Counted from the stretch's first letter, positions 1-64,000 are shown. The stretch: 64,000 nucleotides of DNA from Spirochaetia bacterium (GCA_963662795.1 OY759746.1:2112001-2176000), one strand, 5' to 3'. The notes: generated from the sequence alone by a model not told the origin. Numbers and translations: made by a program.

Positions 1-1
1 G

Positions 2-1801
2 CAAAAAAAAGAGCTTGAAGATTTCTATACCAATTCCGCGAGAGAAATTAAAAATAAGAAATGTGAAAACATTAATATAGCTGTCACTTCGTATAATAAA
101 GACAAACTTAAGAATGAAATTAATTTAGCAAAAGGACTCACCTCTAGTGAAGAAACAGAATATAGAGCTACGATAAAGGCCGAAGAAAAAAAAGAACCAG
201 AAAATGTTAAATTCCCTGTAATTAATTTAAATGAAATACTTGAGAATACAAATAGTATTCTCAGAAAATATGTGTCGAGCCAGCAAATAATTGAAGAGAT
301 AGATAATAATATTGATAAACAAAACTTTGCAAAAGAAGGGATGAGAATCCATAGCCGAGATTCTGCAGAAAAATGTGCATTTTGTGGAAATATTATTGAT
401 GAGAATAGATGGAAACTTCTTGGTAATTATTTTAATGATGAAGTAAAGAAATATGAAAAAGAGATAGATGATTATATCAATCTAATGAATCAGAAGTTAT
501 TAAAAATCACTGATCTTAAAGAAACAAATCCAGATCATTTTTATGTAAGTTTTCAAAATCAAATTAATAAAATAAATACCCAGATTCGAGATTTAAAAGA
601 AAAATACAAAGACTTCATTACTTTAATGGTTCAAAATCTAAAAGAAAAAAAGAAAAATCTTTTTAGTACTGATAAAGAAATATCATATATTATTCCAAGT
701 GATTTTTCTGAAATACAAACTAATTATGATGATATTCTAAGAGAAAATAACACTTTTTCAAAACAACTCAGTGAAGAACAAGAAAAAGCAAGAACTGCCT
801 TACGTTTATTCGAAATAAAAAAACTATCAGACGAATTTAAATATACTGAAAAACTAATTAAATATAATCATTCTTTAGAGTTAGAAGATAAAGCTAGAGA
901 TAATTTGAATTCTGAAAAAGAATTATTAGAATCAAAAAAGAATAAGGTCAATGAGTTGTTATTGCAAACTAAGGATGAGCGTATAATCGCTGAACGTATT
1001 AATAAAAAATTACGAAATATGGGAGTTTCATCATTTTCTCTTGAATTAGTCGTAGATGATGACAAAGATCAAAAGGGGCAATATAAAATCAAAGGCTATA
1101 ATGGCAATATTCGTTCAATAATTGAACTTAGTAAAGGCGAGAAAAATATAATAGCTTTTTTATACTTTATTCTTTCTCTTGAAGAACTCAAGACAGAGGA
1201 AAAACCAAAAATAATAGTATTAGATGATCCAATGACTAGCAATGATGATACGATGCAATATCTTATGATTGGAGAAGCCCAAAGACTTTATCATGGAATA
1301 TCTGGGGAGAACTTCTTTATTAATCTAACTCATAATTGTCATTTTTATCTCAATATAAGGCCCAATACAACTCGTAAATATAAAATTAATGGTGATGATG
1401 TTAGTTATTATGAAAAATATGGCAATTATCATCTTTATTCTGATGGAAAACAAACGACATTTTATAAAATCATGAAAGGGAAAAAGGATTTCAAGACAAA
1501 CTATGAAATGTTATGGATTGAATTACAATTCCTTTATGATTCTAATGAACCAAATCTTATGCTTAATGTTTGTAGGAAAATATGTGAAACATATATGTCA
1601 TTTACAAAGCTAGGTATAGAACATTTTTATGGTGAGAATACAAATGCTAAAAAATTATTTGATGTAAATCAACATTCTATTGATGATATGGATGCAGAAC
1701 AGAATGGAAGAACAAAGGAAGAAATACGTGATATTTTAAAAGTATTATTTGAACAAAATAATGCACTTCAGCATTTTGAGAATTATTTTCATAGTGTTTA
1801 A
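2..1801 (+). CDS. AAA_13/RloC-like ABC ATPase with zinc hook (5' end outside window)
   Basis: Frame open from base 2; CAFCG zinc hook in coiled coil, LSKGEK signature, IIVLDDP Walker B, LTHN H-loop. Confidence 0.75.
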   Translation, partial: QKKELEDFYTNSAREIKNKKCENINIAVTSYNKDKLKNEINLAKGLTSSEETEYRATIKAEEKKEPENVKFPVINLNEILENTNSILRKYVSSQQIIEEIDNNIDKQNFAKEGMRIHSRDSAEKCAFCGNIIDENRWKLLGNYFNDEVKKYEKEIDDYINLMNQKLLKITDLKETNPDHFYVSFQNQINKINTQIRDLKEKYKDFITLMVQNLKEKKKNLFSTDKEISYIIPSDFSEIQTNYDDILRENNTFSKQLSEEQEKARTALRLFEIKKLSDEFKYTEKLIKYNHSLELEDKARDNLNSEKELLESKKNKVNELLLQTKDERIIAERINKKLRNMGVSSFSLELVVDDDKDQKGQYKIKGYNGNIRSIIELSKGEKNIIAFLYFILSLEELKTEEKPKIIVLDDPMTSNDDTMQYLMIGEAQRLYHGISGENFFINLTHNCHFYLNIRPNTTRKYKINGDDVSYYEKYGNYHLYSDGKQTTFYKIMKGKKDFKTNYEMLWIELQFLYDSNEPNLMLNVCRKICETYMSFTKLGIEHFYGENTNAKKLFDVNQHSIDDMDAEQNGRTKEEIRDILKVLFEQNNALQHFENYFHSV

Positions 1802-1824
1802 ATACGATTATAAAACAAGATGAA

Positions 1825-1900
1825 ACATAACAATCATTTGGAGTTGACGCCTTCTCGGCGCTGCGCTTCTACGATGGCGCAACTCAAATGGGCGTTATAA
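1825..1900 (+). repeat. Short classical attC of inner cassette
   Basis: TAAC-aatcatttggagttg...caactcaaatgggc-GTTATAA. Confidence 0.8.
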
Positions 1901-1970
1901 AAAATAGAAACGGGAGAAGTCCGGCCTTGGCGTTGCCGTGCGGCCTTGGACAAGAAGCGATGATACTGGT

Positions 1971-2142
1971 GGATAACAGAGGATACTGCGCTACGCTCGG
2001 AGTACCTCGCTTGGCCTACGGCATATTTTGCTATCATCAAAAATGAATAGTAAAAGTTAAACTTTTTTCAAAATTAACAAAGTAGACATAAATGTTTTAG
2101 AGTATGAACCGCAAAACATCGCGTATCCTCAGGACGTTATCC
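1971..2142 (+). repeat. Long host-type attC, family A (gaggata/tatcctc arms)
   Basis: TAAC 1974 ... GTT 2136. Confidence 0.8.
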
Positions 2143-2256
2143 ACAATATCATCGCAAGATGACACCGCCCGGACCTCCGGCCAACGGGCGAAGAGTAGAA
2201 AAAGACATAATGGTTAACCAATTAAACCGATACATTCAAAGAAAGCAGAGGAATAT

Positions 2257-2604
2257 ATGAAAAAAGAAATTGTTAAAACACAAAAAGGAGAAATAACAGT
2301 TTACAGCGATATTGAAGTACCAATATCAGATGCATCAGATTTTCTTGATCTGCTTGCAAATACAAATACTAAAACAATATCACTGGATAAAGAATATTTA
2401 GATAATAGATTTTATGAATTAAGCTCTGGTCTAGCAGGAGAAATACTTCAGAAAGTATCAAATTATAGAAGAAGCGTGATAATTATAGGAGATTTTATCA
2501 ATATCAATAAAAAGAGTTTAAAAGACTTTATATATGAAAGCAATAAAACAGGGCAGGTTGTATTTGCCAAAGACTTGGAAGAAGGAATCATTTTGCTGAA
2601 GTAA
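2257..2604 (+). CDS. DUF4180 family protein
   Basis: FYELSSGLAGEILQK...SLKDFIYESNK motif. Confidence 0.8.
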   Translation: MKKEIVKTQKGEITVYSDIEVPISDASDFLDLLANTNTKTISLDKEYLDNRFYELSSGLAGEILQKVSNYRRSVIIIGDFININKKSLKDFIYESNKTGQVVFAKDLEEGIILLK

Positions 2605-3036
2605 TTGGAAAAAAGAGGAAAGATTTTGAAGAAAGATTTAATAGCTGCATGTGGAATTAATTGCTCATTATGTACAGGCTATCAAAGAGAAAAGAATAAA
2701 TGCGAAGGTTGCAGGAGTGTTGGCAATAAACCAAAGAATTGCTTGAATTGCATAGTAGTAAATTGTAACAAGAGAGAAGGGAAGGAAGATTTTTGCTTTT
2801 CATGCGATACTTATCCATGCCAGAAAATTAAAAGGCTTGCAAATCGTTATAGTATGCGGTATGGAGTAGATATTTATAAAAATCTTGAAAGAATTAAAGC
2901 CAAAGGAATAAAGGTATTTGTTGAAGAAGAAAATGAAAAATGGAAATGTATAAAGTGCAAAGCTTTATTATGTATGCATAGCAAAAATTGTTTAAAATGT
3001 GGTGAAGTAAATCCATATTATATTGGAACTTTATAA
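2605..3036 (+). CDS. DUF3795 family Cys-rich protein
   Basis: CGINCSLC...CEGC...FCFSCDTYPC. Confidence 0.75.
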   Translation: MEKRGKILKKDLIAACGINCSLCTGYQREKNKCEGCRSVGNKPKNCLNCIVVNCNKREGKEDFCFSCDTYPCQKIKRLANRYSMRYGVDIYKNLERIKAKGIKVFVEEENEKWKCIKCKALLCMHSKNCLKCGEVNPYYIGTL

Positions 3037-3060
3037 TAGGTCTTTAAAAAGGATAAAGTA

Positions 3061-3471
3061 ATGATTTACCATATAGTACCGGAAAAAGAGTATTTGAAAT
3101 TAGCTGCAAAAGAGAAATATATCCCAAATAATTTCAATGATTTCGGATTTGTACATTGTGCTTTTAAAGTTTCGGTTTTATCAGTTGCAGATGACTATTA
3201 TTCAAAAGTAAAGGATAAGCTTATTCTTTTGAAAATAAACCCTGAGAAATTAAAGTCAGATGTAAAATATGAGGAAGCAACTCCGGAAGAAGGTTTAGGT
3301 AAAGAGCATTTAAATACTTCAAATGTTTTTCCACACGTATATGGGCCAGTAGATAATGATGCAGTTGAAGGAGTAGGCGAATTGGGGAAGAAAGAGGGAA
3401 AATATAGCTGGCCAGTTAAATTCATTCCTTTTGCAGAATATTTGGAAACAAATAAGAAGATAAAAGATTAG
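3061..3471 (+). CDS. DUF952 family protein
   Basis: MIYHI, GFVHC, FPHVYGP motifs. Confidence 0.8.
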   Translation: MIYHIVPEKEYLKLAAKEKYIPNNFNDFGFVHCAFKVSVLSVADDYYSKVKDKLILLKINPEKLKSDVKYEEATPEEGLGKEHLNTSNVFPHVYGPVDNDAVEGVGELGKKEGKYSWPVKFIPFAEYLETNKKIKD

Positions 3472-3521
3472 TCCGGCCTTGGCATTGCCGTGCGGCCTGG
3501 ACAAGAAGCGATGATACTGGT

Positions 3522-3693
3522 GGATAACAGCGGTTCAAGCGCTGCGCTCGGAGTACCTCGCTTGGGCTTCGCCACATTTTACTTTTATTTAATCCAGGAA
3601 ACATCTATTTTATAGTTTTCAAGTTTAGCAATACGTTTAAATGGGTTTTTAAGTTTTTACCGTAAAACGTCGCTTAACCGCAGGACGTTATCC
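3522..3693 (+). repeat. Long attC, family D (gcggtt/aaccgc)
   Basis: TAAC 3525 ... GTT 3687. Confidence 0.8.
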
Positions 3694-3781
3694 ACAATGC
3701 CCCGCCAAGAGAAGCGCGTGCCGTCCTGGCACGCAAGAATATAGAAAACAATTATTAAAAATGTAAGAAAGAGGAATTAAA

Positions 3782-4273
3782 ATGAAAACATTAAATGACT
3801 ATATAGAAGAATATAAGGATCAACTTGAAAAAGGCGATATACAAAAAGCCTATAGATCAATCATGGATTTCATGATGAGTCTAAGAATATATTTTGAAAA
3901 AAAATATAGTGAATATTATATTTCCGGAAGTATTTATTATGGGTATATGGATATGACATATTTTTCATTCACTCCGGAAGTATTAAAAGAAAAAAAGTTA
4001 AAAATAGCAATTGTTTTTATCCATGAGAGTGTAAGTTTTGAAGTCTGGCTTTCAGGATATAATAAAAGTATTCAGGATAAATACTGGAAGTATTTTAAAG
4101 AAAAGAAATTGAAAAAATACCATGTACCAGAAGATATAAAAGGAAAGGATTCTATAGTTGAATATAAAATAAAAGAAAAAGCTGATTTTAATGATTTAAA
4201 CAAGTTAACAAGTAAAATAGAGAAAGAAATACTTTTATTTATTGAAGATATAACAGCTTATCTTGAAAATTAG
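3782..4273 (+). CDS. Conserved hypothetical protein (DUF7000-like)
   Basis: IYYGYMDMTYFSFTP...FEVWLSGYN; RBS gagg. Confidence 0.6.
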   Translation: MKTLNDYIEEYKDQLEKGDIQKAYRSIMDFMMSLRIYFEKKYSEYYISGSIYYGYMDMTYFSFTPEVLKEKKLKIAIVFIHESVSFEVWLSGYNKSIQDKYWKYFKEKKLKKYHVPEDIKGKDSIVEYKIKEKADFNDLNKLTSKIEKEILLFIEDITAYLEN

Positions 4274-4340
4274 AAATGTTTAAAGAAAACTTGATTTATA
4301 GTATAAACATAGTATATACTATAAATAGAGGTTAATTTAT

Positions 4341-4577
4341 ATGGAAACTGTTATAAAAAAATGGGGAAATAGCCTGGGAATAAGAATCCCAAGCCTTATA
4401 GCTAAGGATTTATCTCTTAAAGAAGGATCTTTTGTTGAAATTGAAGATGAGAGAGGAAGGATAGTAATAAAACCCAAGAAAAAGAATGATTTGAAGGAAA
4501 TGCTTAAAAATATCAGTGATAATAACCTCCATGGCGAATTTGAAACAGAAAGTCCTGTAGGAAATGAGGCATGGTAA
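4341..4577 (+). CDS. mazE: AbrB/MazE antitoxin
   Basis: KKWGNSLGIRIP...PVGNE; overlaps toxin; own promoter (ttgatt...tatact). Confidence 0.9.
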   Translation: METVIKKWGNSLGIRIPSLIAKDLSLKEGSFVEIEDERGRIVIKPKKKNDLKEMLKNISDNNLHGEFETESPVGNEAW

Positions 4578-4915
4578 AGAAAGATTATGTACCAGAAAGG
4601 GGTGATATAATCTGGTTAAACTTTACCCCGCAATCAGGACACGAGCAGATGGGAAAAAGACCAGCGATAGTAATATCTCCTAAAGAATACAATGAAAAGG
4701 TAGGACTTGGAATATTTTGTCCCATAACCAGTAAAGAGAAAGGCTATCCATTTGAGGTGAAGATAAAAAGTAAGAAAATAGATGGAGTAGTATTATCAGA
4801 TCAGGTAAAAAGTCTTGACTGGAAGACTAGAGATGCAGAGTTTATAGTAAAAGCGAGTAAAGAAGAGATCAAAGAAGTAATAGATAAGATAAGTGTTTTA
4901 ATACTTGAAGAATAG
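4571..4915 (+). CDS. mazF: MazF/PemK endoribonuclease toxin
   Basis: YVPERGDIIWLNFTPQSGHEQMGKRPA, DQVKSLDW. Confidence 0.92.
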   Translation: MVKKDYVPERGDIIWLNFTPQSGHEQMGKRPAIVISPKEYNEKVGLGIFCPITSKEKGYPFEVKIKSKKIDGVVLSDQVKSLDWKTRDAEFIVKASKEEIKEVIDKISVLILEE

Positions 4916-4970
4916 GAAAAGGAGAATCAAGCTGCCGTCCATGGCAGCTTGATTAAGGCGGGGCACTGGT

Positions 4971-5140
4971 GGATAACAGAGGATAATGCGCTTCGCTCCC
5001 TTTGGTCGCTTGGGCTTCGCCACACATCGTAGGTTTTGAACAACAACTTTTTGAAACTACACTTTTGAAAGAAAAATAATACAACTGTTAGAAAATTATA
5101 CTTGTTCGACGATGCGTCGCTTATCCTCGGGACGTTAGCA
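4971..5140 (+). repeat. Long attC, family A
   Basis: TAAC 4974 ... GTT 5134. Confidence 0.8.
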
Positions 5141-5257
5141 GCAATACGTCCCCAAGAGGACACCACCCGGACCTCCGGCCAACGGGCGAGGATAGGTGGT
5201 AAGAATATTTTATCTAAAAACAATTGAAATTAAATAAAATTATTAATGGTAGCAACT

Positions 5258-5969
5258 ATGAAAATATTAACATGGAATTGTAATATGGCATTTCGAAGAA
5301 AGTATGAAATCTTACTAGATTTACAACCGGATATTGCAGTTATACAAGAATGTGAAAATAATAGTATTTTAGATAAAATTAAAAATGAAATAAATTATTC
5401 AGATATATTATGATATGGGGAAAATAAAAGTAAAGGATTATGTATTCTGACTTTTAATAAATACTACATAAAAAATAATTTTCAAAATGAAGAATTTCAA
5501 TATATCCTTCCAGTCAGAATTGAAAATAAAACATCTTCAATAATTTTATTAGCAGTATGGACACAATTTGTAAATAGAAATATTTATAAAAGTTATGTAG
5601 TCCAAGCTACAAGAGCATTTCTATATTATAAAAAATTATTAGAAGAGGAAAATATTTTTATAATTGGAGATTTTAACAGTAATTCTATCTGGGATAATGA
5701 ATCTCCTAAAGAATACACACACTCTCAAATGGTAGATTTTTTAAAACAACAGGACATTGTAAGTGTTTATCATTATTTAAAAAAAGAAAATCACGGAAAT
5801 GAGAATACCCACATTATTTTTTCAAAAAAATATAAAAAAGACATATCATATTGACTATTGCTTTTGTAAAATATCAAAAATGAATAGAATTAAAGAATTC
5901 AAAATTGGGAAATACAATGATTATATTGCGAAAAGTGATCATATGCCTTTGTTTATTGAGATAGAATAA
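5258..5969 (+). pseudogene. Endonuclease/exonuclease/phosphatase family pseudogene (paralogue of 63010..63723)
   Basis: MKILTWNCN start; in-frame TGA at 5411 (TGG in intact copy); frameshift near 5810. Confidence 0.85.
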
Positions 5970-5980
5970 AAATTAAATAT

Positions 5981-6015
5981 TGACAATTCTTATAAAGTAC
6001 AATATATTGTACAAT
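5981..6015 (+). promoter_or_regulatory. Sigma70-like promoter with operator palindrome for yefM-yoeB
   Basis: TTGACA-17-TATATT overlapping gtacaatatattgtac palindrome. Confidence 0.65.
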
Positions 6016-6028
6016 AAGGAGAAAAACA

Positions 6029-6286
6029 ATGGATGCAGTATCATATTCGGATTTAAGACAAAATCTGAAATCCTATTTAGACAGGGTTTTCCATGATCAT
6101 GATCCAATGATCATAACAAGAAAAAATAATGAAAACCTCGTATTGCTTTCAATTTCAGAATATAATAGCCTTATCGAAACAAGCTACTTATTAAGTAATG
6201 AGTCTAATGCGATGCATCTTAAAAAATCAATTGATCAGCTGAATTCAGGAAAAGTAGAAGAAAAGGTATTATTGGCAGATGAATAA
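6029..6286 (+). CDS. yefM: Phd/YefM antitoxin
   Basis: VSYSDLRQNLK...ETSYLLS..NAMHL. Confidence 0.9.
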   Translation: MDAVSYSDLRQNLKSYLDRVFHDHDPMIITRKNNENLVLLSISEYNSLIETSYLLSNESNAMHLKKSIDQLNSGKVEEKVLLADE

Positions 6287-6539
6287 GCTGTTCACTGATG
6301 AGGCATGGAAAGACTATTTATATTGGTTTGAAAATGATAAGAAGCAGTTAAAAAAAATTAATGATCTTATAAAAGCAATTGAAAGATCTCCATTTGATGG
6401 ATTAGGTAAACCGGAATCATTAAAATTTAATCTTAAAGGTTTTTGGTCAAGAAGAATTGATCATGAGCATAGAATAGTGTATCAGGTAGAAGGTACACAG
6501 CTTAGAATAGTATCTTTAAGATATCATTACGAAAAATAA
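6279..6539 (+). CDS. yoeB: Txe/YoeB toxin
   Basis: AWKDYLYW, GLGKPESLK, WSRRIDHEHRIVY, RYHY. Confidence 0.92.
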   Translation: MNKLFTDEAWKDYLYWFENDKKQLKKINDLIKAIERSPFDGLGKPESLKFNLKGFWSRRIDHEHRIVYQVEGTQLRIVSLRYHYEK

Positions 6540-6643
6540 AAAACAGTTAAAATAATTTTAAGGAAAACAATAAAGGTGGAGAGAATAGAAGAAGTCCGGC
6601 CTTGGCGTTGCCGTGCGGCCTGGACAAGAAGGGGACGTACAGC

Positions 6644-6835
6644 TGCTAACAGCGATTATTTCGCTGCACTCCCTGTGGTCGCTTGGGCTCCTGCCAGTTG
6701 AGCTGGCAGATCGCCATATTTTGTTTTCATAAAACCGGAACAACATGTGCTTTGTGCTCTTCAAGTTTGTAAAAACCAAATAAAAGTATTTTAGAGTTTA
6801 GTCACAAAACATCGAATAATCGCGAGACGTTATCC
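6644..6835 (+). repeat. Long attC, family B (gcgatta/taatcgc)
   Basis: TAAC 6647 ... GTT 6829. Confidence 0.8.
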
Positions 6836-6939
6836 ACAATGCCCCCACAAGATGCGATCGCCCGGACCTCCGGCCGACGGGCGAGGATATACAGTATAAA
6901 TAATATATGTTAGCTTGATGTTTCGTGCAGGAGAAAAAA

Positions 6940-7245
6940 ATGAAGAATCGAAAGATATTTATCAGTATGTTAATCAGCATTTTAATATGCACCTTATTAG
7001 TTTTAAAGTATCTAATTCAAGTAACTTTATTTCTTTTCCCTTTATGCTCAGCAGTATTTGGTATCGGACAGGAAGCATGTTCTGTTGGAATTATTGGTGG
7101 TGCAGATGGGCCGACAACAGTGTTTTTATCATCACCATATAGATATATATTTCTTATGCCAGCCCTTGAGTTTCTTGGAATAATTTTCATTTTGATTACA
7201 TTATTACAATGTCATAGTAAATTTAAAAAAAATGTCCCTGAATAG
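6940..7245 (+). CDS. Small membrane protein with OadB-like GIIGGADGPT motif
   Basis: Hydrophobic helices; SVGIIGGADGPTTVF. Confidence 0.55.
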   Translation: MKNRKIFISMLISILICTLLVLKYLIQVTLFLFPLCSAVFGIGQEACSVGIIGGADGPTTVFLSSPYRYIFLMPALEFLGIIFILITLLQCHSKFKKNVPE

Positions 7246-7442
7246 TTTTCAGTTCATCAGTAGAATATTGCTAGTATGGTATGAATAGAATATGGATAGC
7301 CATTGAAAGAAAGTCATTTTTATAAAAATGGGGATGATATAATGAAAAAGGTATTATTTGCTATTGTATTTACTTTTTGTCTTTTTGCAGTGCATGGAGA
7401 TAGTAAAATAATGGATATTGAGAATATTCCGATACAAGTTAA

Positions 7443-8473
7443 TGTGCACAGAAATTCCTAGCGCAAATTGGCAATAGCTTCTTTAGGTGTTATGAAGTCA
7501 AGAGTTTTTCTTGGCCTCTCATTCAATAGCCTTGCTACTCGTGATACATCATACTGCGAAAGCTTTCTGAAATCATCTACTTCATCAAGCATATCACGAA
7601 TCAAGCCATTTGTGTTTTCACATGTTCCCTTTTCCCAGGGAGATGCCGGATGGCAAAAGTATACATCAATATTAAGATTTTCTTTGAGTTTTTTGAACTC
7701 ACTGTTCTCTTTACCCTGATCAAGAGTCAGAGATTTTCTTAGAAGAGGAGATATCTTCTTAAACCTTTTCTCTATTGTTTTTCTTACTGTATTTGCATCA
7801 TATGTTTTTAACAGATCAAGCTGGATAAACCTAGTTTTACGTTCAACTATTACGCAGATTGCTGATTTATGGTCCTTTCCAATGAGAAGATCTCCTTCCC
7901 AGTGTCCTGGAACTTTCCGTGAGTTAATTTCAGCAGGCCTTTCGTCTATAAGGGTAATATCTTTTAATTTACCCCGTTTTTCGTCCTTATTTGCACTCTT
8001 TCTTTTCTTTCCTTTGAGTCTTAAATCTTTAAGCGCTAGTTTTTTAAGCTCTCCCCTCATGTGGAAATGGACATAGTTATAAATTGTTTTATCACTCACT
8101 TTATCTGAAGGATAATTTATTTCCAGCCATTTGGCAATTTGCTGTGGGGACCACCGGAGTTGGAGTTTGGGTTTTATAAGCTGCCATGACTTGTTGTCTA
8201 TTTTTAATTTGGGGCTCTGATTTTTTCTTTGCCTTAAATGCTCATACTCTGCAATTAAAGGATTGTAATATCCTTCATCAGTACCGCGTTTTATTTCTCT
8301 TGTAATACTTGAAGCTCTTCGGCCAAGATTACTTGCTATTTGTGATAGCTTTAATCTTTTGGTGTAAATCATCTGAAAAATGGCCATTCTTTCATTGAGA
8401 TTCATTCTTTTGTAACTCACTTAAAACTCCTGTCACAATATTAGTTTATTGCGCTAGGAATTTCTGGCCGTCT
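7443..8473 (-). mobile_element. IS30 family insertion sequence
   Basis: IR cagaaattcctagcgcaa / ttgcgctaggaatttctg; taatg on both flanks; exact ends uncertain. Confidence 0.85.
7458..8420 (-). CDS. IS30 family transposase
   Basis: WSPQQI, GHWEGDL, TLDQGKE, YFCHPASPWEKGTCENTNG, LNERPRKTL. Confidence 0.95.
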   Translation of the reverse strand: MSYKRMNLNERMAIFQMIYTKRLKLSQIASNLGRRASSITREIKRGTDEGYYNPLIAEYEHLRQRKNQSPKLKIDNKSWQLIKPKLQLRWSPQQIAKWLEINYPSDKVSDKTIYNYVHFHMRGELKKLALKDLRLKGKKRKSANKDEKRGKLKDITLIDERPAEINSRKVPGHWEGDLLIGKDHKSAICVIVERKTRFIQLDLLKTYDANTVRKTIEKRFKKISPLLRKSLTLDQGKENSEFKKLKENLNIDVYFCHPASPWEKGTCENTNGLIRDMLDEVDDFRKLSQYDVSRVARLLNERPRKTLDFITPKEAIANLR

Positions 8474-8853
8474 AATGATATATTTTCAGGACAAGGATTT
8501 ACATTGAAATTAGATAACAATAGATATTTCGTATTACGAGAATATTATGGTTCTGGAGTCGATGTTGCCTGTAGAATTTTGTACGATGTTAATCTTGTTT
8601 CAGATTATCAAATAGATTTTGATAAAATCAATCATATGTCAAGTAAGCAGAATGTTGAAGATGATAAATTTATTTTACGGATAGAAAATGATGAGGTGGA
8701 ACTTTTCATTAATGGTTTACAGATTGAAATTGTAAATAAAATTGAATTAGTAAATACCCTAAAATGTATAAATAAATCTTACTAATAAACACTGGTAAGG
8801 AAGTCCGGCCTTGGCTCCGCCGTACGGCTAGGACAAGAAGTGGGGGCACTGGT

Positions 8854-9024
8854 GGATAACAGAGGATAATGCGCTTCGCTCCCTTTGGTCGCTTGGGCTT
8901 TGCCACACATCGTAGGTTTTAAACTACACCTTCTATAAAAAACAAGTTGTAGAAGAGAAATATTGCAACTTCTAAATATTCATTCTTGGTCTACGATGCG
9001 TCGCTTATCCTCGGGACGTTATGC
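8854..9024 (+). repeat. Long attC, family A
   Basis: TAAC 8857 ... GTT 9018. Confidence 0.8.
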
Positions 9025-9156
9025 TCAATACCAGCCGCAAGAAGAGATCGCCCGGACCTCCGGCCAACGGGCGAAGATGAAGAATAATAAATAAGAATTA
9101 TATTGATTCAAATTAGTACAATATTATAGCATTAGATATATAATTAACGAGGGTCA

Positions 9157-9822
9157 ATGAACAAAATAACAGAAGATAAAATTATTGATAAAATCAAAAA
9201 ATTATTAGCCTTAAGTGAATCACCTAATGAAGAAGAGGCAGCTTCGGCTCTGATTAAAGTTAAAATGCTTTTAATAAAATATGGATTAGAACTTGAAGAT
9301 ATAGATCAAAATAAAAGTAAAATAATAGAAAAAAGTGTTTTAAAAAAAGAAAAAATTGCAGAATGGCAGGTTTCTTTAATTTCATGCATAACAAAAATAA
9401 CATTCACTGAAGCATTATTACAATCTGGAAAGGAAAAAGAAAAAATAATAATAATTGGAAAAAAAGTAAATGTAATAACAGCAAAAAATCTTTTTGAATA
9501 TTTGAATACAGCAATTGTAAAAACAAGTAAAAAATACAGAATTGTTGTTAACGATCTAGATAGTTTTAGAATGGGAATGATAGATAAAATAAAGGAAAGG
9601 TTGTATCAGAATTCTATAAATGATATTTCCCCCTATGAAAAGAAAATAGTTGTTAAAATCATGGAAGAAACAGTGAAAGAAAATGAAGAATATAGAAACA
9701 ATAAATATGGGAGAATGAATAATAGAATAGCAGATAAGGGCGTTGATCCTAATTCATACGGTCTTGGAAAAATAGTTGGAAATAAAATATCATTGGATAA
9801 ACAAATATCAAATGATCAATGA
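9157..9822 (+). CDS. DUF2786 domain protein
   Basis: KIKKLLALSESPNEEEAASAL N-terminus. Confidence 0.75.
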   Translation: MNKITEDKIIDKIKKLLALSESPNEEEAASALIKVKMLLIKYGLELEDIDQNKSKIIEKSVLKKEKIAEWQVSLISCITKITFTEALLQSGKEKEKIIIIGKKVNVITAKNLFEYLNTAIVKTSKKYRIVVNDLDSFRMGMIDKIKERLYQNSINDISPYEKKIVVKIMEETVKENEEYRNNKYGRMNNRIADKGVDPNSYGLGKIVGNKISLDKQISNDQ

Positions 9823-9889
9823 TTTAAGAAAAAAGAAGTCCGGCCTTGGCGTTGCCGTGCGGCCTGGACAAGAAGCGGCTGGTACTGGA

Positions 9890-10060
9890 GCATAACAGAG
9901 GATAATGCGCTACGCTCCCTATGGTCGCTTGGGCTTCGCCACACATCGTAGGTTTTGAACTACAACTTCTATAAACAATTAGTTTTGGAAGAAAAATATT
10001 GCAACTTTTAGATATTAATACTTTGGCTACAATGCGTCGCTTATCCTCAGGACGTTATTT
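9890..10060 (+). repeat. Long attC, family A
   Basis: TAAC 9893 ... GTT 10054. Confidence 0.8.
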
Positions 10061-10275
10061 GCAATACCTTCGCGAAGAGAAAATCGCCCGGGCCCCTGGC
10101 CGACGGGCGAGGATTTGCAGTAAAATATGTTTTAGGCGGATGCTTTTGACGTGCAAGAACAGATATTATCTAAATAAATACATAAAAGTCTTCTGATAGT
10201 TTGATGTGTTACTTGTTGAAATAAACCAAAAAATGAACTATATTTGATAAATAATGGTTCATTTAGGAGTTTTAT

Positions 10276-10530
10276 ATGAAATCTATTACCATACATGGAA
10301 TTGATAATGATCTCGATAAGAAAATTGCAGAAAAGTCTGTCGAATTTGGTTTAAGCCAGAACCGAACAGTTAAGTATATCCTGCAAAATTCATTAATTAC
10401 TGATAAAAAAGCTTCTAAAAAGGACTCCTATGCTGAATTATTTGGTAAATGGTCAACAAAAGAGAAAGAAGAGTTTGATAAAAAAATCAGTGATTTTGAA
10501 GTAATAAATGAAATGGACTGGAAAAAATGA
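10276..10530 (+). CDS. vapB: VapB-like antitoxin (RHH)
   Basis: MKSITIHGID; ATGA overlap with PIN toxin. Confidence 0.75.
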   Translation: MKSITIHGIDNDLDKKIAEKSVEFGLSQNRTVKYILQNSLITDKKASKKDSYAELFGKWSTKEKEEFDKKISDFEVINEMDWKK

Positions 10531-10925
10531 CCAAGATACTACTTGATACAAATGCCTATAGTGAGTTTATGTCCGGAAATAAGTTGGTATTTGAATATAT
10601 TATAGAAGCAGAAATAATCTATGTATCAACCATTATGATCGGTGAACTATTCGCAGGTTTTCAAGGTGGAAAAAAGTATACACAAAATAAAGAAGATTTT
10701 AAGAAATTCATCAGCAAAGATGGAATAAAAATATTGAATGTCACAATTGAAACATCAGAAATATTTGGAGAAATCAAGGCGGAACTAAGTAAAAAAGGAA
10801 AAATGATACCATTAAATGATATTTGGATTGCTGCTCATGCAATAGAAACAGGTTCAAAATTAATCACATACGATTCACACTTTAAACAGATAAATGGTTT
10901 GAGAATTTGGGAAGAATATAGATAG
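10527..10925 (+). CDS. vapC: VapC PIN-domain toxin
   Basis: LLDTNAY, IPLNDIWIAAHA, LITYDSHF. Confidence 0.92.
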   Translation: MTKILLDTNAYSEFMSGNKLVFEYIIEAEIIYVSTIMIGELFAGFQGGKKYTQNKEDFKKFISKDGIKILNVTIETSEIFGEIKAELSKKGKMIPLNDIWIAAHAIETGSKLITYDSHFKQINGLRIWEEYR

Positions 10926-11047
10926 GTAAATTGTCCAATTACTGATTCAACTCTTTGCTTTTTACAGGTTAAGTAAGTATTAAAAAGAAAAGGAAGTCCA
11001 GCCCTTGGCTCCGCCCTAACGGTCTGGACAAGACGCGAAGGTACTGC

Positions 11048-11239
11048 AAATAACAGCGATTATTTCGCTGCGCTCCCGATGGTCGCTTGGGCTCCTGCCA
11101 GTTGAGCTGGCAGATCGCCATATTTTGTTTTCATAAAACCGGAACAACATGTGCTTTGTGCTCTTCAAGTTTGTAAAAACCAAATAAAAGTATTTTAGAG
11201 TTTAGTCACAAAACATCGAATAATCACGAGACGTTATAA
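11048..11239 (+). repeat. Long attC, family B
   Basis: TAAC 11051 ... GTT 11233. Confidence 0.8.
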
Positions 11240-11289
11240 GCAATGTTCCCGCAAGAGAAAACCGCCCGGACCTCCGGCCGACGGGCGAG

Positions 11290-11350
11290 GAAAGCATAAT
11301 CTGCTTTATACATAAAATCTATTGTTTTCTAGTTATTTAATATGTTATAC
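11290..11350 (+). other. Putative internal attI-like docking site (left half)
   Basis: ctttatacataaa...ttttctagttatttaatatGTT (GTT 11344). Confidence 0.6.
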
Positions 11351-12625
11351 CATAGGTGACTAAAACAATCATAACAGCTCCAGTTGAATATTAAAACTAC
11401 TTTTTCTAGTCTGTTCTGATGGCGGTTTATTGAGAACAGTCCAGATATCTTTTCTTGATGTCAGTATTACAGGAATCAATTTCATCAGTGAAAAATGAGT
11501 CCATTTTCTACATGAAAACATTTTAAGGAACTGAAGTAACAGAAAAGCAATTAGGGCAATCCAGATTTGTGTCATTACAGCATTTCTGGAAGTACCAAAG
11601 AATTTCTTGATCTTGAGGTTCTGTTTGATAGTTTTAAAAAATATTTCAATCTGCCATCTGTCTTTGTAAACAGCAGCAATTGTTGTTGGAGACCAAAGGA
11701 AATTATTGGTAAGAATTACAATATATTTACCGGTTTCAGGATCTCTGCTTCTGATTCGTCTTAATTTTAACGGGCATTTTTTACTGGTGTAAAATCCTTT
11801 CATTTCTATGATCTGATCAGATGTAATATTTTTAAAGGAGGAGGTATCTTTTCTCTGGACAATTTTATAATCAGCATTCTTTTTTAACCTGGTAACAAAA
11901 TAAATACCGGTATTACAATAATTTGCGAATAATTTAAAGTCAGTATAACCACGATCAAACGTGATGACATCGCCTTTGTTGAAAGCCATTTTTTTCAAGG
12001 AATTGACTTCATGTGTTTTTGCAGTTGTAACTGATACAAAAGCTGGAATATATCCACTATGGTCAAGTTTTACATTAAGTTTTATTCCGCCTTTATATTT
12101 TCTGAAATTTGCCCATGGAAAGAGATTTAAACACAAGTCAATAGTTGATGCATCAACACTGTAAAGAGGATTTTTAAATTTATGTTTATGCGCTCTCTTC
12201 ATGGATAATATCTTATCAAGAAGATCAGTGAAAACATTTTCATAAACTTCACAGCTTCTATTATTATTTGCGTAAGATAATGTAGAGCGTTTTACCTTTT
12301 TTACACCCATATGATAAAGGTGGTTACTGATTGATTCAAAAGAGTTTTCAATGCCTCTTAACCCGGTCTGTCCTGAAAGTTGTGCAAAGAGCATGGAGAC
12401 AAAATGCTGCCAACAGGTAAAACCTTTGGAAGCGAAGTCGCCATTATGCTTTTTTACAGATTTTTCAAATTCATGTCTCGGAATTATTTGTAGAATTTGT
12501 TTTAAAATGGTATTATTGTAACTCATTGCCTGATTTCCTTTTCCTGTAAAGAATTAGCCGTCCAAGCTTAATTCATTATAGTTGGGATTTCAGGCAATTA
12601 ATAGTCCTTGTTTTGGACACCTATG
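11351..12625 (-). mobile_element. IS4 family IS, copy 1 (1275 bp), no TSD
   Basis: Ends cataggtgactaaaacaa / ttgttttggacacctatg. Confidence 0.9.
11369..12526 (-). CDS. IS4 family transposase (DUF4372 + DDE)
   Basis: VDASTIDL, FDRGY, YKDRWQIEIFFKTIKQNL (YREK). Confidence 0.95.
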   Translation of the reverse strand: MSYNNTILKQILQIIPRHEFEKSVKKHNGDFASKGFTCWQHFVSMLFAQLSGQTGLRGIENSFESISNHLYHMGVKKVKRSTLSYANNNRSCEVYENVFTDLLDKILSMKRAHKHKFKNPLYSVDASTIDLCLNLFPWANFRKYKGGIKLNVKLDHSGYIPAFVSVTTAKTHEVNSLKKMAFNKGDVITFDRGYTDFKLFANYCNTGIYFVTRLKKNADYKIVQRKDTSSFKNITSDQIIEMKGFYTSKKCPLKLRRIRSRDPETGKYIVILTNNFLWSPTTIAAVYKDRWQIEIFFKTIKQNLKIKKFFGTSRNAVMTQIWIALIAFLLLQFLKMFSCRKWTHFSLMKLIPVILTSRKDIWTVLNKPPSEQTRKSSFNIQLELL

Positions 12626-12632
12626 ATCTAAT

Positions 12633-13280
12633 ATGAGATATCAATTATACAACGAAATTAAAGTAGAAACATTGAATAAAGATAATAAATATTTTTATAA
12701 AGGAATATTGGAATTAAAATATATTTTATTTATAGATTACATGAATGAAATTAATAAATTATTATTAGATGATACTAATAATTTTGATGAAAAACCAAGA
12801 TATAAAGTAATAAGCATAAAAAAAACTATTAATATTTTGAAGAAAGATTCTTATAGGAAAATATTTATCATAGAAATTAATAAACAAAATATAGTAATTG
12901 ATAATTTTGGAACAATAAATAAAGATGAAGAAATCCAAGAAATAGTAAAAGAAAAATATATTGCAGAAAAAATGCGTATTTATGATAAAATATTAGAAAC
13001 ATGGAATCTATTAGAATCAAAATATAATTTAAAAATATATAAAGAGTTTAGAAATAAAGTCATTGCACATAATCAGCTTAAAACTGTGAATGGGGTAAAA
13101 GATGGATTTGAATATAACATAAAAGAGTTTGAAAATCTTGAGGAAATACATGAAATAACTAAAATATTAATAATAGATCTTAATTCTTTAATAAATGGAG
13201 AATTGAATGTTATTATAGCAGTAGAAAATGAGCAAAAGAAAATGGCTGAAGCAATATTTAAAACAATAAATAACGTATAA
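12633..13280 (+). CDS. Putative HEPN-domain (AbiU2-like) protein, possibly 5'-truncated by the IS
   Basis: FRNKVIAH Rx4-6H motif. Confidence 0.5.
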   Translation: MRYQLYNEIKVETLNKDNKYFYKGILELKYILFIDYMNEINKLLLDDTNNFDEKPRYKVISIKKTINILKKDSYRKIFIIEINKQNIVIDNFGTINKDEEIQEIVKEKYIAEKMRIYDKILETWNLLESKYNLKIYKEFRNKVIAHNQLKTVNGVKDGFEYNIKEFENLEEIHEITKILIIDLNSLINGELNVIIAVENEQKKMAEAIFKTINNV

Positions 13281-13380
13281 CAAACGCATGCAACTGACAA
13301 TTTTTTTCTCATAGTTTTTGAATACTCAAAAACTATGACAACTATTCGAGACAAAATTACAGCTGATGCGGTCGTTATAA
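13275..13380 (+). repeat. Short classical attC of inner cassette
   Basis: GTATAAC-aaacgcatgcaactg...cagctgatgcggtc-GTTATAA. Confidence 0.75.
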
Positions 13381-13450
13381 AATTAAAAAAAGAAAGAAGT
13401 CCAGCCTTGGCTCCGCCGTGCGGCTTGGACAAGAAGCGGCTGGTACTGGA

Positions 13451-13624
13451 GCATAACAGAGGATAATTCGCTGCGCTCGGATTACCTCGCTTGGCCTGCG
13501 GCATATTTTACTATCATATAAATGATAATAATTGATAATTATCCTTTTTATATTTTGTTAATCAAACACAAGAGATTTCTATAGTTCGAGCCGTAAAACA
13601 TCGCTTATCCTCAGGACGTTCTCC
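13451..13624 (+). repeat. Long attC, family A
   Basis: TAAC 13454 ... GTT 13618. Confidence 0.8.
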
Positions 13625-13866
13625 GAAATACCGCCCCAAGATGCGATCGCCCGGACCTCCGGCCCACGGGCGAGGGAAGACGGGCAAACAATTGTGTCTA
13701 ATTTTAAATCAAAAGTATCTTATCAGCATTAAAGGATTAGAATAATTAATCTAATGTAAAGAATGCTAAATAAATCTCAATAAATTATATTGAAATTAAA
13801 AAGATGTATTGTATATTAAGAGTTTTAAGTGTATACTGTTGAGTGTATACTTAAAGAGGTTGAATT

Positions 13867-14112
13867 ATGGAAATAAGCACAAAAGAGCTCAGAATAAAAC
13901 CTGGTAGAATTATTGAAAAAGTCTCACATGGACAGGAAGTTGTGGTAACTTTTAGAGGAAAAGCATTAGCTAGAATAGTTCCTATGGCTAATCATAACAA
14001 AAGTATTGACGAGAAAGAAAAAGAAGAACTTTTTGGATTATGGAAAAACCATAAAGATATTGAGAATGTTGATAATTATGTAAGAAAGATGAGAAAAGGA
14101 AGAGAATTTTGA
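13867..14112 (+). CDS. Phd-type antitoxin
   Basis: ISTKELR...GQEVVVTFRGKALARIVP; upstream tandem agtgtatact operator. Confidence 0.85.
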   Translation: MEISTKELRIKPGRIIEKVSHGQEVVVTFRGKALARIVPMANHNKSIDEKEKEELFGLWKNHKDIENVDNYVRKMRKGREF

Positions 14113-14486
14113 TAATCGATACAGATGTTATAATATGGTATCTAAGAGGAAATGAAAAAGCAAAAGAATTAATATATAAAAATATACCATTTAAAATGTC
14201 AGTAATAACTTATATGGAAATTGTGCAGGGGATGAAAGATAAAAAAGAATTATTGATATTTCAGAAACATATAAGAAAATGGGATGTTGAAATAATACAA
14301 ATAGATACTGAAATATCTTCAAGAGCAATGTTTTTTGTAGAAGATTATTTTTTAAGTCATTCAATGGAATTATCAGATGCATTAATTGCAGCGACAGGAA
14401 TACAGACAAAAGATGTTATATTAACAGCAAATGATAAACATTATAAATTTATCCCTAACATACAACTGGAAAAGTTTAAACCTTAG
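14109..14486 (+). CDS. vapC: VapC PIN-domain toxin
   Basis: IIDTDVII, SDALIAAT, LTANDKHY. Confidence 0.9.
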   Translation: MIIDTDVIIWYLRGNEKAKELIYKNIPFKMSVITYMEIVQGMKDKKELLIFQKHIRKWDVEIIQIDTEISSRAMFFVEDYFLSHSMELSDALIAATGIQTKDVILTANDKHYKFIPNIQLEKFKP

Positions 14487-14539
14487 AACGCCCAAGCCTT
14501 GGCGGTGCCGTGCGGCTTGGAAGAGAGGGGCGGTACTTC

Positions 14540-14710
14540 CGAGAACAGAGGATAAAGCGCTTCGCTCCCTCTGGTCGCTTGGGCTTCGCCACACATCGTA
14601 GGTTTTGAACTACAACATTTATAAACAACAAGTGTTGGAAGAAGAATATTGCAGCTTTGAAATATTCATTCTTAGGCTACGATGCGTCGCTTATCCTCGG
14701 GACGTTATGC
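14540..14710 (+). repeat. Long attC, family A (GAAC core)
   Basis: GAAC 14543 ... GTT 14704. Confidence 0.8.
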
Positions 14711-14962
14711 GAAAGACTGGCCGAAGAGGAATAGGCTGGGGCGGGGGAGAGGAAGACGCCGCCGCACATCGTGTGCGGCGAAGAAAAAGCTCATAAACTG
14801 TGATTTTTATAAGCTGTAAGTCTATTTTTATGAATTACCATTATTCAAACGAAAAATAAATATAAATATCATTTAAAGCAGTTCCTTTCGTATCATTTGA
14901 TTATGGATTGGGCAAATGATAAAATATTGACAAAAAGCATACAATGTAATATATTAACTTAA

Positions 14963-15238
14963 ATGAATATTATCTGGGATAAAGGGAAAAATAAAACTCT
15001 TAAGCTTGATAGAAACTTGTCTTTTGAAATATTTGCGGATTTGATTCTGGATAAAAAATATCTTGATATTCTGGAGAATCCCTCTAGAAAAAATCAGATG
15101 ATATTTATAGTTGAATATAAAGAATATATACATGTTGTACCGTTTATTATTGATGATGAAGATAATATTGTATTAAAAACAGTATTTCCAAGCAGAAAAT
15201 TCCATAAAATCTATGGAGGGAATAAAAATGAAAGCTAA
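14963..15238 (+). CDS. BrnT-like toxin
   Basis: WDKGKNKTLKLDRNLSFE...LKTVFPSRK; TTGACA promoter upstream. Confidence 0.75.
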   Translation: MNIIWDKGKNKTLKLDRNLSFEIFADLILDKKYLDILENPSRKNQMIFIVEYKEYIHVVPFIIDDEDNIVLKTVFPSRKFHKIYGGNKNES

Positions 15239-15530
15239 ACTGGATAGTTTTGAAAAAGAAATAGAAAATAATGCAGAAAACTATATAGGCATCAGTAAGG
15301 GAAAAATGAGTAAAATTACTTCAATAATTGATGAGGCAAGGAAGACGAAGAATATAAATATAAGAATATCTGAGTATGACCTTGAGAAGTTAAGAGAAAA
15401 ATCAGCAGTTGAAGGATTACCTTACCAGACGCTTTTATCCAGTATTATACATAAATATGTCTCTGATCAGCTTGTGGAAGAAAAAGATATAATTAAATCA
15501 ATACAATTACTGAGGTTTGAAAACACTTAA
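15228..15530 (+). CDS. CopG/BrnA-like antitoxin
   Basis: INIRISEYDL...EGLPYQTLLSSIIHKY. Confidence 0.8.
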   Translation: MKAKLDSFEKEIENNAENYIGISKGKMSKITSIIDEARKTKNINIRISEYDLEKLREKSAVEGLPYQTLLSSIIHKYVSDQLVEEKDIIKSIQLLRFENT

Positions 15531-15692
15531 TATTAAAATACAAAGTGCTTGATTCTAAGGTTGTCAGTAAAGTTATTTAAAAATATATCTACCTGGGTGG
15601 AATATATCTGATTAGTGTAATATTCACCGTCTCACACATCCCTGTGTTCGACGAAGACCGCCCCCAGCCTATTCCTCTTCGGCCAGCCCATC

Positions 15693-15846
15693 GCATAACA
15701 GCGAATGGCCGGTTTCGGCTGTTTCTGAAAAAACCAGCCTCAACTCAAATTGCCGGAAAAATAGTGGTACAGATTGATGAATATAAAATAAGCTTGAAAG
15801 GTAACAAATAACAGCGGCAACTTCGGTCATTCGCGGGACGTTATAC
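15693..15846 (+). repeat. Long attC, family C (gcgaatg/cattcgc)
   Basis: TAAC 15696 ... GTT 15840. Confidence 0.8.
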
Positions 15847-15979
15847 GTAATGGCCAGGCAAGAGAAAACCGCCCGGACCTCCGGCCGACGGGCGAGGATA
15901 TAGTATTTAAATGAGTTTATAAGTTATATAAAGATAAAAGTTGTAATATAAGTGCAATTTATTAAAAAGGTGGATTAAT

Positions 15980-17464
15980 TTGAAACGTTGGATATTAATA
16001 ATTATTTTATATTTATCAAATAATTATATTTTTGCTCAGTTATCAGATGTAGAAATAAAAAGTATTGATGATTTCGTAGAAAAAGCTACAGTTGAAGAGT
16101 CAATTGGACAGTTATTTATGACAGGATTACCAACTGATGTGGCACAATATCTACATGATGGGGTTGTTGAGGAATTAATAAAAGAAATAGGCATAGGATG
16201 GATTCAATTAAATACATATAACTATTATTGGAATAAGAAAATAAATCCAACAGAAGATGATCTTTTTTCTGCTGTTAAATCATTTTATAATTATATTCAG
16301 TCTTTTTCAAAAGGTGATAATATTAATCTTCCAATCGGATTTGCAGCTAATTTTGAAGGTGAAAGAATATCTTCAATTAGAGATTTAATTACTCAAGTAC
16401 CAGAAGCATTAACAGTATCAATAAGCAATTGTAATGAAATGGCTGAAAAAGCTGGTTGTTTAACTGGGCATGTTTTAAAACAAGTTGGTGTTCATTTGCT
16501 CCTTGGACCTGTTCTTGATATTGATTCTATTCCAAAAAAAGAATATGTAACGACAATACAGAATAGATCATTTGGTGGATCACCTGTTATTGTAGCGAAT
16601 GCAGCGTCTCAGTATCTAGCTGGAATGAAAAAAAATGGTGTTTTAGCAATTGGAAAACATTACCCAGGACATGGTGGCGTTTTGGAGGACTCTCATAATT
16701 CTAAAATGCCAGAGTCAAATATTAGTATCGATAATTTTAACAATTCACTTTATCCATATAGAGTTCTACAGGAAAGTTTAGATGGAGTTATGACGGCACA
16801 CGTTGCTGTTAATTTTTTAAAACCAAGCGAAAATAAAATAATTACATTTTCTCCCCTTTTTGTTGATAAACTCCTTCGAGCAAACAAAGAAATTGATTTT
16901 GATGGAATAAAGATAGAAGGATTAGCGTATGACGATAAAGTTGCAATTACTGATGATCTTTCTGATATGGGAACTATTCGTAAGTATATTAAGGATAACA
17001 ATATTTCTTGGTTAAATGTTTTAATTCAAGCATTCGAAAGTGGTCATGACATGTTTCTTTTTTCATCAATAGAAAGAAATAGTGGAACTAGTTTATTTTC
17101 TAATTATGGTGATTTTACGATAGAACAATTAAAAAACTTAATTATTAATTTTACTCAATATATCAACTCTGATCAAGAAAATGTAAAAAGATTTAAAATA
17201 TCTTTAAGAAGAGTAATGATGTTAAAGGCAAAAATTGCTAAAGCAAAAAATCAAAACATAAATGAGTTTTTATTAGGAAATATTGATAGATGGGTTCTCA
17301 CCATTGGGGATAAAAAAACATTAAATACTATACCAATTAATAGTGAAAGTATAAATTCTGAAGTATTAGCAAAAAGTATTTTAGATACAAGTGCTGTTTT
17401 AATTAATAAAAAAACTAATTTTATAATAAATGATGATAATCCTATGAGTTTTTATAGCAACTAG
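15980..17464 (+). CDS. Glycoside hydrolase family 3 (NagZ-like) protein with signal peptide
   Basis: IGQLFM, GPVLDI, NRSFG, KHYPGHG, VMTAHV, ITDDL. Confidence 0.8.
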   Translation: MKRWILIIILYLSNNYIFAQLSDVEIKSIDDFVEKATVEESIGQLFMTGLPTDVAQYLHDGVVEELIKEIGIGWIQLNTYNYYWNKKINPTEDDLFSAVKSFYNYIQSFSKGDNINLPIGFAANFEGERISSIRDLITQVPEALTVSISNCNEMAEKAGCLTGHVLKQVGVHLLLGPVLDIDSIPKKEYVTTIQNRSFGGSPVIVANAASQYLAGMKKNGVLAIGKHYPGHGGVLEDSHNSKMPESNISIDNFNNSLYPYRVLQESLDGVMTAHVAVNFLKPSENKIITFSPLFVDKLLRANKEIDFDGIKIEGLAYDDKVAITDDLSDMGTIRKYIKDNNISWLNVLIQAFESGHDMFLFSSIERNSGTSLFSNYGDFTIEQLKNLIINFTQYINSDQENVKRFKISLRRVMMLKAKIAKAKNQNINEFLLGNIDRWVLTIGDKKTLNTIPINSESINSEVLAKSILDTSAVLINKKTNFIINDDNPMSFYSN

Positions 17465-17486
17465 TGGAGTTAGTACTTTTAAACAT

Positions 17487-18389
17487 ATGCTAGAAACGAG
17501 ATTTACTAATTTAAAAGTAATAGAAATGGATATTATTAAAACTCCTGAAAAATATAAACAAATATTAAAAGAATTATTGATATCATTGCAAACATCAACA
17601 AAAGTGTTTATTTCACTAGCTACTGTTGATGATGCTAAACTGATTCAAGCTGCTTGTAATTATTCAGATAAACTTACTCACGATAAACTAATAGTTCTAT
17701 TGCATAATACTCCAACATTATTGGATAATACTATTTTACATAAATTAACTATATTAGGTACTTGTTCTTATCATCGTCAATCATTTTATACAGATATTGA
17801 TCTAATACTAGGTAAAATTGTACCTAAAAGTATAAACAATTTGACTATTAGTATCGGTGATAATGGATCTTTTTATAACAGTCAAATGAATGAAACTAAT
17901 TTTACGTTAGCTCAAGGTTATTCAATAATTCCTTTTTATGCTACTAATTTAGAAAAAGAATTAACTCAGAAAAATAATGAAAAACAGGATGTAATATATA
18001 AGCTTATTCTAATAATTATAATCTTAATAATCATGATAACATCTTTATGTATATTTTATAAAACAAAATCGAGAATAACAGATAAATATAGCAATTCAAA
18101 AATTAAAGAATACTTTCTAAAACATTTAGGTAAAAATATTTTATCAATTGGAATTTTCATTTTTATCATTGTATTAATATTTTATTTATCATTAGGAATT
18201 TATTCGATAAATGGTGATCCTAGACTTTATCGTATATATACAGAAAATATTCCAAAAATTATAATATTTATAGAAAAACCATTATATACAATAATTGGTA
18301 TCAGCATTATTTGCATTTTTATTTATTTCATTGCGATTATATTTTTATATTCAAAAGAGATTAGAAATATATTTAAACGCGATGAATAG
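17487..18389 (+). CDS. Membrane protein; probably the frameshifted C-terminus of the GH3 gene
   Basis: Different frame, open from about 17448; 3 C-terminal TM segments. Confidence 0.5.
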   Translation: MLETRFTNLKVIEMDIIKTPEKYKQILKELLISLQTSTKVFISLATVDDAKLIQAACNYSDKLTHDKLIVLLHNTPTLLDNTILHKLTILGTCSYHRQSFYTDIDLILGKIVPKSINNLTISIGDNGSFYNSQMNETNFTLAQGYSIIPFYATNLEKELTQKNNEKQDVIYKLILIIIILIIMITSLCIFYKTKSRITDKYSNSKIKEYFLKHLGKNILSIGIFIFIIVLIFYLSLGIYSINGDPRLYRIYTENIPKIIIFIEKPLYTIIGISIICIFIYFIAIIFLYSKEIRNIFKRDE

Positions 18390-18480
18390 ATTTACCAACT
18401 AGAATAAATGCTGGTAATTGATTGTTTTTAGTCCAGCCTTGGCTCCGCCGTACGGCTTGGACAAGAAGCCTGGCCACTAC

Positions 18481-18651
18481 GTATAACAGAGGATAAAGCG
18501 CTACGCTCGGAGTACCTCGCTTGACCTGCGGCACACATCGTAGGATTTGAACTTCAACATCTAGAAACAACCAGTTTTGAAAGAATAATAAAACAGCTTT
18601 GAATATCAATGCTTATCTTACGATGCGTCGCTTATCCTCAGGACGTTATGT
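18481..18651 (+). repeat. Long attC, family A
   Basis: TAAC 18484 ... GTT 18645. Confidence 0.8.
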
Positions 18652-18767
18652 GCAATGAGCCCGACAAGAAAAAGACGCCCGGACCTCCGGCCGACGGGCG
18701 AAGAGGTTAACTAAATTAAGGATTTTTACAGTATAATTAATTCTGATATATGAAAGTGAGGTGGCAA

Positions 18768-19508
18768 ATGCCAGATAAAATTTTTCAGGAAATTTCAACT
18801 ATTGAGATAAAGAGGATGATTGCAGAGTCAGAATCGCTATCACAAATAGATCATCCATATTTAAAAGGAAAAATTAGAGAAATTGGGATAGGGAAACTGT
18901 TAAAGAGATTTCTCCCCCCTGAATTCAAAATTGGTACAGGAAAGATTCATGATTGTCATGGGAAATCATCCTCTGAAACTGATTTAATAATCTTTAATCC
19001 ATCATTTCTACCACCGCTGATGTTTAATGAAGAAATTGGGATTTATCCATTAGAATCAGCTTTTTACTCAATTGAAATAAAAAGCAAAAGTACTACTACA
19101 AAAGAAAGTTTAAAGAAAACTATACTTAATATTAGAAGATTACGTGAATTAACATTCTTGAATAATTATGGAAATCATCCAATTAAAACATATCCAGTTT
19201 CTGCATTCTTCTCGTATGGGAGTAATAATAATATTGATGTGTTAAAAATACTTAAAGATAATGATGATAAATTTAATTCCGCGCCTTTATTGAATCCAAT
19301 TTGTATTGTAGGTAAAGGATATTGGTTTTTCTCGAAATGGAAAGGAAAAAGTGAATGGATTAAGATATTACCAAATGATGATTATTATGAAGTATCAGGA
19401 TTTATTGGTGGTATTGTTAATACTCTAATTGGCAATAATCATCCTCTTTATGGCTATTATATTTTAGATCCACTTGAAGATACTTTACATGAAATATATT
19501 CAGTATAA
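18768..19508 (+). CDS. DUF6602-like PD-(D/E)XK nuclease-fold protein
   Basis: KGKIRE, GTGKI.D, SSETDLII, IEIKS. Confidence 0.65.
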   Translation: MPDKIFQEISTIEIKRMIAESESLSQIDHPYLKGKIREIGIGKLLKRFLPPEFKIGTGKIHDCHGKSSSETDLIIFNPSFLPPLMFNEEIGIYPLESAFYSIEIKSKSTTTKESLKKTILNIRRLRELTFLNNYGNHPIKTYPVSAFFSYGSNNNIDVLKILKDNDDKFNSAPLLNPICIVGKGYWFFSKWKGKSEWIKILPNDDYYEVSGFIGGIVNTLIGNNHPLYGYYILDPLEDTLHEIYSV

Positions 19509-19575
19509 TAATTTAATGAATTATGAAGAATCCAGACCTAACTCCGTTGAACGGTCTGGATGTCGGGCTCAAAGC

Positions 19576-19767
19576 ACATAACAGCGATTATTTCGCTGCG
19601 CTCCCTATGGTCGCTTGGGCTCCTGCCAGTTGAGCTGGCAGATCGCCATATTTTGTTTTCATAAAATCGGAACAGCATGTGTTTTATGCTTTTCAGATTT
19701 GATAAAACCAAAAAACCGTATTTTAGAGTTTAATCACAAAACATCGAATAATCGCGAGACGTTATAC
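19576..19767 (+). repeat. Long attC, family B
   Basis: TAAC 19579 ... GTT 19761. Confidence 0.8.
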
Positions 19768-19922
19768 GCAAAAAGCTAGCGAAGAAGGAGAATGAGCTCG
19801 GGCGTCCTGCCCGAGCAATAATTAATTGTAACTTAAAGTATAGATAATACCTGTTGAAACTGTCTTTTGAAACAAAATAACAGCCTCTTGACATGGTATA
19901 TAAAAGGTATAATAATTATATC

Positions 19923-20189
19923 ATGAATAGCTTTGAATACGATGAAGAAAAGAGTAAAACCAATTCAAAAAAACACGGAATTGACTTCATCGAAGCACAG
20001 AAATTATGGGAAGATCCTGAATTACTTGAAATTCCAGCCAAAACTCAGGACGAGGTGAGATTTTTAGTAATAGGCAAAATTGAGGAAAAGTATTGGTCTG
20101 GAATTATAACCTATAGAAATGAAAACATCAGGATTATATCTGTTAGAAGATCAAGAGATGAGGAGATAGAGCTATATGAAAGCTTCTGA
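19923..20189 (+). CDS. brnT: BrnT toxin (DUF497)
   Basis: FEYDEEKSKTNSKKHGIDF...IRIISVRR; TTGACA-17-TATAAT upstream. Confidence 0.88.
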   Translation: MNSFEYDEEKSKTNSKKHGIDFIEAQKLWEDPELLEIPAKTQDEVRFLVIGKIEEKYWSGIITYRNENIRIISVRRSRDEEIELYESF

Positions 20190-20415
20190 ATTTGATAAAA
20201 AGTTTGAAGGTGGCGAAAGCATAATAAAAGATTTAGATATTAAGAAAGGAAAAAGACTTTTACAGGAACAAAGAAGAGTAAATGTTGATATTCCAGAGTG
20301 GATGATAAAATCACTAGATAAGGAAGCAGGTCGACTTGGAGTAACAAGACAGTCCATAATTAAAGTATGGCTTGCTGAAAGACTTGAAGGAAAAAATCAT
20401 AGAAAGACAGGCTAA
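20176..20415 (+). CDS. brnA: BrnA/CopG antitoxin
   Basis: RVNVDIPEWM..LD.EA.RLGVTRQSIIK. Confidence 0.85.
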   Translation: MKASEFDKKFEGGESIIKDLDIKKGKRLLQEQRRVNVDIPEWMIKSLDKEAGRLGVTRQSIIKVWLAERLEGKNHRKTG

Positions 20416-20490
20416 CTGTTTATGAATTATTGAATAGTTGAAAAGCTTTGAAAATAATAATAAGCCTATTTTTTCAGGGAATTAAAGAAA

Positions 20491-20886
20491 ATGTCTGGAG
20501 AGAAAGATTTAGAAAAACTACTAAGAAATATGTCACCAGTACTGAATGAAGGTGAGTTTATTTTTATTACTTTACCAGGAAAATATGAAGATTATTTATA
20601 TTTAGAGCCAATAGGTTCATTTAAGGAAAAAGAAGGATTGACACTAATAATTTCCAAAGAGAAAGCAATAGAAAACAATATAGAAGTTAAAGATCTTTTT
20701 AAATATATAACACTGAATGTGCATTCAAGCCTGAATGCAGTTGGTCTTACAGCAGCCGTTGCTTCAAAATTGTCTTTAAATGGTATTAGTGCAAATGTAA
20801 TAGCTGCATATTATCACGATCATATTTTCATACAGACTCAATATGCAGAAAAGGCATTAAGCTTATTACTGGAATTAACAGAGTAA
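20491..20886 (+). CDS. ACT domain protein (DUF2241)
   Basis: MSGEKDL, EKEGLTLI, VHSSLNAVGLTA, YYHDHIF. Confidence 0.85.
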   Translation: MSGEKDLEKLLRNMSPVLNEGEFIFITLPGKYEDYLYLEPIGSFKEKEGLTLIISKEKAIENNIEVKDLFKYITLNVHSSLNAVGLTAAVASKLSLNGISANVIAAYYHDHIFIQTQYAEKALSLLLELTE

Positions 20887-20941
20887 AAGAATATAGTCAA
20901 GTTCGCCGTCCATGGCTCACTTGAGGACGCGAGCTTTCAGC

Positions 20942-21114
20942 GTATAACAGCGGTTCAAGCGCTTCGCTCGGAGTACCTCGCTTGGCCTTCCGGCAAACAT
21001 CGTAGTGTTTAAGCTACAACTTTTAGAGACAACACGTTATGAAAGAAAATAATAACACCTTTGTGTTTTATAATCTTGGCCTACGATGCTTCGCTTAACC
21101 GCGGGACGTTATAA
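20942..21114 (+). repeat. Long attC, family D
   Basis: TAAC 20945 ... GTT 21108. Confidence 0.8.
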
Positions 21115-21201
21115 GCAATGTTCCCGCAAGAGAAAACCGCCCGGACCTCCGGACGCCCTATGTGTCAACATAGTTGAAGCACCAATATGGAGGTTTCAAT
21201 T

Positions 21202-21684
21202 ATGAGATACAGTTTAGGATTTAAAGAATAAACAGTAAGAAAAGTACTCGAATCAGATGGAAAATCCGCTCATGTGATAGCAATTGAATCTGGAGTCTCT
21301 GATCAGACATTACGGAACTGGTTGAATAAAGCAAAAGAAGGTACACTTGATAGTCTGAATACTGTAAGTAGTGCCGGTCGGTCACCTCGAGAAAAATTGA
21401 ATCTGGTTATAGAATCCGGTTCTGTTAAAAATGAGGATCAGGGGAAATGGCTTCGTGAAAAAGGTCTGCACACTGAACATATCACTCAATATAAACAGGA
21501 ACTGCGAGACATGGTAGAAGATAAAGGTCACAAAGAAAAACAGAAAATCAAAAATCTCCAGAAAGAAAATAAACGACTGCAAAAAGAGCTGAATAAAAAA
21601 GAAAAAGCTCTTGCTGAAATGGCTGCACTCTATACTCTTAAAAAAAAAGCAGAAGCTCTTTGGGGGGACGAAGAGGACGACTGA
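21202..21684 (+). pseudogene. IS3 OrfA (HTH) with nonsense codon
   Basis: GGAGG RBS + ATG 21202; in-frame TAA at 21229; continues into ORF 21274..21684. Confidence 0.7.
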
Positions 21685-22736
21685 TTCCGATGGATATGCG
21701 GCAGGAAGCAGTTAAATTGATAAAAGAAGCATCTGCTGCAGGAGCCCGAATTCATAAAGCTTGTGAAGCTCTTGAAATTTCAACCAGCACTTTTGAAAGA
21801 TGGCGACGTGGTAATCTTTCTGATAATCGCAAGGACTGTTCAAAAGTAGTGGCCAGAAAATTATCAAAAGAAGAAGAGGCCAAAATTATCGAAATTAGTT
21901 GCAGCATTGAATATAAGGATGATAATCCATACAAAATTCATGCATCTCTTCTTAGTAAAGGCATTTATATTGCCAGTGTTAGCTCCTTTTATAGAGTATT
22001 AAAGAAAAACAGACTTATTCATCATCGAGGAAACACGAGGCCTGGGACAAGTCATAATAAGCCACCAGAAAGAGTCGCAGCTGGACCTAATCAGGTTTGG
22101 TGCTGGGATATAACCTGGTTGCCAACAAATGTCAGAGGCCTCTTCTACTACGCATATGTCATCATTGATATCTGGGATAGAAGCATCGTCAAATGGGCTA
22201 TTCATGATAGAGAGGATGATTCTCTATCAGAAGAACTTTTTGATGCCGCCCTGAAGGAAAACAACTATGCTGATGTCTTTGTTCATTCTGATAATGGAAA
22301 TCCCATGAAAGGTATCTCATTACTGGCTCTATTCTATGATCTTGGTATTTGTAATAGTTATTCCAGGCCAAGAGTCAGTGATGACAATCCATTCATTGAA
22401 TCATGGTTTAAAACCTTAAAATATCATGTTTCGTATCCTGGCAAGTTCAAAATACTTTCAGAGGCAAGAACATGGTTTTCGACATTTGTTGATTTCTATA
22501 ATACCAGTCATAGTCACTCAGGAATAAACTTTATTACACCCATACAGATGAGAAATGGCGAATACAAAGAGATCGCGACAAAACGAAATAAAACTATGAT
22601 GAAGGCATACAAAAAGAATCCTTTGAGATGGAGTAAACATGTTAAAATGCTGCCCAAAGAGCATGTTGTATACTTGAATCCATCTGCTGATACTATGATT
22701 AAGAGTAAGTCTCAAAAAGGGGCTACCGCCGCTTAA
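21660..22736 (+). CDS. IS3 OrfB DDE transposase (-1 frameshift fusion)
   Basis: PNQVWCWDITW, HSDNGNPM, SRPRVSDDNPFIESWFKTLK. Confidence 0.92.
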   Translation: MGGRRGRLIPMDMRQEAVKLIKEASAAGARIHKACEALEISTSTFERWRRGNLSDNRKDCSKVVARKLSKEEEAKIIEISCSIEYKDDNPYKIHASLLSKGIYIASVSSFYRVLKKNRLIHHRGNTRPGTSHNKPPERVAAGPNQVWCWDITWLPTNVRGLFYYAYVIIDIWDRSIVKWAIHDREDDSLSEELFDAALKENNYADVFVHSDNGNPMKGISLLALFYDLGICNSYSRPRVSDDNPFIESWFKTLKYHVSYPGKFKILSEARTWFSTFVDFYNTSHSHSGINFITPIQMRNGEYKEIATKRNKTMMKAYKKNPLRWSKHVKMLPKEHVVYLNPSADTMIKSKSQKGATAA

Positions 22737-22910
22737 TTATTTCAAAGATCATTCTTCATCTATGTTGACATATTCCGGACGACGGGCGAAGATATGAAGT
22801 CTAATAATATATGTTATGTATAATTAGATAATGAAATGATATTATGAAAATTCTTTCATTTATTAAAAAATTATGAGAGAATGACTAAAATCAGTTAAGG
22901 AAATAATGTA

Positions 22911-23579
22911 ATGGATATAATAAGGTTTATTATTGATGGTTTTATCTCGATTTTAATATCAATTTTATTACTTATTATTGGTTTGATATTTGTCCCAAAT
23001 AATATTTCAATTAGAGTTTTAAAATTTTTAAAACCAAGTATAATTGAAAAAATAAATGAGTCATATAAAAAATTTATCAGCGTATTGACTAATCTATATA
23101 TAAATAAAGAATTAATTGTATTGGATGGTGAATTAGATGACTTTAATAAAGATACAAAGTTTTTTCTAATACAAAATGAAAAAATAGAAAAAAATATTTA
23201 TGTTATTGATTTGTGTAAAGATATGCTTGCTATGCTGGGTTATGTTGTTCCTAGAACAATAGGTGGAAATGGATATGATGTTTATGAACAATCACTAGAG
23301 TATCTATATTATTATTCAAATATAATAGAACCGATAGTACAGGATAGAAATTTTGAACATAATTTCCAAGATAAGATAATGGAATTGAGAAATTATTATG
23401 AAGAAATAATATCCCAAAACGATGTTAAAATAAGACAAACAACAATAGACATGAGAGATTATTTTATTAAACCAATTTTGAAATATTTGGACAATGAAAA
23501 AGAAAAAATGCAAAATATATATAGTGATAATAAAGAAAAATTAGTTGACCTAGTGAAAGATAAATATGAAAAACTCTAA
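22911..23579 (+). CDS. Hypothetical protein with N-terminal TM helix
   Basis: ORF with RBS; overlaps downstream MNT gene. Confidence 0.6.
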   Translation: MDIIRFIIDGFISILISILLLIIGLIFVPNNISIRVLKFLKPSIIEKINESYKKFISVLTNLYINKELIVLDGELDDFNKDTKFFLIQNEKIEKNIYVIDLCKDMLAMLGYVVPRTIGGNGYDVYEQSLEYLYYYSNIIEPIVQDRNFEHNFQDKIMELRNYYEEIISQNDVKIRQTTIDMRDYFIKPILKYLDNEKEKMQNIYSDNKEKLVDLVKDKYEKL

Positions 23580-23910
23580 AGAAGTTATTAGTAATATAAT
23601 TCAAAGAATAAAGAAGGAAATATCTGATATAGAATCTGTTTATGAAATACGGCTTTTTGGAAGTCAGGTTAATGAATACACAACTTTTTCAGATATAGAT
23701 ATATATATTTTATGTGAGAATAATAATTATTATGAAGAAATATTAGAAAAAATATCAAAAATAATTAATGAAGAAAAAATATTAATACACCCCATAATAA
23801 AAGATATCAATGATAAAATTATAGATGAAAATAGATATTTTAAAAAAAATATAATAGAAAAATCTATCTTGATATATAGGAAAAAATGTACAGGTGAAGC
23901 AATTACCTGA
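23566..23910 (+). CDS. Minimal nucleotidyltransferase (MNT) domain protein
   Basis: IRLFGSQ...SDIDIYI. Confidence 0.75.
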   Translation: MKNSKEVISNIIQRIKKEISDIESVYEIRLFGSQVNEYTTFSDIDIYILCENNNYYEEILEKISKIINEEKILIHPIIKDINDKIIDENRYFKKNIIEKSILIYRKKCTGEAIT

Positions 23911-23971
23911 CAAAAGAAAAAGTCCAGCCTTGGCTCCGCCGTACGGCTTGGACAAGAAGCGGGAACACTGC

Positions 23972-24163
23972 TTATAACAGCGATTATTTCGCTGCGCTCC
24001 CGATGGTCGCTTGGGCTCCTGCCAGTTCAACTGGCAGATCGCCATATTTTGTTTTCATAAAACTGGAACAACATGTATTTTATGCTTTTCGAGTTTTAAA
24101 AAACTAAATAAAAGTATTTTAGAGTTTAGCCACAAAACATCGAATAATCGCGAGACGTTATAC
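23972..24163 (+). repeat. Long attC, family B
   Basis: TAAC 23975 ... GTT 24157. Confidence 0.8.
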
Positions 24164-24441
24164 GAAAAACCGCTTTGCAGTTATTTTTATTTGTTATAAA
24201 ATAAAAAATGAAACAATTCTTTATTAATTACGCCCCCTCCCCCCAGGAACCAAGAAAGCCCGGCGTCCTGCCGGTCTTAAGCTATAATTAGATTTTATTG
24301 AAAATAAAGTGTTAAATTGTTAAATAAATATAAAAGATGTTTTGGTGTTAAAATAATAAAAGAATTAAAAATAAATAATGAATTGAATAATATTGTAAAG
24401 GAATTAGAAAATTAAGCATTAAAAAAATAAGGATAGGTTAG

Positions 24442-24915
24442 ATGAGTATTGAAAGTGTAAAAGAATATTTCAGACAATTGAATATTGAGAATAGAGTTCT
24501 TGAATTTGAAGTATCAAGTGCAACAGTAGAACTTGCTGCACAAGCCTTGAAATGTGAACCAAAAAGAATAGCTAAGACATTATCTTTTAAAGTAGATGAA
24601 AAATGCATTTTAATAGTTACAGCAGGCGATGCAAAAATAGATAATTCCAAATACAAAATGATGTTTAAAAAAAAAGCTAAAATGTTAACCTCCGAAGAAG
24701 TTGAAACATTTACAGGTCATCCAGTAGGAGGTGTTTGTCCGTTTGCAGTAAAAGATGAAGTAATAATTTATCTTGATGAATCTTTAAAAAGATTTAAAAC
24801 TGTTTTTCCAGCCTGCGGAAGCAGTAATAGTGCAATAGAGCTTACATTAAATGAACTTGAAAAATACTCAAATGCAGATTCGTGGATAGATGTATGTAAA
24901 GATTGGAATATGTAA
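24442..24915 (+). CDS. YbaK/EbsC family aminoacyl-tRNA deacylase
   Basis: SSATVELAA, IAKTL, TGHPVGGVCPF, FPACGS. Confidence 0.9.
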   Translation: MSIESVKEYFRQLNIENRVLEFEVSSATVELAAQALKCEPKRIAKTLSFKVDEKCILIVTAGDAKIDNSKYKMMFKKKAKMLTSEEVETFTGHPVGGVCPFAVKDEVIIYLDESLKRFKTVFPACGSSNSAIELTLNELEKYSNADSWIDVCKDWNM

Positions 24916-25027
24916 TAAAAGGAATGAAAGCAGAAGAGGAGATTTCGCCTTCGCACGTCCTGTGCTATGGCGAGGATGGGGGGAGCGTAATTAGGATCGA
25001 ACTGATTAGTGTAAAGCGCGGTTCATC

Positions 25028-25181
25028 GTATAACAGCGAATGGCCGGTTGAGGCTGTTTCTGAAAAACCAGCCTCAACCCAAATTGCCGGAATAAATAGT
25101 GGTACAGATTGTTGAATACAAAATAAGCTTGAAAGGTAACAAATGACAGCGGCAACTTCGGTCATTCGCGGGACGTTATAC
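25028..25181 (+). repeat. Long attC, family C
   Basis: TAAC 25031 ... GTT 25175. Confidence 0.8.
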
Positions 25182-25372
25182 GTAATGGCCAGGCAAGAGA
25201 AAATCGCCCGGACCTCCGGCCGACGGGCGAGGATATGCAATATTGTAATATTTGCTATGTGTTATTATGAAGAAAAATAGTTTCAAAACGTACCTTATTG
25301 GTTCATAAAATAGAAAATGAACTATAAAAGTACAATTGACAAAAATAGAACCGATAAGGTACAATATAGATC

Positions 25373-26008
25373 ATGAATGTAATAGCAGTAATTGCGGATA
25401 TAGTAGATTCAAAACATATTATTGATAGGAGGAGTTTTCAGCTCGATTTGGAAAAGAAATTAAACATAATTAATAAAAAATCGGCTAAAAGTATATTATC
25501 TCCTTATACAATTACAATAGGTGATGAATTTCAAGTTCTATATAATTCAACAGAAACTCTTTTCGATGATATATGGGATATTATTGAAAGTATCTTTCCA
25601 TATAAATTGAGGGTTTCTATAGGATATGATAAAATATTAACCCGAACTAATAAGGAACGAGCAATAGGTATGGACGGACCAGCTTTTCATTACGCTCGAG
25701 ATGGATTAGAACGGCTAAAGAAACAAAAAAGAACAGTGATTCAAGTATTTAGTGCTGAGATACCTTCAATCGAATTAATAAATACAAGTTTGTTATTAGT
25801 CTTTGATCAGGTGGAAAAGTGGAAAGAAAATACACTAAAAATATTTGTAAACATGTTGAGAAAAGAAGATATGCAAACTATTGCAAAAAATATTGCTATT
25901 TCAGAGAGAGCCGTATATAAGAGCATAAAAGCAAATAATTTAAAAACAATAAAAGATCTAATTGAAGTGATCAAGAACCATATTAAAATAGGGATAGAAA
26001 TGTTATGA
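25373..26008 (+). CDS. SatD family protein
   Basis: ADIVDS, TIGDEFQ, GMDGPAF, C-terminal HTH. Confidence 0.85.
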   Translation: MNVIAVIADIVDSKHIIDRRSFQLDLEKKLNIINKKSAKSILSPYTITIGDEFQVLYNSTETLFDDIWDIIESIFPYKLRVSIGYDKILTRTNKERAIGMDGPAFHYARDGLERLKKQKRTVIQVFSAEIPSIELINTSLLLVFDQVEKWKENTLKIFVNMLRKEDMQTIAKNIAISERAVYKSIKANNLKTIKDLIEVIKNHIKIGIEML

Positions 26009-26775
26009 ACAGTGTATATTTTTATACATTAATAATTATCATGTCAGCAAGATGTATATTCCAAAATATTGAAAAACCAGTGTCTTTTAAAAAAAGCATA
26101 TTTATACTTTTCGTAGAAGTAATTTTGGTAGTCCCATTATGGTCTTCAAGAATTATATTTTTACTTCTATTTTTGGTCGCTCTAAATGGAGTTATACTCT
26201 GGTTAGAAAATACAAAGCTTAATATTCATTTATCGCGGTTTTTAAGTTTTACTATTTTCACTGTTTTTTTGGCATCAATAACTGGTAATAATTTGATTAT
26301 TCACAATTTTAGCCCGATTGCTATAAAATTATTTCAAAAGCTTAGTGAAAATAATCTAATACTAAATTTTGTTAATAATTTTGGATCTGAAAAAATATTT
26401 ATTTATTTATCAGGGCTGTTAATTATTACAAATGAAGTAAATAATTTTGTACGCTATATTCTATACTTATTGAGAGTCGAGCCAAATGGAAGTGGGGATT
26501 CTAGTCAGCAAAATGAATATGTTAAGCAAGAAAAAAATGAAGAGCTGAAACGTGGAAAAATTATAGGTATTATAGAACGAATATTAATATTTGTTTTTAC
26601 TCTATCAAACAACTTTGCTGCAATTGGATTTATTCTTGCAGCAAAAGGTTTTACGCGATTCAAAGAATTGGATAATCGTAATTTCGCAGAATATGTATTA
26701 ATAGGTACTCTTTTATCTACTTCAATTTCAATTTTAACAGGACTATTATTTAGTAGATTATTATTGCACATATAA
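26005..26775 (+). CDS. DUF3307-like membrane protein
   Basis: GKIIGIIER...AAKGFTRF...AEYVLIGTLLS. Confidence 0.75.
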   Translation: MNSVYFYTLIIIMSARCIFQNIEKPVSFKKSIFILFVEVILVVPLWSSRIIFLLLFLVALNGVILWLENTKLNIHLSRFLSFTIFTVFLASITGNNLIIHNFSPIAIKLFQKLSENNLILNFVNNFGSEKIFIYLSGLLIITNEVNNFVRYILYLLRVEPNGSGDSSQQNEYVKQEKNEELKRGKIIGIIERILIFVFTLSNNFAAIGFILAAKGFTRFKELDNRNFAEYVLIGTLLSTSISILTGLLFSRLLLHI

Positions 26776-26877
26776 ACATTTTATAAATAGTGACAATTGG
26801 GGCAATTATCTAACATTCGACATTTTAGTCCAGCCTTGGCTCCGCCGTGCGGCCTGGACAAGAAGCCTGGCCACTAC

Positions 26878-27069
26878 GTATAACAGCGATTATTTCGCTG
26901 CGCTCCCTGTGGTCGCTTGGGCTCCTGCCAGTTGAGCTGGCAGATCGCCATATTTTGTTTTCATAAAACCGGAACAACATGTGTTTTATGCTCTTCAAGT
27001 TTGTAAAAACCAAATAAAAGTATTTTAGAGTTTAGTCACAAAACATCGAATAATCGCGAGACGTTATCC
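26878..27069 (+). repeat. Long attC, family B
   Basis: TAAC 26881 ... GTT 27063. Confidence 0.8.
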
Positions 27070-27286
27070 ACAATGCCCCCACAAGAGAAACCGCCCGGAC
27101 CTCCGGCCGACGGGCGAAGAAAAAAAGTACAATGTAAAAAAGTTCTGTATTAACCAGCCTGCTACCAAATTATATATTCTAAAATATTTTTCCATAAAAA
27201 ATCTTGATTAGCAATATAAAATAAGACTCCAGCATTGATATAATAAATGTATTGACAAAAGGCACACTATAAAGTATATTCATTTT

Positions 27287-27574
27287 ATGACCTTTAATTG
27301 GAATGAAGAGAAAAATTTATTATTAAAACAAACTAGAGATATTTCCTTTGAAGAAATAGTTTTATGTATATCTGAAGGAAAAGTTGTTACTGTATTAGAA
27401 AATACAAAAAAGGAAAAATATTCAAATCAAAAGTTGTATCTTATATCATACAAGAATTATATTTATGTGGTTCCATTTGTAGTAAATGAAAAAGAAAATG
27501 AAATATTTTTAAAAACTATATATCCGAGCAGGGAATATACAAAGAAATATCATCCTGATGGAGGAAGAAAATGA
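27287..27574 (+). CDS. BrnT-like toxin
   Basis: FNWNEEKN.LLK..RDISFEE...FLKTIYPSR; TTGACA promoter. Confidence 0.8.
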   Translation: MTFNWNEEKNLLLKQTRDISFEEIVLCISEGKVVTVLENTKKEKYSNQKLYLISYKNYIYVVPFVVNEKENEIFLKTIYPSREYTKKYHPDGGRK

Positions 27575-27867
27575 AAGAAAGCAATATGTTTAAACCAATA
27601 GATGAAGAAGAGAAAGATCTAATAGAATCAATTGAGAAAGGTGAATGGAAAACAGCAAAAGACGCAGAAAAATATAAAAAACAAGCGGTTGAATATGCAG
27701 AATCGACCCTGAAGAAAGATAAAAGAATGAATATTCGGATATCTGAGAGAGATTTAAAAAACTTAAAAGTAAAGGCACTAGAAGAAGGGTTGCCATATCA
27801 GACTTTAGTATCAATGGTTTTACACAAATATGTATCAGGGAAATATGAGGAAAAATTAGCAACTTGA
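27571..27867 (+). CDS. CopG/BrnA-like antitoxin
   Basis: KDKRMNIRISERDL...EEGLPYQTL. Confidence 0.82.
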   Translation: MKESNMFKPIDEEEKDLIESIEKGEWKTAKDAEKYKKQAVEYAESTLKKDKRMNIRISERDLKNLKVKALEEGLPYQTLVSMVLHKYVSGKYEEKLAT

Positions 27868-27956
27868 TATAATATGCAAGTAAAATATTAATCAGGTAAA
27901 GAAGTCCGGCCTTGGCTTCCAGCCGTGCGGCCTGGACAAGAAGTGGGGGCACTGGT

Positions 27957-28126
27957 GGATAACAGCGGGTAAGAAGCTACGCTCCCTTCGGTCGCTTGGG
28001 CTTCGCCATATTTTGCTTTCAAACAACAAGATGAATTATTGTTATGTCTTTTCAATCTAATTAATTTAGACAAATAAGTAATATAGTTTTAGCCGCAAAA
28101 CATCTTTTACCCGCTGGACGTTATAT
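27957..28126 (+). repeat. Long attC, family E (gcgggta/tacccgc)
   Basis: TAAC 27960 ... GTT 28120. Confidence 0.8.
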
Positions 28127-28894
28127 GCAATACCGCTTAACTGTTTATGGATTGAGATGAATAGTTTTCAATTGTGCAAACATTCCCATGCCCAAGAAAA
28201 GCCCGGCGTCCTGCCGGGCTTAAGAAAAAAGGACGGTTTAAAAAATAGATTATACTATTTTAATAAAATACTATTTAAAAATAGATAATAGAAATAAAAA
28301 CGCAAAAAAAGTAAACCTGAAAAACCTTTTAAAAAAGGTTGTAGCTGAATAAAAAGATCAAATATTTTAAAGCAAATATACTTTTACAAATATAACCAAT
28401 AAATTGTATTTGACAAAAATTGAAATTAATTAAGAACGGGCAAAAAAGACTGATTTTTAAGTTTAAATTTGTAAATATTGTAACTTATTATGGATTGATT
28501 TCAAAAAGGAAAAAATACTCTTAGATATTTATTATTTTAGTTTTGATACTTAATCTTAAAAGAAAAAAGAAGAATTACAGGCCAACAATTAAGAATTGTT
28601 TTGTAGTTAAAGTGCTAGCAGCTTTAGACTGAAGGAAAAAATATGCAAAATCGTGATCGTAAAATGCAAGCAAAGCAATAGATTTTCAGAGAAAAATAGA
28701 TATGAAGAAATGACAATATTTTTAAAATACAATTAAAAAATATTACTATATCCAGAGTACTGTAAATAAAAACTATAAAGAAAACGTCCGAATAGGGGAA
28801 TTCACCCCGTTTACGCCGTCCTGGCTTCAACGGGAAGAGGGCATGGGAAAAAAAGGCAAAAAGACTGTAAAAGAATTGCGGTACTGCACATAAC
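28120..28894 (+). other. ORF-less cassette, copy 1
   Basis: AT-rich, no credible + strand ORF; essentially identical to 50573..51347. Confidence 0.75.
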
Positions 28895-29059
28895 AGCGGT
28901 TCAAGCGTTTCGCTCGGAGTACCTCGCTTGGCCTACGGCAAACATCGTAGGGTATTTACTACTCCTGTTGGGAACAACACTGTTCAAGAGAGAGAAAGTT
29001 TATCTTAATGTTAAATAATCTTTATCTACGATGCTTCGCTTAACCGCGGGACGTTATAT
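28888..29059 (+). repeat. Long attC, family D
   Basis: TAAC 28891 ... GTT 29053. Confidence 0.8.
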
Positions 29060-29109
29060 GCAATACGACCCCAAGAGAAATCGCCCGGACCTCCGGCCCA
29101 CGGGCGAAG

Positions 29110-29181
29110 AAAAGATGATTTACTGTATAATACACTCTATATATAAAATATATAGTTTTCTAGTTATTTAATATGTTATCT
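29110..29181 (+). other. Putative internal attI-like docking site
   Basis: ctgTATAAT...atatatagttttctagttatttaatatGTT (29175). Confidence 0.65.
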
Positions 29182-29263
29182 TCACAACATCATATGCAAG
29201 CCTTGTACATGAGAGCTTTATAGTGTACAATATATGTGCAAATATGTACATGACGGTGGTGAA

Positions 29264-30370
29264 ATGAATAATAAACCCAATAATGGATTACCTTTACTCC
29301 CTCCAAAAGAAAAATTAGAAAATATTACAGTGTTACGAAAAGCAATAAAAGCTAATACAGAATTGGCAAAACTGAATGGGTATTGCTCTACAATCCCCAA
29401 TGAAAACATTTTGTTGAATGCAATAATACTAAATGAAGCAAAAACCAGCTCAGAAATAGAGAATATAATCACTACTCATGATGAAATTTACAAAGCATTA
29501 CTAAAAAAAGACGGAAAATATGATCCTGAAACGAAAGAAGTATTAAATTATAGAGAAGCAATATGGCAGGGTTATAATTTAATAACAGAGACTAATATTC
29601 TAACTACAAATACAATTGTTAGAATTCAAGAAACGCTGGAAAAAAATAAGGCTGGAATAAGAAAATTACCTGGAACGAAATTAATGAATGATCAAACCGG
29701 TGAAGTAATATATACACCTCCAGATGATGAGAAAATTATAAGAGATTTATTAAGAAATCTTGAAGAATACATCAATATTGATGATGAGATAGATCCGCTA
29801 ATAAAACTTGCAATAATTCATTATCAGTTTGAATCTATACATCCTTTTTATGATGGAAACGGCAGAACTGGAAGAATTATTAATGTTTTATACCTTGTAT
29901 TAAAGGGATTGTTGAAATCTCCAATACTTTATTTGAGTAGTTATATAATAAAAAACAAAGGAAATTATTATAATTATCTGCAGAAAGTAAGAAATGAAAA
30001 TGACTGGGAAAGCTGGGTAATGTTTATGTTGGAGGCTGTAGAAAAAACTTCATTAGAAACATTAAGTACTGTAAAAGCAATTAGAGATTTGATGGAAGAA
30101 ACAATTGAATATTGCAGAGAAAAAATGTCAAAATCAAGTTATTCAAAAGAATTAATTGAATTGCTTTTTGTTCAACCTTATACAAAAATTGATTTTCTGG
30201 TGAATAACAATATTGCTGAAAGAAGAACTGCAAGTAAATATTTATCGCAGCTGGAAGAACTTGGAGTGTTAGAATCATTTAAATCCTGGAAAGAAAAAAT
30301 ATATATAAATAAAAAATTATATAAACTATTAAGAGGATCAGAAGATAACAAAAAATTGGAGCAGATTTGA
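29264..30370 (+). CDS. Fic family protein (DUF4172 + Fic + wHTH)
   Basis: HPFYDGNGRTGR. Confidence 0.92.
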   Translation: MNNKPNNGLPLLPPKEKLENITVLRKAIKANTELAKLNGYCSTIPNENILLNAIILNEAKTSSEIENIITTHDEIYKALLKKDGKYDPETKEVLNYREAIWQGYNLITETNILTTNTIVRIQETLEKNKAGIRKLPGTKLMNDQTGEVIYTPPDDEKIIRDLLRNLEEYINIDDEIDPLIKLAIIHYQFESIHPFYDGNGRTGRIINVLYLVLKGLLKSPILYLSSYIIKNKGNYYNYLQKVRNENDWESWVMFMLEAVEKTSLETLSTVKAIRDLMEETIEYCREKMSKSSYSKELIELLFVQPYTKIDFLVNNNIAERRTASKYLSQLEELGVLESFKSWKEKIYINKKLYKLLRGSEDNKKLEQI

Positions 30371-30448
30371 TTTTTGTCATGTAAATTGCGAAAGCAATTT
30401 ACATGACAACCCTGCGGGACAATCGAGCAGCTCAATTTGGCGTTAGCT
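30343..30448 (+). repeat. Short classical attC of inner Fic cassette
   Basis: GAAGATAAC complements cassette start GTTATCTTC; aaattggagc/gctcaattt arms; GTT 30442. Confidence 0.8.
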
Positions 30449-30526
30449 ATACTGGAATATTTAGAAAAGAGGAAAAGTCCGGCCTTGGCGGTGCCGTGCG
30501 GCCTGGACAAGAAGGGGTCGTACTGT

Positions 30527-30698
30527 ATATAACAGAGGATAATTCGCTACGCTCGGAGTACCTCGCTTGGGCTTCGCCATATTTTGCTTTCAAACAAACA
30601 GAAGAATATTATTTTTATTCTTTTCAAGTTTTAAAAAAAAGACAAATGAGAATTATAGTTTTAGATGCAAAACATCTTTTACCCGCGGAACGTTCTCC
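30527..30698 (+). repeat. Long attC, chimeric A/E
   Basis: Left arm gaggataa, right arm ttacccgc (do not pair). Confidence 0.7.
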
Positions 30699-30860
30699 GA
30701 AATACCGCCCTAAGAGAACATCGCCCGGACCTTCGGCCGACGGGCGAGAGAATTGTATAAAAAAATATACACATAAAATATTAGTTTTTAAAAAGATCAA
30801 ACATGACTTGTTAAACAAATAATGTTATAATTTAAGTACTTTATAGCCAAGAAGGTATTT

Positions 30861-31496
30861 ATGGAAGTCGATCCTTTGAGCTGGAAAAAATACATTCCCG
30901 AAGATGTTTCTGAAAAATATGAAATACATGATTATAAACATGCAGCAGCTATACTCTTTAATGAATTTAAACAGCAGTTTGATGAAATAATACACGTTCT
31001 GAGACAATTTTATTTAACAAGGGAAGATATAACAGCACGTGGAGGAAATGAAAGCACTATTCCTAAAAAATTTTCTGAGATATTAAGACCTATGGGTTGG
31101 GAGGAAAAACAGCTTCATGCAAAGCTTATTGTTGATGAGCGGGAAATAAGCCATGATACTCATTGGGTAGATTACATAAAAGGGAGAATAGCCTTTGATC
31201 TTGAATGGAATTCGAAGGATCAAACCTATGATAGAGATTTATACGCATTTAAATCTTTTTTTGATTATGATAAAATTAGTTTAGCAATATTAGTGACAAG
31301 AAGTACGGATTTGAATCCATATTTTGAAGGATTAGGTACTTATATTGATGAAAATGGCAAATCAAGAAAATATAAGGACAAATATGGGGCAAGTACAACA
31401 CAAATGGGAAAATTAATACCGAGGATTGAATCAGGTAGAAATGGTGGTTGTCCTATTCTTGTATTTGGTATAACCAGAAAAGTAATAAAGGATTAA
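30861..31496 (+). CDS. BglII/BstYI family type II restriction endonuclease
   Basis: THWVDYIK..IAFDLEWNSKD..YDRDL, YGASTT, GGCPIL. Confidence 0.8.
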   Translation: MEVDPLSWKKYIPEDVSEKYEIHDYKHAAAILFNEFKQQFDEIIHVLRQFYLTREDITARGGNESTIPKKFSEILRPMGWEEKQLHAKLIVDEREISHDTHWVDYIKGRIAFDLEWNSKDQTYDRDLYAFKSFFDYDKISLAILVTRSTDLNPYFEGLGTYIDENGKSRKYKDKYGASTTQMGKLIPRIESGRNGGCPILVFGITRKVIKD

Positions 31497-31498
31497 TC

Positions 31499-32143
31499 GT
31501 GATAGATAAGTATGATTCAATTGTTGATTTTAAAGAAAAACTTTCAGATAGAAAATTTTATACAATTTTGGCTGATCCTCCATGGCAATTTCAGAATAGA
31601 ACTGGAAAAATGGCTCCAGAACATAAACGATTAAATAGATATTCGACAATGGATTTACAAGAAATAAAATCTCTTCCAGTTAATGAAATATCTATGGATA
31701 CAGCACATTTATATTTGTGGGTTCCTAATGCTTTAATGCCAAATGGCCTTGAAGTATTACGAGCGTGGGGGTTTGAATATAAATCTAATCTAATCTGGTA
31801 TAAAATTAGAAAGGATGGTGGTCCTGATAGAAGGGGAGTAGGGTTTTATTTTAGAAATGTTACTGAAATGATTCTTTTCGGAGTTAAAGGAAAAAAGGTG
31901 CGAACACTTGATCCAGGAAGAAGCCAAGAAAATATAATTGTCTCACAAAAACGTGAGCATAGCAGAAAACCAGATGAACAATATTCATTAATTGAATCTT
32001 GTAGCCCTGGCCCATATTTAGAATTATTTGCAAGAGGTTCAAGGGAAAATTGGACTTGTTGGGGAAATCAAGCAGAAGAGTATTTTCCAGATTGGAATAC
32101 ATATAGTAACCATTCACAAAATAAAATGATTGTTTATAAATAA
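31499..32143 (+). CDS. MT-A70 family adenine methyltransferase
   Basis: ILADPPW, HLYLWVP, EHSRKP, YLELFAR. Confidence 0.9.
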   Translation: MIDKYDSIVDFKEKLSDRKFYTILADPPWQFQNRTGKMAPEHKRLNRYSTMDLQEIKSLPVNEISMDTAHLYLWVPNALMPNGLEVLRAWGFEYKSNLIWYKIRKDGGPDRRGVGFYFRNVTEMILFGVKGKKVRTLDPGRSQENIIVSQKREHSRKPDEQYSLIESCSPGPYLELFARGSRENWTCWGNQAEEYFPDWNTYSNHSQNKMIVYK

Positions 32144-32241
32144 GTATTTTTATAATTACGGTATAGATAGTTTTAAATATTAGAACTGAGTCCATACCTT
32201 GCCTCCGGCCTATCGGTCTGGACAAGAAAGGGCGGTACTTC

Positions 32242-32392
32242 GGAGAACAGAGGATAATGCGCTTCGCTCCCTTTGGTCGCTTGGGCTTCGCCATAAAGCT
32301 GTACTTTAATCTGGTGTAATCTAAAACAACCAGAAAAACTGTTTATTAAAAATATTATGACAGCTTCATCGCTTATCCTCGGGACGTTATGC
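32242..32392 (+). repeat. Long attC, family A (GAAC core)
   Basis: GAAC 32245 ... GTT 32386. Confidence 0.75.
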
Positions 32393-32645
32393 GAAAGGCT
32401 GGCCGAAGAGGAATAGGCTGGGGGCGGGGGAGAGGAAGACGCCGCCGCACATCGTGTGCGCCGAAGAAAAATTAATAAACTGTGATTTTTATAATCTGTA
32501 AGAGTGTTTGTATAAATTACCATTATAAAAGCAGAAAAAATGAAAATATAATTTTATTTTAGCAGTTCCTTTCGTTTCATTTGATTATGGATTGGTTAAT
32601 AAACAAAAAAAAATAAATCGCATAAAATGTAATATATTCTTGTAA

Positions 32646-32740
32646 ATGAAAATTATTTGGGATAAAGGTGAAAATAAAACTCTTAAGCTTGAAAGATGTA
32701 TTTCTTTCAAGATATTTGCGGATTTGATTCTGGGGCTAGT
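32646..32740 (+). pseudogene. Remnant of BrnT-like toxin; deleted copy of cassette 14704
   Basis: MKIIWDKGENKTLKLER similar to 14963; same cassette leader; rest deleted. Confidence 0.65.
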
Positions 32741-32862
32741 TATAAAGTTAATTTGCAAAATATTAACCTTGGAATATAGCTGATTATGATAATTTTCATC
32801 GTCTCACACTTCCATGTGTTCGACGAAAACCGCCCCAGCCAAGAAGAGCCGGCCATCCCATC

Positions 32863-33016
32863 GCATAACAGCGAATGACCGGTTCCGGCTGTTTCTAAGG
32901 AAACAGCCTCCACCCAAATTGCCGAAATAATACATGTTAAGAATAATGGAATAGAGTATAAACTTTTGGAGTGAAAAACACCATCGGCAACTTCGGTCAT
33001 TCGCGAGACGTTATGC
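32863..33016 (+). repeat. Long attC, family C
   Basis: TAAC 32866 ... GTT 33010. Confidence 0.8.
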
Positions 33017-33065
33017 TCAATACCAGCCGCAAGAAGAAATCGCCCGGACCTCCGGCCGACGGGCG

Positions 33066-33141
33066 AAGAAAACTTGATCTGCTGTATAATATGCTTTATA
33101 CATAAAAATATATAGTTTTCTAGATATTTAATATGTTCTAC
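33066..33141 (+). other. Putative internal attI-like docking site
   Basis: ctgTATAATatgctttatacataaaaatatatagttttctagatatttaatatGTT (33135). Confidence 0.65.
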
Positions 33142-33231
33142 GGACAAAGAGTAGTATTATGCTATATTCTAAAAATATGGAACAGATATCAATCTGGGAG
33201 TATTATGGTCAAGAAAAGGATTTTATAAAGA

Positions 33232-33924
33232 ATGAAATTTGAATTAGAAGAGTATAACAGAAATATTTCTTCTCAAGAAATGATTGATGATCTTCAAAAA
33301 GTTGCAAAAAAGCTTAATAAAAAAAGCGTTACAATCTCTGAATATGAAGAATTCGGAAAATTTCATCCTCATTCAATTCAAAATAGATTTCATTCATGGA
33401 ATAATTCTCTAAAAGAAGCGAATTTAGAAATTAACAGAGAAGTGAATATATCGGATGAAGATCTTTTTAGAAATATTGAAAATGTATGGATTACACTAGG
33501 CCGTCAGCCAAGATATACCGAGATCAAAAAGCCTATTTCACAATTTTCGACGAAACCATATGAAACAAGATTCGGAACATGGAGAAAAGCTCTTGAAGCA
33601 TTTGTTCTATACATAAATTCAGATGAAGAAGCTGAAAATGAAAACCATGATTCTATTTCTAAAGGATCAAAAAATAATTCTGAAACAGTAAAATTCGTTC
33701 ATAAAACTAAACGAGATATCTCAGAAAGATTAAGATTTAAAATATTAATGAGAGATGGTTTTACGTGCAAGAAGTGTGGACGGAGTCCCATGAAAGAAAT
33801 GGGAGTTGAACTTCATGTTGATCATATTATTCCGTGGTCAAAAGGTGGTGAAACCATACCTGAAAATCTAGAAACAAAGTGTAAGGAATGCAATTTGGGA
33901 AAAGGTAATGCATTTAATGTTTAA
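33232..33924 (+). CDS. HNH endonuclease with N-terminal homing-endonuclease-associated repeats
   Basis: RDGFTCKKCG...LHVDHIIPWSKGG...NL...CKECNLGK; two RF(G/H)(T/S)W..AL-type repeats. Confidence 0.88.
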   Translation: MKFELEEYNRNISSQEMIDDLQKVAKKLNKKSVTISEYEEFGKFHPHSIQNRFHSWNNSLKEANLEINREVNISDEDLFRNIENVWITLGRQPRYTEIKKPISQFSTKPYETRFGTWRKALEAFVLYINSDEEAENENHDSISKGSKNNSETVKFVHKTKRDISERLRFKILMRDGFTCKKCGRSPMKEMGVELHVDHIIPWSKGGETIPENLETKCKECNLGKGNAFNV

Positions 33925-33957
33925 TACAATCTTGATTGATAATATGTCGGAATAAAA

Positions 33958-34800
33958 ATGAAATGTCTATTCAGTAATGAGCAAGCAGACACAGAAGAAC
34001 ATATAATTCCTAAATGGTTGCAGAAGAAATATAACTTATACAATCAACTTCTAACAATACCTAATGGCACAAGAATTCCATATACAAAGGTAAAAATCCC
34101 TGTTCGTTCTGAAGACAACTTAATATTTGGAAATATTGAGAAAAATATTTCTGAAGGTAAATACAATATTGATGAAATCTATCTTTGGGGTTTCAAAATA
34201 CATATTGGATTGCTCATGATGGATTCTAAATTGAAAATTAATAGAAAGGATTCTTATTCAGATACAATATTTAATATTGAAGACTTTTCCACTCAACTAG
34301 ATTTATTTCAAAAACTATATTCACATTGGAAGGATGGTAAAACGACTCTTCCAAAATCTATAGGAAGTGTATTCATTCTCAACTCAACATTAGATGAAAA
34401 TCAGTTTGATTTTGTTCATTGTATCAAAACAAATACAATCTTGATCTCTTTCAATAGAATTTGCATCTTAGTGTTTTTATTTGATAATAATGATGCTTTT
34501 AATCATAAGATTGATCGCTCGTGGAATAACGACTTCATTAATAGACCAAATATCTCAAAAGAAGAAAAGTATATTGCCCAGCGAGTATGGGCTTGTGAAA
34601 ATTCTTATCATGCATATAAGAGAATGAGAGATATTCATTTAAAGGAAGTTGATGATACATTGGTCTTACAGCAAACAGAGCCTCATATTAAAGGAGAATA
34701 TTCAAAAGATGAATTCTCTAAAATATGCAAAATGTTTGGGATAGTACTCGAGGAATATAATAATTTTGCCATAAATAGGTACAATGTCTATGTTGAATGA
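33958..34800 (+). CDS. Hypothetical protein with degenerate HNH-like N-terminus
   Basis: CLF...TEEHIIPKW. Confidence 0.55.
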   Translation: MKCLFSNEQADTEEHIIPKWLQKKYNLYNQLLTIPNGTRIPYTKVKIPVRSEDNLIFGNIEKNISEGKYNIDEIYLWGFKIHIGLLMMDSKLKINRKDSYSDTIFNIEDFSTQLDLFQKLYSHWKDGKTTLPKSIGSVFILNSTLDENQFDFVHCIKTNTILISFNRICILVFLFDNNDAFNHKIDRSWNNDFINRPNISKEEKYIAQRVWACENSYHAYKRMRDIHLKEVDDTLVLQQTEPHIKGEYSKDEFSKICKMFGIVLEEYNNFAINRYNVYVE

Positions 34801-34807
34801 TAACGCC

Positions 34808-34924
34808 GTAGAACAAAAAGTTGAACCTGACATTCCCTTTGTCACGCTTTGTGCAGTCGCTACGCTCCTTGGCACAAATCGTGCCAAGCCCTTCGGGCAC
34901 GGGAACGCAGGTCAATTGGGCGTT
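34808..34924 (+). repeat. Short classical attC, interrupted at its GTT by IS1182
   Basis: CCGTAGAAC complements start GTTCTACGG; ttgaacctg/caggtcaa arms. Confidence 0.75.
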
Positions 34925-36680
34925 GAGGCTGTAGATAAAGTGTAAATTTTCAACAATTGCTTTATATCCAGATATTCCCATGATAAAATTCTATCAGACT
35001 GGGAGATTACAAAATGGGTAAATACAAAGAGTATTCTTATGAACAAAAAGTGCTGCTGCCGATAGATTTTTCCGAGCAGGTTCTTCCCGGAACCTTTGAA
35101 CACACACTCAATTTTCTCATTGACCGGGAAATTGATTTAACCATGTTTTATGAAAAACATAAAAATGATGAAAATGGAGCTCCCGCCTACGATCCGGCGA
35201 TCTTACTGAAGATAATTCTTTTTGCTTATTCACGGGGAATTATTTCCAGCAGAAGAATTGCCCGATTATGTCGGGAAAATGTCGTTTGCATGTCCCTCTC
35301 CGCAGATACCCGGCCGCACTTTAGCACCATAGCTGATTTTATTTCTACGATGGATAAAGAAATCGCTCCCCTGTTTACCCGGATTCTCTCGGTCTGTTAC
35401 GCCAATAACGTCATCGATAAAAACATGTTTGCCATCGACGGCTGCAAGATTTCTTCCAATTGCTCAAAGGAATGGAGCGGAACGAAAAAAGAACTGCTAA
35501 AAAAAGCGGGAAAGATAGAGGAATCTATCAAATACCTGTTGGAAAAACATAAACAGGAAGATAAAAGCCGGTATAGTCAAAGTCAGGAAGAGAAAGAAAA
35601 GGCTTCGATAGAGAAACTGAAAGCTAAATCCCAAAAGATCCATGACTGGCTGAACTCAAATGACGATAGAATGGGAAGCCAGGGGAAACCAATAAAAAGC
35701 AATATTACCGACAATGAAAGCGCGAAGATGTCCACCTCCCATGGAGTTATCCAGGGTTATAACGGAATTGCGGCGGTTGATGAAAAGAACCAATTAATCG
35801 TTTGGGCGGAAGCATTTGGCGACAGCAATGAATCCAAACATTTCCCCGAGATTCTGGATGGAATAAAAAACAATTTTAAATCGATTCAGGCATCGGAAGA
35901 TATCTTGAAAGAAACAGTGATTACCGCCGACAGCGGTTTTCATAATGATAATAATATGAAGCTGATTGTGGAAAATAACCTGACAGCCTTTGTCGCGGAC
36001 AACCAGTTTCGAAAGAGGGATGTGAGATTTGCATCAGCCCAGAAACATAAACAAAAACCTGTCACGAATTGGGAACCTGCCAAAGGGAAAAAATATTACT
36101 CAGTAGATGATTTTATCTATGATGAAAATACAAAGAAATTAATGTGCCCAGCTGGTTTCGAAATGAAACTGAAGTGCAGGAACTTTCAAAGCTCTGGCTA
36201 TAGTGGAACATCCTACATAGGGAGAAAGGAAAACTGCTTAACCTGTCCGCTAAGAAAGAAGTGTATACGTAAAGAGAGCACGGAAGTCAGACAGGTGACC
36301 AGGTTTGATAGTAGTCGGGGAAAAGAAAAGGTCTCATTTACAGAACGAATGAGGAGAGTCTTTGACGCGCCTGAAGGTCGGAGTATCTACAGTAAAAGAA
36401 TGGGTACTGTAGAACCGGTGTTTGGAAATATCCGATCGACACTGGGGTTAAATTATTTTACACTGCGAAGTAAGAATAAGGTAAATGTTCAATGGTTGCT
36501 TTTCTGTATTGTGCATAACATTGGAAAAATACAGAGGTATGCGGAAGCATAGGGGAAAATAGAGGATGAAATGAATCAGGGATTACATTTTGACCTCACA
36601 AGACAATCTTATGGACTTTATGATCTTGTAGAATGGGAGAAGTAAATGAAGATTGAAAATCGGGGTTTTTCTACAGCCTC
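34925..36680 (+). mobile_element. IS1182 family IS
   Basis: IR gaggctgtaga / tctacagcctc; GTT duplicated on both sides. Confidence 0.88.
35014..36552 (+). CDS. IS1182 family transposase
   Basis: GAPAYDPAILLK, SSRRIA, AIDGCK, ADSGF, Zn ribbon, VEPVFGNI. Confidence 0.93.
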   Translation: MGKYKEYSYEQKVLLPIDFSEQVLPGTFEHTLNFLIDREIDLTMFYEKHKNDENGAPAYDPAILLKIILFAYSRGIISSRRIARLCRENVVCMSLSADTRPHFSTIADFISTMDKEIAPLFTRILSVCYANNVIDKNMFAIDGCKISSNCSKEWSGTKKELLKKAGKIEESIKYLLEKHKQEDKSRYSQSQEEKEKASIEKLKAKSQKIHDWLNSNDDRMGSQGKPIKSNITDNESAKMSTSHGVIQGYNGIAAVDEKNQLIVWAEAFGDSNESKHFPEILDGIKNNFKSIQASEDILKETVITADSGFHNDNNMKLIVENNLTAFVADNQFRKRDVRFASAQKHKQKPVTNWEPAKGKKYYSVDDFIYDENTKKLMCPAGFEMKLKCRNFQSSGYSGTSYIGRKENCLTCPLRKKCIRKESTEVRQVTRFDSSRGKEKVSFTERMRRVFDAPEGRSIYSKRMGTVEPVFGNIRSTLGLNYFTLRSKNKVNVQWLLFCIVHNIGKIQRYAEA

Positions 36681-36772
36681 GTTATATGGAATCGAGAAAT
36701 GCAATAAGAATTTATTACCATAGAACAATAAAATTTGATATAATGATTTAAAATCTAAATTACAGAGGGCTT

Positions 36773-37087
36773 ATGCTGTATTATAATGAGAATGATTTAA
36801 ATTCAATGATAAAAACTGTAAAAAAGGCTGCTGCTAACAAGTGTAATAGAAAAAGTGTAGAGAACTTCTCTGACAACGAATTAGATAAAATTATTAGTAA
36901 TGATTTAACAATCAAAGAGATTACAGAAGACTTTATTGAAAGTTATAAGAAATGGATGGAATTTCATTTAAAGATTGAAAATGAAAAGAAATGGGGAAAT
37001 CTCAATGAAAAGGAAATTATCGAACTCGGGGAACTAATACAATCAAGAGAAATAAAAAGAGAAAAATTTATCAAAGCACTAGAATAA
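36773..37087 (+). CDS. Hypothetical protein
   Basis: ORF in inner cassette 36681..37753. Confidence 0.6.
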   Translation: MLYYNENDLNSMIKTVKKAAANKCNRKSVENFSDNELDKIISNDLTIKEITEDFIESYKKWMEFHLKIENEKKWGNLNEKEIIELGELIQSREIKREKFIKALE

Positions 37088-37130
37088 AAATATAGATGGA
37101 TAAAATTAAAATAGTAGGTTTATAAAAATA

Positions 37131-37601
37131 ATGGAATATTATCATCTAAATTGGAAAGAATATATTAAAAATGACATCATAGAAAATGGTTCTATGGGTA
37201 ATTTTTTAAAACAATATATTTTAGATAATAATGATTTAACAAATTTAGATAAAACTTGGAGATTGTTTCAAGAACAAACATTTGAACTTATAAGAATAAA
37301 CGAATTTCCCGAAAAGCCAAGTCGATATAGATCTATTTTCTTATTTGAGAGTGAAATAGATGCCTGCGAATTTAAAAAGAAAGATAAAAGAGAAAATGAG
37401 TTTTTATATAAAATAGAAATACTTGATTCAACAAAAATTATACATAGAGCATCTATGGGATTATACGAAAGGGTACCAATGGGTAGACCGGTGTTGCCTG
37501 CTCTTGAAGAGCAAGCTCGTCAATATTGGATGGGAATGAATAATCTTGATCATAAATTCAGATGTGAATTATTAGTCGAATCAAAGATTAAAATATTATA
37601 A
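37131..37601 (+). CDS. DUF2441-like protein (possible ADP-ribosyltransferase fold)
   Basis: YYH, FELIR..EFPEKPSRYRSIFLF, ARQYW.G, ELLVE. Confidence 0.65.
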   Translation: MEYYHLNWKEYIKNDIIENGSMGNFLKQYILDNNDLTNLDKTWRLFQEQTFELIRINEFPEKPSRYRSIFLFESEIDACEFKKKDKRENEFLYKIEILDSTKIIHRASMGLYERVPMGRPVLPALEEQARQYWMGMNNLDHKFRCELLVESKIKIL

Positions 37602-37618
37602 TAATTTTAATAAAATCC

Positions 37619-37757
37619 ATATAACAAGAGATTTGGAGTAGTCAAAACCTTTGGCGCAGTTCTGGCTAAAGACACTCCGCGCTGATCGCGCTACGTTCCA
37701 GAACTGCGCCAAGCCTCGTAGATTCGATCGGTTTCGCTACTCAAATCGTCGTTATAA
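37619..37757 (+). repeat. Classical attC of inner cassette
   Basis: TCCATATAAC complements start GTTATATGGA; gatttggagtag/ctactcaaatc arms; GTT 37751. Confidence 0.8.
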
Positions 37758-37832
37758 GAAAAAATTAAAAAGGGAAGAAAGTCCAGCCTTGGCTCCGCCG
37801 TGCGGCCTGGACAAGAAGCGGCTGGTACTGGA

Positions 37833-37979
37833 GCATAACAGAGGATAAAGCGCTTCGCTCCCTTTGGTCGCTTGGGCTTCGCCACACATCGCAGCTGAAA
37901 ATTAGAATGTTCTTGTATAAACTAGTTTGTTTTATGTATTTAAAAATGCGATGCGTCGCTTATCCTCGGGACGTTATGC
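37833..37979 (+). repeat. Long attC, family A
   Basis: TAAC 37836 ... GTT 37973. Confidence 0.8.
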
Positions 37980-38029
37980 TCAATACCAGCCGCAAGAGGA
38001 AATCGCCCGGACCTCCGGCCGACGGGCGA

Positions 38030-38104
38030 AGAAAATTGAATCTGTTGTATAATGTACTTTATACATAAACATATATAGTTTTCTATTTATTTAATATGTT
38101 ATGT
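38030..38104 (+). other. Putative internal attI-like docking site
   Basis: ttgTATAAT...atatatagttttctatttatttaatatGTT (38098). Confidence 0.65.
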
Positions 38105-38149
38105 TTATAAAGATTCAAATCAACTCATTTAAGTGTATTATTAATAAAT

Positions 38150-39553
38150 ATGATAAACAAAATGGATCAAAAATTTACATTTCAAGATGAAATTATATTA
38201 AAAGGTAAATGGTGGGTTAGCTCAGATAATAAATTACCTGGAACTTTTCAATTTATTCCAGGTCAAAAAAATGAGTTATTATTATCTGGAACTTTGAATG
38301 AAAATGACACAATAATTAGAAATACAATAGATTATGGAAATGGTAAATATAAAATAATTGAACCACTAAATAAAAAATATACAATTTATGGTTTAACAGA
38401 AACTAATCAAAAGATAACTCTTATAAATTGTATATTGACTAAGCAAGATAACTTTTTTGATGATACTAAACTTAAAACTACATATCGGATTCAATACTGT
38501 ATATTTGATGAATATATAAATGATCTCGAAACTCTCAAAATAAAATCTCTTAGTGTATATATGGAAGGGATTTTGCAATTTATTAATAGATACAATGATA
38601 CATTTATTAATCCTAATGAATTGATGGAAGTATTAATTAAAACATACGAAATAAATGACTTTAAAGTATCATTAAAATCTAAACTTTTTAAAACTAATGA
38701 ATTTGAATTAAATAGCACGACTCAAAATGTATACAAAATGAAACCTTATATCGAAGTTACTAGTGTAGAAAACATAAAAAGTTACGATGACATGATTAAT
38801 ATTTTTGATAAATTTAAAGATCTTATAATATTGGGACTAAATAATTCAGTAGAGATAAATTCGATAAATGTAGAATTTGATAATAAAATAATAAATGTCA
38901 TATTCTTACACGAGTACAGATATAAATTAAGAATAAATTATGAAATATTTAAATTATTTGATATTAATGAAGCAATAATTATAAAATGGTTTGAATTATA
39001 TAGTAAAATTCCTAATATAATACAATTACTGAGATCAACAATTCAAAATGAACATGCAAAGCGATTATTTATTGATAATAAATTCTTTAATCTCGCATCA
39101 ATCTTTGAATCTTTACATCACTTTATTTATACCGATAGATTTATAAGAAAAAATGAAAATGAAGATACTATAAAAAAAATTGAATTAATTTATAAAGAAT
39201 TAATGTCTCATAAGAATATGCTTTTTGAATCCTATTTTAAAGTTATCCCAGCTGAAATAAGACAAGATTTTTACTTTCATCCTTTATCGATTACATTTAA
39301 AGACAGATTACTATATTCAATAGATAATTATGTAGATTATTTTAATGATATATCTCCTCTCGAAATGTGTGAAAAAATTAAGAATAAAAGAAATGGAATA
39401 GCTCATGCATTTAATGACATGAAAATGAATGGATTAGAAATCCATAATTTAAATTTAATTTTAAAAAGGCTCATATACTTAGAAATATGTAATTATTTGG
39501 GTATTGATACTAAAATCAATAATATAATAAAACATACATTTAAAACTATATAA
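38150..39553 (+). CDS. ApeA-like HEPN domain protein (putative anti-phage RNase)
   Basis: KGKWW..GTF, IYG.T...KITLINC N-terminal domain; C-terminal RNGIAH. Confidence 0.7.
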   Translation: MINKMDQKFTFQDEIILKGKWWVSSDNKLPGTFQFIPGQKNELLLSGTLNENDTIIRNTIDYGNGKYKIIEPLNKKYTIYGLTETNQKITLINCILTKQDNFFDDTKLKTTYRIQYCIFDEYINDLETLKIKSLSVYMEGILQFINRYNDTFINPNELMEVLIKTYEINDFKVSLKSKLFKTNEFELNSTTQNVYKMKPYIEVTSVENIKSYDDMINIFDKFKDLIILGLNNSVEINSINVEFDNKIINVIFLHEYRYKLRINYEIFKLFDINEAIIIKWFELYSKIPNIIQLLRSTIQNEHAKRLFIDNKFFNLASIFESLHHFIYTDRFIRKNENEDTIKKIELIYKELMSHKNMLFESYFKVIPAEIRQDFYFHPLSITFKDRLLYSIDNYVDYFNDISPLEMCEKIKNKRNGIAHAFNDMKMNGLEIHNLNLILKRLIYLEICNYLGIDTKINNIIKHTFKTI

Positions 39554-39565
39554 GGATCATTTAAA

Positions 39566-39682
39566 ACATAACAAACATTTTAACCGGTCCGGATTTTTAT
39601 TATGCATTTTGCCCGCTTCGTTCAAATGCAATATACACGCCAACACTTCGTGACAATCCAGCAGGTTAAATGGATTTTATAA
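39566..39682 (+). repeat. Degenerate inner attC (R' GTT mutated to TTT)
   Basis: AAACATAAC complements GTTATGTTT; cattttaacc/ggttaaatg arms. Confidence 0.7.
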
Positions 39683-39754
39683 AATAAAAAAAAGAGAAAA
39701 AAGTCCAGCCTTGGCTCCGCCGTGCGGCTTGGACAGAAAGCGGCTGGTACTGGA

Positions 39755-39926
39755 GCATAACAGAGGATAAGGCGCTTCGCTCGGAATACCTCGCTTGGCC
39801 TGCGGCACACATCGTAGGTTTTGAATTACAACTTCTATAAACAACAAGTATTGGAAGAAAAATATTGCAACTTTAAAATAGATATTCTTTGTCTACTCTG
39901 CGTCGCTTATCCTCGGGACGTTATGC
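39755..39926 (+). repeat. Long attC, family A
   Basis: TAAC 39758 ... GTT 39920. Confidence 0.8.
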
Positions 39927-40133
39927 TCAATACCAGCCGCAAGATGCGATCGCCCGGACCTCCGGCCAACGGGCGAGGATATGCGGTAAATTAATATAAC
40001 TTATGTGAACAATCTATCTGGAAAATTTAATAAATGTTCTTTAAATAATTCGTTTAAGAATTGAGAAAATATATTACAAACTAATGTTGTAAAATTGATT
40101 TGACAATGTGCCATAAAAGTGGTACATTAAAGA

Positions 40134-40499
40134 GTGGATAAACAAGATTGTATTGTTTATATAGGACAATGTTTTACTATTGAATGGTATTATGATTCAA
40201 CAGGTTATAGTCAAGCTTTTGAGTATTTTAAATCGACAAGTCAAGCTCAAAAGCGAAAATTCTTTGTCCTGGTAAAGCGAATAGCTGAATTTGGGAAGAT
40301 AATGGATATAACCAAATTCAGAAATGAGGGAGATGAAATATATGCATTCAAACCACAACCAGATCGATATTTATGCTTTTTCATGAAGGGGAAAAAGATA
40401 ATAATAACAAATGGTTTCAGTAAACGAACTGATAAGCTACCAAAGAAGGAAAAAGAAAAAAGTATAAAAGCAATGGAAGATTATAAACAAGGAAGGTAG
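40134..40499 (+). CDS. RelE/HigB (Gp49-like) toxin
   Basis: IYAFKPQPDRYLCFF..KKIIITNGF.K; TTGACA promoter with aatgtgcca/tggtacatt palindrome. Confidence 0.8.
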   Translation: MDKQDCIVYIGQCFTIEWYYDSTGYSQAFEYFKSTSQAQKRKFFVLVKRIAEFGKIMDITKFRNEGDEIYAFKPQPDRYLCFFMKGKKIIITNGFSKRTDKLPKKEKEKSIKAMEDYKQGR

Positions 40500-40503
40500 A
40501 AAA

Positions 40504-40773
40504 ATGGAAACAACTTTTGATAAATATATAAATAATGATCCCAAAGAACGTGAAAAGTTTGATAGGGAATATGCGGATTTTCTTCTTTCTGAATTTGTTC
40601 TCGAAAAAATGGATCAAGAGAATCTTTCTGTCAGAGCATTAGCAAAAAAAGCTGGTGTGTCTCCAACAATAATTCAAAAAATCAGAAGTAAAAATGCAGA
40701 AAAAATTAATTATAGAACTTTTTCAAGTGTACTCAATTCTCTTGGATATAAAATAAATATTGAAAAAATTTGA
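40504..40773 (+). CDS. XRE-HTH antitoxin (HigA-like)
   Basis: LSVRALAKKAGVSPTIIQKIRS. Confidence 0.8.
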   Translation: METTFDKYINNDPKEREKFDREYADFLLSEFVLEKMDQENLSVRALAKKAGVSPTIIQKIRSKNAEKINYRTFSSVLNSLGYKINIEKI

Positions 40774-40932
40774 TCATATTTTCTTCCAACAATAGATTTC
40801 TCCGGAAAGCACTGAAAAACATTTTTTCATTTAAACAGAGATCAATACGAAATAAGGAAATCCTAAAAAAAAGAAAAGAAGTCCAGCCTTGGCGTTGCCG
40901 TGCGGCTTGGACAAGAAGCGGCTGGTACTGGA

Positions 40933-41105
40933 GCATAACAGAGGATAAGGCGCTTCGCTCGGAGTACCTCGCTTGACCTTCGGCACACATCGTAGGGTTT
41001 GAACTACAATTTTTAGGAACAATAAGTTTTTAGAAGAAATAAATTACAACATTGTGTTTTCTACTCTTTGTCTACGATGCGTCGCTTATCCTCGAGACGT
41101 TATGC
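40933..41105 (+). repeat. Long attC, family A
   Basis: TAAC 40936 ... GTT 41099. Confidence 0.8.
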
Positions 41106-41782
41106 TCAATACCAGCCGCAAGATGCGATCGCCCGGACCTCCGGCCAACGGGCGAGGATTTGCAAACCAATTATATATTTGATAAAGTGTTGCTACATAC
41201 AACAACTAGGAGAATAATGGAAAAATTATTACTTTTTATTCCTCAATGGCAAGACTCTGGATTAACCAATGAGCTTTATCATGGTTCGTATGCTCTTAAA
41301 AATTATTCTGAAGAATATGGAAAATGTAATTTTAAAGCAATAGAAGTTGATAGCAAAAAAGAACTTATCAAAGAAAATAATATATTGGGATATTCAATAT
41401 TATTTGATCAACTAGAAAGAGTAAGAGAAACTATTAATGATAATAAACCTTTGAAAATATTTTCTTTAGGTGGAGGCTGTGGAATTGAAGTTCCAATAGT
41501 TTCATATTTATATTCATTATATCCTGATTTAACTCTATTCTGGTTTGATGCTCACGGAGATTTAAATACACCTGAAAGTTCTCCAAGTAAATATTTTCAT
41601 GGAATGCCATTGAGGTTCCTTACCGAAAAAATTGAGAATAAAATTGGTGACGGAATAGATATAATACCGACCAGCCAGGTACATTTAATAGGAGCTAGAG
41701 ATTTAGATGAGCCAGAAAAAATATTTATTGAATCAGAGAGGATAGATGTTATTCGAATAGAAGAAGATTTTATAAGTAAGAT

Positions 41783-43057
41783 CATAGGTGTCCAAAACAA
41801 TCATAACAGCTCCAGTTGAAGATTGAAACTAGTTTTTTTAGTCTGTTCTGAAGGCGGTTTATTGAGAACAGTCCAGATATCTTTTCTTGATGTCAGTATT
41901 ACAGGAATCAATTTCATCAGTGAAAAATGAGTCCATTTTCTACATGAAAACATTTTAAGGAACTGAAGTAACAGAAAAGCAATTAGGGCAATCCAGATTT
42001 GTGTCATTACAGCATTTCTGGAAGTACCAAAGAATTTCTTGATCTTGAGGTTCTGTTTGATAGTTTTAAAAAATATTTCAATCTGCCATCTGTCTTTGTA
42101 AACAGCAGCAATTGTTGTTGGAGACCAAAGGAAATTATTGGTAAGAATTACAATATATTTACCGGTTTCAGGATCTCTGCTTCTGATTCGTCTTAATTTT
42201 AACGGGCATTTTTTACTGGTGTAAAATCCTTTCATTTCTATGATCTGATCAGATGTAATATTTTTAAAGGAGGAGGTATCTTTTCTCTGGACAATTTTAT
42301 AATCAGCATTCTTTTTTAACCTGGTAACAAAATAAATACCGGTATTACAATAATTTGCGAATAATTTAAAGTCAGTATAACCACGATCAAACGTGATGAC
42401 ATCGCCTTTGTTGAAAGCCATTTTTTTCAAGGAATTGACTTCATGTGTTTTTGCAGTTGTAACTGATACAAAAGCTGGAATATATCCACTATGGTCAAGT
42501 TTTACATTAAGTTTTATTCCGCCTTTATATTTTCTGAAATTTGCCCATGGAAAGAGATTTAAACACAAGTCAATAGTTGATGCATCAACACTGTAAAGAG
42601 GATTTTTAAATTTATGTTTATGCGCTCTCTTCATGGATAATATCTTATCAAGAAGATCAGTGAAAACATTTTCATAAACTTCACAGCTTCTATTATTATT
42701 TGCGTAAGATAATGTAGAGCGTTTTACCTTTTTTACACCCATATGATAAAGGTGGTTACTGATTGATTCAAAAGAGTTTTCAATGCCTCTTAACCCGGTC
42801 TGTCCTGAAAGTTGTGCAAAGAGCATGGAGACAAAATGCTGCCAACAGGTAAAACCTTTGGAAGCAAAGTCCCCTTTATGTTTTTTTACAGATTTTTCAA
42901 ATTCATGTCTCGGAATTATTTGTAGAATTTGTTTTAAAATGGTATTATTGTAACTCATTGCCTGATTTCCTTTTCCTGTAAAGAATTAGCCGTCCAAGCT
43001 TAATTCATTATAGTTGGGATTTCAGGCAATTAATAGTCCTTGTTTTGGACACCTATG
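41783..43057 (-). mobile_element. IS4 family IS, copy 2, 9-bp TSD aagtaagat
   Basis: Perfect IR cataggtgtccaaaacaa; TSD 41774-41782 / 43058-43066. Confidence 0.93.
41801..42958 (-). CDS. IS4 family transposase
   Basis: Nearly identical to 11369..12526. Confidence 0.95.
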   Translation of the reverse strand: MSYNNTILKQILQIIPRHEFEKSVKKHKGDFASKGFTCWQHFVSMLFAQLSGQTGLRGIENSFESISNHLYHMGVKKVKRSTLSYANNNRSCEVYENVFTDLLDKILSMKRAHKHKFKNPLYSVDASTIDLCLNLFPWANFRKYKGGIKLNVKLDHSGYIPAFVSVTTAKTHEVNSLKKMAFNKGDVITFDRGYTDFKLFANYCNTGIYFVTRLKKNADYKIVQRKDTSSFKNITSDQIIEMKGFYTSKKCPLKLRRIRSRDPETGKYIVILTNNFLWSPTTIAAVYKDRWQIEIFFKTIKQNLKIKKFFGTSRNAVMTQIWIALIAFLLLQFLKMFSCRKWTHFSLMKLIPVILTSRKDIWTVLNKPPSEQTKKTSFNLQLELL

Positions 43058-43417
43058 AAGTAAGATAATGAATTTAGTAAGAGATAATAAGAATAAAAAG
43101 GCTTATATTCATATAGATTTAGATGTTATAGATCCAAAATATTATAAAAATGTGAAGTGTCCTACTGAAAATGGCTTAAAAATATTTGAATTGACAGAAG
43201 CAATTGAATTGGTCAATAAAGAAATGGAAATAATAGGGTTAAGCATTGTGGAAAATACAGAAACTGAAAAGGCTAAAATCAAGAAATTGGAAAAAATAAT
43301 TAAACTTGGATTAAATATTTAATAACCTAAATCAAATTGAACATTAACTTTCTAAGAAAGAAGAGAGTCCGGCCTTGGCGTTGCCGTGCGGCCTGGACAA
43401 GAGCGGCTGGTACTGGA

Positions 43418-43587
43418 GCATAACAGAGGATAATGCGCTTCGCTCCCTTTGGTCGCTTGGGCTTCGCCACACATCGTAGATTTTGAACTACAACTTCTAT
43501 AAAAAATAAGTTTTGGAAGAAAAATATTGTAGCTTGAAATAATAATTCTTGGGCTACGATGCGTCGCTTATCCTCGGGACGTTATGC
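43418..43587 (+). repeat. Long attC, family A
   Basis: TAAC 43421 ... GTT 43581. Confidence 0.8.
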
Positions 43588-43637
43588 TCAATACCAGCCG
43601 CAAGAGGACGCCGCCCGGACCTCCGGCCGACGGGCGA

Positions 43638-43712
43638 AGAAAATAGAATCTGCTGTATAATATACTTTATACATAAACATATATAGATTTCTAGTTATTT
43701 AATATGTTAGAT
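43638..43712 (+). other. Putative internal attI-like docking site
   Basis: ctgTATAATatactttatacataaacatatatagatttctagttatttaatatGTT (43706). Confidence 0.65.
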
Positions 43713-43735
43713 TTATTTAGGAGGAAACCAATTAG

Positions 43736-44683
43736 ATGACAATCTCCAACGACGACAAAATATTGATAATTGGTGGTGGGGCAATCGGATTCTCTCTCGC
43801 TGTTCACCTAAAGCATTCGGGAAAAAAAGTTGCCGTAGTCCGTGTTAGTACTAAGCTAGAAGAAGCTACTACTCAGAAAGTATCTGTAGTGGACTTGAAC
43901 AATAAAACATTAGTGCAGGAAATAGACTGCTACTCGCTAGAAAGCATAGAGAAAATTCAAGGAACAGTTGTTGTCGCTACAAAAGCTAATGCAAACATTC
44001 AGATTGCTGATGTTTTAGAGAAGAATGCCCACGAAATAAATCTGGTGATAATGCAAAATGGAATTGGGGTAGAAAACCCTTTCTTAGAAAAAGAATTCCA
44101 TAGCATCTTCCGGTGCGTAGTATATATAACTGCAGAAAAGACAGGGCCAGAATCCTTTTCTGCTCGAATGATCAAACCATCTCCAATTGGAATTATTAGT
44201 GATAAAAAGGAACCTAAAGAAAGGCTTGCAACAATACTTTCTACAAACGGTCTATCTTTTTACGAAGAAGATAACATTGAAAAAGAAGTATGGAAGAAAG
44301 GAATCGTCAATGCTGTCTTCAATTCAATATGCCCATTAATTGAAGTTGATAATGGGATTTTTGCCCGAGATAACAATATCCTCGAACTAGCAAGAAAAAT
44401 AGTTATGGAATGTGTTCCCATTGCAGGCGAGCAAGGAATTTTATTAAACACTGAGGAAATTATTGACCAAATTATTCAAATCAGTAAACGTTCTACAGGA
44501 CAGCTAATCTCAACCCTTCAAGATATTCGTAAAAATCGGGAGACTGAAATAAATTTTCTGAATTTAGAAATATGTAGAATTGCTAAGACACTTACTCCTC
44601 CTATTAGCCTTCCAATAACAGAAGCCCTTGGGGAACTCATACTTAAGAAGTCAGAACAAAGAGTAAATGATGAAATGAAGTGA
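43736..44683 (+). CDS. panE: Ketopantoate reductase (ApbA/PanE family)
   Basis: IIGGGAIG, VATKA, MQNGIG, WKK.IVN, STLQDI...RETEI.FLN. Confidence 0.8.
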   Translation: MTISNDDKILIIGGGAIGFSLAVHLKHSGKKVAVVRVSTKLEEATTQKVSVVDLNNKTLVQEIDCYSLESIEKIQGTVVVATKANANIQIADVLEKNAHEINLVIMQNGIGVENPFLEKEFHSIFRCVVYITAEKTGPESFSARMIKPSPIGIISDKKEPKERLATILSTNGLSFYEEDNIEKEVWKKGIVNAVFNSICPLIEVDNGIFARDNNILELARKIVMECVPIAGEQGILLNTEEIIDQIIQISKRSTGQLISTLQDIRKNRETEINFLNLEICRIAKTLTPPISLPITEALGELILKKSEQRVNDEMK

Positions 44684-44785
44684 GTGTGTAACACGACCTT
44701 TAGGTTGCATACATGATCTCGGTAATTAGAATTCACAAAGGAAAAAGTTAAAATAGGTCATTTGAAAGATATGTTGCGATCAAAA

Positions 44786-44823
44786 ATCTAACAATCGCTT
44801 ACAGCTGAAGCGGAATGTTATAA
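44786..44823 (+). repeat. Internally deleted inner attC remnant
   Basis: AAATCTAAC complements GTTAGATTT; cgctt/aagcg arms; only about 32 bp. Confidence 0.6.
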
Positions 44824-44901
44824 AAATAAAAAATAGAAAAGGGAAAGAAGTCCAGCCTTGGCTCCGCCGTGCGGCCTGGACAAGAAGCGGCTGGTACTGG
44901 A

Positions 44902-45071
44902 GCATAACAGAGGATAATGCGCTTCGCTCCCTTTGGTCGCTTGGGCTTCGCCACACATCGTAGATTTTGAACAACAACTTCTATAAAAACAAGTTTTTGA
45001 AGAAAAATATTATAACTTTGAAATAATAATTCTTGGGCTACGATGCGTCGCTTATCCTCGGGACGTTATGC
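44902..45071 (+). repeat. Long attC, family A
   Basis: TAAC 44905 ... GTT 45065. Confidence 0.8.
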
Positions 45072-45171
45072 TCAATACCAGCCGCAAGAGGAAACCGCCC
45101 GGACCTCCGGCCCACGGGCGAAGAAGAATTATTTTAAAAAGTGAATTATAATAAACAAAATTACCAAAAAA

Positions 45172-45200
45172 TTGATTGCAAATATATATTATCATACAAT
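45172..45200 (+). promoter_or_regulatory. Sigma70-like promoter of the ncRNA-SLATT-RT operon
   Basis: TTGATT-17-TACAAT just upstream of the structured leader. Confidence 0.55.
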
Positions 45201-45208
45201 AAAATATT

Positions 45209-45338
45209 TATGGCCCTTTGTGTTTTCAACACAACTTCATTATATCTGAGGGATAACTATTTAATACAGAAATATCTGTTACCATAATTGGTAAGTCTTT
45301 TCGAAGGCGCTAAAGTACCGAATCCATGAAGGGCCATT
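45209..45338 (+). ncRNA. Putative RT-associated structured ncRNA (DRT10/UG17-like)
   Basis: Closing helix atggccctt/aagggccat enclosing 5 small hairpins (tgtgtt/aacaca, cttca/tgagg, acaga/tctgt, ttacca/tggtaa, gtctt-TTCG-aaggc). Confidence 0.65.
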
Positions 45339-45355
45339 TTTACAGGAGTTAAATA

Positions 45356-45907
45356 ATGAGTGATTATGCAGATCGTATTTGGAAAACTAAAAAAATTAGA
45401 ATTAATACTGAGTCTCGGTTATTAGAAAATTCAATAATTTATGAAATTATAATACCTTTATATTCATTATTTTTTATCTTGTTAGTTATATTACCAGGAG
45501 GAGAAGATAGTAATTGCATAAAAATATTCTCAATTGCTGGATCATTAATTATTTTGATAGCTTCCATAATTGCTTCTAATCAAAATTATCAATTACGGGC
45601 ATATAAAATGAAACAACATTATATTATGTTGGATAAACTATATATAAAAATTGTAAATACTAATGATGAAAATAAAAAAGAAAAAATATTTTATAAATAT
45701 TTAAAAGAATTAGAAAATGTGGAAAACCATATTGATTATGATTATAAAAAAACTATCATTTCTTTAAGAAAAGACAAAAATTGTACTTTTCCAAAACCTA
45801 CTTTTTCTGAAATGATATTGTTTTATATGATTATTATCAAAAGGTGGAGTATTATTGTATTTTTTCTAGGGATACCAGTAATAATAAGTGCAATTATAAT
45901 TTTATGA
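45356..45907 (+). CDS. SLATT domain membrane effector
   Basis: IWKTKKIRIN..SRL, two TM helices, RAYKMKQHY, ENH. Confidence 0.8.
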   Translation: MSDYADRIWKTKKIRINTESRLLENSIIYEIIIPLYSLFFILLVILPGGEDSNCIKIFSIAGSLIILIASIIASNQNYQLRAYKMKQHYIMLDKLYIKIVNTNDENKKEKIFYKYLKELENVENHIDYDYKKTIISLRKDKNCTFPKPTFSEMILFYMIIIKRWSIIVFFLGIPVIISAIIIL

Positions 45908-47213
45908 ATGCTTCAGAGATTTTTAAAAAAGAATTTACTACTACTAATCTTTTTCAAATTTACATTGATAAAATACAAAAAAATGCTACTGTTGGTACAG
46001 ATGGAGTAAGTTTAAAGAGGTTTGAAAAATATTTAACGCAAGAATTAATTTTAATAGAAAGAAAAGTTAAAAATTGTAAATACAAATACATCCCTTATAA
46101 ATGTATTTTAATTTTGCGTGGAATTAATAAAAAACCAAGAGTTGTTGAAAAACCAGCAATACGAGATAGATTAGTATTACGTGTTATTTTTAATATTCTA
46201 AATGAAGTTTACAAAAAAGATTTAGAAAAAAGAATGCTTCATTCGCAATTAAAACGTTTGATATACTCTGTTAATGAAAAAAAATACAATTATGTATTAC
46301 GCTATGATGTAGAAGATTTTTATCCATCAGTATCTCACTTATTATTAATGAAAATTATAAAGAAAAGAATACGAAATATAGAACTAAATCATTTAATCAT
46401 AAATGCTATTAAAAATGTTAATGATTTACAAAAAGCCAATAATATTGAAAGTAATGAAAAAGGAGTTCCACAAGGTCTTTCGATATCAAATGTATTATCA
46501 AATGTTTATTTAATCAATATTGATAAAAAATATGAAATACAAAATGATTTAGAATATTATAGATTTGTTGATGATATTTTAATACTTTGTCAACAAGACA
46601 AACATGCTAGAATTAATGATAATATAATCAATGATTTTAAAAAGCTTGGGCTGACTTTGCATAAAGATAGTAGTAAGCATTTTTCTAAGAGTATAGACGA
46701 ACCATTTGATTATTTGGGCTATACTTTTACATCTGGTAAAATTGGTGTAAGAAAGAAGAGTATAGAAAAAATAAGAGAAAGCATACTATCTTTGCTTTCA
46801 ACTCATAAATACAAAAAAATAAAAATACTGAATTGTTGATTTTCAAAATAAACATTAGAATTACTGGATGCATAATAAATAGTAATAAATATGGTTGGTT
46901 GTTTTATTTTTCTCAAATAAATGACGAAGCATTATTACATTCCTTGGATAATTTTGTAAGAAAACAATTAAAACGATTTAACATAGAAAATCAAAAAACA
47001 AAAAAATTTGTAAGAACTTGGAAAGAAATAAATAATAACTTTCATACAACAAATTATATACCAAATTATGATTTGATAACAAAAGAAAAGAAAGAAAAAA
47101 TTATCAAAATATATAATCTAAAATACTCCTTTTATGATATAGACGATATTTTTAAAAAAATTATTAATAGAGAAATTAAATATTTAGAAAAAGATATGGC
47201 TGGGTTATCGTAG
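45904..47213 (+). pseudogene. Reverse transcriptase (UG17/DRT10-like), frameshifted at A7 run 46813-46819
   Basis: GTDG, KPR...PAIRDRLVL, DVEDFYPS, GVPQGLSIS, YRFVDD, FDYLGY; C-terminal GWLFYFSQIND in the next frame. Confidence 0.8.
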
Positions 47214-47286
47214 TGTAAATTGTTTAAAATAAAAGTCCGGCCTTGGCTGTGCCGTGCGGCCTGGACAAGAAGCGGCTGGTACTAGA

Positions 47287-47456
47287 GCATAACAGAGGAT
47301 AAAGCGCTTCGCTCCCTTTGGTCGCTTGGGCTTTGCCACACATCGTAAGTTTTAAATTACAACTTCTATAAACAACAAGTTTTAGAAGAAAATATTACAA
47401 CTTTGAAAAATTCATTCTTGAACTACGATGCGTCGCTTATCCTCGGGACGTTATCC
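47287..47456 (+). repeat. Long attC, family A
   Basis: TAAC 47290 ... GTT 47450. Confidence 0.8.
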
Positions 47457-47505
47457 ACAATATCATCGCAAGAGAACGCCGCCCGGACCTCCGGCCAACG
47501 GGCGA

Positions 47506-47547
47506 AGAAAATAGAATCTGCTGTATAATATACTTTATAGTTAAGAT
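47506..47547 (+). other. attI-like site truncated by IS4
   Basis: aaaatagaatctgctgTATAATatactttat, then IS. Confidence 0.55.
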
Positions 47548-48822
47548 CATAGGTGTCCAAAACAAGGACTATTAATTGCCTGAAATCCCAACTATAATGA
47601 ATTAAGCTTGGACGGCTAATTCTTTACAGGAAAAGGAAATCAGGCAATGAGTTACAATAATACCATTTTAAAACAAATTCTACAAATAATTCCGAGACAT
47701 GAATTTGAAAAATCTGTAAAAAAACATAAAGGGGACTTTGCTTCCAAAGGTTTTACCTGTTGGCAGCATTTTGTCTCCATGCTCTTTGCACAACTTTCAG
47801 GACAGACCGGGTTAAGAGGCATTGAAAACTCTTTTGAATCAATCAGTAACCACCTTTATCATATGGGTGTAAAAAAGGTAAAACGCTCTACATTATCTTA
47901 CGCAAATAATAATAGAAGCTGTGAAGTTTATGAAAATGTTTTCACTGATCTTCTTGATAAGATATTATCCATGAAGAGAGCGCATAAACATAAATTTAAA
48001 AATCCTCTTTACAGTGTTGATGCATCAACTATTGACTTGTGTTTAAATCTCTTTCCATGGGCAAATTTCAGAAAATATAAAGGCGGAATAAAACTTAATG
48101 TAAAACTTGACCATAGTGGATATATTCCAGCTTTTGTATCAGTTACAACTGCAAAAACACATGAAGTCAATTCCTTGAAAAAAATGGCTTTCAACAAAGG
48201 CGATGTCATCACGTTTGATCGTGGTTATACTGACTTTAAATTATTCGCAAATTATTGTAATACCGGTATTTATTTTGTTACCAGGTTAAAAAAGAATGCT
48301 GATTATAAAATTGTCCAGAGAAAAGATACCTCCTCCTTTAAAAATATTACATCTGATCAGATCATAGAAATGAAAGGATTTTACACCAGTAAAAAATGCC
48401 CGTTAAAATTAAGACGAATCAGAAGCAGAGATCCTGAAACCGGTAAATATATTGTAATTCTTACCAATAATTTCCTTTGGTCTCCAACAACAATTGCTGC
48501 TGTTTACAAAGACAGATGGCAGATTGAAATATTTTTTAAAACTATCAAACAGAACCTCAAGATCAAGAAATTCTTTGGTACTTCCAGAAATGCTGTAATG
48601 ACACAAATCTGGATTGCCCTAATTGCTTTTCTGTTACTTCAGTTCCTTAAAATGTTTTCATGTAGAAAATGGACTCATTTTTCACTGATGAAATTGATTC
48701 CTGTAATACTGACATCAAGAAAAGATATCTGGACTGTTCTCAATAAACCGCCTTCAGAACAGACTAAAAAAACTAGTTTCAATCTTCAACTGGAGCTGTT
48801 ATGATTGTTTTGGACACCTATG
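47548..48822 (+). mobile_element. IS4 family IS, copy 3, no TSD
   Basis: IR cataggtgtccaaaacaa / ttgttttggacacctatg. Confidence 0.93.
47647..48804 (+). CDS. IS4 family transposase
   Basis: Identical protein to copy 2. Confidence 0.95.
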   Translation: MSYNNTILKQILQIIPRHEFEKSVKKHKGDFASKGFTCWQHFVSMLFAQLSGQTGLRGIENSFESISNHLYHMGVKKVKRSTLSYANNNRSCEVYENVFTDLLDKILSMKRAHKHKFKNPLYSVDASTIDLCLNLFPWANFRKYKGGIKLNVKLDHSGYIPAFVSVTTAKTHEVNSLKKMAFNKGDVITFDRGYTDFKLFANYCNTGIYFVTRLKKNADYKIVQRKDTSSFKNITSDQIIEMKGFYTSKKCPLKLRRIRSRDPETGKYIVILTNNFLWSPTTIAAVYKDRWQIEIFFKTIKQNLKIKKFFGTSRNAVMTQIWIALIAFLLLQFLKMFSCRKWTHFSLMKLIPVILTSRKDIWTVLNKPPSEQTKKTSFNLQLELL

Positions 48823-48828
48823 ATTTAA

Positions 48829-49248
48829 TATAATAAACTGTCTGTTCTTAATAGAATTAGAATAGATGGGAATGAAGCAGAAAAACTTGGAAAAGATGAT
48901 TATCTAAAAGATTATTTAAAAATACTAGAAGCAATTCTTTTTAGAAAACATATAGATTATATGATGGAAGATGAATATCGGTTTATATCTTTTTCAAAAA
49001 AGAAATACGATTTTATAAATATAGAAAACTGTATCAATGGTATAATTGTGTCGTTAAATAATTTAAAAGAATGGCAAGTAAACAAATATGTTGAATTTGC
49101 TGAAGAAAATAATATTGAATTATTGTTTATATCGTGGAGTCAAAAAGGTTTTGATTTAGAAGGATATAAAGAATACATAAGATTTTTAAATATAGTTCAA
49201 GAGATTTTTAATAACAGTACAGCAAATGAAAATATTAATAAGCTATAA
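48829..49248 (+). pseudogene. 5'-truncated gene fragment (DUF2971-like)
   Basis: Frame open from 48829; FRKHIDYMMEDEYRF motif; start lost next to the IS. Confidence 0.5.
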
Positions 49249-49307
49249 CATGTTTTAGTCCAGCCTTGGCTCCGCCGAGCGGCTTGGACAAGAAGCCTGG
49301 CCACTAC

Positions 49308-49499
49308 GTATAACAGCGATTATTTCGCTGCGCTCCCTGTGGTCGCTTGGGCTCCTGCCAGTTGAGCTGGCAGATCGCCATATTTTGTTTTCATAAAACC
49401 GGAACAACATGTGCTTTGTGCTCTTCAAGTTTGTAAAAACCAAATAAAAGTATTTTAGAGTTTAGTCACAAAACATCGAATAATCGCGAGACGTTCTCC
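49308..49499 (+). repeat. Long attC, family B
   Basis: TAAC 49311 ... GTT 49493. Confidence 0.8.
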
Positions 49500-49741
49500 G
49501 AAATACCGCCCCAAGATGCGATCGCCCGGACCTCCGGCCCACGGGCGAGGGAAGACGGGCAAACAATTGTGTCTAATTTTAAATCAAAAGTATCTTATCA
49601 GCATTAAAGGATTAGGATAATTAATCTAATGTAAAGAATGCTAAATAAATCTCAATAAATTATATTGAAATTAAAAAGATGTATTGTATATTAAGAGTTT
49701 TAAGTGTATACTGTTGAGTGTATACTTAAAGAGGTTGAATT

Positions 49742-49981
49742 ATGGAAATAAGCACAAAAGAGCTCAGAATAAAACCTGGTAGAATTATTGAAAAAGTCTC
49801 ACATGGACAGGAAGTTGTGGTAACTTTTAGAGGAAAAGCATTAGCTAGAATAGTTCCTATGGCTAATCACAACAAAAGTATTGACGAGAAAGAAGAACTT
49901 TTTGGATTATGGAAAAACCATAAAGATATTGAGAATGTTGATAAGTATGTAAGAAAGATGAGAAGAGGAAGAGAATTTTGA
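49742..49981 (+). CDS. Phd-type antitoxin (duplicate of 13867)
   Basis: Near-identical sequence. Confidence 0.85.
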   Translation: MEISTKELRIKPGRIIEKVSHGQEVVVTFRGKALARIVPMANHNKSIDEKEELFGLWKNHKDIENVDKYVRKMRRGREF

Positions 49982-50355
49982 TAATCGATACAGATGTTAT
50001 AATATGGTATCTAAGAGGAAATGAAAAAGCAAAAGAATTAATATATAAAAATATACCATTTAAAATGTCAGTAATAACTTATATGGAAATTGTGCAGGGG
50101 ATGAAAGATAAAAAAGAATTATTGATATTTCAGAAACATATAAGAAAATGGGATGTTGAAATAATACAAATAGATACTGAAATATCTTCAAGAGCAATGT
50201 TTTTTGTAGAAGATTATTTTTTAAGTCATTCAATGGAATTATCAGATGCATTAATTGCAGCGACAGGAATACAGACAAAAGATGTTATATTAACAGCAAA
50301 TGATAAACATTATAAATTTATCCCTAACATACAACTGGAAAAGTTTAAACCTTAG
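49978..50355 (+). CDS. vapC: VapC PIN toxin (duplicate of 14109)
   Basis: Identical protein. Confidence 0.9.
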   Translation: MIIDTDVIIWYLRGNEKAKELIYKNIPFKMSVITYMEIVQGMKDKKELLIFQKHIRKWDVEIIQIDTEISSRAMFFVEDYFLSHSMELSDALIAATGIQTKDVILTANDKHYKFIPNIQLEKFKP

Positions 50356-50408
50356 AACGCCCAAGCCTTGGCGGTGCCGTGCGGCTTGGAAGAGAGGGGC
50401 GGTACTTC

Positions 50409-50579
50409 CGAGAACAGAGGATAAAGCGCTTCGCTCCCTCTGGTCGCTTGGGCTTCGCCACACATCGTAGGTTTTGAACTACAACATTTATAAACAACAA
50501 GTGTTGGAAGAAGAATATTGCAGCTTTGAAATATTCATTCTTAGGCTACGATGCGTCGCTTATCCTCGGGACGTTATAT
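50409..50579 (+). repeat. Long attC, family A (same as 14540)
   Basis: GAAC 50412 ... GTT 50573. Confidence 0.8.
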
Positions 50580-51347
50580 GCAATACCGCTTAACTGTTTA
50601 TGGATTGAGATGAATAGTTTTCAATTGTGCAAACATTCCCATGCCCAAGAAAAGCCCGGCGTCCTGCCGGGCTTAAGAAAAAAGGACGGTTTAAAAAATA
50701 GATTATACTATTTTAATAAAATACTATTTAAAAATAGATAATAGAAATAAAAACGCAAAAAAAGTAAACCTGAAAAACCTTTTAAAAAAGGTTGTAGCTG
50801 AATAAAAAGATCAAATATTTTAAAGCAAATATACTTTTACAAATATAACCAATAAATTGTATTTGACAAAAATTGAAATTAATTAAGAACGGGCAAAAAA
50901 GACTGATTTTTAAGTTTAAATTTGTAAATATTGTAACTTATTATGGATTGATTTCAAAAAGGAAAAAATACTCTTAGATATTTATTATTTTAGTTTTGAT
51001 ACTTAATCTTAAAAGAAAAAAGAAGAATTACAGGCCAACAATTAAGAATTGTTTTGTAGTTAAAGTGCTAGCAGCTTTAGACTGAAGGAAAAAATATGCA
51101 AAATCGTGATCGTAAAATGCAAGCAAAGCAATAGATTTTCAGAGAAAAATAGATATGAAGAAATGACAATATTTTTAAAATACAATTAAAAAATATTACT
51201 ATATCCAGAGTACTGTAAATAAAAACTATAAAGAAAACGTCCGAATAGGGGAATTCACCCCGTTTACGCCGTCCTGGCTTCAACGGGAAGAGGGCATGGG
51301 AAAAAAAGGCAAAAAGACTGTAAAAGAATTGCGGTACTGCACATAAC
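50573..51347 (+). other. ORF-less cassette, copy 2
   Basis: Duplicate of 28120..28894. Confidence 0.75.
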
Positions 51348-51493
51348 AGCGAATGACCGGTTCCGGCTGTTTCTAAGGAAGCAGCCTCCGCCCAAATTGC
51401 CGAAATAATACATGTTAAGAATAATGGAAAAGAGTATAAACTTTTGGAGTGAAAACACCATCGGCAACTTCGGTCATTCGCGGGACGTTATAC
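51341..51493 (+). repeat. Long attC, family C
   Basis: TAAC 51344 ... GTT 51487. Confidence 0.8.
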
Positions 51494-51620
51494 GTAATGG
51501 CCAGGCAAGAGAAAATCGCCCGGACCTCCGGCCGACGGGCGAGGATATGCGGTATAATTATATTATTATCGAATAAAAATTGACAATTTTTGCATAATGT
51601 AATACAATATGTAATACGAG

Positions 51621-51875
51621 GTGCAAATTATGACTACTGTAAGATTAAATGATGATATTGATAACAAATTATCAGTATTAATTGAACTAGAAAGAGCAAC
51701 TAAAACAGAAATAATTAAAAAAGCAATAGCTGAGTATTATGAACAACATTTTTTGGAAAAAACGCCATATGAAGTCGGAAAAGATTTATTTGGGAAATAT
51801 GGAGATAATGAAGATTTATCGCAAACTTATAAGACAAAACTCAAGGAAAAGTTGAATGCAAAACATACTCATTGA
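51621..51875 (+). CDS. RHH/CopG antitoxin
   Basis: TTVRLND...TKTEIIKKAI; TTGACA promoter upstream. Confidence 0.8.
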   Translation: MQIMTTVRLNDDIDNKLSVLIELERATKTEIIKKAIAEYYEQHFLEKTPYEVGKDLFGKYGDNEDLSQTYKTKLKEKLNAKHTH

Positions 51876-52275
51876 TGCGGGACCAATAATAGCTTTATTT
51901 AATAAGAATGACAAATATCATGAAAAAATTAAAATTTTTATGAAGAATTATGAAGGGAAATTGATCAGTACCTGGCCAGTAGTAACAGAAGTATCACATA
52001 TGCTTGATTTTAATATTCAAACTCAAATAGATTTTTTAACTTGGATAAAATTGGGTGGGGTGAGTGTTGAGAACCTAGAAAAAGAAGATCTTAATAGAAT
52101 AATTGAATTATCTAAGAAATATTCTGATATCCCAATGGATTTAGCCGACGCTTCATTAATAGTTCTTTCAGAAAAAATGAAAATAAAACAAATTATAACA
52201 ATAGACTCTGATTATTATGTTTATAGAACAATTAATAAAGAAATGTTGGAAAACGTATTTAAGTATAAAAACTAA
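51856..52275 (+). CDS. vapC: PIN domain (VapC-like) toxin
   Basis: ILIDAGP, KYSDIPMDLADASL, ITIDSD. Confidence 0.88.
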   Translation: MQNILIDAGPIIALFNKNDKYHEKIKIFMKNYEGKLISTWPVVTEVSHMLDFNIQTQIDFLTWIKLGGVSVENLEKEDLNRIIELSKKYSDIPMDLADASLIVLSEKMKIKQIITIDSDYYVYRTINKEMLENVFKYKN

Positions 52276-52465
52276 AAAAGGTGATGTAATAATAAGTAAT
52301 ATTTTTACAGTAATTAGAATTATGGAACAAAACAAGCATTTGAAATTGACGTTTTCTCACTTTGCTGAGAAAGAGCAATTCAAATGAATGGTATAAATTA
52401 TGTATAGAAAAGAATGTCCAGCCTTGGCTCCGCCGAGCGGCTTGGACAAGAAGCCTGGCCACTAC

Positions 52466-52619
52466 GTATAACAGCGAATGACCGGTTCCGGCTGTTTCTA
52501 AGAAAACAGCCTCAACCCAAATTGCCGGAATAAATAGTGGTACAACTTGATGAATACAAAATAAGCTTGAAGGGTAACAAATAACAGCGGCAACTTCGGT
52601 CATTCGCGGAACGTTATCC
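52466..52619 (+). repeat. Long attC, family C
   Basis: TAAC 52469 ... GTT 52613. Confidence 0.8.
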
Positions 52620-52727
52620 ACAATGCCCCCACAAGAGGACATCGCCCGGACCTCCGGCCGACGGGCGAGGATTTGCAGTACAATAATATTTTTTAGTTTA
52701 AGGCCTTCGGCGTAAAAAAATAATAAA

Positions 52728-53234
52728 ATGAACATAAAAATTGAATATATTAATATTACTAGTATTGATTCAGTATTAAATATCCTTAATCGTGTAATTC
52801 AACATATGCTGAACAATAATATTGATCAATGGGATGAAATATATCCAAATAGAACAATAATAGAAAAAGATATTAAATCAAATCATGCATATGGAATATT
52901 TGTTGATAATCAACTTACAGGTTATTTTGCGATAAATGATTGCCAAGAAAATGAATACAATCAGATTAACTGGCAGTATATTACAGGGAAGCACCTAGTT
53001 ATACATAGACTCTTTATTGATCCAGAGTACCAAGGAAAAGGTTTGGCAAAAAAGATATTAAGTTTTACAGAAAAATATGGAAGGAGTAATAAATATTCTT
53101 CAATACGGCTTGATGCATTTGTAAATAATAAATCTGCATTAGCTTTATATGAAAAGAATATGTTTGAACTTAGGGGACAAGTTGTTTTCAGAAAGGGAAC
53201 ATTTAATTGTTATGAAAAAAAGATTCATAGCTGA
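52728..53234 (+). CDS. GNAT acetyltransferase
   Basis: QW..IYP, IHRLFIDPEYQGKGLA, IRLDAF.NN.AL.LYEK. Confidence 0.9.
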   Translation: MNIKIEYINITSIDSVLNILNRVIQHMLNNNIDQWDEIYPNRTIIEKDIKSNHAYGIFVDNQLTGYFAINDCQENEYNQINWQYITGKHLVIHRLFIDPEYQGKGLAKKILSFTEKYGRSNKYSSIRLDAFVNNKSALALYEKNMFELRGQVVFRKGTFNCYEKKIHS

Positions 53235-53386
53235 TGTTGATTCTTGAATATATTATAGCAATCAATTTAATTTACAAAATTGCTTTGAAAAGCATAAAAT
53301 TGTACAGATAGAGTATTTACCTGACAATAGAAGAAGTCCAGCCTTGGCTCCGCCGTGCGGCTTGGACAAGAAGTGGGGGCACTGGT

Positions 53387-53558
53387 GGATAACAGAGAAT
53401 AATTCGCTGCGCTCGGAGTACCTCGCTTGGCCTGCGGCACACATCGCAGGTTTTTAGCAACAACTTATATAAATAACAAGTTTTGAAAAAAAAATATTGC
53501 AACTGTGAAATATTGACTCTTTGCCTACGATGCGTCGCTTATCCTCAGGACGTTATAG
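53387..53558 (+). repeat. Long attC, family A
   Basis: TAAC 53390 ... GTT 53552. Confidence 0.8.
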
Positions 53559-53645
53559 GCAATACCTCCGCGAAGAGAAAATCGCCCGGACCTCCGGCCC
53601 ACGGGCGAGAGAACCGGGGCAAAGAAAAAGTGTGAGGGAAAACTC

Positions 53646-54089
53646 ATGGACGATTTAATTATTCGAAAACTTGAAGAGAAAGATTTAGATGAATTATCAC
53701 TTCTTTATAAACAGTTCTGGAATGAAGAATCAAACATTGAAACGATGAAGAAAAAATATCAGGAGATAAAAAACAACCCAAACTATATAATATTATCAGC
53801 AGTTATTAATGGAACACTTGTAGGTTCAATTTACGGTGTGGTGTGTGAAGAATTATATGGAGCATGCAGACCCTTTCTTGTCATGGAAGATTTGATTGTA
53901 GATAAAAATATGAGAAAAAAGGGAATAGGCAAAGCATTACTTGAAAAACTTGAAAACTTTGGAAAAGAAAAGAAATGCAGCCAGATAATATTTATTACAG
54001 AAACAAATAGAATTGATGCAGTTTCCTTTTACGAGAAAATGGGATTTAAATCAAAAACGCATACTGGCTTTAAAAAACTATTGAATTAA
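53646..54089 (+). CDS. GNAT acetyltransferase
   Basis: EDLIVDKNMRKKGIGKALL, AVSFYEKMGF. Confidence 0.9.
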   Translation: MDDLIIRKLEEKDLDELSLLYKQFWNEESNIETMKKKYQEIKNNPNYIILSAVINGTLVGSIYGVVCEELYGACRPFLVMEDLIVDKNMRKKGIGKALLEKLENFGKEKKCSQIIFITETNRIDAVSFYEKMGFKSKTHTGFKKLLN

Positions 54090-54154
54090 ATAATGGACAA
54101 AGAAAAGAAAAAGTATTAGATTATAAAAGTACGCTAATGCGTACGGAGGAAAAC

Positions 54155-54397
54155 ATGGGAGCAATAAACATAACAAATGCAAGGAAAGATTTGTATAATA
54201 TAGTAAAAGCAGTAAATGATTCACATGAACCAGTGATAATTACCGGAAAAAACTCATCAGCAGTAATTGTAGGGGAGAGAGACTGGAGAAATATAGAGGA
54301 AACTCTTTATCTTGTATCAATTCCAGGAATGAGACAGTCAATTCTTGATGGAATGAAAGAACCAATTAGCAAATTATCAGATAAGTTAGATTGGTAA
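54155..54397 (+). CDS. yefM: Phd/YefM antitoxin
   Basis: NARKDLY...HEPVIITGK...EETLYLVSIPGM. Confidence 0.88.
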   Translation: MGAINITNARKDLYNIVKAVNDSHEPVIITGKNSSAVIVGERDWRNIEETLYLVSIPGMRQSILDGMKEPISKLSDKLDW

Positions 54398-54399
54398 TT

Positions 54400-54660
54400 A
54401 TGTACAAAATATTATTTACCAAACAGGCACAGAAAGATGCAAAAAAACTATCATCATCGAATTTAAAAAAACAGGCCGAGGAAATTCTTGAGATATTGAA
54501 AGAAGACCCTTTTAAAGATTACCCACCTTATGAAAGGTTGATTGGAGATTTGACAGGAGCTTTTTCAAGAAGAATAAACATCCAGCATAGAATTGTTTAT
54601 CAGGTGTATGAAAAAGAGAAGATAATAAAAGTAATCAGGATGTGGACACACTACGAGTAA
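54400..54660 (+). CDS. yoeB: Txe/YoeB toxin
   Basis: PPYERLIGDLTGAFSRRINIQHRIVY...MWTHYE. Confidence 0.9.
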   Translation: MYKILFTKQAQKDAKKLSSSNLKKQAEEILEILKEDPFKDYPPYERLIGDLTGAFSRRINIQHRIVYQVYEKEKIIKVIRMWTHYE

Positions 54661-54728
54661 TTAATAAGAAAAGAATACGCCCAGCCCTTGGCGGTGCCGT
54701 GCGGGCTGGAAGACGCGGAGGTACATGC

Positions 54729-54920
54729 CTATAACAGCGATTATTTCGCTGCGCTCCCTGTGGTCGCTTGGGCTCCTGCCAGTTGAGCTGGCAGATCGCC
54801 ATATTTTGTATTCATAAAACCGGAACAACATGTGTTTTATGCTCTTCAAGTTTGTAAAAACCAAATAAAAGTATTTTAGAGTTTAGTCACAAAACATCGA
54901 ATAATCGCGAGACGTTATCC
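54729..54920 (+). repeat. Long attC, family B
   Basis: TAAC 54732 ... GTT 54914. Confidence 0.8.
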
Positions 54921-55107
54921 ACAATGCCCCCACAAGATGCGATCGCCCGGACCTCCGGCCGACGGGCGAGGAGAAACTATATAAAACAGTAATTATATTA
55001 TCGCAGAAGCTATACAAATAATTCAGGAAATATTGACTATTCAGATGTCTAAGATTATTTTTCAAAAGCAAGGTGTCAGCACCGGTGTTGACAGCAAGGA
55101 GATAAAA

Positions 55108-55365
55108 ATGACTAAAAAACAGATAGAAGTCTCCATAGGATTAGTTCATGAATTACCAATAGATTTGAAAGAAGCTTTAATTTCAGATTCAGAAATTCTG
55201 GAAAAATGGAATAAGCTTACACCAATAGCCCGTAATGAGTGGATATGCTGGACAATATCAGTCAAAAAAGAAGAAACGAGAGTTAATCATATAAAAAGAG
55301 TCTGTTCTGAATTGAAAGAGGGAAAGAAAAGACCTTGTTGCTGGCCAGGCTGTTCACATAGGTAA
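55108..55365 (+). CDS. YdeI/OmpD-associated family protein
   Basis: LTPIARNEWICW..SVKKEETR...RPCCWPGC. Confidence 0.8.
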   Translation: MTKKQIEVSIGLVHELPIDLKEALISDSEILEKWNKLTPIARNEWICWTISVKKEETRVNHIKRVCSELKEGKKRPCCWPGCSHR

Positions 55366-55425
55366 AATGATAATAGTTATGATTAAAAAATGATCATTAT
55401 CTGAATATAAGAAGTGAGGTTAAAC

Positions 55426-55866
55426 ATGAAAGAAGTGATAACCGAGATTGAGATAAATGCAAGTATCTCAAAAACATGGGAAGTTTTTTCTGCCTTTTCT
55501 GAATACCATAAATGGAACCCATTTATTAAATCAATCTCAGGAGATGTTAATCCTGGTAATACAATTATTGTAATTTTACAACAACCAGGTATGAAACCAA
55601 TGAAAATGAAGCCAAAAGTAATATCATTTAAAAAAGAAGAAGAATTAGTCTGGATTGGACATTTATTCATTCTAGGAATATTTGATGGAGAACACTCTTT
55701 TCGATTTATCAAAAACAAAGATGGAAGTACAAAGTTTATACAAAAAGAACTTTTTAAAGGACTAATAGTACCAATGCTTAATAGGATGCTGGATAAAAAC
55801 ACCAAGAATGGATTCGAACTTATGAATGAAAAACTAAAGCATGAAGTTGAAATGAAAAGATTATAA
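55426..55866 (+). CDS. SRPBCC (polyketide cyclase-like) domain protein
   Basis: TEIEINAS, YHKWNPFI, FDGEHSF. Confidence 0.85.
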   Translation: MKEVITEIEINASISKTWEVFSAFSEYHKWNPFIKSISGDVNPGNTIIVILQQPGMKPMKMKPKVISFKKEEELVWIGHLFILGIFDGEHSFRFIKNKDGSTKFIQKELFKGLIVPMLNRMLDKNTKNGFELMNEKLKHEVEMKRL

Positions 55867-55991
55867 AATATTGAAACGAAAAAACGATTTGATAAAAACT
55901 GAATTATTGAATTAAAGAAATTACAAAGGAATTTAAATAAGTCCAGCCTTGGATCCGCCGTGCGGCCTGGACAAGAAGGGGGGGCACTGGT

Positions 55992-56090
55992 GGATAACAG
56001 CGGGGAAGAAGCTGCGCTCGCAGTAGCTCGCTTGGGCTTCGCCATATTTTGCTATCAAATAACTAGAGTAATTCTTGTTATGTTATTTTC
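55992..56090 (+). repeat. Truncated long attC (left half, family E-like)
   Basis: TAAC 55995 with left arm and hairpins; right arm absent. Confidence 0.65.
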
Positions 56091-56132
56091 GAGCAAAAAA
56101 TTAACAGAAACAAAAAATAAAGGAGAAAAATT

Positions 56133-56753
56133 ATGAGCAAAATAATTTTTGACAGTGGAATATCCCTTGACGGTTTTTTCGCAGGAGACAACAGAAGTCC
56201 TAAAAATCCTATGGGTGGTGTTTCAGGACAAATTCACTTGTGGATGTTTAATCAAAAAGCTTTCTGGGAATACCTGGGGTTTGAAGGAGAAAAAGAAGAC
56301 GGTGCTGACGGAAAATACATTAGAGAGACAATCGCAAGAACAGGTGCATTCATTATGGGAAAACGTATGTTTGAGGAAGGCGAAGCCAGTTGGCCAAATG
56401 ACCTATACAAAGCTGACGTTTATGTATTAACACACAAAAAGCGAGAACCTTGGGTTCAAGAAGGAACGACAACTTTTTACTTCATAAATGATGGAATAGA
56501 AAGTGCCTTGGACAAAGCAAGACAATCAGCAAAAGGAAAGGACATAAGAATACAAGGTGGGGCAAACACTATTCAACAATTTCTAAATGCAAGACTTGTG
56601 GACGAGTTTTTTATTCACATTGCACCCGTGTTTTTAGGAAGCGGCATCCGACTTTTTGACGGTATTGATAAAGACATGTACAACATACAAATCGTAGAAG
56701 TGATACCGTCTGAATTAACGACTCATTTAAGATATAAATTGACTAAGAAATGA
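56133..56753 (+). CDS. Dihydrofolate reductase-like / RibD C-terminal domain protein
   Basis: ISLDGFFAG, MGKRMF, GGANTIQQFL..LVDE...APVFLGSG.RLF. Confidence 0.88.
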   Translation: MSKIIFDSGISLDGFFAGDNRSPKNPMGGVSGQIHLWMFNQKAFWEYLGFEGEKEDGADGKYIRETIARTGAFIMGKRMFEEGEASWPNDLYKADVYVLTHKKREPWVQEGTTTFYFINDGIESALDKARQSAKGKDIRIQGGANTIQQFLNARLVDEFFIHIAPVFLGSGIRLFDGIDKDMYNIQIVEVIPSELTTHLRYKLTKK

Positions 56754-56764
56754 AAACAACGACC

Positions 56765-56894
56765 CGCTAACAATGTATATACAAAATGGGCGGAATAGTA
56801 ATAATTTCAACGGTTGTAGCCCGCTTCAAAATTGTCTCGGTTTGATAAGTTTGAAGCCCGCAATCGCCCACTTTGCATATACTAACCGTTATGC
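56765..56894 (+). repeat. attC-like site of a foreign style
   Basis: cccgcTAAC-aatgtatat..aaatgggcg...cgcccacttt.catatac-taaccGTTA. Confidence 0.7.
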
Positions 56895-57003
56895 TCAATA
56901 CCAGCAGCAAGAGGAAATCGCCCGGACCTCCGGCCAACGGGTGGGGAGAATGAAGTTTAATTATATCAAAACTATTGTATAATGCAAATAAAGGATAAAA
57001 ACG

Positions 57004-57690
57004 ATGAATAAAATAAAATCTGAAATAAAAAAAAGAATCCCGGGTTTTTTATATCTTATTCTTGCAATAACTGGATTTTATACTCCTTTTGTAATGGATA
57101 AATTTAGTTCTATCCTTGATGCAACACAATGGTACGAGGCAATTATTCAGAATCAATTATTCTTCTCCTCTGGGATTTTAAGTTTCTATTTGATGAACAT
57201 TTCATGGTTAATGCTTGCTTATTCATTGTACAGTATTTTTAAAATGACTTATAAAACATATTCAAATATATTATTACTATCTGTAATTTCAGGGACAATT
57301 TTAGTGTTTATTTTAATTGTCGCCAAGTCAATACCTTTATACTTAATGTCTTTAACTCACCAAAATACTATAGCTAATCCAATGATTTGGATAGAGAGAG
57401 CCCATTTTATATTTATTTTAAGCATGAAAAGCAATATTTCAGCCTATTTGTTTTATTCTATTTGGCTCTTACCTCTTGCAATTTTAATTATAAAAGATCC
57501 AAAAATAACAAACATAGAAAAGATAATATTATCAATTTCACTAATTTTTGCAGCTATAGGATATATGGCAGATTTTCTATTATTTCATTGTTATCCGCAG
57601 CATAACAATATAAAAATAACAGATTTCACTTTTTATGGTGAAGTGATCGTATTATTATGGCTATTATTAAGGGGAATCAATAAAAATTAA
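57004..57690 (+). CDS. DUF4386 family membrane protein
   Basis: Multi-TM; WLLPLA, AIGY..D, GEV..LLWLL.RG. Confidence 0.7.
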   Translation: MNKIKSEIKKRIPGFLYLILAITGFYTPFVMDKFSSILDATQWYEAIIQNQLFFSSGILSFYLMNISWLMLAYSLYSIFKMTYKTYSNILLLSVISGTILVFILIVAKSIPLYLMSLTHQNTIANPMIWIERAHFIFILSMKSNISAYLFYSIWLLPLAILIIKDPKITNIEKIILSISLIFAAIGYMADFLLFHCYPQHNNIKITDFTFYGEVIVLLWLLLRGINKN

Positions 57691-57798
57691 TAGACAAGAA
57701 GCAACATTTAAAATGTACAGGTAGAGTATTACCTAACAATGAAAGAAGTCCAGCCTTGGCTCCGCCGTACGGCCTGGACAAGAAGTGGGGGCACTGGT

Positions 57799-57971
57799 GG
57801 ATAACAGAGGATAAGGCGCTTCGCTCCCTTTGGTCGCTTGGCCTTTGGCATATTTTGCTATCATTAGAACCAAGTGATTTAAATTTAATACTTTTTGAGA
57901 TTTTAAAATAACAAACAAATATCTGTTAGAGTTTTCAACGCAAAACATCGCTTATCCTCGGGACGTTATGC
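57799..57971 (+). repeat. Long attC, family A
   Basis: TAAC 57802 ... GTT 57965. Confidence 0.8.
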
Positions 57972-58020
57972 TCAATACCAGCCGCAAGAGGACGCCGCCC
58001 GGACCTCCGGCCGACGGGCG

Positions 58021-58095
58021 AAGAAAATAGAATCTTCTGTATAATATACTTTATTTATAAGATATATAGTTTTCCAGTTATTTAATATGTTATCT
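58021..58095 (+). other. Putative internal attI-like docking site
   Basis: ctgTATAATatacttt...atatatagttttccagttatttaatatGTT (58089). Confidence 0.65.
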
Positions 58096-58680
58096 ACAAT
58101 TAGGTTTGGTACAGTGCCTTTTTAAAAATATCTAAAAGGATGTATTGGAATATAAAAAAAATAATAGAAAATTAATATACCTTTGATAGAGATGATCTTA
58201 ATGGATCAGCAAAAGAAATTTATCCTTCTTTTGAAAAACTGAACAGTACAGTTTAAGATATCTATGCAAGGATTTTACCGCTTGGGAGTGGGTAGTTATA
58301 TATTTCAATTACATGTATTTCTATTTTGCTGAAAACATATAGACTTCTATCAGCTAGGCACAGGTTTTTAGCAACTTCACATACGTTGTAGCCTCGCTTT
58401 ATTACTTGTTTTACTGCTTCTATTTTAAATTATTCTGCCTAACAGCATTCTTCCCTTGTTTATTCCTTACTTCATAATAGGTTATTATGTATCTTAAAAT
58501 GGAAGTACTCCATAGATTTGAAGACATTCAAAAAAATGAGTAATTGAAAATAATGGTTTTATCTAAAAAACATCAATTTTATGACAGTCTTGAAACCATA
58601 AAAATCTATTTTTTAAAAAAATTGACAAAAAATATTATTTAAGACAATAATTAATTAAAAAAAAAGTAGAGGAATAAAAA

Positions 58681-61305
58681 ATGTTTAAACGTATTTCTGC
58701 TCAAAAAGGTGATAAGCTAACCCAAATCTTTATTTTATTGTTCATACTCCCCATTTTTCTGATGTTTTTTTTATCATGTATGTCTTTAAATCAATCTGGC
58801 AGCGAAAAATCACTTAGTTTTAGAGAATCACATGATAATTTTATCCAATTTTTGAACGAGCATCCTGATTATCAACCTTTAAGCAGCCGTGTCAATTTAA
58901 TTCAGCTGACAGAATATGCTGATATTATTCCTCTCTCTTATGATAAAACTCCGGCGAACAGAACACAAACCTTTAGAATGGACACTCTTTTTGAAAGTGG
59001 GCCGAAAGTTTATTATCTTAATGGATTTTTTTATTATTTTTATGTAATTAAAGGTATGATAAAAGGAGTTAAAATTGATTTAAAAAATAGAACTTATTCA
59101 AATGTTGACGTGTCATCAAATAAACATTTTGCAATTTACCGTGATCCAGCTAATGAAAAGTTGGAATTAATCCCATTCGGCCGGGATTTTACAAAGACGA
59201 AAGTTGTTTCTTCAAAAGGGGGTAGTCTCCCTTTCTACGGGACACATGAAGCTTTATGTCTTGATCCTCCTCTTTATATCTATGAAAGTTCAAGAGAAGG
59301 ATTTCCTCTGGAATCGTTTCTTATAATTCCCCGTGATTTAGATGGCTTGGGTAAAATTATGTATGAAGAAAATTACTATAAAAATGGATATAATCTGGTT
59401 ACTGGTCTTGATAAAAAAGGATTTGATCGTAACGGTTATGATAAAGATGGTTATGCACACCATGGCTATAACAGGAAAGGTTATGACAGGGATGGTAATA
59501 ATTATTCAGGACCAATAGGGGCTAATGGGAAAACTGGTTTTGGAACACTTAAGTGGGCCAACGGTGATGTATATCATGGGTACTTTCAGAATAATGAAAT
59601 TAACGGTATGGGGATCATTAATGGTACAGATGGTGCAATATATGCAGGCTCTTTCCAGGAAGAAATGAAAATAGGTCAGGGGCTCCTTTACTCTCCAGAT
59701 GGAACAAAAAAGTTGGTGTCATGGAAAGATGGAGAAATGTATATAATTTCATCAAATCCTGGACAAGTGATTGAGCCAGATGGGGAGTGGGCATTCCTTG
59801 GTAAAGGTGTTAAAAATGGACTGGCTCAGGGAAGAGGAGATGCTGTAGGAATAAAAAGTGGATGGATAATTACTAACGGTCTATTTGAACAGGGCCGCTT
59901 AATTGAAGGCTCTCTTCTTACTGTTAATGGAACATCATATAGAGGCCGTTTTACTGATGGACTTCTTTCAGATGGCAAAATCCTGTCAGCCAATGGCACT
60001 GCATATACCGGTCATTTAAGGAATGGAATCCCGGATGGTGCAGGGCAGCAAGTGGATAAAGACGGGATATTCTATGAGGGGAATTTTTCAAACGGACGAT
60101 TTGAGGGTAATGGAGAATTAACGCTTCAAAATGGCGATGTTTATAATGGAGCATTTGTTAATGGAGTTCCTCATGGTAGCGGTATATATAAAAACTCTAC
60201 CGAAGGAAGTATAGAGAAGTGCGAGTTTTACGAAGGAAAAAGAATTGATCAACTCTACTTAATGAAAATAGCATTGGCAGAAGAAGAAGACAAAAAACTA
60301 GCAGAGGGTGAGCGGTTAAAACTGGAAGAGGAAGTTAGGTTGCGAGAGGAAAAAGCCAGACAACAGGCGGCTGAAAATGTAGAAAAGAAAGCTTCAAAAA
60401 AGAACTTATTCGGTGCCTTTGTCGCAGGAGCATCAACTGTTGTAGTCGGGAATGCTTATGGTTTGGATTCCAGTGACACTTTATTGCTGGCAACAGCTGC
60501 GGCAAAAGATGTAATAAGTGATACTGATGGAGAAAATATAAGAGCTATGAGTGATACACTAATTGAAAATAAAAAGCAGATGAAAACCTGGGAATCAAAA
60601 TATGGTCAATCCGACTTATCAAATGTATCAGGCAGCAATACTTTCTTGTCCCAAAAACAGCAGCCATTGCAAGACATAAATAATAATCCAGCAGATAAGA
60701 ATCCAGTTCTCACAAATTTGAAATCCAGAGCATCCAGTAATAATGCGGAAATTCCAAAGAAAAATCCTTTAGCTGAACCACCGCAGATGAATAAGGAAAT
60801 TAAATCAGAAAATAACAAATTACTCGATCTACCTAAATCAAATAAAAGCGGGAGGAGTGTTCTTCGCGGGTTAATTGATCGTGATGTGCGTTATTCTCCT
60901 GAATACAGGACCGGTGAGGTTACCTTTAGAAATCCTCAGACTGGGATAGAAAGTATTACAATTAAACTGAATAATGGAGCCATAGGTGAATTAACCTGGA
61001 ATGGGAATTATAAATGGATTGCTGCCAATGGCTATAATCAAAAATCGCCATATCTAGTTGGTTGTGTAGTTGAATTGAGCAGTGAACAAAACAAAATATA
61101 TGTTCTTATGAGCCACAATGATGTTGTTCCAACAGATGCAGGTGATAAATATGGCTATAATTTAGCATGGAGTGCAAACGGGTCAACTTTGAAGAGTGTA
61201 TCTGGCAGTCAATTTACACCATTCTCCAAGGAAGAAACTTCAGCAATTTTTGAAGATTTGCATTATTCCAGTTATCAACCCACTGCTGCTTGGCTAGTTT
61301 GGTAA
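58681..61305 (+). CDS. MORN-repeat putative lipoprotein
   Basis: Lipobox-like FFLSC; GYDKDG repeats; many Y.G.F.NG..HG.G MORN repeats; coiled coil. Confidence 0.8.
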   Translation: MFKRISAQKGDKLTQIFILLFILPIFLMFFLSCMSLNQSGSEKSLSFRESHDNFIQFLNEHPDYQPLSSRVNLIQLTEYADIIPLSYDKTPANRTQTFRMDTLFESGPKVYYLNGFFYYFYVIKGMIKGVKIDLKNRTYSNVDVSSNKHFAIYRDPANEKLELIPFGRDFTKTKVVSSKGGSLPFYGTHEALCLDPPLYIYESSREGFPLESFLIIPRDLDGLGKIMYEENYYKNGYNLVTGLDKKGFDRNGYDKDGYAHHGYNRKGYDRDGNNYSGPIGANGKTGFGTLKWANGDVYHGYFQNNEINGMGIINGTDGAIYAGSFQEEMKIGQGLLYSPDGTKKLVSWKDGEMYIISSNPGQVIEPDGEWAFLGKGVKNGLAQGRGDAVGIKSGWIITNGLFEQGRLIEGSLLTVNGTSYRGRFTDGLLSDGKILSANGTAYTGHLRNGIPDGAGQQVDKDGIFYEGNFSNGRFEGNGELTLQNGDVYNGAFVNGVPHGSGIYKNSTEGSIEKCEFYEGKRIDQLYLMKIALAEEEDKKLAEGERLKLEEEVRLREEKARQQAAENVEKKASKKNLFGAFVAGASTVVVGNAYGLDSSDTLLLATAAAKDVISDTDGENIRAMSDTLIENKKQMKTWESKYGQSDLSNVSGSNTFLSQKQQPLQDINNNPADKNPVLTNLKSRASSNNAEIPKKNPLAEPPQMNKEIKSENNKLLDLPKSNKSGRSVLRGLIDRDVRYSPEYRTGEVTFRNPQTGIESITIKLNNGAIGELTWNGNYKWIAANGYNQKSPYLVGCVVELSSEQNKIYVLMSHNDVVPTDAGDKYGYNLAWSANGSTLKSVSGSQFTPFSKEETSAIFEDLHYSSYQPTAAWLVW

Positions 61306-61415
61306 AAACTAAAAATATAATAAAGCTTCTATGTATTCATTTACATAGGAGCTTTTTAAATTAATTTAAAATCAAAAAAGTATTACATGCTAATTGAAAT
61401 CAATATGAGATGTTT

Positions 61416-61459
61416 AGATAGCAAACGATTCGAGCAGCCCGCTCAATCGGGCGTTATAA
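61416..61459 (+). repeat. Degenerate inner attC remnant (TAAC to TAGC, internally deleted)
   Basis: TAGATAGC approximately complements start GTTATCTA; cgattcgagc/gctcaatcg arms; GTT 61453. Confidence 0.6.
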
Positions 61460-61538
61460 AAATCAAAAGGTAAAAAAGAGAAAGAAGTCCAGCCTTGGCT
61501 CCGCCGTGCGGCCTGGACAAGAAGCGGCTGGTACTGGA

Positions 61539-61708
61539 GCATAACAGAGGATAATGCACTTCGCTCCCTTTGGTCGCTTGGGCTTCGCCACACATCGTAG
61601 ATTTTGAACAACAACTTCTATAAAAACAAGTTTTTGAAGAAAAATATTATAACTTTGAAATAATAATTCTTGGGCTACGATGCATCGCTTATCCTCGGGA
61701 CGTTATTT
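61539..61708 (+). repeat. Long attC, family A
   Basis: TAAC 61542 ... GTT 61702. Confidence 0.8.
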
Positions 61709-61926
61709 GCAATACCTTCGCGAAGAGAAAATCGCCCGGGCCCCTGGCCGACGGGCGAGGATTTGCAGTCAAATAATATGTTTTAGGCGGACGCTTTTGA
61801 CGTGCAAGAACAGATATTATCTAAATAAATACATAAAAGTCTTCTGATAGTTTGATGTGTTACTTGTTGAAATAAACCAAAAAATGAACTATATTTGATA
61901 AATAATGGTTCATTTAGGAGTTTTAT

Positions 61927-62181
61927 ATGAAATCTATTACCATACATGGAATTGATAATGATCTCGATAAGAAAATTGCAGAAAAGTCTGTCGAATTTGG
62001 TTTAAGCCAGAACCGAACAGTTAAGTATATCCTGCAAAATTCATTAATTACTGATAAAAAAGCTTCTAAAAAGGACTCCTATGCTGAATTATTTGGTAAA
62101 TGGTCAACAAAAGAGAAAGAAGAGTTTGATAAAAAAATCAGTGATTTTGAAGTAATAAATGAAATGGACTGGAAAAAATGA
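61927..62181 (+). CDS. vapB: VapB-like antitoxin (duplicate of 10276)
   Basis: Identical protein. Confidence 0.75.
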   Translation: MKSITIHGIDNDLDKKIAEKSVEFGLSQNRTVKYILQNSLITDKKASKKDSYAELFGKWSTKEKEEFDKKISDFEVINEMDWKK

Positions 62182-62576
62182 CCAAGATACTACTTGATAC
62201 AAATGCCTATAGTGAGTTTATGTCCGGAAATAAGTTGGTATTTGAATATATTATAGAAGCAGAAATAATCTATGTATCAACCATTATGATCGGTGAACTA
62301 TTCGCAGGTTTTCAAGGTGGAAAAAAGTATACACAAAATAAAGAAGATTTTAAGAAATTCATCAGCAAAGATGGAATAAAAATATTGAATGTCACAATTG
62401 AAACATCAGAAATATTTGGAGAAATCAAGGCGGAACTAAGTAAAAAAGGAAAAATGATACCATTAAATGATATTTGGATTGCTGCTCATGCAATAGAAAC
62501 AGGTTCAAAATTAATCACATACGATTCACACTTTAAACAGATAAATGGTTTGAGAATTTGGGAAGAATATAGATAG
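62178..62576 (+). CDS. vapC: VapC toxin (duplicate of 10527)
   Basis: Identical protein. Confidence 0.92.
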   Translation: MTKILLDTNAYSEFMSGNKLVFEYIIEAEIIYVSTIMIGELFAGFQGGKKYTQNKEDFKKFISKDGIKILNVTIETSEIFGEIKAELSKKGKMIPLNDIWIAAHAIETGSKLITYDSHFKQINGLRIWEEYR

Positions 62577-62698
62577 GTAAATTGTCCAATTACTGATTCA
62601 ACTCTTTGCTTTTTACAGGTTAAGTAAGTATTAAAAAGAAAAGGAAGTCCAGCCCTTGGCTCCGCCCTAACGGTCTGGACAAGACGCGAAGGTACTGC

Positions 62699-62890
62699 AA
62701 ATAACAGCGATTATTTCGCTGCGCTCCCTGTGGTCGCTTGGGCTCCTGCCAGTTGAGCTGGCAGATCGCCATATTTTGTTTTCATAAAACCGGAACAACA
62801 TGTGCTTTGTGCTCTTCAAGTTTGTAAAAACCAAATAAAAGTATTTTAGAGTTTAGTCACAAAACATCGAATAATCGCGAGACGTTAGCA
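62699..62890 (+). repeat. Long attC, family B
   Basis: TAAC 62702 ... GTT 62884. Confidence 0.8.
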
Positions 62891-63009
62891 GCAATACGTC
62901 CCCTAGAGAAAATCGCCCGGACCTCCGGCCAACGGGCGAGGATAGGCTATAATAATATTTTATTAAAAAACAGTTGAAATTGAAAATATGAGAAATAATT
63001 GATGAAATT

Positions 63010-63723
63010 ATGAAAATATTAACATGGAATTGTAATATGGCATTTCGAAGAAAGTATGAAATCCTACAAGATTTTCAACCGGATATTGCAGTAATACAAG
63101 AATGTGAAAACAACAGTATTTTAGGTAAAATTAAAAATGTAATAAATTATTCAGATATATTATGGTATGGGGAAAATAAAAATAAAGGATTATGTATTCT
63201 GACTTTTAATAAATACCGCATAAAAAATAATTTTCAAAATGAAGACTTTAAATATATCCTTCCCATTGAAATTGAAAATGGAACATCTTCGATAATTTTA
63301 TTAGCAGTATGGACACAATTTGTAAATAAAAATATTTATGAAAGTTATGTAGTCCAAGCTGTAAGAGCACTTCTATATTATAAAAAATTATTGGAAGAGA
63401 AAAATGTTTTTATAATAGGAGATTTTAACAGTAATTCTATCTGGGATAATGAATCTCCAAAAGAATACACACATTCTCAAATGGTAGATTTGCTAAAACA
63501 ACAAGAGATTGAAAGTGTTTATCATTTTTTAAAAAAAGAAAAACACGGAAAAGAAACAATTCCTACTTTATTTTTTCAAAAGAATATAAAAAAGTCATAT
63601 CATATTGATTATTGTTTTTGTAAAATATCTAAAATGAATAGAATTAAAGAATTCAGAATTGGGGAATACGCCAAATATATTACTAAAAGTGATCATATGC
63701 CTCTGTTCATTGAAATAGAATAG
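63010..63723 (+). CDS. Endonuclease/exonuclease/phosphatase family protein
   Basis: ILTWN, DIAVIQE, IGDFNS, HIDY, SDHMP. Confidence 0.9.
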   Translation: MKILTWNCNMAFRRKYEILQDFQPDIAVIQECENNSILGKIKNVINYSDILWYGENKNKGLCILTFNKYRIKNNFQNEDFKYILPIEIENGTSSIILLAVWTQFVNKNIYESYVVQAVRALLYYKKLLEEKNVFIIGDFNSNSIWDNESPKEYTHSQMVDLLKQQEIESVYHFLKKEKHGKETIPTLFFQKNIKKSYHIDYCFCKISKMNRIKEFRIGEYAKYITKSDHMPLFIEIE

Positions 63724-63777
63724 AAGTATTGACTATTCTCAAAAAGTACAATATATTGTACAATAAGGAGAGAAATA

Positions 63778-64000
63778 ATGGATGCTGTAACATATTCGGA
63801 TTTAAGACAAAATCTGAAATCTTATTTAGACAAAGTTTACCATGATCATGATCCAATGATTATAACAAGAAAAAATAATGAAAACCTCGTTTTGCTTTCA
63901 ATTGCAGAATATAACAGTCTAATTGAAACAAACTACTTATTAAGCAATGAGGCTAATGCGCTGCACCTTAAAAAATCAATTGAGCAGCTTAATGTCGGAA
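63778..64000 (+). CDS. yefM: Phd/YefM antitoxin (partial; paralogue of 6029)
   Basis: MDAVTYSDLRQNLKSYLDK; runs off the window end. Confidence 0.85.
   Translation, partial: MDAVTYSDLRQNLKSYLDKVYHDHDPMIITRKNNENLVLLSIAEYNSLIETNYLLSNEANALHLKKSIEQLNVG

Follow-up and report, generated by a model that had tools for sequence, protein, structure and literature searches.

Extended, covarying arms at the cassette termini of a large attC array in a Spirochaetia bacterium

The cassettes of a large attC array in a Spirochaetia bacterium carry terminal arms of about 20 nt, through which the start of nearly every cassette is complementary to its own end. The arms pair and covary, keep a fixed geometry, are conserved in related genomes, and, in folding computations, make the attC more stable and more often correctly folded when the two ends of one cassette are joined, with the greater effect on the bottom strand. 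The best explanation, to which we assign roughly an even chance, is that selection maintains the arms as a lengthened attC base stem, one that comes about only once the cassette is excised. Recognition of integron attC sites is generally ascribed to structure, with no more than a 7-bp R box at the base, and the arms bear on how free cassettes are favored for insertion while huge arrays stay stable, as well as on how cassettes are made.

Results

The window, a 64,000-nt stretch of the genome, contains 36 long attC sites, which delimit 35 complete cassettes (2136..62705; plus strand, as are all coordinates below unless noted). It is a subset of an array of 191 long attC sites and 190 cassettes that spans ∼332 kb (G000:C1:1,847,951-2,180,706). 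Within the window, the motif [AG]ACGTT matched 41 times; 36 matches were kept as R' sites and five, which were without attC context, were removed by eye. For the whole array, attC sites were called with two half-site HMMs and hand curation of four degenerate R' sites. The attC sites are 134-182 nt long (n = 191), with an inverted R'' ending in AAC and an R' starting with GTT, and the median cassette length array-wide is 1.3 kb. The ORFs of the array lie on the same strand as the arms, toxin-antitoxin-like cassettes are present, and GC skew places the bottom strands on the leading-strand template.

The initial annotation of the window proposed that the first ∼20 nt of a cassette pair with its own end and not with that of its neighbor, and the array-wide counts are stronger than that claim. 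The extension (15 nt beyond GTT+6) scored at least 8 against the reverse complement of its own cassette end in 173 of 190 cassettes, as compared to 51 of 191 in-array junctions and 8.8% of all other pairings. Equal complementarity after shuffling of starts and ends had been named as the outcome that would speak against the proposal; 2000 shuffles gave a mean of 17.6 matches and a maximum of 32. Pairing is perfect, at 18 of 18 positions, in 147 of the 190 cassettes, while 26 have one mismatch, nine score 15-16, and eight score below 15. In the window, 33 cassettes pair with their own end by eye, which reproduces the numerator of the earlier manual count of 33 of 36 and corrects its denominator to 35; 30 of the 35 pass a strict rule that requires at least 8/9 in the R block and at least 8/9 in the extension. 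The window holds 18 distinct start classes, in keeping with the more than 12 different sequences first reported, and about 40 classes are present array-wide. The example pairs were found where the annotation had placed them (5134 with 6631-6650, 18645 with 19582, and 53552 with 54735), as was the GTTC/GAAC covariation at 13618, 30692, and 49493, for which the partner ends are at 14546, 32248, and 50415.

The two exceptions in the window start at 11233 and 47450. The cassette at 11233..13457 has ends of different classes (start ATAAGC/TGTTCCCGC, end ATGCTC/TACCAGCCGC) and is probably either chimeric or two fused cassettes; that at 47450..49314 also has mismatched ends. The imperfect arm pairs showed no position gradient along the array (p = 0.85), and no length difference was found between mismatched cassettes and the others.

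The order of elements at the cassette ends is fixed, as had been described, and consists of a 9-bp R box, an AA facing 2-3 nt, a 9-10-bp helix, an AAGA linker, and a conserved GC hairpin. One 5' arm, taken as an example (5134..5157), comprises GTT+6 (5134-5142), AA (5143-5144), a 9-nt extension (5145-5153), and AAGA (5154-5157), followed by a 5' GC hairpin (5164..5188) that differs by one base from the consensus CGCCCGGACCTCCGGCC.ACGGGCG. At the other end of the same cassette, the 3' GC hairpin (6594..6625) and an AAGAA linker (6626-6630) lead to the 3' arm (6631..6650), which is made up of the extension (6631-6639), a CA that faces the AA (6640-6641), and an R'' ending in AAC (6642-6650), and which pairs with 5134-5153. 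The interior that follows (L'' to L', 6651..6828) belongs to an attC of the 179-nt type, with the G of R' at 6829; the next cassette is of another end class and therefore only a short R box can form there in the array.

Across the array, AA occupies positions 10-11 in 189 of 190 cassettes and AAGA positions 21-24 in 133. An A.C mismatch at position 11, which becomes G.T on the bottom strand, is found in 62 of 64 distinct start/end combinations. The suggestion that A:C mismatches turn into G:T on the bottom strand is thus upheld for what is essentially one conserved position; a strand asymmetry of mismatches apart from position 11 was looked for and not found. The GC hairpin noted inward of each arm matches the consensus in 162 (5') and 158 (3') of the 190 cassettes, and most of the others carry another hairpin, with 22 of 28 and 25 of 32, respectively, still folding at ≤ −6 kcal/mol. 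No T run follows the 3' hairpin. In the folds, the 5' and 3' hairpins each close on themselves, and pairing between the two was considered by eye alone. The result is a constant frame around hypervariable arms, in which GTT, AAT, AAGA, and the hairpin are invariant in 12 classes and positions 4-9 and 13-20 vary.

The ∼40 end classes serve 150 content families, and the largest consists of 40 cassettes from 36 unrelated families. The ends therefore mark a class and not a cassette, and the original term "cassette-specific barcode" was an overstatement. Neighbors belong to one end class at 51 of 191 junctions (27%), which is three times chance, and selection for unmatched neighbors is therefore not indicated. 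Covariation is seen at positions 6-9 and 12-20, each with three to four Watson-Crick pair types and with pairing in 54-60 of the 62 distinct rows; no pairing is seen at position 21. Within classes of identical arms, the unpaired linker positions 25-30 have accumulated 6-13 variants (six largest classes listed), and array-wide there are 67 linker words versus 36 extension words.

To compare folding, 147 cassettes with a differently starting neighbor were folded on both strands, with their own ends joined and as the in-array junction. Joining made the junction more stable, by a computed 12.9 ± 6.0 kcal/mol for the bottom strand and 10.9 kcal/mol for the top (n = 147). On the bottom strand the median probability that AAC and GTT are paired was 0.50 in the array and 0.95 after joining; on the top strand the values were 0.004 and 0.27, respectively. 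These values agree, in silico, with the idea that joining the ends adds a second helix and improves attC folding. The discrimination is modest because in-array sites still fold, as the bottom-strand median of 0.50 indicates. Two natural junctions were compared as well. One with the same end class on both sides (39735..39946, minus strand) is predicted to fold into a base stem of 22 bp, followed by a 4-nt unpaired spacer and the L box (MFE −34.6 kcal/mol, z −4.51, 0/200 shuffles as good), whereas one between different classes (8834..9044, minus strand) forms only a 6-bp R box (MFE −26.3 kcal/mol, z −2.06, 6/200 shuffles as good). As in attC sites generally, L'' and L' are complementary in the folds, the 4-nt unpaired spacer is one-sided, and the bottom strand is favored over the top; the predicted L stems contain single unpaired bases that differ between attC types.

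In the classical rule, crossover occurs at G|TT and what remains of R' is counted with the next cassette. Duplicated cassettes have a left boundary that stops at GTT in 50 of 55 pairs, as expected for such a crossover. Homology ends at AAC in 36 of the 55 pairs, and the downstream attC travels along in only 15. The attC interior type and the upstream end class are almost independent (AMI = 0.07). Since copies of one cassette carry swapped interiors, the classical unit of a gene plus its own attC is not clean here; homologous recombination or a second site-specific crossover at AAC are candidate causes. Inside the scaffold, 24 cassettes have a conserved leader, 20 have a short attC-like site that ends in GTTATAA, and 10 have both, an arrangement that resembles a host cassette into which cargo was placed.

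The layout recurs, with other arm sequences and attC types, in four related genomes, namely G011, G005, and G008 (another genus) and G002, as the survey suggested with the original proposal could have revealed. In these relatives, 13 of 28 adjacent pairs scored at least 12, as compared to 1 of 286 non-own pairs; the other 15 were unmatched, a share that may differ in truth, as attC calling there is crude. Own-end matches in control arrays were short, with 7-8 nt in three of four cassettes of a Victivallales MAG array, 10 nt in G020, and, for the class 1 cassettes of plasmid pMAK3, 8 nt in aac(6')-Iae and 12 nt in the neighboring aadA2. An Aquabacterium plasmid integron was set aside as a control since its array was not visible. 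The control lengths fit the short R box that the annotation had ascribed to classical cassettes, given as 7 bp in a section of Loot 2017 (PMC5371416), with 4 variable bp for which pairing in the array is not required. Like the cassettes described here, aadA2 has a start that pairs with its own end past the 7-bp core, and thus some extension exists in classical cassettes; unlike them, its 12-nt match is a single uninterrupted run without a second helix, conserved mismatch, or flanking hairpins.

The only IntI-type gene in the genome is a canonical intI at 412 kb, 1.4 Mb from the array, which is a pseudogene with a frameshift and a stop. A similarity search with the IntI fragment gave matches only in a Victivallales MAG (39% identity) and Streptomyces. 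The head of the array is occupied by a Xer-like tyrosine recombinase gene whose product misses ∼40 residues of the IntI insertion, keeps the catalytic R-K-H-R-H-Y, and scores 200 bits against TIGR02249 (cut-off 265). A complete integron has an adjacent intI with the IntI-specific insertion, which this array lacks, and under current software definitions it would be classed as an attC cluster without integrase. In G000, G002, and G011 the first cassette has the Xer-like gene directly upstream, and in two other families (G020 and G022) the gene is also found upstream of small attC arrays. The first cassette begins at GTT, at a distance from the gene of 150 nt in G000 and about 500 nt in G011, and inspection by eye showed no conserved attI sequence beside the gene in these two genomes. 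Among titles and abstracts on CALIN, Xer, and integron-like elements, no attC arrays headed by a Xer-like gene were found.

Discussion

The sites resemble classical attC (59-be) in their AAC...GTT R boxes, complementary L boxes, unpaired spacer, and same-strand ORFs, and the cassettes resemble classical ones in that duplicates have their left boundary at GTT and the first bases pair with their own R''. They are unlike classical attC in the reach of own-end pairing (∼20 nt versus about 7), in the conserved A.C/bulge at positions 10-11, in the GC hairpins on both sides, and in their length together with an interior that assorts independently of the cassette. The Vibrio cholerae superintegron is a large sedentary chromosomal integron. 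By description, the array shares its hundreds of cassettes, repeated attC types, leading-strand template, and toxin-antitoxin-like cassettes; it differs, again by description, in a low-GC host of another class, an intI that is broken and not adjacent, a Xer-like recombinase at its head, and extended cassette termini. According to a portion of Loot 2017 (PMC5371416), most large sedentary arrays have bottom strands that lie within the leading-strand template; the size of such integrons is given there too. The Treponema "inverted-integrase" integrons likewise have a recombinase gene upstream of the cassettes on the same strand, but theirs are IntI proteins, and the attC sites of T. denticola are given as 63-68 bp in the relevant sections (Wu et al. 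2013, PMC3607928). The passages of that paper around inverted repeats, complementarity, hairpins, and stems do not mention extended cassette termini, and no description of them was found in literature on integrons, attC, and Treponema integrons, mostly at the level of titles and abstracts.

If the arms are an extension of the attC base stem, the R box in this lineage would be 9-10 bp long and followed by the AA-versus-2-3-nt irregularity and a second, GC-rich helix of 9-10 bp. Crossover at G|TT would then leave the R' remainder and one extension at the 5' end of the cassette, and the other extension and R'' before the 3' AAC. In the array these halves usually face a foreign partner, which would leave an R box of only about 5-6 bp. 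In the excised cassette, the joined ends would form a ∼20-bp helix under the L box, and the recombinogenic bottom strand would fold into the correct hairpin almost always. We infer that the arms are kept by selection for pairing in the excised cassette. In such a model, free cassettes would be better substrates for integration than in-array sites are for excision, which would aid the stability of the 191-cassette array, and the conserved flanking hairpins may insulate the stem from cargo. Vit 2021 (PMC8191803) treats the strandedness of free cassettes, single or double, as unsettled, a point that weighs against the model. For an extended base stem we counted pairing, covariation, hypervariable arms in a conserved frame, linker drift, relatives, folding, the A.C/G.T position, the GTT boundary, the short controls, and leading-strand orientation. 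Against it we counted the broken and distant intI, the folding of in-array sites, neighbors that share classes, ends common to unrelated cassettes (which fits scaffold reuse), interior swapping, the missing decay gradient, and the unmatched pairs in relatives.

The sharing of ends could also be a footprint of origin, in which cassettes derive from a few empty scaffolds that were loaded with cargo and the arms match by descent, with no present function. The small number of end classes relative to content families, a frame that is nearly identical across classes, the leaders and GTTATAA-ending sites that suggest cargo in a host cassette, and a decay with no positional gradient all point this way. 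We nevertheless find it rather unlikely. It leaves unexplained how each scaffold class became complementary in the first place and why each position has three to four compensated pair types, the layout is retained, with different sequences, in another genus, and the unpaired linker has drifted inside classes whose two arms remained complementary, which weakens this reading. Another reading, which we regard as unlikely, starts from the gene at the head of the array: the system may be a distinct integron-like class run by the Xer-like recombinase and not by IntI, with the arms and arm-site-like hairpins as building blocks of the enzyme's substrate and exchange at AAC or GTT. Exchange on either side of the attC interior would cause interiors to assort independently of cassettes.

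The arms might instead act within the array, where the two ends of one cassette would pair across it in single-stranded DNA (9 plus 9-10 bp, GC-rich) and bring the flanking attC pair together, so that the unit of excision is exactly one cassette. Both arms together are far more stable than either in-array R box, diverse arms in a conserved frame are what is expected of a specificity determinant, and the median cassette length falls among those of the single-stranded gaps that a section of Loot 2017 (PMC5371416) considers for excision. Still, this has a poor chance of being correct, as the leading-strand template, where the bottom strands lie, rarely has long single-stranded stretches, pairing of this kind would take apart both flanking R boxes, and specificity would be low with classes common to many cassettes and 27% of neighbors. 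A long-range stem around each cassette in a polycistronic transcript, which would process or stabilize mRNA with the hairpins as protective ends, would suit the same-strand ORFs, the hairpins that flank each coding region, and a 3' hairpin that, without a T run, is not a plain terminator. We consider it very improbable, given that the conserved irregularity reads A.C in the sense that is transcribed and becomes G.T on the opposite strand alone, that every comparison has the top strand folding less well, and that the stem includes AAC/GTT, the triplets of recombination, and stops precisely at the crossover. Least credible, to the point of being almost negligible, are transposon- or MITE-like inverted repeats read by one protein at both ends. 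The repeats are indeed terminal and have an invariant GTT...AAT / A(C/T)(T/A)G...AAC frame around the variable parts, but ∼40 pairwise-covarying arm sequences cannot be the motif of one protein. Such elements have a conserved terminal repeat sequence and target-site duplications; here the duplications are absent, the flanks are attC halves, and the units are bounded by bona fide R''-L''...L'-R' hairpins.

The roughly 40 compensated variants of an extra base helix constitute a natural covariation series that bears on whether the stability of the stem in free cassettes governs the balance of integration and excision. Different attC interiors behind the same cassette question the textbook unit of a gene and its attC, and a non-IntI recombinase heading arrays in several families questions the requirement for IntI. 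If this is true, current integron-finding rules would miss or mislabel such arrays.

Partial and displaced sites were also observed. A half attC in the window (55964..56060), of which only the left side is left, has a 3' arm and an R'' ending at 55998 followed by a decayed interior that runs into an ORF, and it divides an apparent 2892-bp cassette (54914-57805). Elsewhere in the genome, three isolated attC sites are present at 451.6 kb, 2.345 Mb, and 2.490 Mb. They were rejected as single inserted cassettes, since a matching start is absent within 4 kb, and for the same reason they look like relocated fragments of the array.

Extent and orientation of the array

The window (G000:C1:2,112,001-2,176,000; GC ∼32%) sits within a very large cassette array in a 3.93-Mb genome assembled as a single contig. 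Within the window, 36 of the 41 matches to [AG]ACGTT were retained as attC R' boxes, five being discarded by eye, and each retained R' has an AAC-ending R'' 134 to 179 nt upstream. Two half-site HMMs were trained on these 36 sites and run genome-wide, which returned 186 left and 187 right half-sites, all but three of each in one region. Merging the HMM and regular-expression calls, with four degenerate R' sites added by hand, gave a whole array of 191 attC sites, separated by 190 cassettes that are 483 to 5864 bp long (median 1342 bp). An extra first cassette starts at 1,847,951. The genome-wide GC skew places the origin at ∼1.40 Mb and the terminus at ∼3.43 Mb, which puts the bottom strands of the attC sites on the leading-strand template, an orientation found in 25 of 30 sedentary arrays according to Loot et al. 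(2017).

The array ends with a truncated site at 2,180,706, where no more than the first 19 nt of the next cassette start remain (GTTATGCTCAATACCAGCC). On the minus strand at 2,489,624, 309 kb off, an isolated attC has the same cut base and is followed by similar sequence, which suggests that the same inserted element or rearrangement split the array. At window 55964-56060 an attC has kept its left half only, and its decayed interior runs into the next ORF, fusing two cassettes.

Pairing of cassette ends

The initial annotation had described the two ends of each cassette as complementary to one another well beyond the attC core. Every start/end example that it quoted is correct. Its count of 33 self-pairing cassettes is borne out by eye, out of 35 complete cassettes rather than 36, and a strict rule pairs the start with its own end in 30 of the 35; more than 12 barcode sequences had been claimed, and 18 start classes are present in the window. 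Array-wide, the 15 nt beyond GTT + 6 nt were compared with the end of the same cassette in reverse complement, and 173 of 190 cassettes matched with a local score of at least 8. Such a score was also attained by 51 of the 191 in-array junctions (an end plus the next cassette's start) and in 8.8% of other pairings, and 2000 permutations of starts and ends gave a mean of 17.6 matches and a maximum of 32, as compared to the 173 observed. All 18 paired positions match in 147 cassettes, one mismatch occurs in 26, and nine score 15-16; the other eight are clearly chimeric.

The layout is fixed as proposed, with GTT + 6 nt, AA, nine to ten paired bases, AAGA, and a GC hairpin. Positions 10-11 are AA in 189 of 190 cassettes, opposite two nucleotides in 102 and three in 87. 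Position 11 has an A·C mismatch, which becomes G·T on the bottom strand, in 62 of the 64 distinct combinations. The second helix consists of nine or ten paired bases and position 21 is unpaired. AAGA is present in 133 of 190 cassettes, and the consensus GC hairpin in 162 (5') and 158 (3'), with other hairpins in most of the remainder. The covariation is evident: three to four Watson-Crick pair types occur at each of positions 6-9 and 12-20, where 54-60 of the 62 distinct rows are paired. Alignment of 12 end classes, i.e., sets of cassettes with the same arm sequences, reveals variable islands in the arms within an otherwise invariant frame.

The end class ATGCGA/GGCTGGCCG (window 14704-15699 and 32386-32869) has an inverted repeat that continues for ∼40 nt, through GAAGAGGAATAGGCTGGGG, and flanking hairpins that deviate from the consensus. 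Its 484-bp members are the array's shortest cassettes.

The arms are not cassette-specific, as had been supposed. The 190 cassettes, with their 150 content families, share ∼40 classes, and the largest class contains 40 cassettes with 36 unrelated contents. Same-class neighbors are three times commoner than chance, and neighboring cassettes are not kept different in their ends.

Folding of joined ends and its interpretation

Each cassette's own ends were joined in silico, and the 147 cassettes with a differently starting neighbor were compared with their in-array junctions. As had been anticipated for circularized ends, the joined junctions fold better, gaining 12.9 ± 6.0 kcal/mol (bottom strand) or 10.9 kcal/mol (top strand; n = 147), and 94% of these cassettes gain stability on joining. 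Median AAC:GTT pairing probabilities were 0.95 (bottom) and 0.27 (top) for joined junctions as compared to 0.50 (bottom) and 0.004 (top) in the array. Two natural junctions differ in the same way: the one between same-class neighbors has a base stem of 22 bp (-34.6 kcal/mol, z -4.5), and the one between different classes has an R box of 6 bp (-26.3 kcal/mol, z -2.1). The in-array sites are not crippled.

The arms could be inverted repeats bound by a protein. However, they differ between classes yet covary pairwise, and therefore must meet as nucleic acid rather than serve as a protein's sequence motif. Other rival explanations are a stem formed in RNA and self-recognition of the two ends across a cassette within the array. 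The joined cassette is the only state in which the arms are adjacent, and there they lengthen the attC base stem.

A further rival is descent, in which the complementary ends were inherited with shared scaffolds. In the six largest classes, the unpaired linker beside the arms has 6-13 variants while both arms stay identical and complementary, and in another genus the design is retained with different sequences. Both findings argue that the pairing is maintained and not merely inherited. The inferred consequence is that a cassette, once free, would fold better than the sites in the array, which would favor insertion over excision and keep the array stable. According to Vit 2021, the field has not settled on a single- or a double-stranded form for the free cassette.

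The array is thus of integron type, and its attC base stem extends into the matched ends of the cassettes. In the literature, as far as its text was accessible, we found nothing relevant on extended cassette termini or on attC arrays headed by a Xer-like gene, and the available part of a Treponema integron paper mentions neither.

Relatives and control arrays

Forty relatives were searched with one attC module and matches were found in five. The same layout is present, with other arm sequences, in three genomes of another genus (G011, G005, and G008) and in a further relative (G002). Their arms include AT-rich ones and their attC types are shorter. With crude attC calling that probably missed sites, 13 of 28 adjacent pairs score at least 12, as compared to 1 of 286 non-own pairs.

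Among the controls, an array in a Victivallales MAG has own-end matches of 7-8 nt in three of four cassettes and none in the fourth, and G020, from another family, has a match of 10 nt. On the Salmonella plasmid pMAK3 (L061), the class 1 cassettes aac(6')-Iae and aadA2 match over 8 and 12 nt; own-end pairing in the classical aadA2 cassette thus reaches five nucleotides beyond the 7-bp core. Modest extension therefore exists elsewhere, whereas the systematic two-helix design of ∼20 nt was found in this lineage only, among the arrays examined.

Exchange of attC interiors

In 55 pairs of duplicated cassettes, the left limit of homology is the start GTT in 50, and the right homology spans the whole downstream attC in only 15. 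In 36 pairs the homology ends at AAC and is followed by a different interior type, the interior being the part of attC between R'' and R'. For example, the cassettes at window 25175-26884 and at genome position 1,920,490-1,922,199 share cargo and arms and have interiors of 179 nt and 140 nt. Interior type is almost independent of the end class upstream (AMI 0.07) and downstream (AMI 0.03), as compared to an AMI of 0.86 between start class and own-end class. Based on these values and the homology limits, the cargo is tightly linked to the start and end arms of its cassette and not to the attC. The swapping could result from a second site-specific exchange at AAC, or it could result from homologous exchange in the 3' scaffolds, which are identical over ∼65 nt in cassettes of the same class.

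Recombinase genes

The sole IntI-type gene of the genome (G000:C1:412,089-413,302; locus L002, 1219-2430) carries a frameshift and an in-frame stop. It is 1.4 Mb away from the array and is flanked by IS3/IS30-like genes and by a 5S/23S rRNA region. Outside the window, at G000:C1:1,846,782-1,847,801 (locus L003, 739-1758), an intact gene encodes a Xer-like tyrosine recombinase of 339 aa; it shares the strand of the first cassette and ends 150 nt before that cassette's GTT. The protein has SAM-like and catalytic domains, scores 214.5 bits as XerA-type and 200 bits against TIGR02249 (cut-off 265), and lacks ∼40 residues of the IntI insertion when aligned to canonical IntI. Orthologs occupy the same position in G011 (45% identity) and G002 (80%), and in two other families (G020 and G022, the latter gene with a stop) homologs lie upstream of small attC arrays. 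Paralogs lie within the array at 2,050,779-2,051,573 and 1,881,758-1,882,309 (minus strand). IntI genes are intact in G011, G005, and G008. The arrays found in G011 and G005 are >400 kb away from the IntI genes of these two genomes, and the ∼30 kb inspected around those two genes contained no long-type attC. Together with the interior swapping, a non-IntI recombinase at the array head could make this array more than an integron variant.

Cassette contents

Some cassettes carry a conserved leader, which contains TGTATAAT ... GTTATTTAAT, after the 5' hairpin, and a short attC-like hairpin ending GTTATAA ahead of the 3' hairpin. These features are found at window 43625-43735 and 44785-44825, and further such cassettes start at 29053, 33010, 37973, 47450, and 57965. 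Array-wide, the leader occurs in 24 cassettes, the GTTATAA site in 20, and both in 10. Judged by sequence, they appear as if a classical short-attC cassette were placed inside the host scaffold.

Antitoxin/toxin pairs are common in large sedentary arrays. Two-gene cassettes at window 4340-4915 and 6029-6540, with ORFs read by eye, resemble such pairs, and their members look like AbrB/MazE-like with PemK/MazF-like and Phd/YefM-like with YoeB-like proteins.

What the first reader, a model, noticed from the sequence alone, without database searches (positions are those of the whole stretch)
29053..61545. Cassettes inside cassettes: 'carrier' cassettes with an internal attI-like docking site that capture foreign cassettes
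SEEN: a conserved ~60-bp AT-rich motif (ctgTATAATatactttatacataaacatatatagttttctagttatttaatat|GTT) lies just after the 5' hairpin of host-type cassettes. Its GTT is at 11344, 29175, 33135, 38098, 43706 and 58089, and a copy is truncated by IS4 at ~47547. In each case the bases after GTT are the reverse complement of the R'' box of a different, short, classical attC further downstream: GTTATAC/GTATAAC 13275; GTTATCTTC/GAAGATAAC 30341; GTTCTACGG/CCGTAGAAC 34806; GTTATGTTT/AAACATAAC 39564; GTTAGATTT/AAATCTAAC 44784; GTTATCTA/TAGATAGC 61415. After the inner attC, the same right half resumes (GTTATAAAA..A-rich..gaagtcc at 1894, 13374, 37751, 39676, 44817, 61453; a more divergent version at 30442), followed by the host 3' hairpin, barcode and long attC. 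The unit at 33010 holds two inner cassettes in tandem. KNOWN: IntI inserts cassettes at the G|TT of attI, and a cassette's 5' end complements its own R''. INFERENCE: an ORF-less ~200-bp cassette carrying its own attI plus a possible Pc (perfect TATAAT, no clear -35) has been spread through the array. It would act as a distributed, mobile integration and expression platform, effectively mini-integrons nested in the superintegron.
Basis: partly seen in the sequence, partly recalled or inferred. Interest (0 to 1): 0.92.

Follow-up and report, generated by a model that had tools for sequence, protein, structure and literature searches.

The report
Cassettes docked inside carrier cassettes
In a giant gene-cassette array of a spirochaete, about thirty of the array's own cassettes contain a conserved internal landing site at which ordinary integron cassettes have been inserted, a nested arrangement I did not find described in the papers I searched.

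Summary
The window lies in a ~334-kb array of ~170 'long-format' cassettes. Each has a paired 20-nt barcode, a 5' hairpin, a TATAAT-like box, content, a 3' hairpin and a ~190-nt attC.

Twenty-eight of them, plus at least 3 with a shorter leader, carry …TTATTTAATAT|GTT 42-55 nt after the TATAAT. At that G|TT sit one or two classical cassettes with short attC sites. The carrier's own tail (GTTATAAAA… or GTTATACTGG…) then resumes.

- **Junctions:** the inner cassette's first 9 nt are complementary to a sequence further along the same carrier, usually the R'' of its inner attC, in 13 of 28 carriers. The cross-control gives 19 of 752.
- **Placement:** all 33 credible short-attC hits in the array lie inside long-format cassettes.
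- **attC family:** the same family fills the arrays beside intact canonical intI genes in a sister genus.
- **Spread:** carriers also occur in that genus and in two metagenome contigs.

The site does not resemble any native attI tested (7 candidates) and does not fold like an attC. No empty carrier was found. G000's canonical intI is a pseudogene. The promoter is untested.

Best reading: a cassette-borne, double-stranded, attI-like docking site. This is a new variant of integron recombination architecture.

The parts
272..1801 (+). Inner ORF (AAA_13 ATPase) of a carrier whose left half lies 407 nt before the window
1825..1900 (+). Short classical attC ending the inner cassette; the carrier right half GTTATAAAAAAT starts at 1894 and the 3' hairpin at 1919
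   Evidence: 55.1 bits
11232..11346 (+). Carrier left half: G|TT, barcode, 5' hairpin, AT-rich motif ending in GTT at 11344
11351..12626 (-). IS4-like element (385-aa DDE_Tnp_1/DUF4372 transposase) inserted 7 nt after the docking GTT
13275..13380 (+). Inner short attC (R'' GTATAAC complements GTTATAC at 11344); the right half starts at 13374
   Evidence: 92.7 bits
29053..29177 (+). Carrier left half (barcode ATATGC lineage), TATAAT, motif, GTT at 29175
29234..30370 (+). Inner ORF, Fic/DOC family (SoFic-like)
30343..30448 (+). Inner short attC (R'' GAAGATAAC); right-half variant B (GTTAGCTATACTGG…) starts at 30442 and the 3' hairpin at 30477
   Evidence: 90.7 bits
33010..33137 (+). Carrier left half, GTT at 33135
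33232..34800 (+). First inner cassette ORFs (HNH endonuclease; 280-aa protein with no Pfam match)
34808..34928 (+). First inner short attC (R'' CCGTAGAAC complements GTTCTACGG)
   Evidence: 70.6 bits
34907..36691 (+). 1785-bp IS copy (512-aa DUF772/DDE_Tnp_1_6 transposase), 99.9% identical to a copy at the same kind of place in another carrier
37619..37757 (+). Second inner short attC; the right half GTTATAAGAAAA starts at 37751
   Evidence: 64.4 bits
37973..38100 (+). Carrier left half, GTT at 38098
38150..39553 (+). Inner ORF, ApeA-like HEPN protein
39566..39682 (+). Inner short attC (R'' AAACATAAC); the right half starts at 39676 (TTTATAAAA)
   Evidence: 84 bits
43581..43708 (+). Carrier left half, GTT at 43706 (reference copy)
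43736..44683 (+). Inner ORF, ketopantoate reductase family
44786..44819 (+). Minimal ~38-nt inner attC (R'' AAATCTAAC), seen by eye and missed by the model; the right half starts at 44817
44880..45090 (-). Host long attC with barcode extension; the bottom strand folds into one long hairpin
   Evidence: -42.1 kcal/mol, z -7.1
47450..47539 (+). Carrier left half truncated inside the motif by an IS4-like element (47547-48823). The sequence behind the IS belongs to another cassette
52327..52396 (+). Decayed short attC plus a degenerate right half in a host cassette without a recognisable motif (possible decayed carrier)
   Evidence: 26 bits
57965..58091 (+). Carrier left half, GTT at 58089
58681..61305 (+). 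Inner ORF, 874 aa with MORN repeats
61416..61459 (+). Inner short attC (R'' with one mismatch); the right half starts at 61453 and the host attC ends at 61704
   Evidence: 34.8 bits

Best explanation
A subfamily of the array's own long-format cassettes ('carriers') contains a dedicated internal recombination site. It is used in double-stranded form and has the core …TTATTTAATAT G|TTAT…. It lies 42-55 nt downstream of a conserved TATAAT box.

IntI-type recombination between this site and the folded attC of circular classical cassettes has repeatedly inserted such cassettes there, always in the sense orientation. The captured gene then sits behind the carrier's promoter-like box. It is also wrapped between the carrier's 5' hairpin/barcode and its 3' hairpin/barcode/long attC, so it becomes part of a long-format cassette.

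**Shown:** the anatomy, the junction signatures, the number and spread of carriers, the family identity of the inner attCs, the absence of an attC-like fold, and the absence of similarity to native attI.

**Inferred:** that a canonical IntI did the insertions (now a pseudogene in this genome, intact in sister genomes), that the TATAAT is a promoter, and that filled carriers move as units.
For: **Number and placement.** There are 28 copies of the motif at a fixed 80-100 nt after the 5' hairpin in the 334-kb array. At least 3 further host cassettes have a shorter leader ending …TATAATAGTATAT|GTT or …TATAATAATATAT|GTT and the same nesting.

**Junctions.** The junction triplet is GTT in 23 of 28. 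The inner cassette's first 9 nt complement a sequence further along the same carrier, usually the R'' of its inner attC, in 13 of 28 carriers against 19 of 752 in cross-controls.

**Covariance model of 17 inner attCs.**
- It finds 34 + strand hits in 340 kb. Seventeen of these are the training sequences.
- 29 hits lie inside 24 of the 28 carriers.
- 4 more lie in host cassettes with a short or decayed leader.
- 1 is a weak outlier (16 bits).
- None stands alone in the backbone.
- In the 24 carriers with a hit, the last inner attC ends 18-43 nt before the carrier's 3' hairpin.

**Right half.** The signature GTTAWA is present in 23 of 28 carriers against about 7 of 110 other cassettes.

**Content.** Inner contents are all different apart from two IS copies. 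Carrier 5' and 3' barcodes are of the same type in 23 of 25.

**attC family.** The same short-attC model scores up to 98 bits on at least 17 sites beside the intact canonical intI of G011 and at least 12 beside that of G005. Those arrays lack the hairpin modules.

**Spread.** Filled carriers occur in G005, G008 and G011 and in two metagenome contigs.

**Fold.** The reconstituted empty site has no stable fold, with z from -2.5 to +0.9 in 15 carriers.
Against: - No empty carrier was found: 0 in G000, 0 real hits in 401 class genomes, 0 in metagenome contigs, and none in the sampled arrays of G002, G005, G008 and G011.
- There is no resemblance to 7 native attI candidates.
- G000's canonical intI is broken by a frameshift and three stop codons, and no short-attC array lies near it. 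Any activity here is historical or depends on another recombinase.
- 5 of 28 junction triplets are not GTT, and 8 of 28 carriers lack even a 7-mer complement.
- Carrier left halves are only about 80-95% identical, so many insertions may be old.
- The promoter has no -35, and the consensus scan did not list it among the 60 sites shown; 49 weaker ones were not shown.
- There are no experimental data of any kind.
Confidence: 0.7

Rival explanations
1. A one-off accident that was then amplified. A classical cassette once landed at a chance secondary GTT (attG-like) in an AT-rich leader. The chimeric cassette was then duplicated, and inner contents diversified by attC x attC events and homologous recombination, without the motif being a preferred site.
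For: - IntI can insert cassettes at many GWT genome sites (passages of bioRxiv 10.1101/2022.09.11.507474).
- No empty carrier was found.
- The site does not resemble attI.
Against: - Replacing the first inner cassette needs a crossover at the left junction. All 28 carriers have different first cassettes. In 13 of 28 the bases right at the motif GTT match, over 9 nt, a sequence further along the same carrier, usually the R'' of its inner attC.
- Carriers of 4-6 barcode lineages, and short-leader variants, all use the same position.
- The arrangement is kept across genera.
Confidence: 0.12
2. The docking is done by a different enzyme. The Xer-like recombinase at the head of the long-format array, or another tyrosine recombinase, recognises the AT-rich core as its own double-stranded site and joins it to attC sites.
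For: - It is the intact recombinase at the head of the array in G000.
- Homologues head long-attC arrays in G011 (45% identity) and in a Spirochaetia MAG (54%).
- The canonical intI is dead in G000.
Against: - The junctions have the classical IntI signature (G|TT, R'' complementarity).
- The inner attCs are the family found beside canonical IntI.
- The Xer-like protein lacks the extra domain. From recalled knowledge, that domain is what IntI uses to read folded attC sites.
Confidence: 0.1
3. The motif is itself a degenerate AT-rich attC, so the insertions are ordinary attC x attC events inside a two-attC cassette.
For: - TTTATAC… upstream can pair with …GTTATAAA. The minimum-energy fold shows this hairpin in 2 of 15 reconstituted sites.
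Against: - Fold energies equal those of shuffles (z -2.5 to +0.9).
- The attC model does not hit the motif at E<=1.
- There is no AAC opposite the GTT (alignment).
Confidence: 0.05
4. There was no recombination at all. The motif is only a promoter/leader and the 'inner attC' only a terminator-like hairpin of ordinary cassettes.
For: - TATAAT is conserved.
- Many ordinary host cassettes have a similar -10 box after the 5' hairpin.
Against: - R'' complementarity is far above the control.
- The inner hairpins are the same attC family as canonical arrays.
- Tandem inner cassettes exist.
Confidence: 0.03

Closest known systems
attI, the integron platform's primary insertion site
   Same: It is a non-attC partner at which cassettes are inserted at G|TT in one orientation. 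New cassettes can stack there. A promoter-like box lies upstream, as Pc does.
   Different: It is not next to an integrase gene but inside mobile cassettes, and it is present about 30 times. It shows no sequence resemblance to 7 native attI candidates. Binding sites for IntI are not shown.
attG genome sites (bioRxiv 10.1101/2022.09.11.507474; passages read)
   Same: It is a double-stranded site with a GWT core, unlike both attI and attC, at which IntI inserts attC cassettes outside the platform. Inserted cassettes can be expressed from a nearby promoter.
   Different: As described in that paper, attG sites are numerous and only loosely defined. Here one ~60-bp conserved motif in a defined module is reused and conserved across genera.
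Delta-attI-type gene cassettes of mobile integrons (PMC12901181; abstract and outline read)
   Same: These are cassettes bounded by a non-attC site derived from an integron platform, still recombined by IntI1.
   Different: There the attI remnant replaces the cassette's attC. Here the site sits inside a complete cassette that keeps its own attC, and it is not attI-derived by sequence.
Gene-less promoter cassettes of Vibrio superintegrons (bioRxiv 10.1101/2023.11.21.568050; abstract read)
   Same: These are cassette-borne promoters that drive neighbouring cassettes deep in a large array. The hypothetical empty carrier would be such a gene-less cassette.
   Different: Those act on the next cassette across an attC. 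Here the driven cassette is inserted within the promoter cassette. No empty form was found and promoter activity is untested.
Fused or multi-gene cassettes and secondary-site insertions (recalled from the integron literature, not checked in a paper here)
   Same: One cassette unit holds more than one recombination-derived part.
   Different: Those are sporadic products of attC loss or rare secondary-site events. This is a recurrent, conserved architecture.

Membership tests
integron attI site | Lies next to the integrase gene at the head of the array | tested here: not met
   Copies lie 30-320 kb from the array-proximal recombinase and 1.4 Mb or more from the intI pseudogene.
integron attI site | Crossover at G|TT of a GTTRRRY-like core, with cassettes inserted in one orientation | tested here: met
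   GTT in 23 of 28 junctions, followed by A in 25 of 28. Own R'' complementarity 13 of 28 against 19 of 752. All 29 inner attC hits are on the + strand.
integron attI site | Sequence related to the cognate attI | tested here: not met
   The nhmmer profile gave no hit on 7 attI regions. The anchored PWM put them at the 0.21-0.90 fraction of null GTT sites. Only the short core AATAT|GTTAT is shared with the G020 attI.
integron attI site | Bound and recombined by IntI as double-stranded DNA | not testable with these tools
   Only indirect evidence: no stable single-strand fold.
attC site | Imperfect palindrome R''-L''…L'-R' that folds as a single strand | tested here: not met
   For the motif: z -2.5 to +0.9 and no hit by model R1. 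For comparison, the feature is met by the inner attCs and by the host long attC (z -7.1).
attG site | Double-stranded GWT site outside attI/attC, without conserved sequence or structure | tested here: inconclusive
   The GTT core and the lack of a fold fit. A ~60-bp conserved motif reused about 30 times does not fit the loose definition (alignment).
canonical integron (for the long-format array as a whole) | IntI with the integron-specific extra domain adjacent to attI and array | tested here: not met
   The array-proximal recombinase scores 200 bits against a 265 cut-off on TIGR02249. It lacks profile positions 173-229 and about 38 residues present in the G011 IntI. The true intI is a pseudogene 1.4 Mb away.
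gene-less promoter cassette | ORF-less cassette with measurable promoter activity | tested here: inconclusive
   No ORF-less host cassette exists in G000; the minimum hairpin-to-hairpin distance is 628 nt. TATAAT is conserved, but no RNA data are available.

The most novel reading that the evidence does not exclude
These spirochaetes run two cassette systems side by side.
- **Classical system:** canonical IntI, its own attI, and short attCs.
- **Long-format system:** headed by a Xer-like recombinase without the IntI domain. Its cassettes carry self-complementary barcodes, flanking hairpins and ~190-nt attCs.

On this reading, carrier cassettes are adaptors that dock classical cassettes, supply a promoter and re-package them in the long format. 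The cassettes can then be stockpiled and moved by the second system even after IntI is lost, as in this genome.
Probability: 0.3. Interest if true: 0.92.

Novelty: new variant of a known kind. Interest (0 to 1): 0.8.

Why it matters
Integron biology recognises three site types (attI, attC, attG) and one platform per array. A conserved insertion site that rides on cassettes and is multiplied about 30 times would have several consequences:

- Capture would not be restricted to the head of the array.
- Captured genes could be expressed locally, deep in a 330-kb array.
- Cassettes could pass between two different cassette formats.

It also gives a concrete, testable DNA substrate for asking what makes a double-stranded site a good partner for attC. 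It points to a giant array that may be run by a recombinase lacking the hallmark IntI domain.

Tried and rejected
- **Rfam scan of the window.** 0 families at gathering score.
- **Motif as a copy of attI.** Rejected.
- **Motif as an attC.** Rejected.
- **Empty carrier.** Not found in G000, in 401 genomes of the class (the 5 non-G000 matches have no 5' hairpin upstream and their number is similar to the 8 reversed-pattern control hits), in metagenome contigs, or in the sampled arrays of G002, G005, G008 and G011.
- **'All ordinary host cassettes are decayed carriers'.** Rejected. The right-half signature occurs in about 7 of 110 of them.
- **'The same inner cassette sits in two carriers'.** I first read this and then withdrew it. 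The shared 1785 bp is an IS copy.
- **Shared genes between G000 inner cassettes and canonical arrays of G005, G011 and G020.** tblastx found only attC-level matches.
- **Consensus promoter scan.** It did not list the carrier TATAAT among the 60 sites shown.
- **RNA evidence.** No RNA holder is listed.
- **Laying contigs of four runs.** Contigs of a second organism (X4) give no cover over two inner cassettes (33468-34609 and 43746-44316). X4 also shows a joint 29178->30448 (one contig, 54 nt on the shorter side), which is what an empty variant-B carrier would look like. The tool marks it 'between: not known', so I draw no conclusion. Other such joints have sides of about 30 nt and are probably contigs of other inner cassettes.
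- **Literature.** Four searches of CC-licensed PMC and bioRxiv found no description of cassettes nested in carrier cassettes. Subscription papers and supplements were not seen. PMC3607928 (Treponema integrons) was seen only as a listing.

Full report
**Where the window lies**

The window is G000:C1:2,112,001-2,176,000 of a single-contig 3.93-Mb genome with 39.7% GC. The nearest relatives of its array-proximal recombinase are titled Spirochaetia MAGs.

A search for the conserved hairpin cores shows that the window is part of one array running from about 1,847,951 to 2,180,100. About 169 5' hairpins lie there, all on the + strand.

**Anatomy of an ordinary ('long-format') cassette**

Read 5' to 3', an ordinary cassette has these parts:
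- G|TT followed by a 20-nt barcode
- AAGAG and then a 5' hairpin (GCCCGGACCTCCGGCC…GGGCG)
- often a TATAAT-like box
- the content
- an A/G-rich run and a 3' hairpin (GTCCAGCCTTGGC…GGAC)
- AAGAAG and a barcode complementary to the cassette's own 5' barcode
- AAC and a ~190-nt attC ending …TTATCCTCGGGAC|GTT

Duplicate cassettes with different upstream neighbours fix the boundary at AC|GTT. The bottom strand of such an attC, together with its barcodes, folds into one long hairpin (-42.1 kcal/mol, z -7.1). They are not a feature of carriers only.

**The observation**

The AT-rich motif and its GTT are at the stated coordinates and are far above chance. In the whole array 28 copies lie 80-100 nt after a 5' hairpin. 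In the window there are six complete carriers, one cut by an IS, and the right end of one more.

- After the GTT comes foreign content of 1.1-5.7 kb.
- Then come one or two short attCs, followed by the carrier's right half. The right half has two variants, GTTATAAAA…GAAGTCC and GTTATACTGGAATATTTAGAAAAGAGGAAAAGTCC.
- The second variant goes with one barcode lineage.
- Complementarity between the first 9 nt after GTT and a sequence further along the same carrier, usually the R'' of the inner attC, is found in 13 of 28 carriers. The control, in which each start is tested against the other carriers, gives 19 of 752. For 8 nt the figures are 17 of 28 against 53 of 750.
- The junction triplet is GTT in 23 of 28.

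**The inner attCs are a coherent, classical family**

An alignment of 17 of them shows conserved R''/L'' and L'/R' ends and a shared inner stem. A covariance model built from it finds 34 + strand hits at E<=1 in the 340 kb. Seventeen are the training sequences, which match by construction. The 13 - strand hits are weaker echoes at the same places.

| Location of + strand hit | Number |
|---|---|
| Inside 24 of the 28 carriers | 29 |
| In host cassettes just before their 3' hairpin | 4 |
| Weak outlier (16-bit, E 0.87) | 1 |

None forms an independent cassette in the backbone.

Two of the four are duplicates of one cassette whose leader is a shorter version, …CAGTATAATAGTATAT|GTTAGAAG, with R'' CTTCTAAC. 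A further short-leader cassette (1922370) also has its R'' complement. The essential part of the site is therefore probably the stretch from TATAAT to AT|GTT, not the whole 60 bp.

The right-half signature is nearly specific to carriers: 23 of 28 against about 7 of 110. Ordinary cassettes are therefore not decayed carriers in general.

**Where the inner cassettes come from**

Three genomes of a sister genus (G005, G008, G011) have an intact canonical IntI, scoring 384-400 bits against the 265 cut-off. This gene lies far from their long-format arrays.

Next to that intI lies a classical divergent array. My model, built only from G000 inner attCs, scores up to 98 bits on at least 17 sites in G011 and at least 12 in G005. 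Those arrays have none of the hairpin modules or long attC ends. The long-format arrays of the same genomes have them, and they gave only one short-attC hit, which lies inside a carrier.

In G000 the canonical intI is a pseudogene with a frameshift, two TGA and one TAG codons. IS genes lie beside it. No short attC lies within the 60 kb examined around it.

The inner cassettes are therefore members of the clade's classical cassette pool. They are as AT-rich as the host cassettes (28.7% against 26.9%; genome 39.7%).

Their genes are typical cassette cargo:
- Fic
- HNH endonuclease
- ApeA-HEPN
- AbiU2-like HEPN
- ketopantoate reductase
- a MORN-repeat protein
- an AAA_13 ATPase

Apart from two IS families, no two carriers share content.

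**What the site is not**

- **Not a copy of attI.** I located five canonical attI candidates (G005, G008, G011, G020 and the G000 pseudogene) and two array-proximal ones (G000, G011). An nhmmer profile of the 28 motifs hits none of them; its only significant hit is the G011 carrier. In an anchored PWM test the seven score at the 0.21-0.90 fraction of all 10,062 GTT sites of the array, while the carriers score +8.6 to +44 bits. Only the short core AATAT|GTTAT is shared with the G020 attI.
- **Not an attC.** The hypothetical empty site, joined in a script, folds no better than shuffles (z -2.5 to +0.9 in 15 carriers). The attC model does not hit it.

**Empty carriers**

None was found. The shortest filled carrier is 1,099 nt. 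No host cassette in G000 is ORF-less. A junction pattern with one mismatch allowed found nothing real in 401 genomes of the class. An exact pattern found nothing in metagenome contigs. The array stretches sampled from G002, G005, G008 and G011 hold only filled carriers: 1 of 3 hairpin-bearing cassettes in G008, 2 of 12 in G011, 1 of 8 in G005 and 0 of 4 in G002.

Two metagenome contigs carry filled carriers. One has a leader lacking the TATAAT part. In the other, the inner cassette itself has hairpin-like modules.

Contigs of a second organism (run X4) gave one joint that could be an empty variant-B carrier, but the tool cannot say whether letters lie between the two sides.

**Mechanism**

All 28 carriers hold different first cassettes. 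In many of them the bases abutting the motif's GTT match a sequence further along the same carrier, usually the R'' of its inner attC. The left junction must therefore have been made anew many times, and the motif's G|TT has been a recurrent crossover point.

The carriers fall into 4-6 barcode lineages, with matching 5' and 3' barcode types in 23 of 25. Whole carriers thus multiplied as long-format cassettes and were filled independently, or empty ones multiplied first.

The lack of a fold points to use as double-stranded DNA, as for attI and attG. That IntI crosses over between G and TT, and that a cassette's 5' end complements its R'', is established integron knowledge (recalled). The attG concept comes from passages of bioRxiv 10.1101/2022.09.11.507474.

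TATAAT is perfect in 18 of 28 carriers and one mismatch off in 9 of 28. It lies 42-55 nt before the GTT and is kept in the four carriers of the sister genus. All inner ORFs are in the sense orientation. A role as a local promoter is plausible but untested. There is no -35 and no RNA run.

**The recombinase question**

The gene 150 bp upstream of the first cassette boundary encodes a 339-aa tyrosine recombinase.
- It scores 200 bits on the integron-integrase model, below the 265 cut-off.
- It lacks the profile's positions 173-229.
- It lacks about 38 residues present in the G011 IntI.

Homologues sit at the head of long-attC arrays in G011 (45% identity, with one gene between) and in a Spirochaetia MAG (54% identity; there three ~1-kb units with ~220-nt attC-like repeats follow it). 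A 79% homologue, found in the same-genus genome G002 and in a near-identical MAG contig, lies near a contig end.

In G020, from another family, a canonical but apparently frameshifted intI heads an array whose short-attC cassettes do carry the hairpin modules. The two formats are therefore related. Whether the long-format array is run by IntI, by the Xer-like enzyme or by both cannot be decided here.

**Comparison with what is known**

The closest concepts are:
- attI
- attG
- Delta-attI-type cassettes (PMC12901181; abstract read)
- gene-less promoter cassettes (bioRxiv 10.1101/2023.11.21.568050; abstract read)

None describes a conserved insertion site inside a complete cassette, multiplied within an array. 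Four literature searches found no such description. Passages of PMC8352920 on Spirochaetes attCs do not mention it. Supplements and subscription journals were not seen.

**Verdict**

The 'empty ORF-less carrier' and the promoter remain hypotheses. I rate it a new variant of integron recombination architecture, of high interest. A more radical two-system reading is not excluded.

Noticed in passing
G000:C1:1,846,782-1,847,801 (L003:739-1758), about 264 kb upstream of the window: A 339-aa Xer-like tyrosine recombinase without the integron-integrase extra domain sits 150 bp before the first cassette boundary of the 334-kb array, in the same orientation. Homologues head long-attC arrays in G011 and in a Spirochaetia MAG (L030).
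   Followed up: partly
window, every host cassette, e.g. 43581-43601 with 44887-44908: A 20-nt 'barcode' after each cassette's G|TT is complementary to the barcode before the same cassette's R''. This extends the R stem to about 27 bp. The single recurrent mismatch is A-C on the top strand and G-T on the bottom strand.
   Followed up: partly
G000:C1:412,371-413,302 (L001/L002): A canonical intI broken by a frameshift and three stop codons, with IS genes immediately upstream. No short attC was found in the 60 kb examined around it.
   Followed up: partly
window 11351-12626 (-), 41801-42958 (-), 47547-48823 (+): Three copies of an IS4-like element (385-aa transposase). Two are inserted in or 7 nt after the docking motif. 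The one at 47547 joins parts of two different cassettes.
   Followed up: partly
window 34907-36691 and G000 2,074,684-2,076,468: A 1785-bp IS (DUF772/DDE_Tnp_1_6 transposase), 99.9% identical in two carriers. In both it starts about 15 nt before the GTT of an inner attC, which may indicate attC targeting.
   Followed up: no
window 23990-24015, 53400-53430, 57810-57840 (approximate) and elsewhere in the array: A small conserved hairpin (TGTACAGGTAGAGTAATTACCTGACA-like) lies just before the 3' module of a subset of ordinary cassettes. Its function is unknown.
   Followed up: no
window 13618-14706 and 49493-50575 (approximate): Duplicate host cassettes with identical 5' leaders and 3' ends, preceded by different attCs.
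   Followed up: no
window, after most 5' hairpins, e.g. 6884-6905, 51542-51560: Many ordinary host cassettes share GGATATGCAGTATAAT(A)ATAT after the 5' hairpin. Each cassette may carry its own -10 box.
   Followed up: no
L119 (G020:C45:1-7000, - strand): In another family, a canonical (apparently frameshifted) intI heads an array whose short-attC cassettes contain the same 5' and 3' hairpin modules. This links the two cassette formats.
   Followed up: partly
L117:211-861 (-) in G011: The first cassette of G011's long-format array is a carrier whose inner cassette encodes a D-Ala-D-Ala dipeptidase family protein (Peptidase_M15, 86 bits).
   Followed up: partly
G000:C1:2,050,776-2,051,576 (L005): A second Xer-like recombinase gene (297 aa, 37% identical to the array-proximal one) lies inside the array on the - strand.
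   Followed up: no
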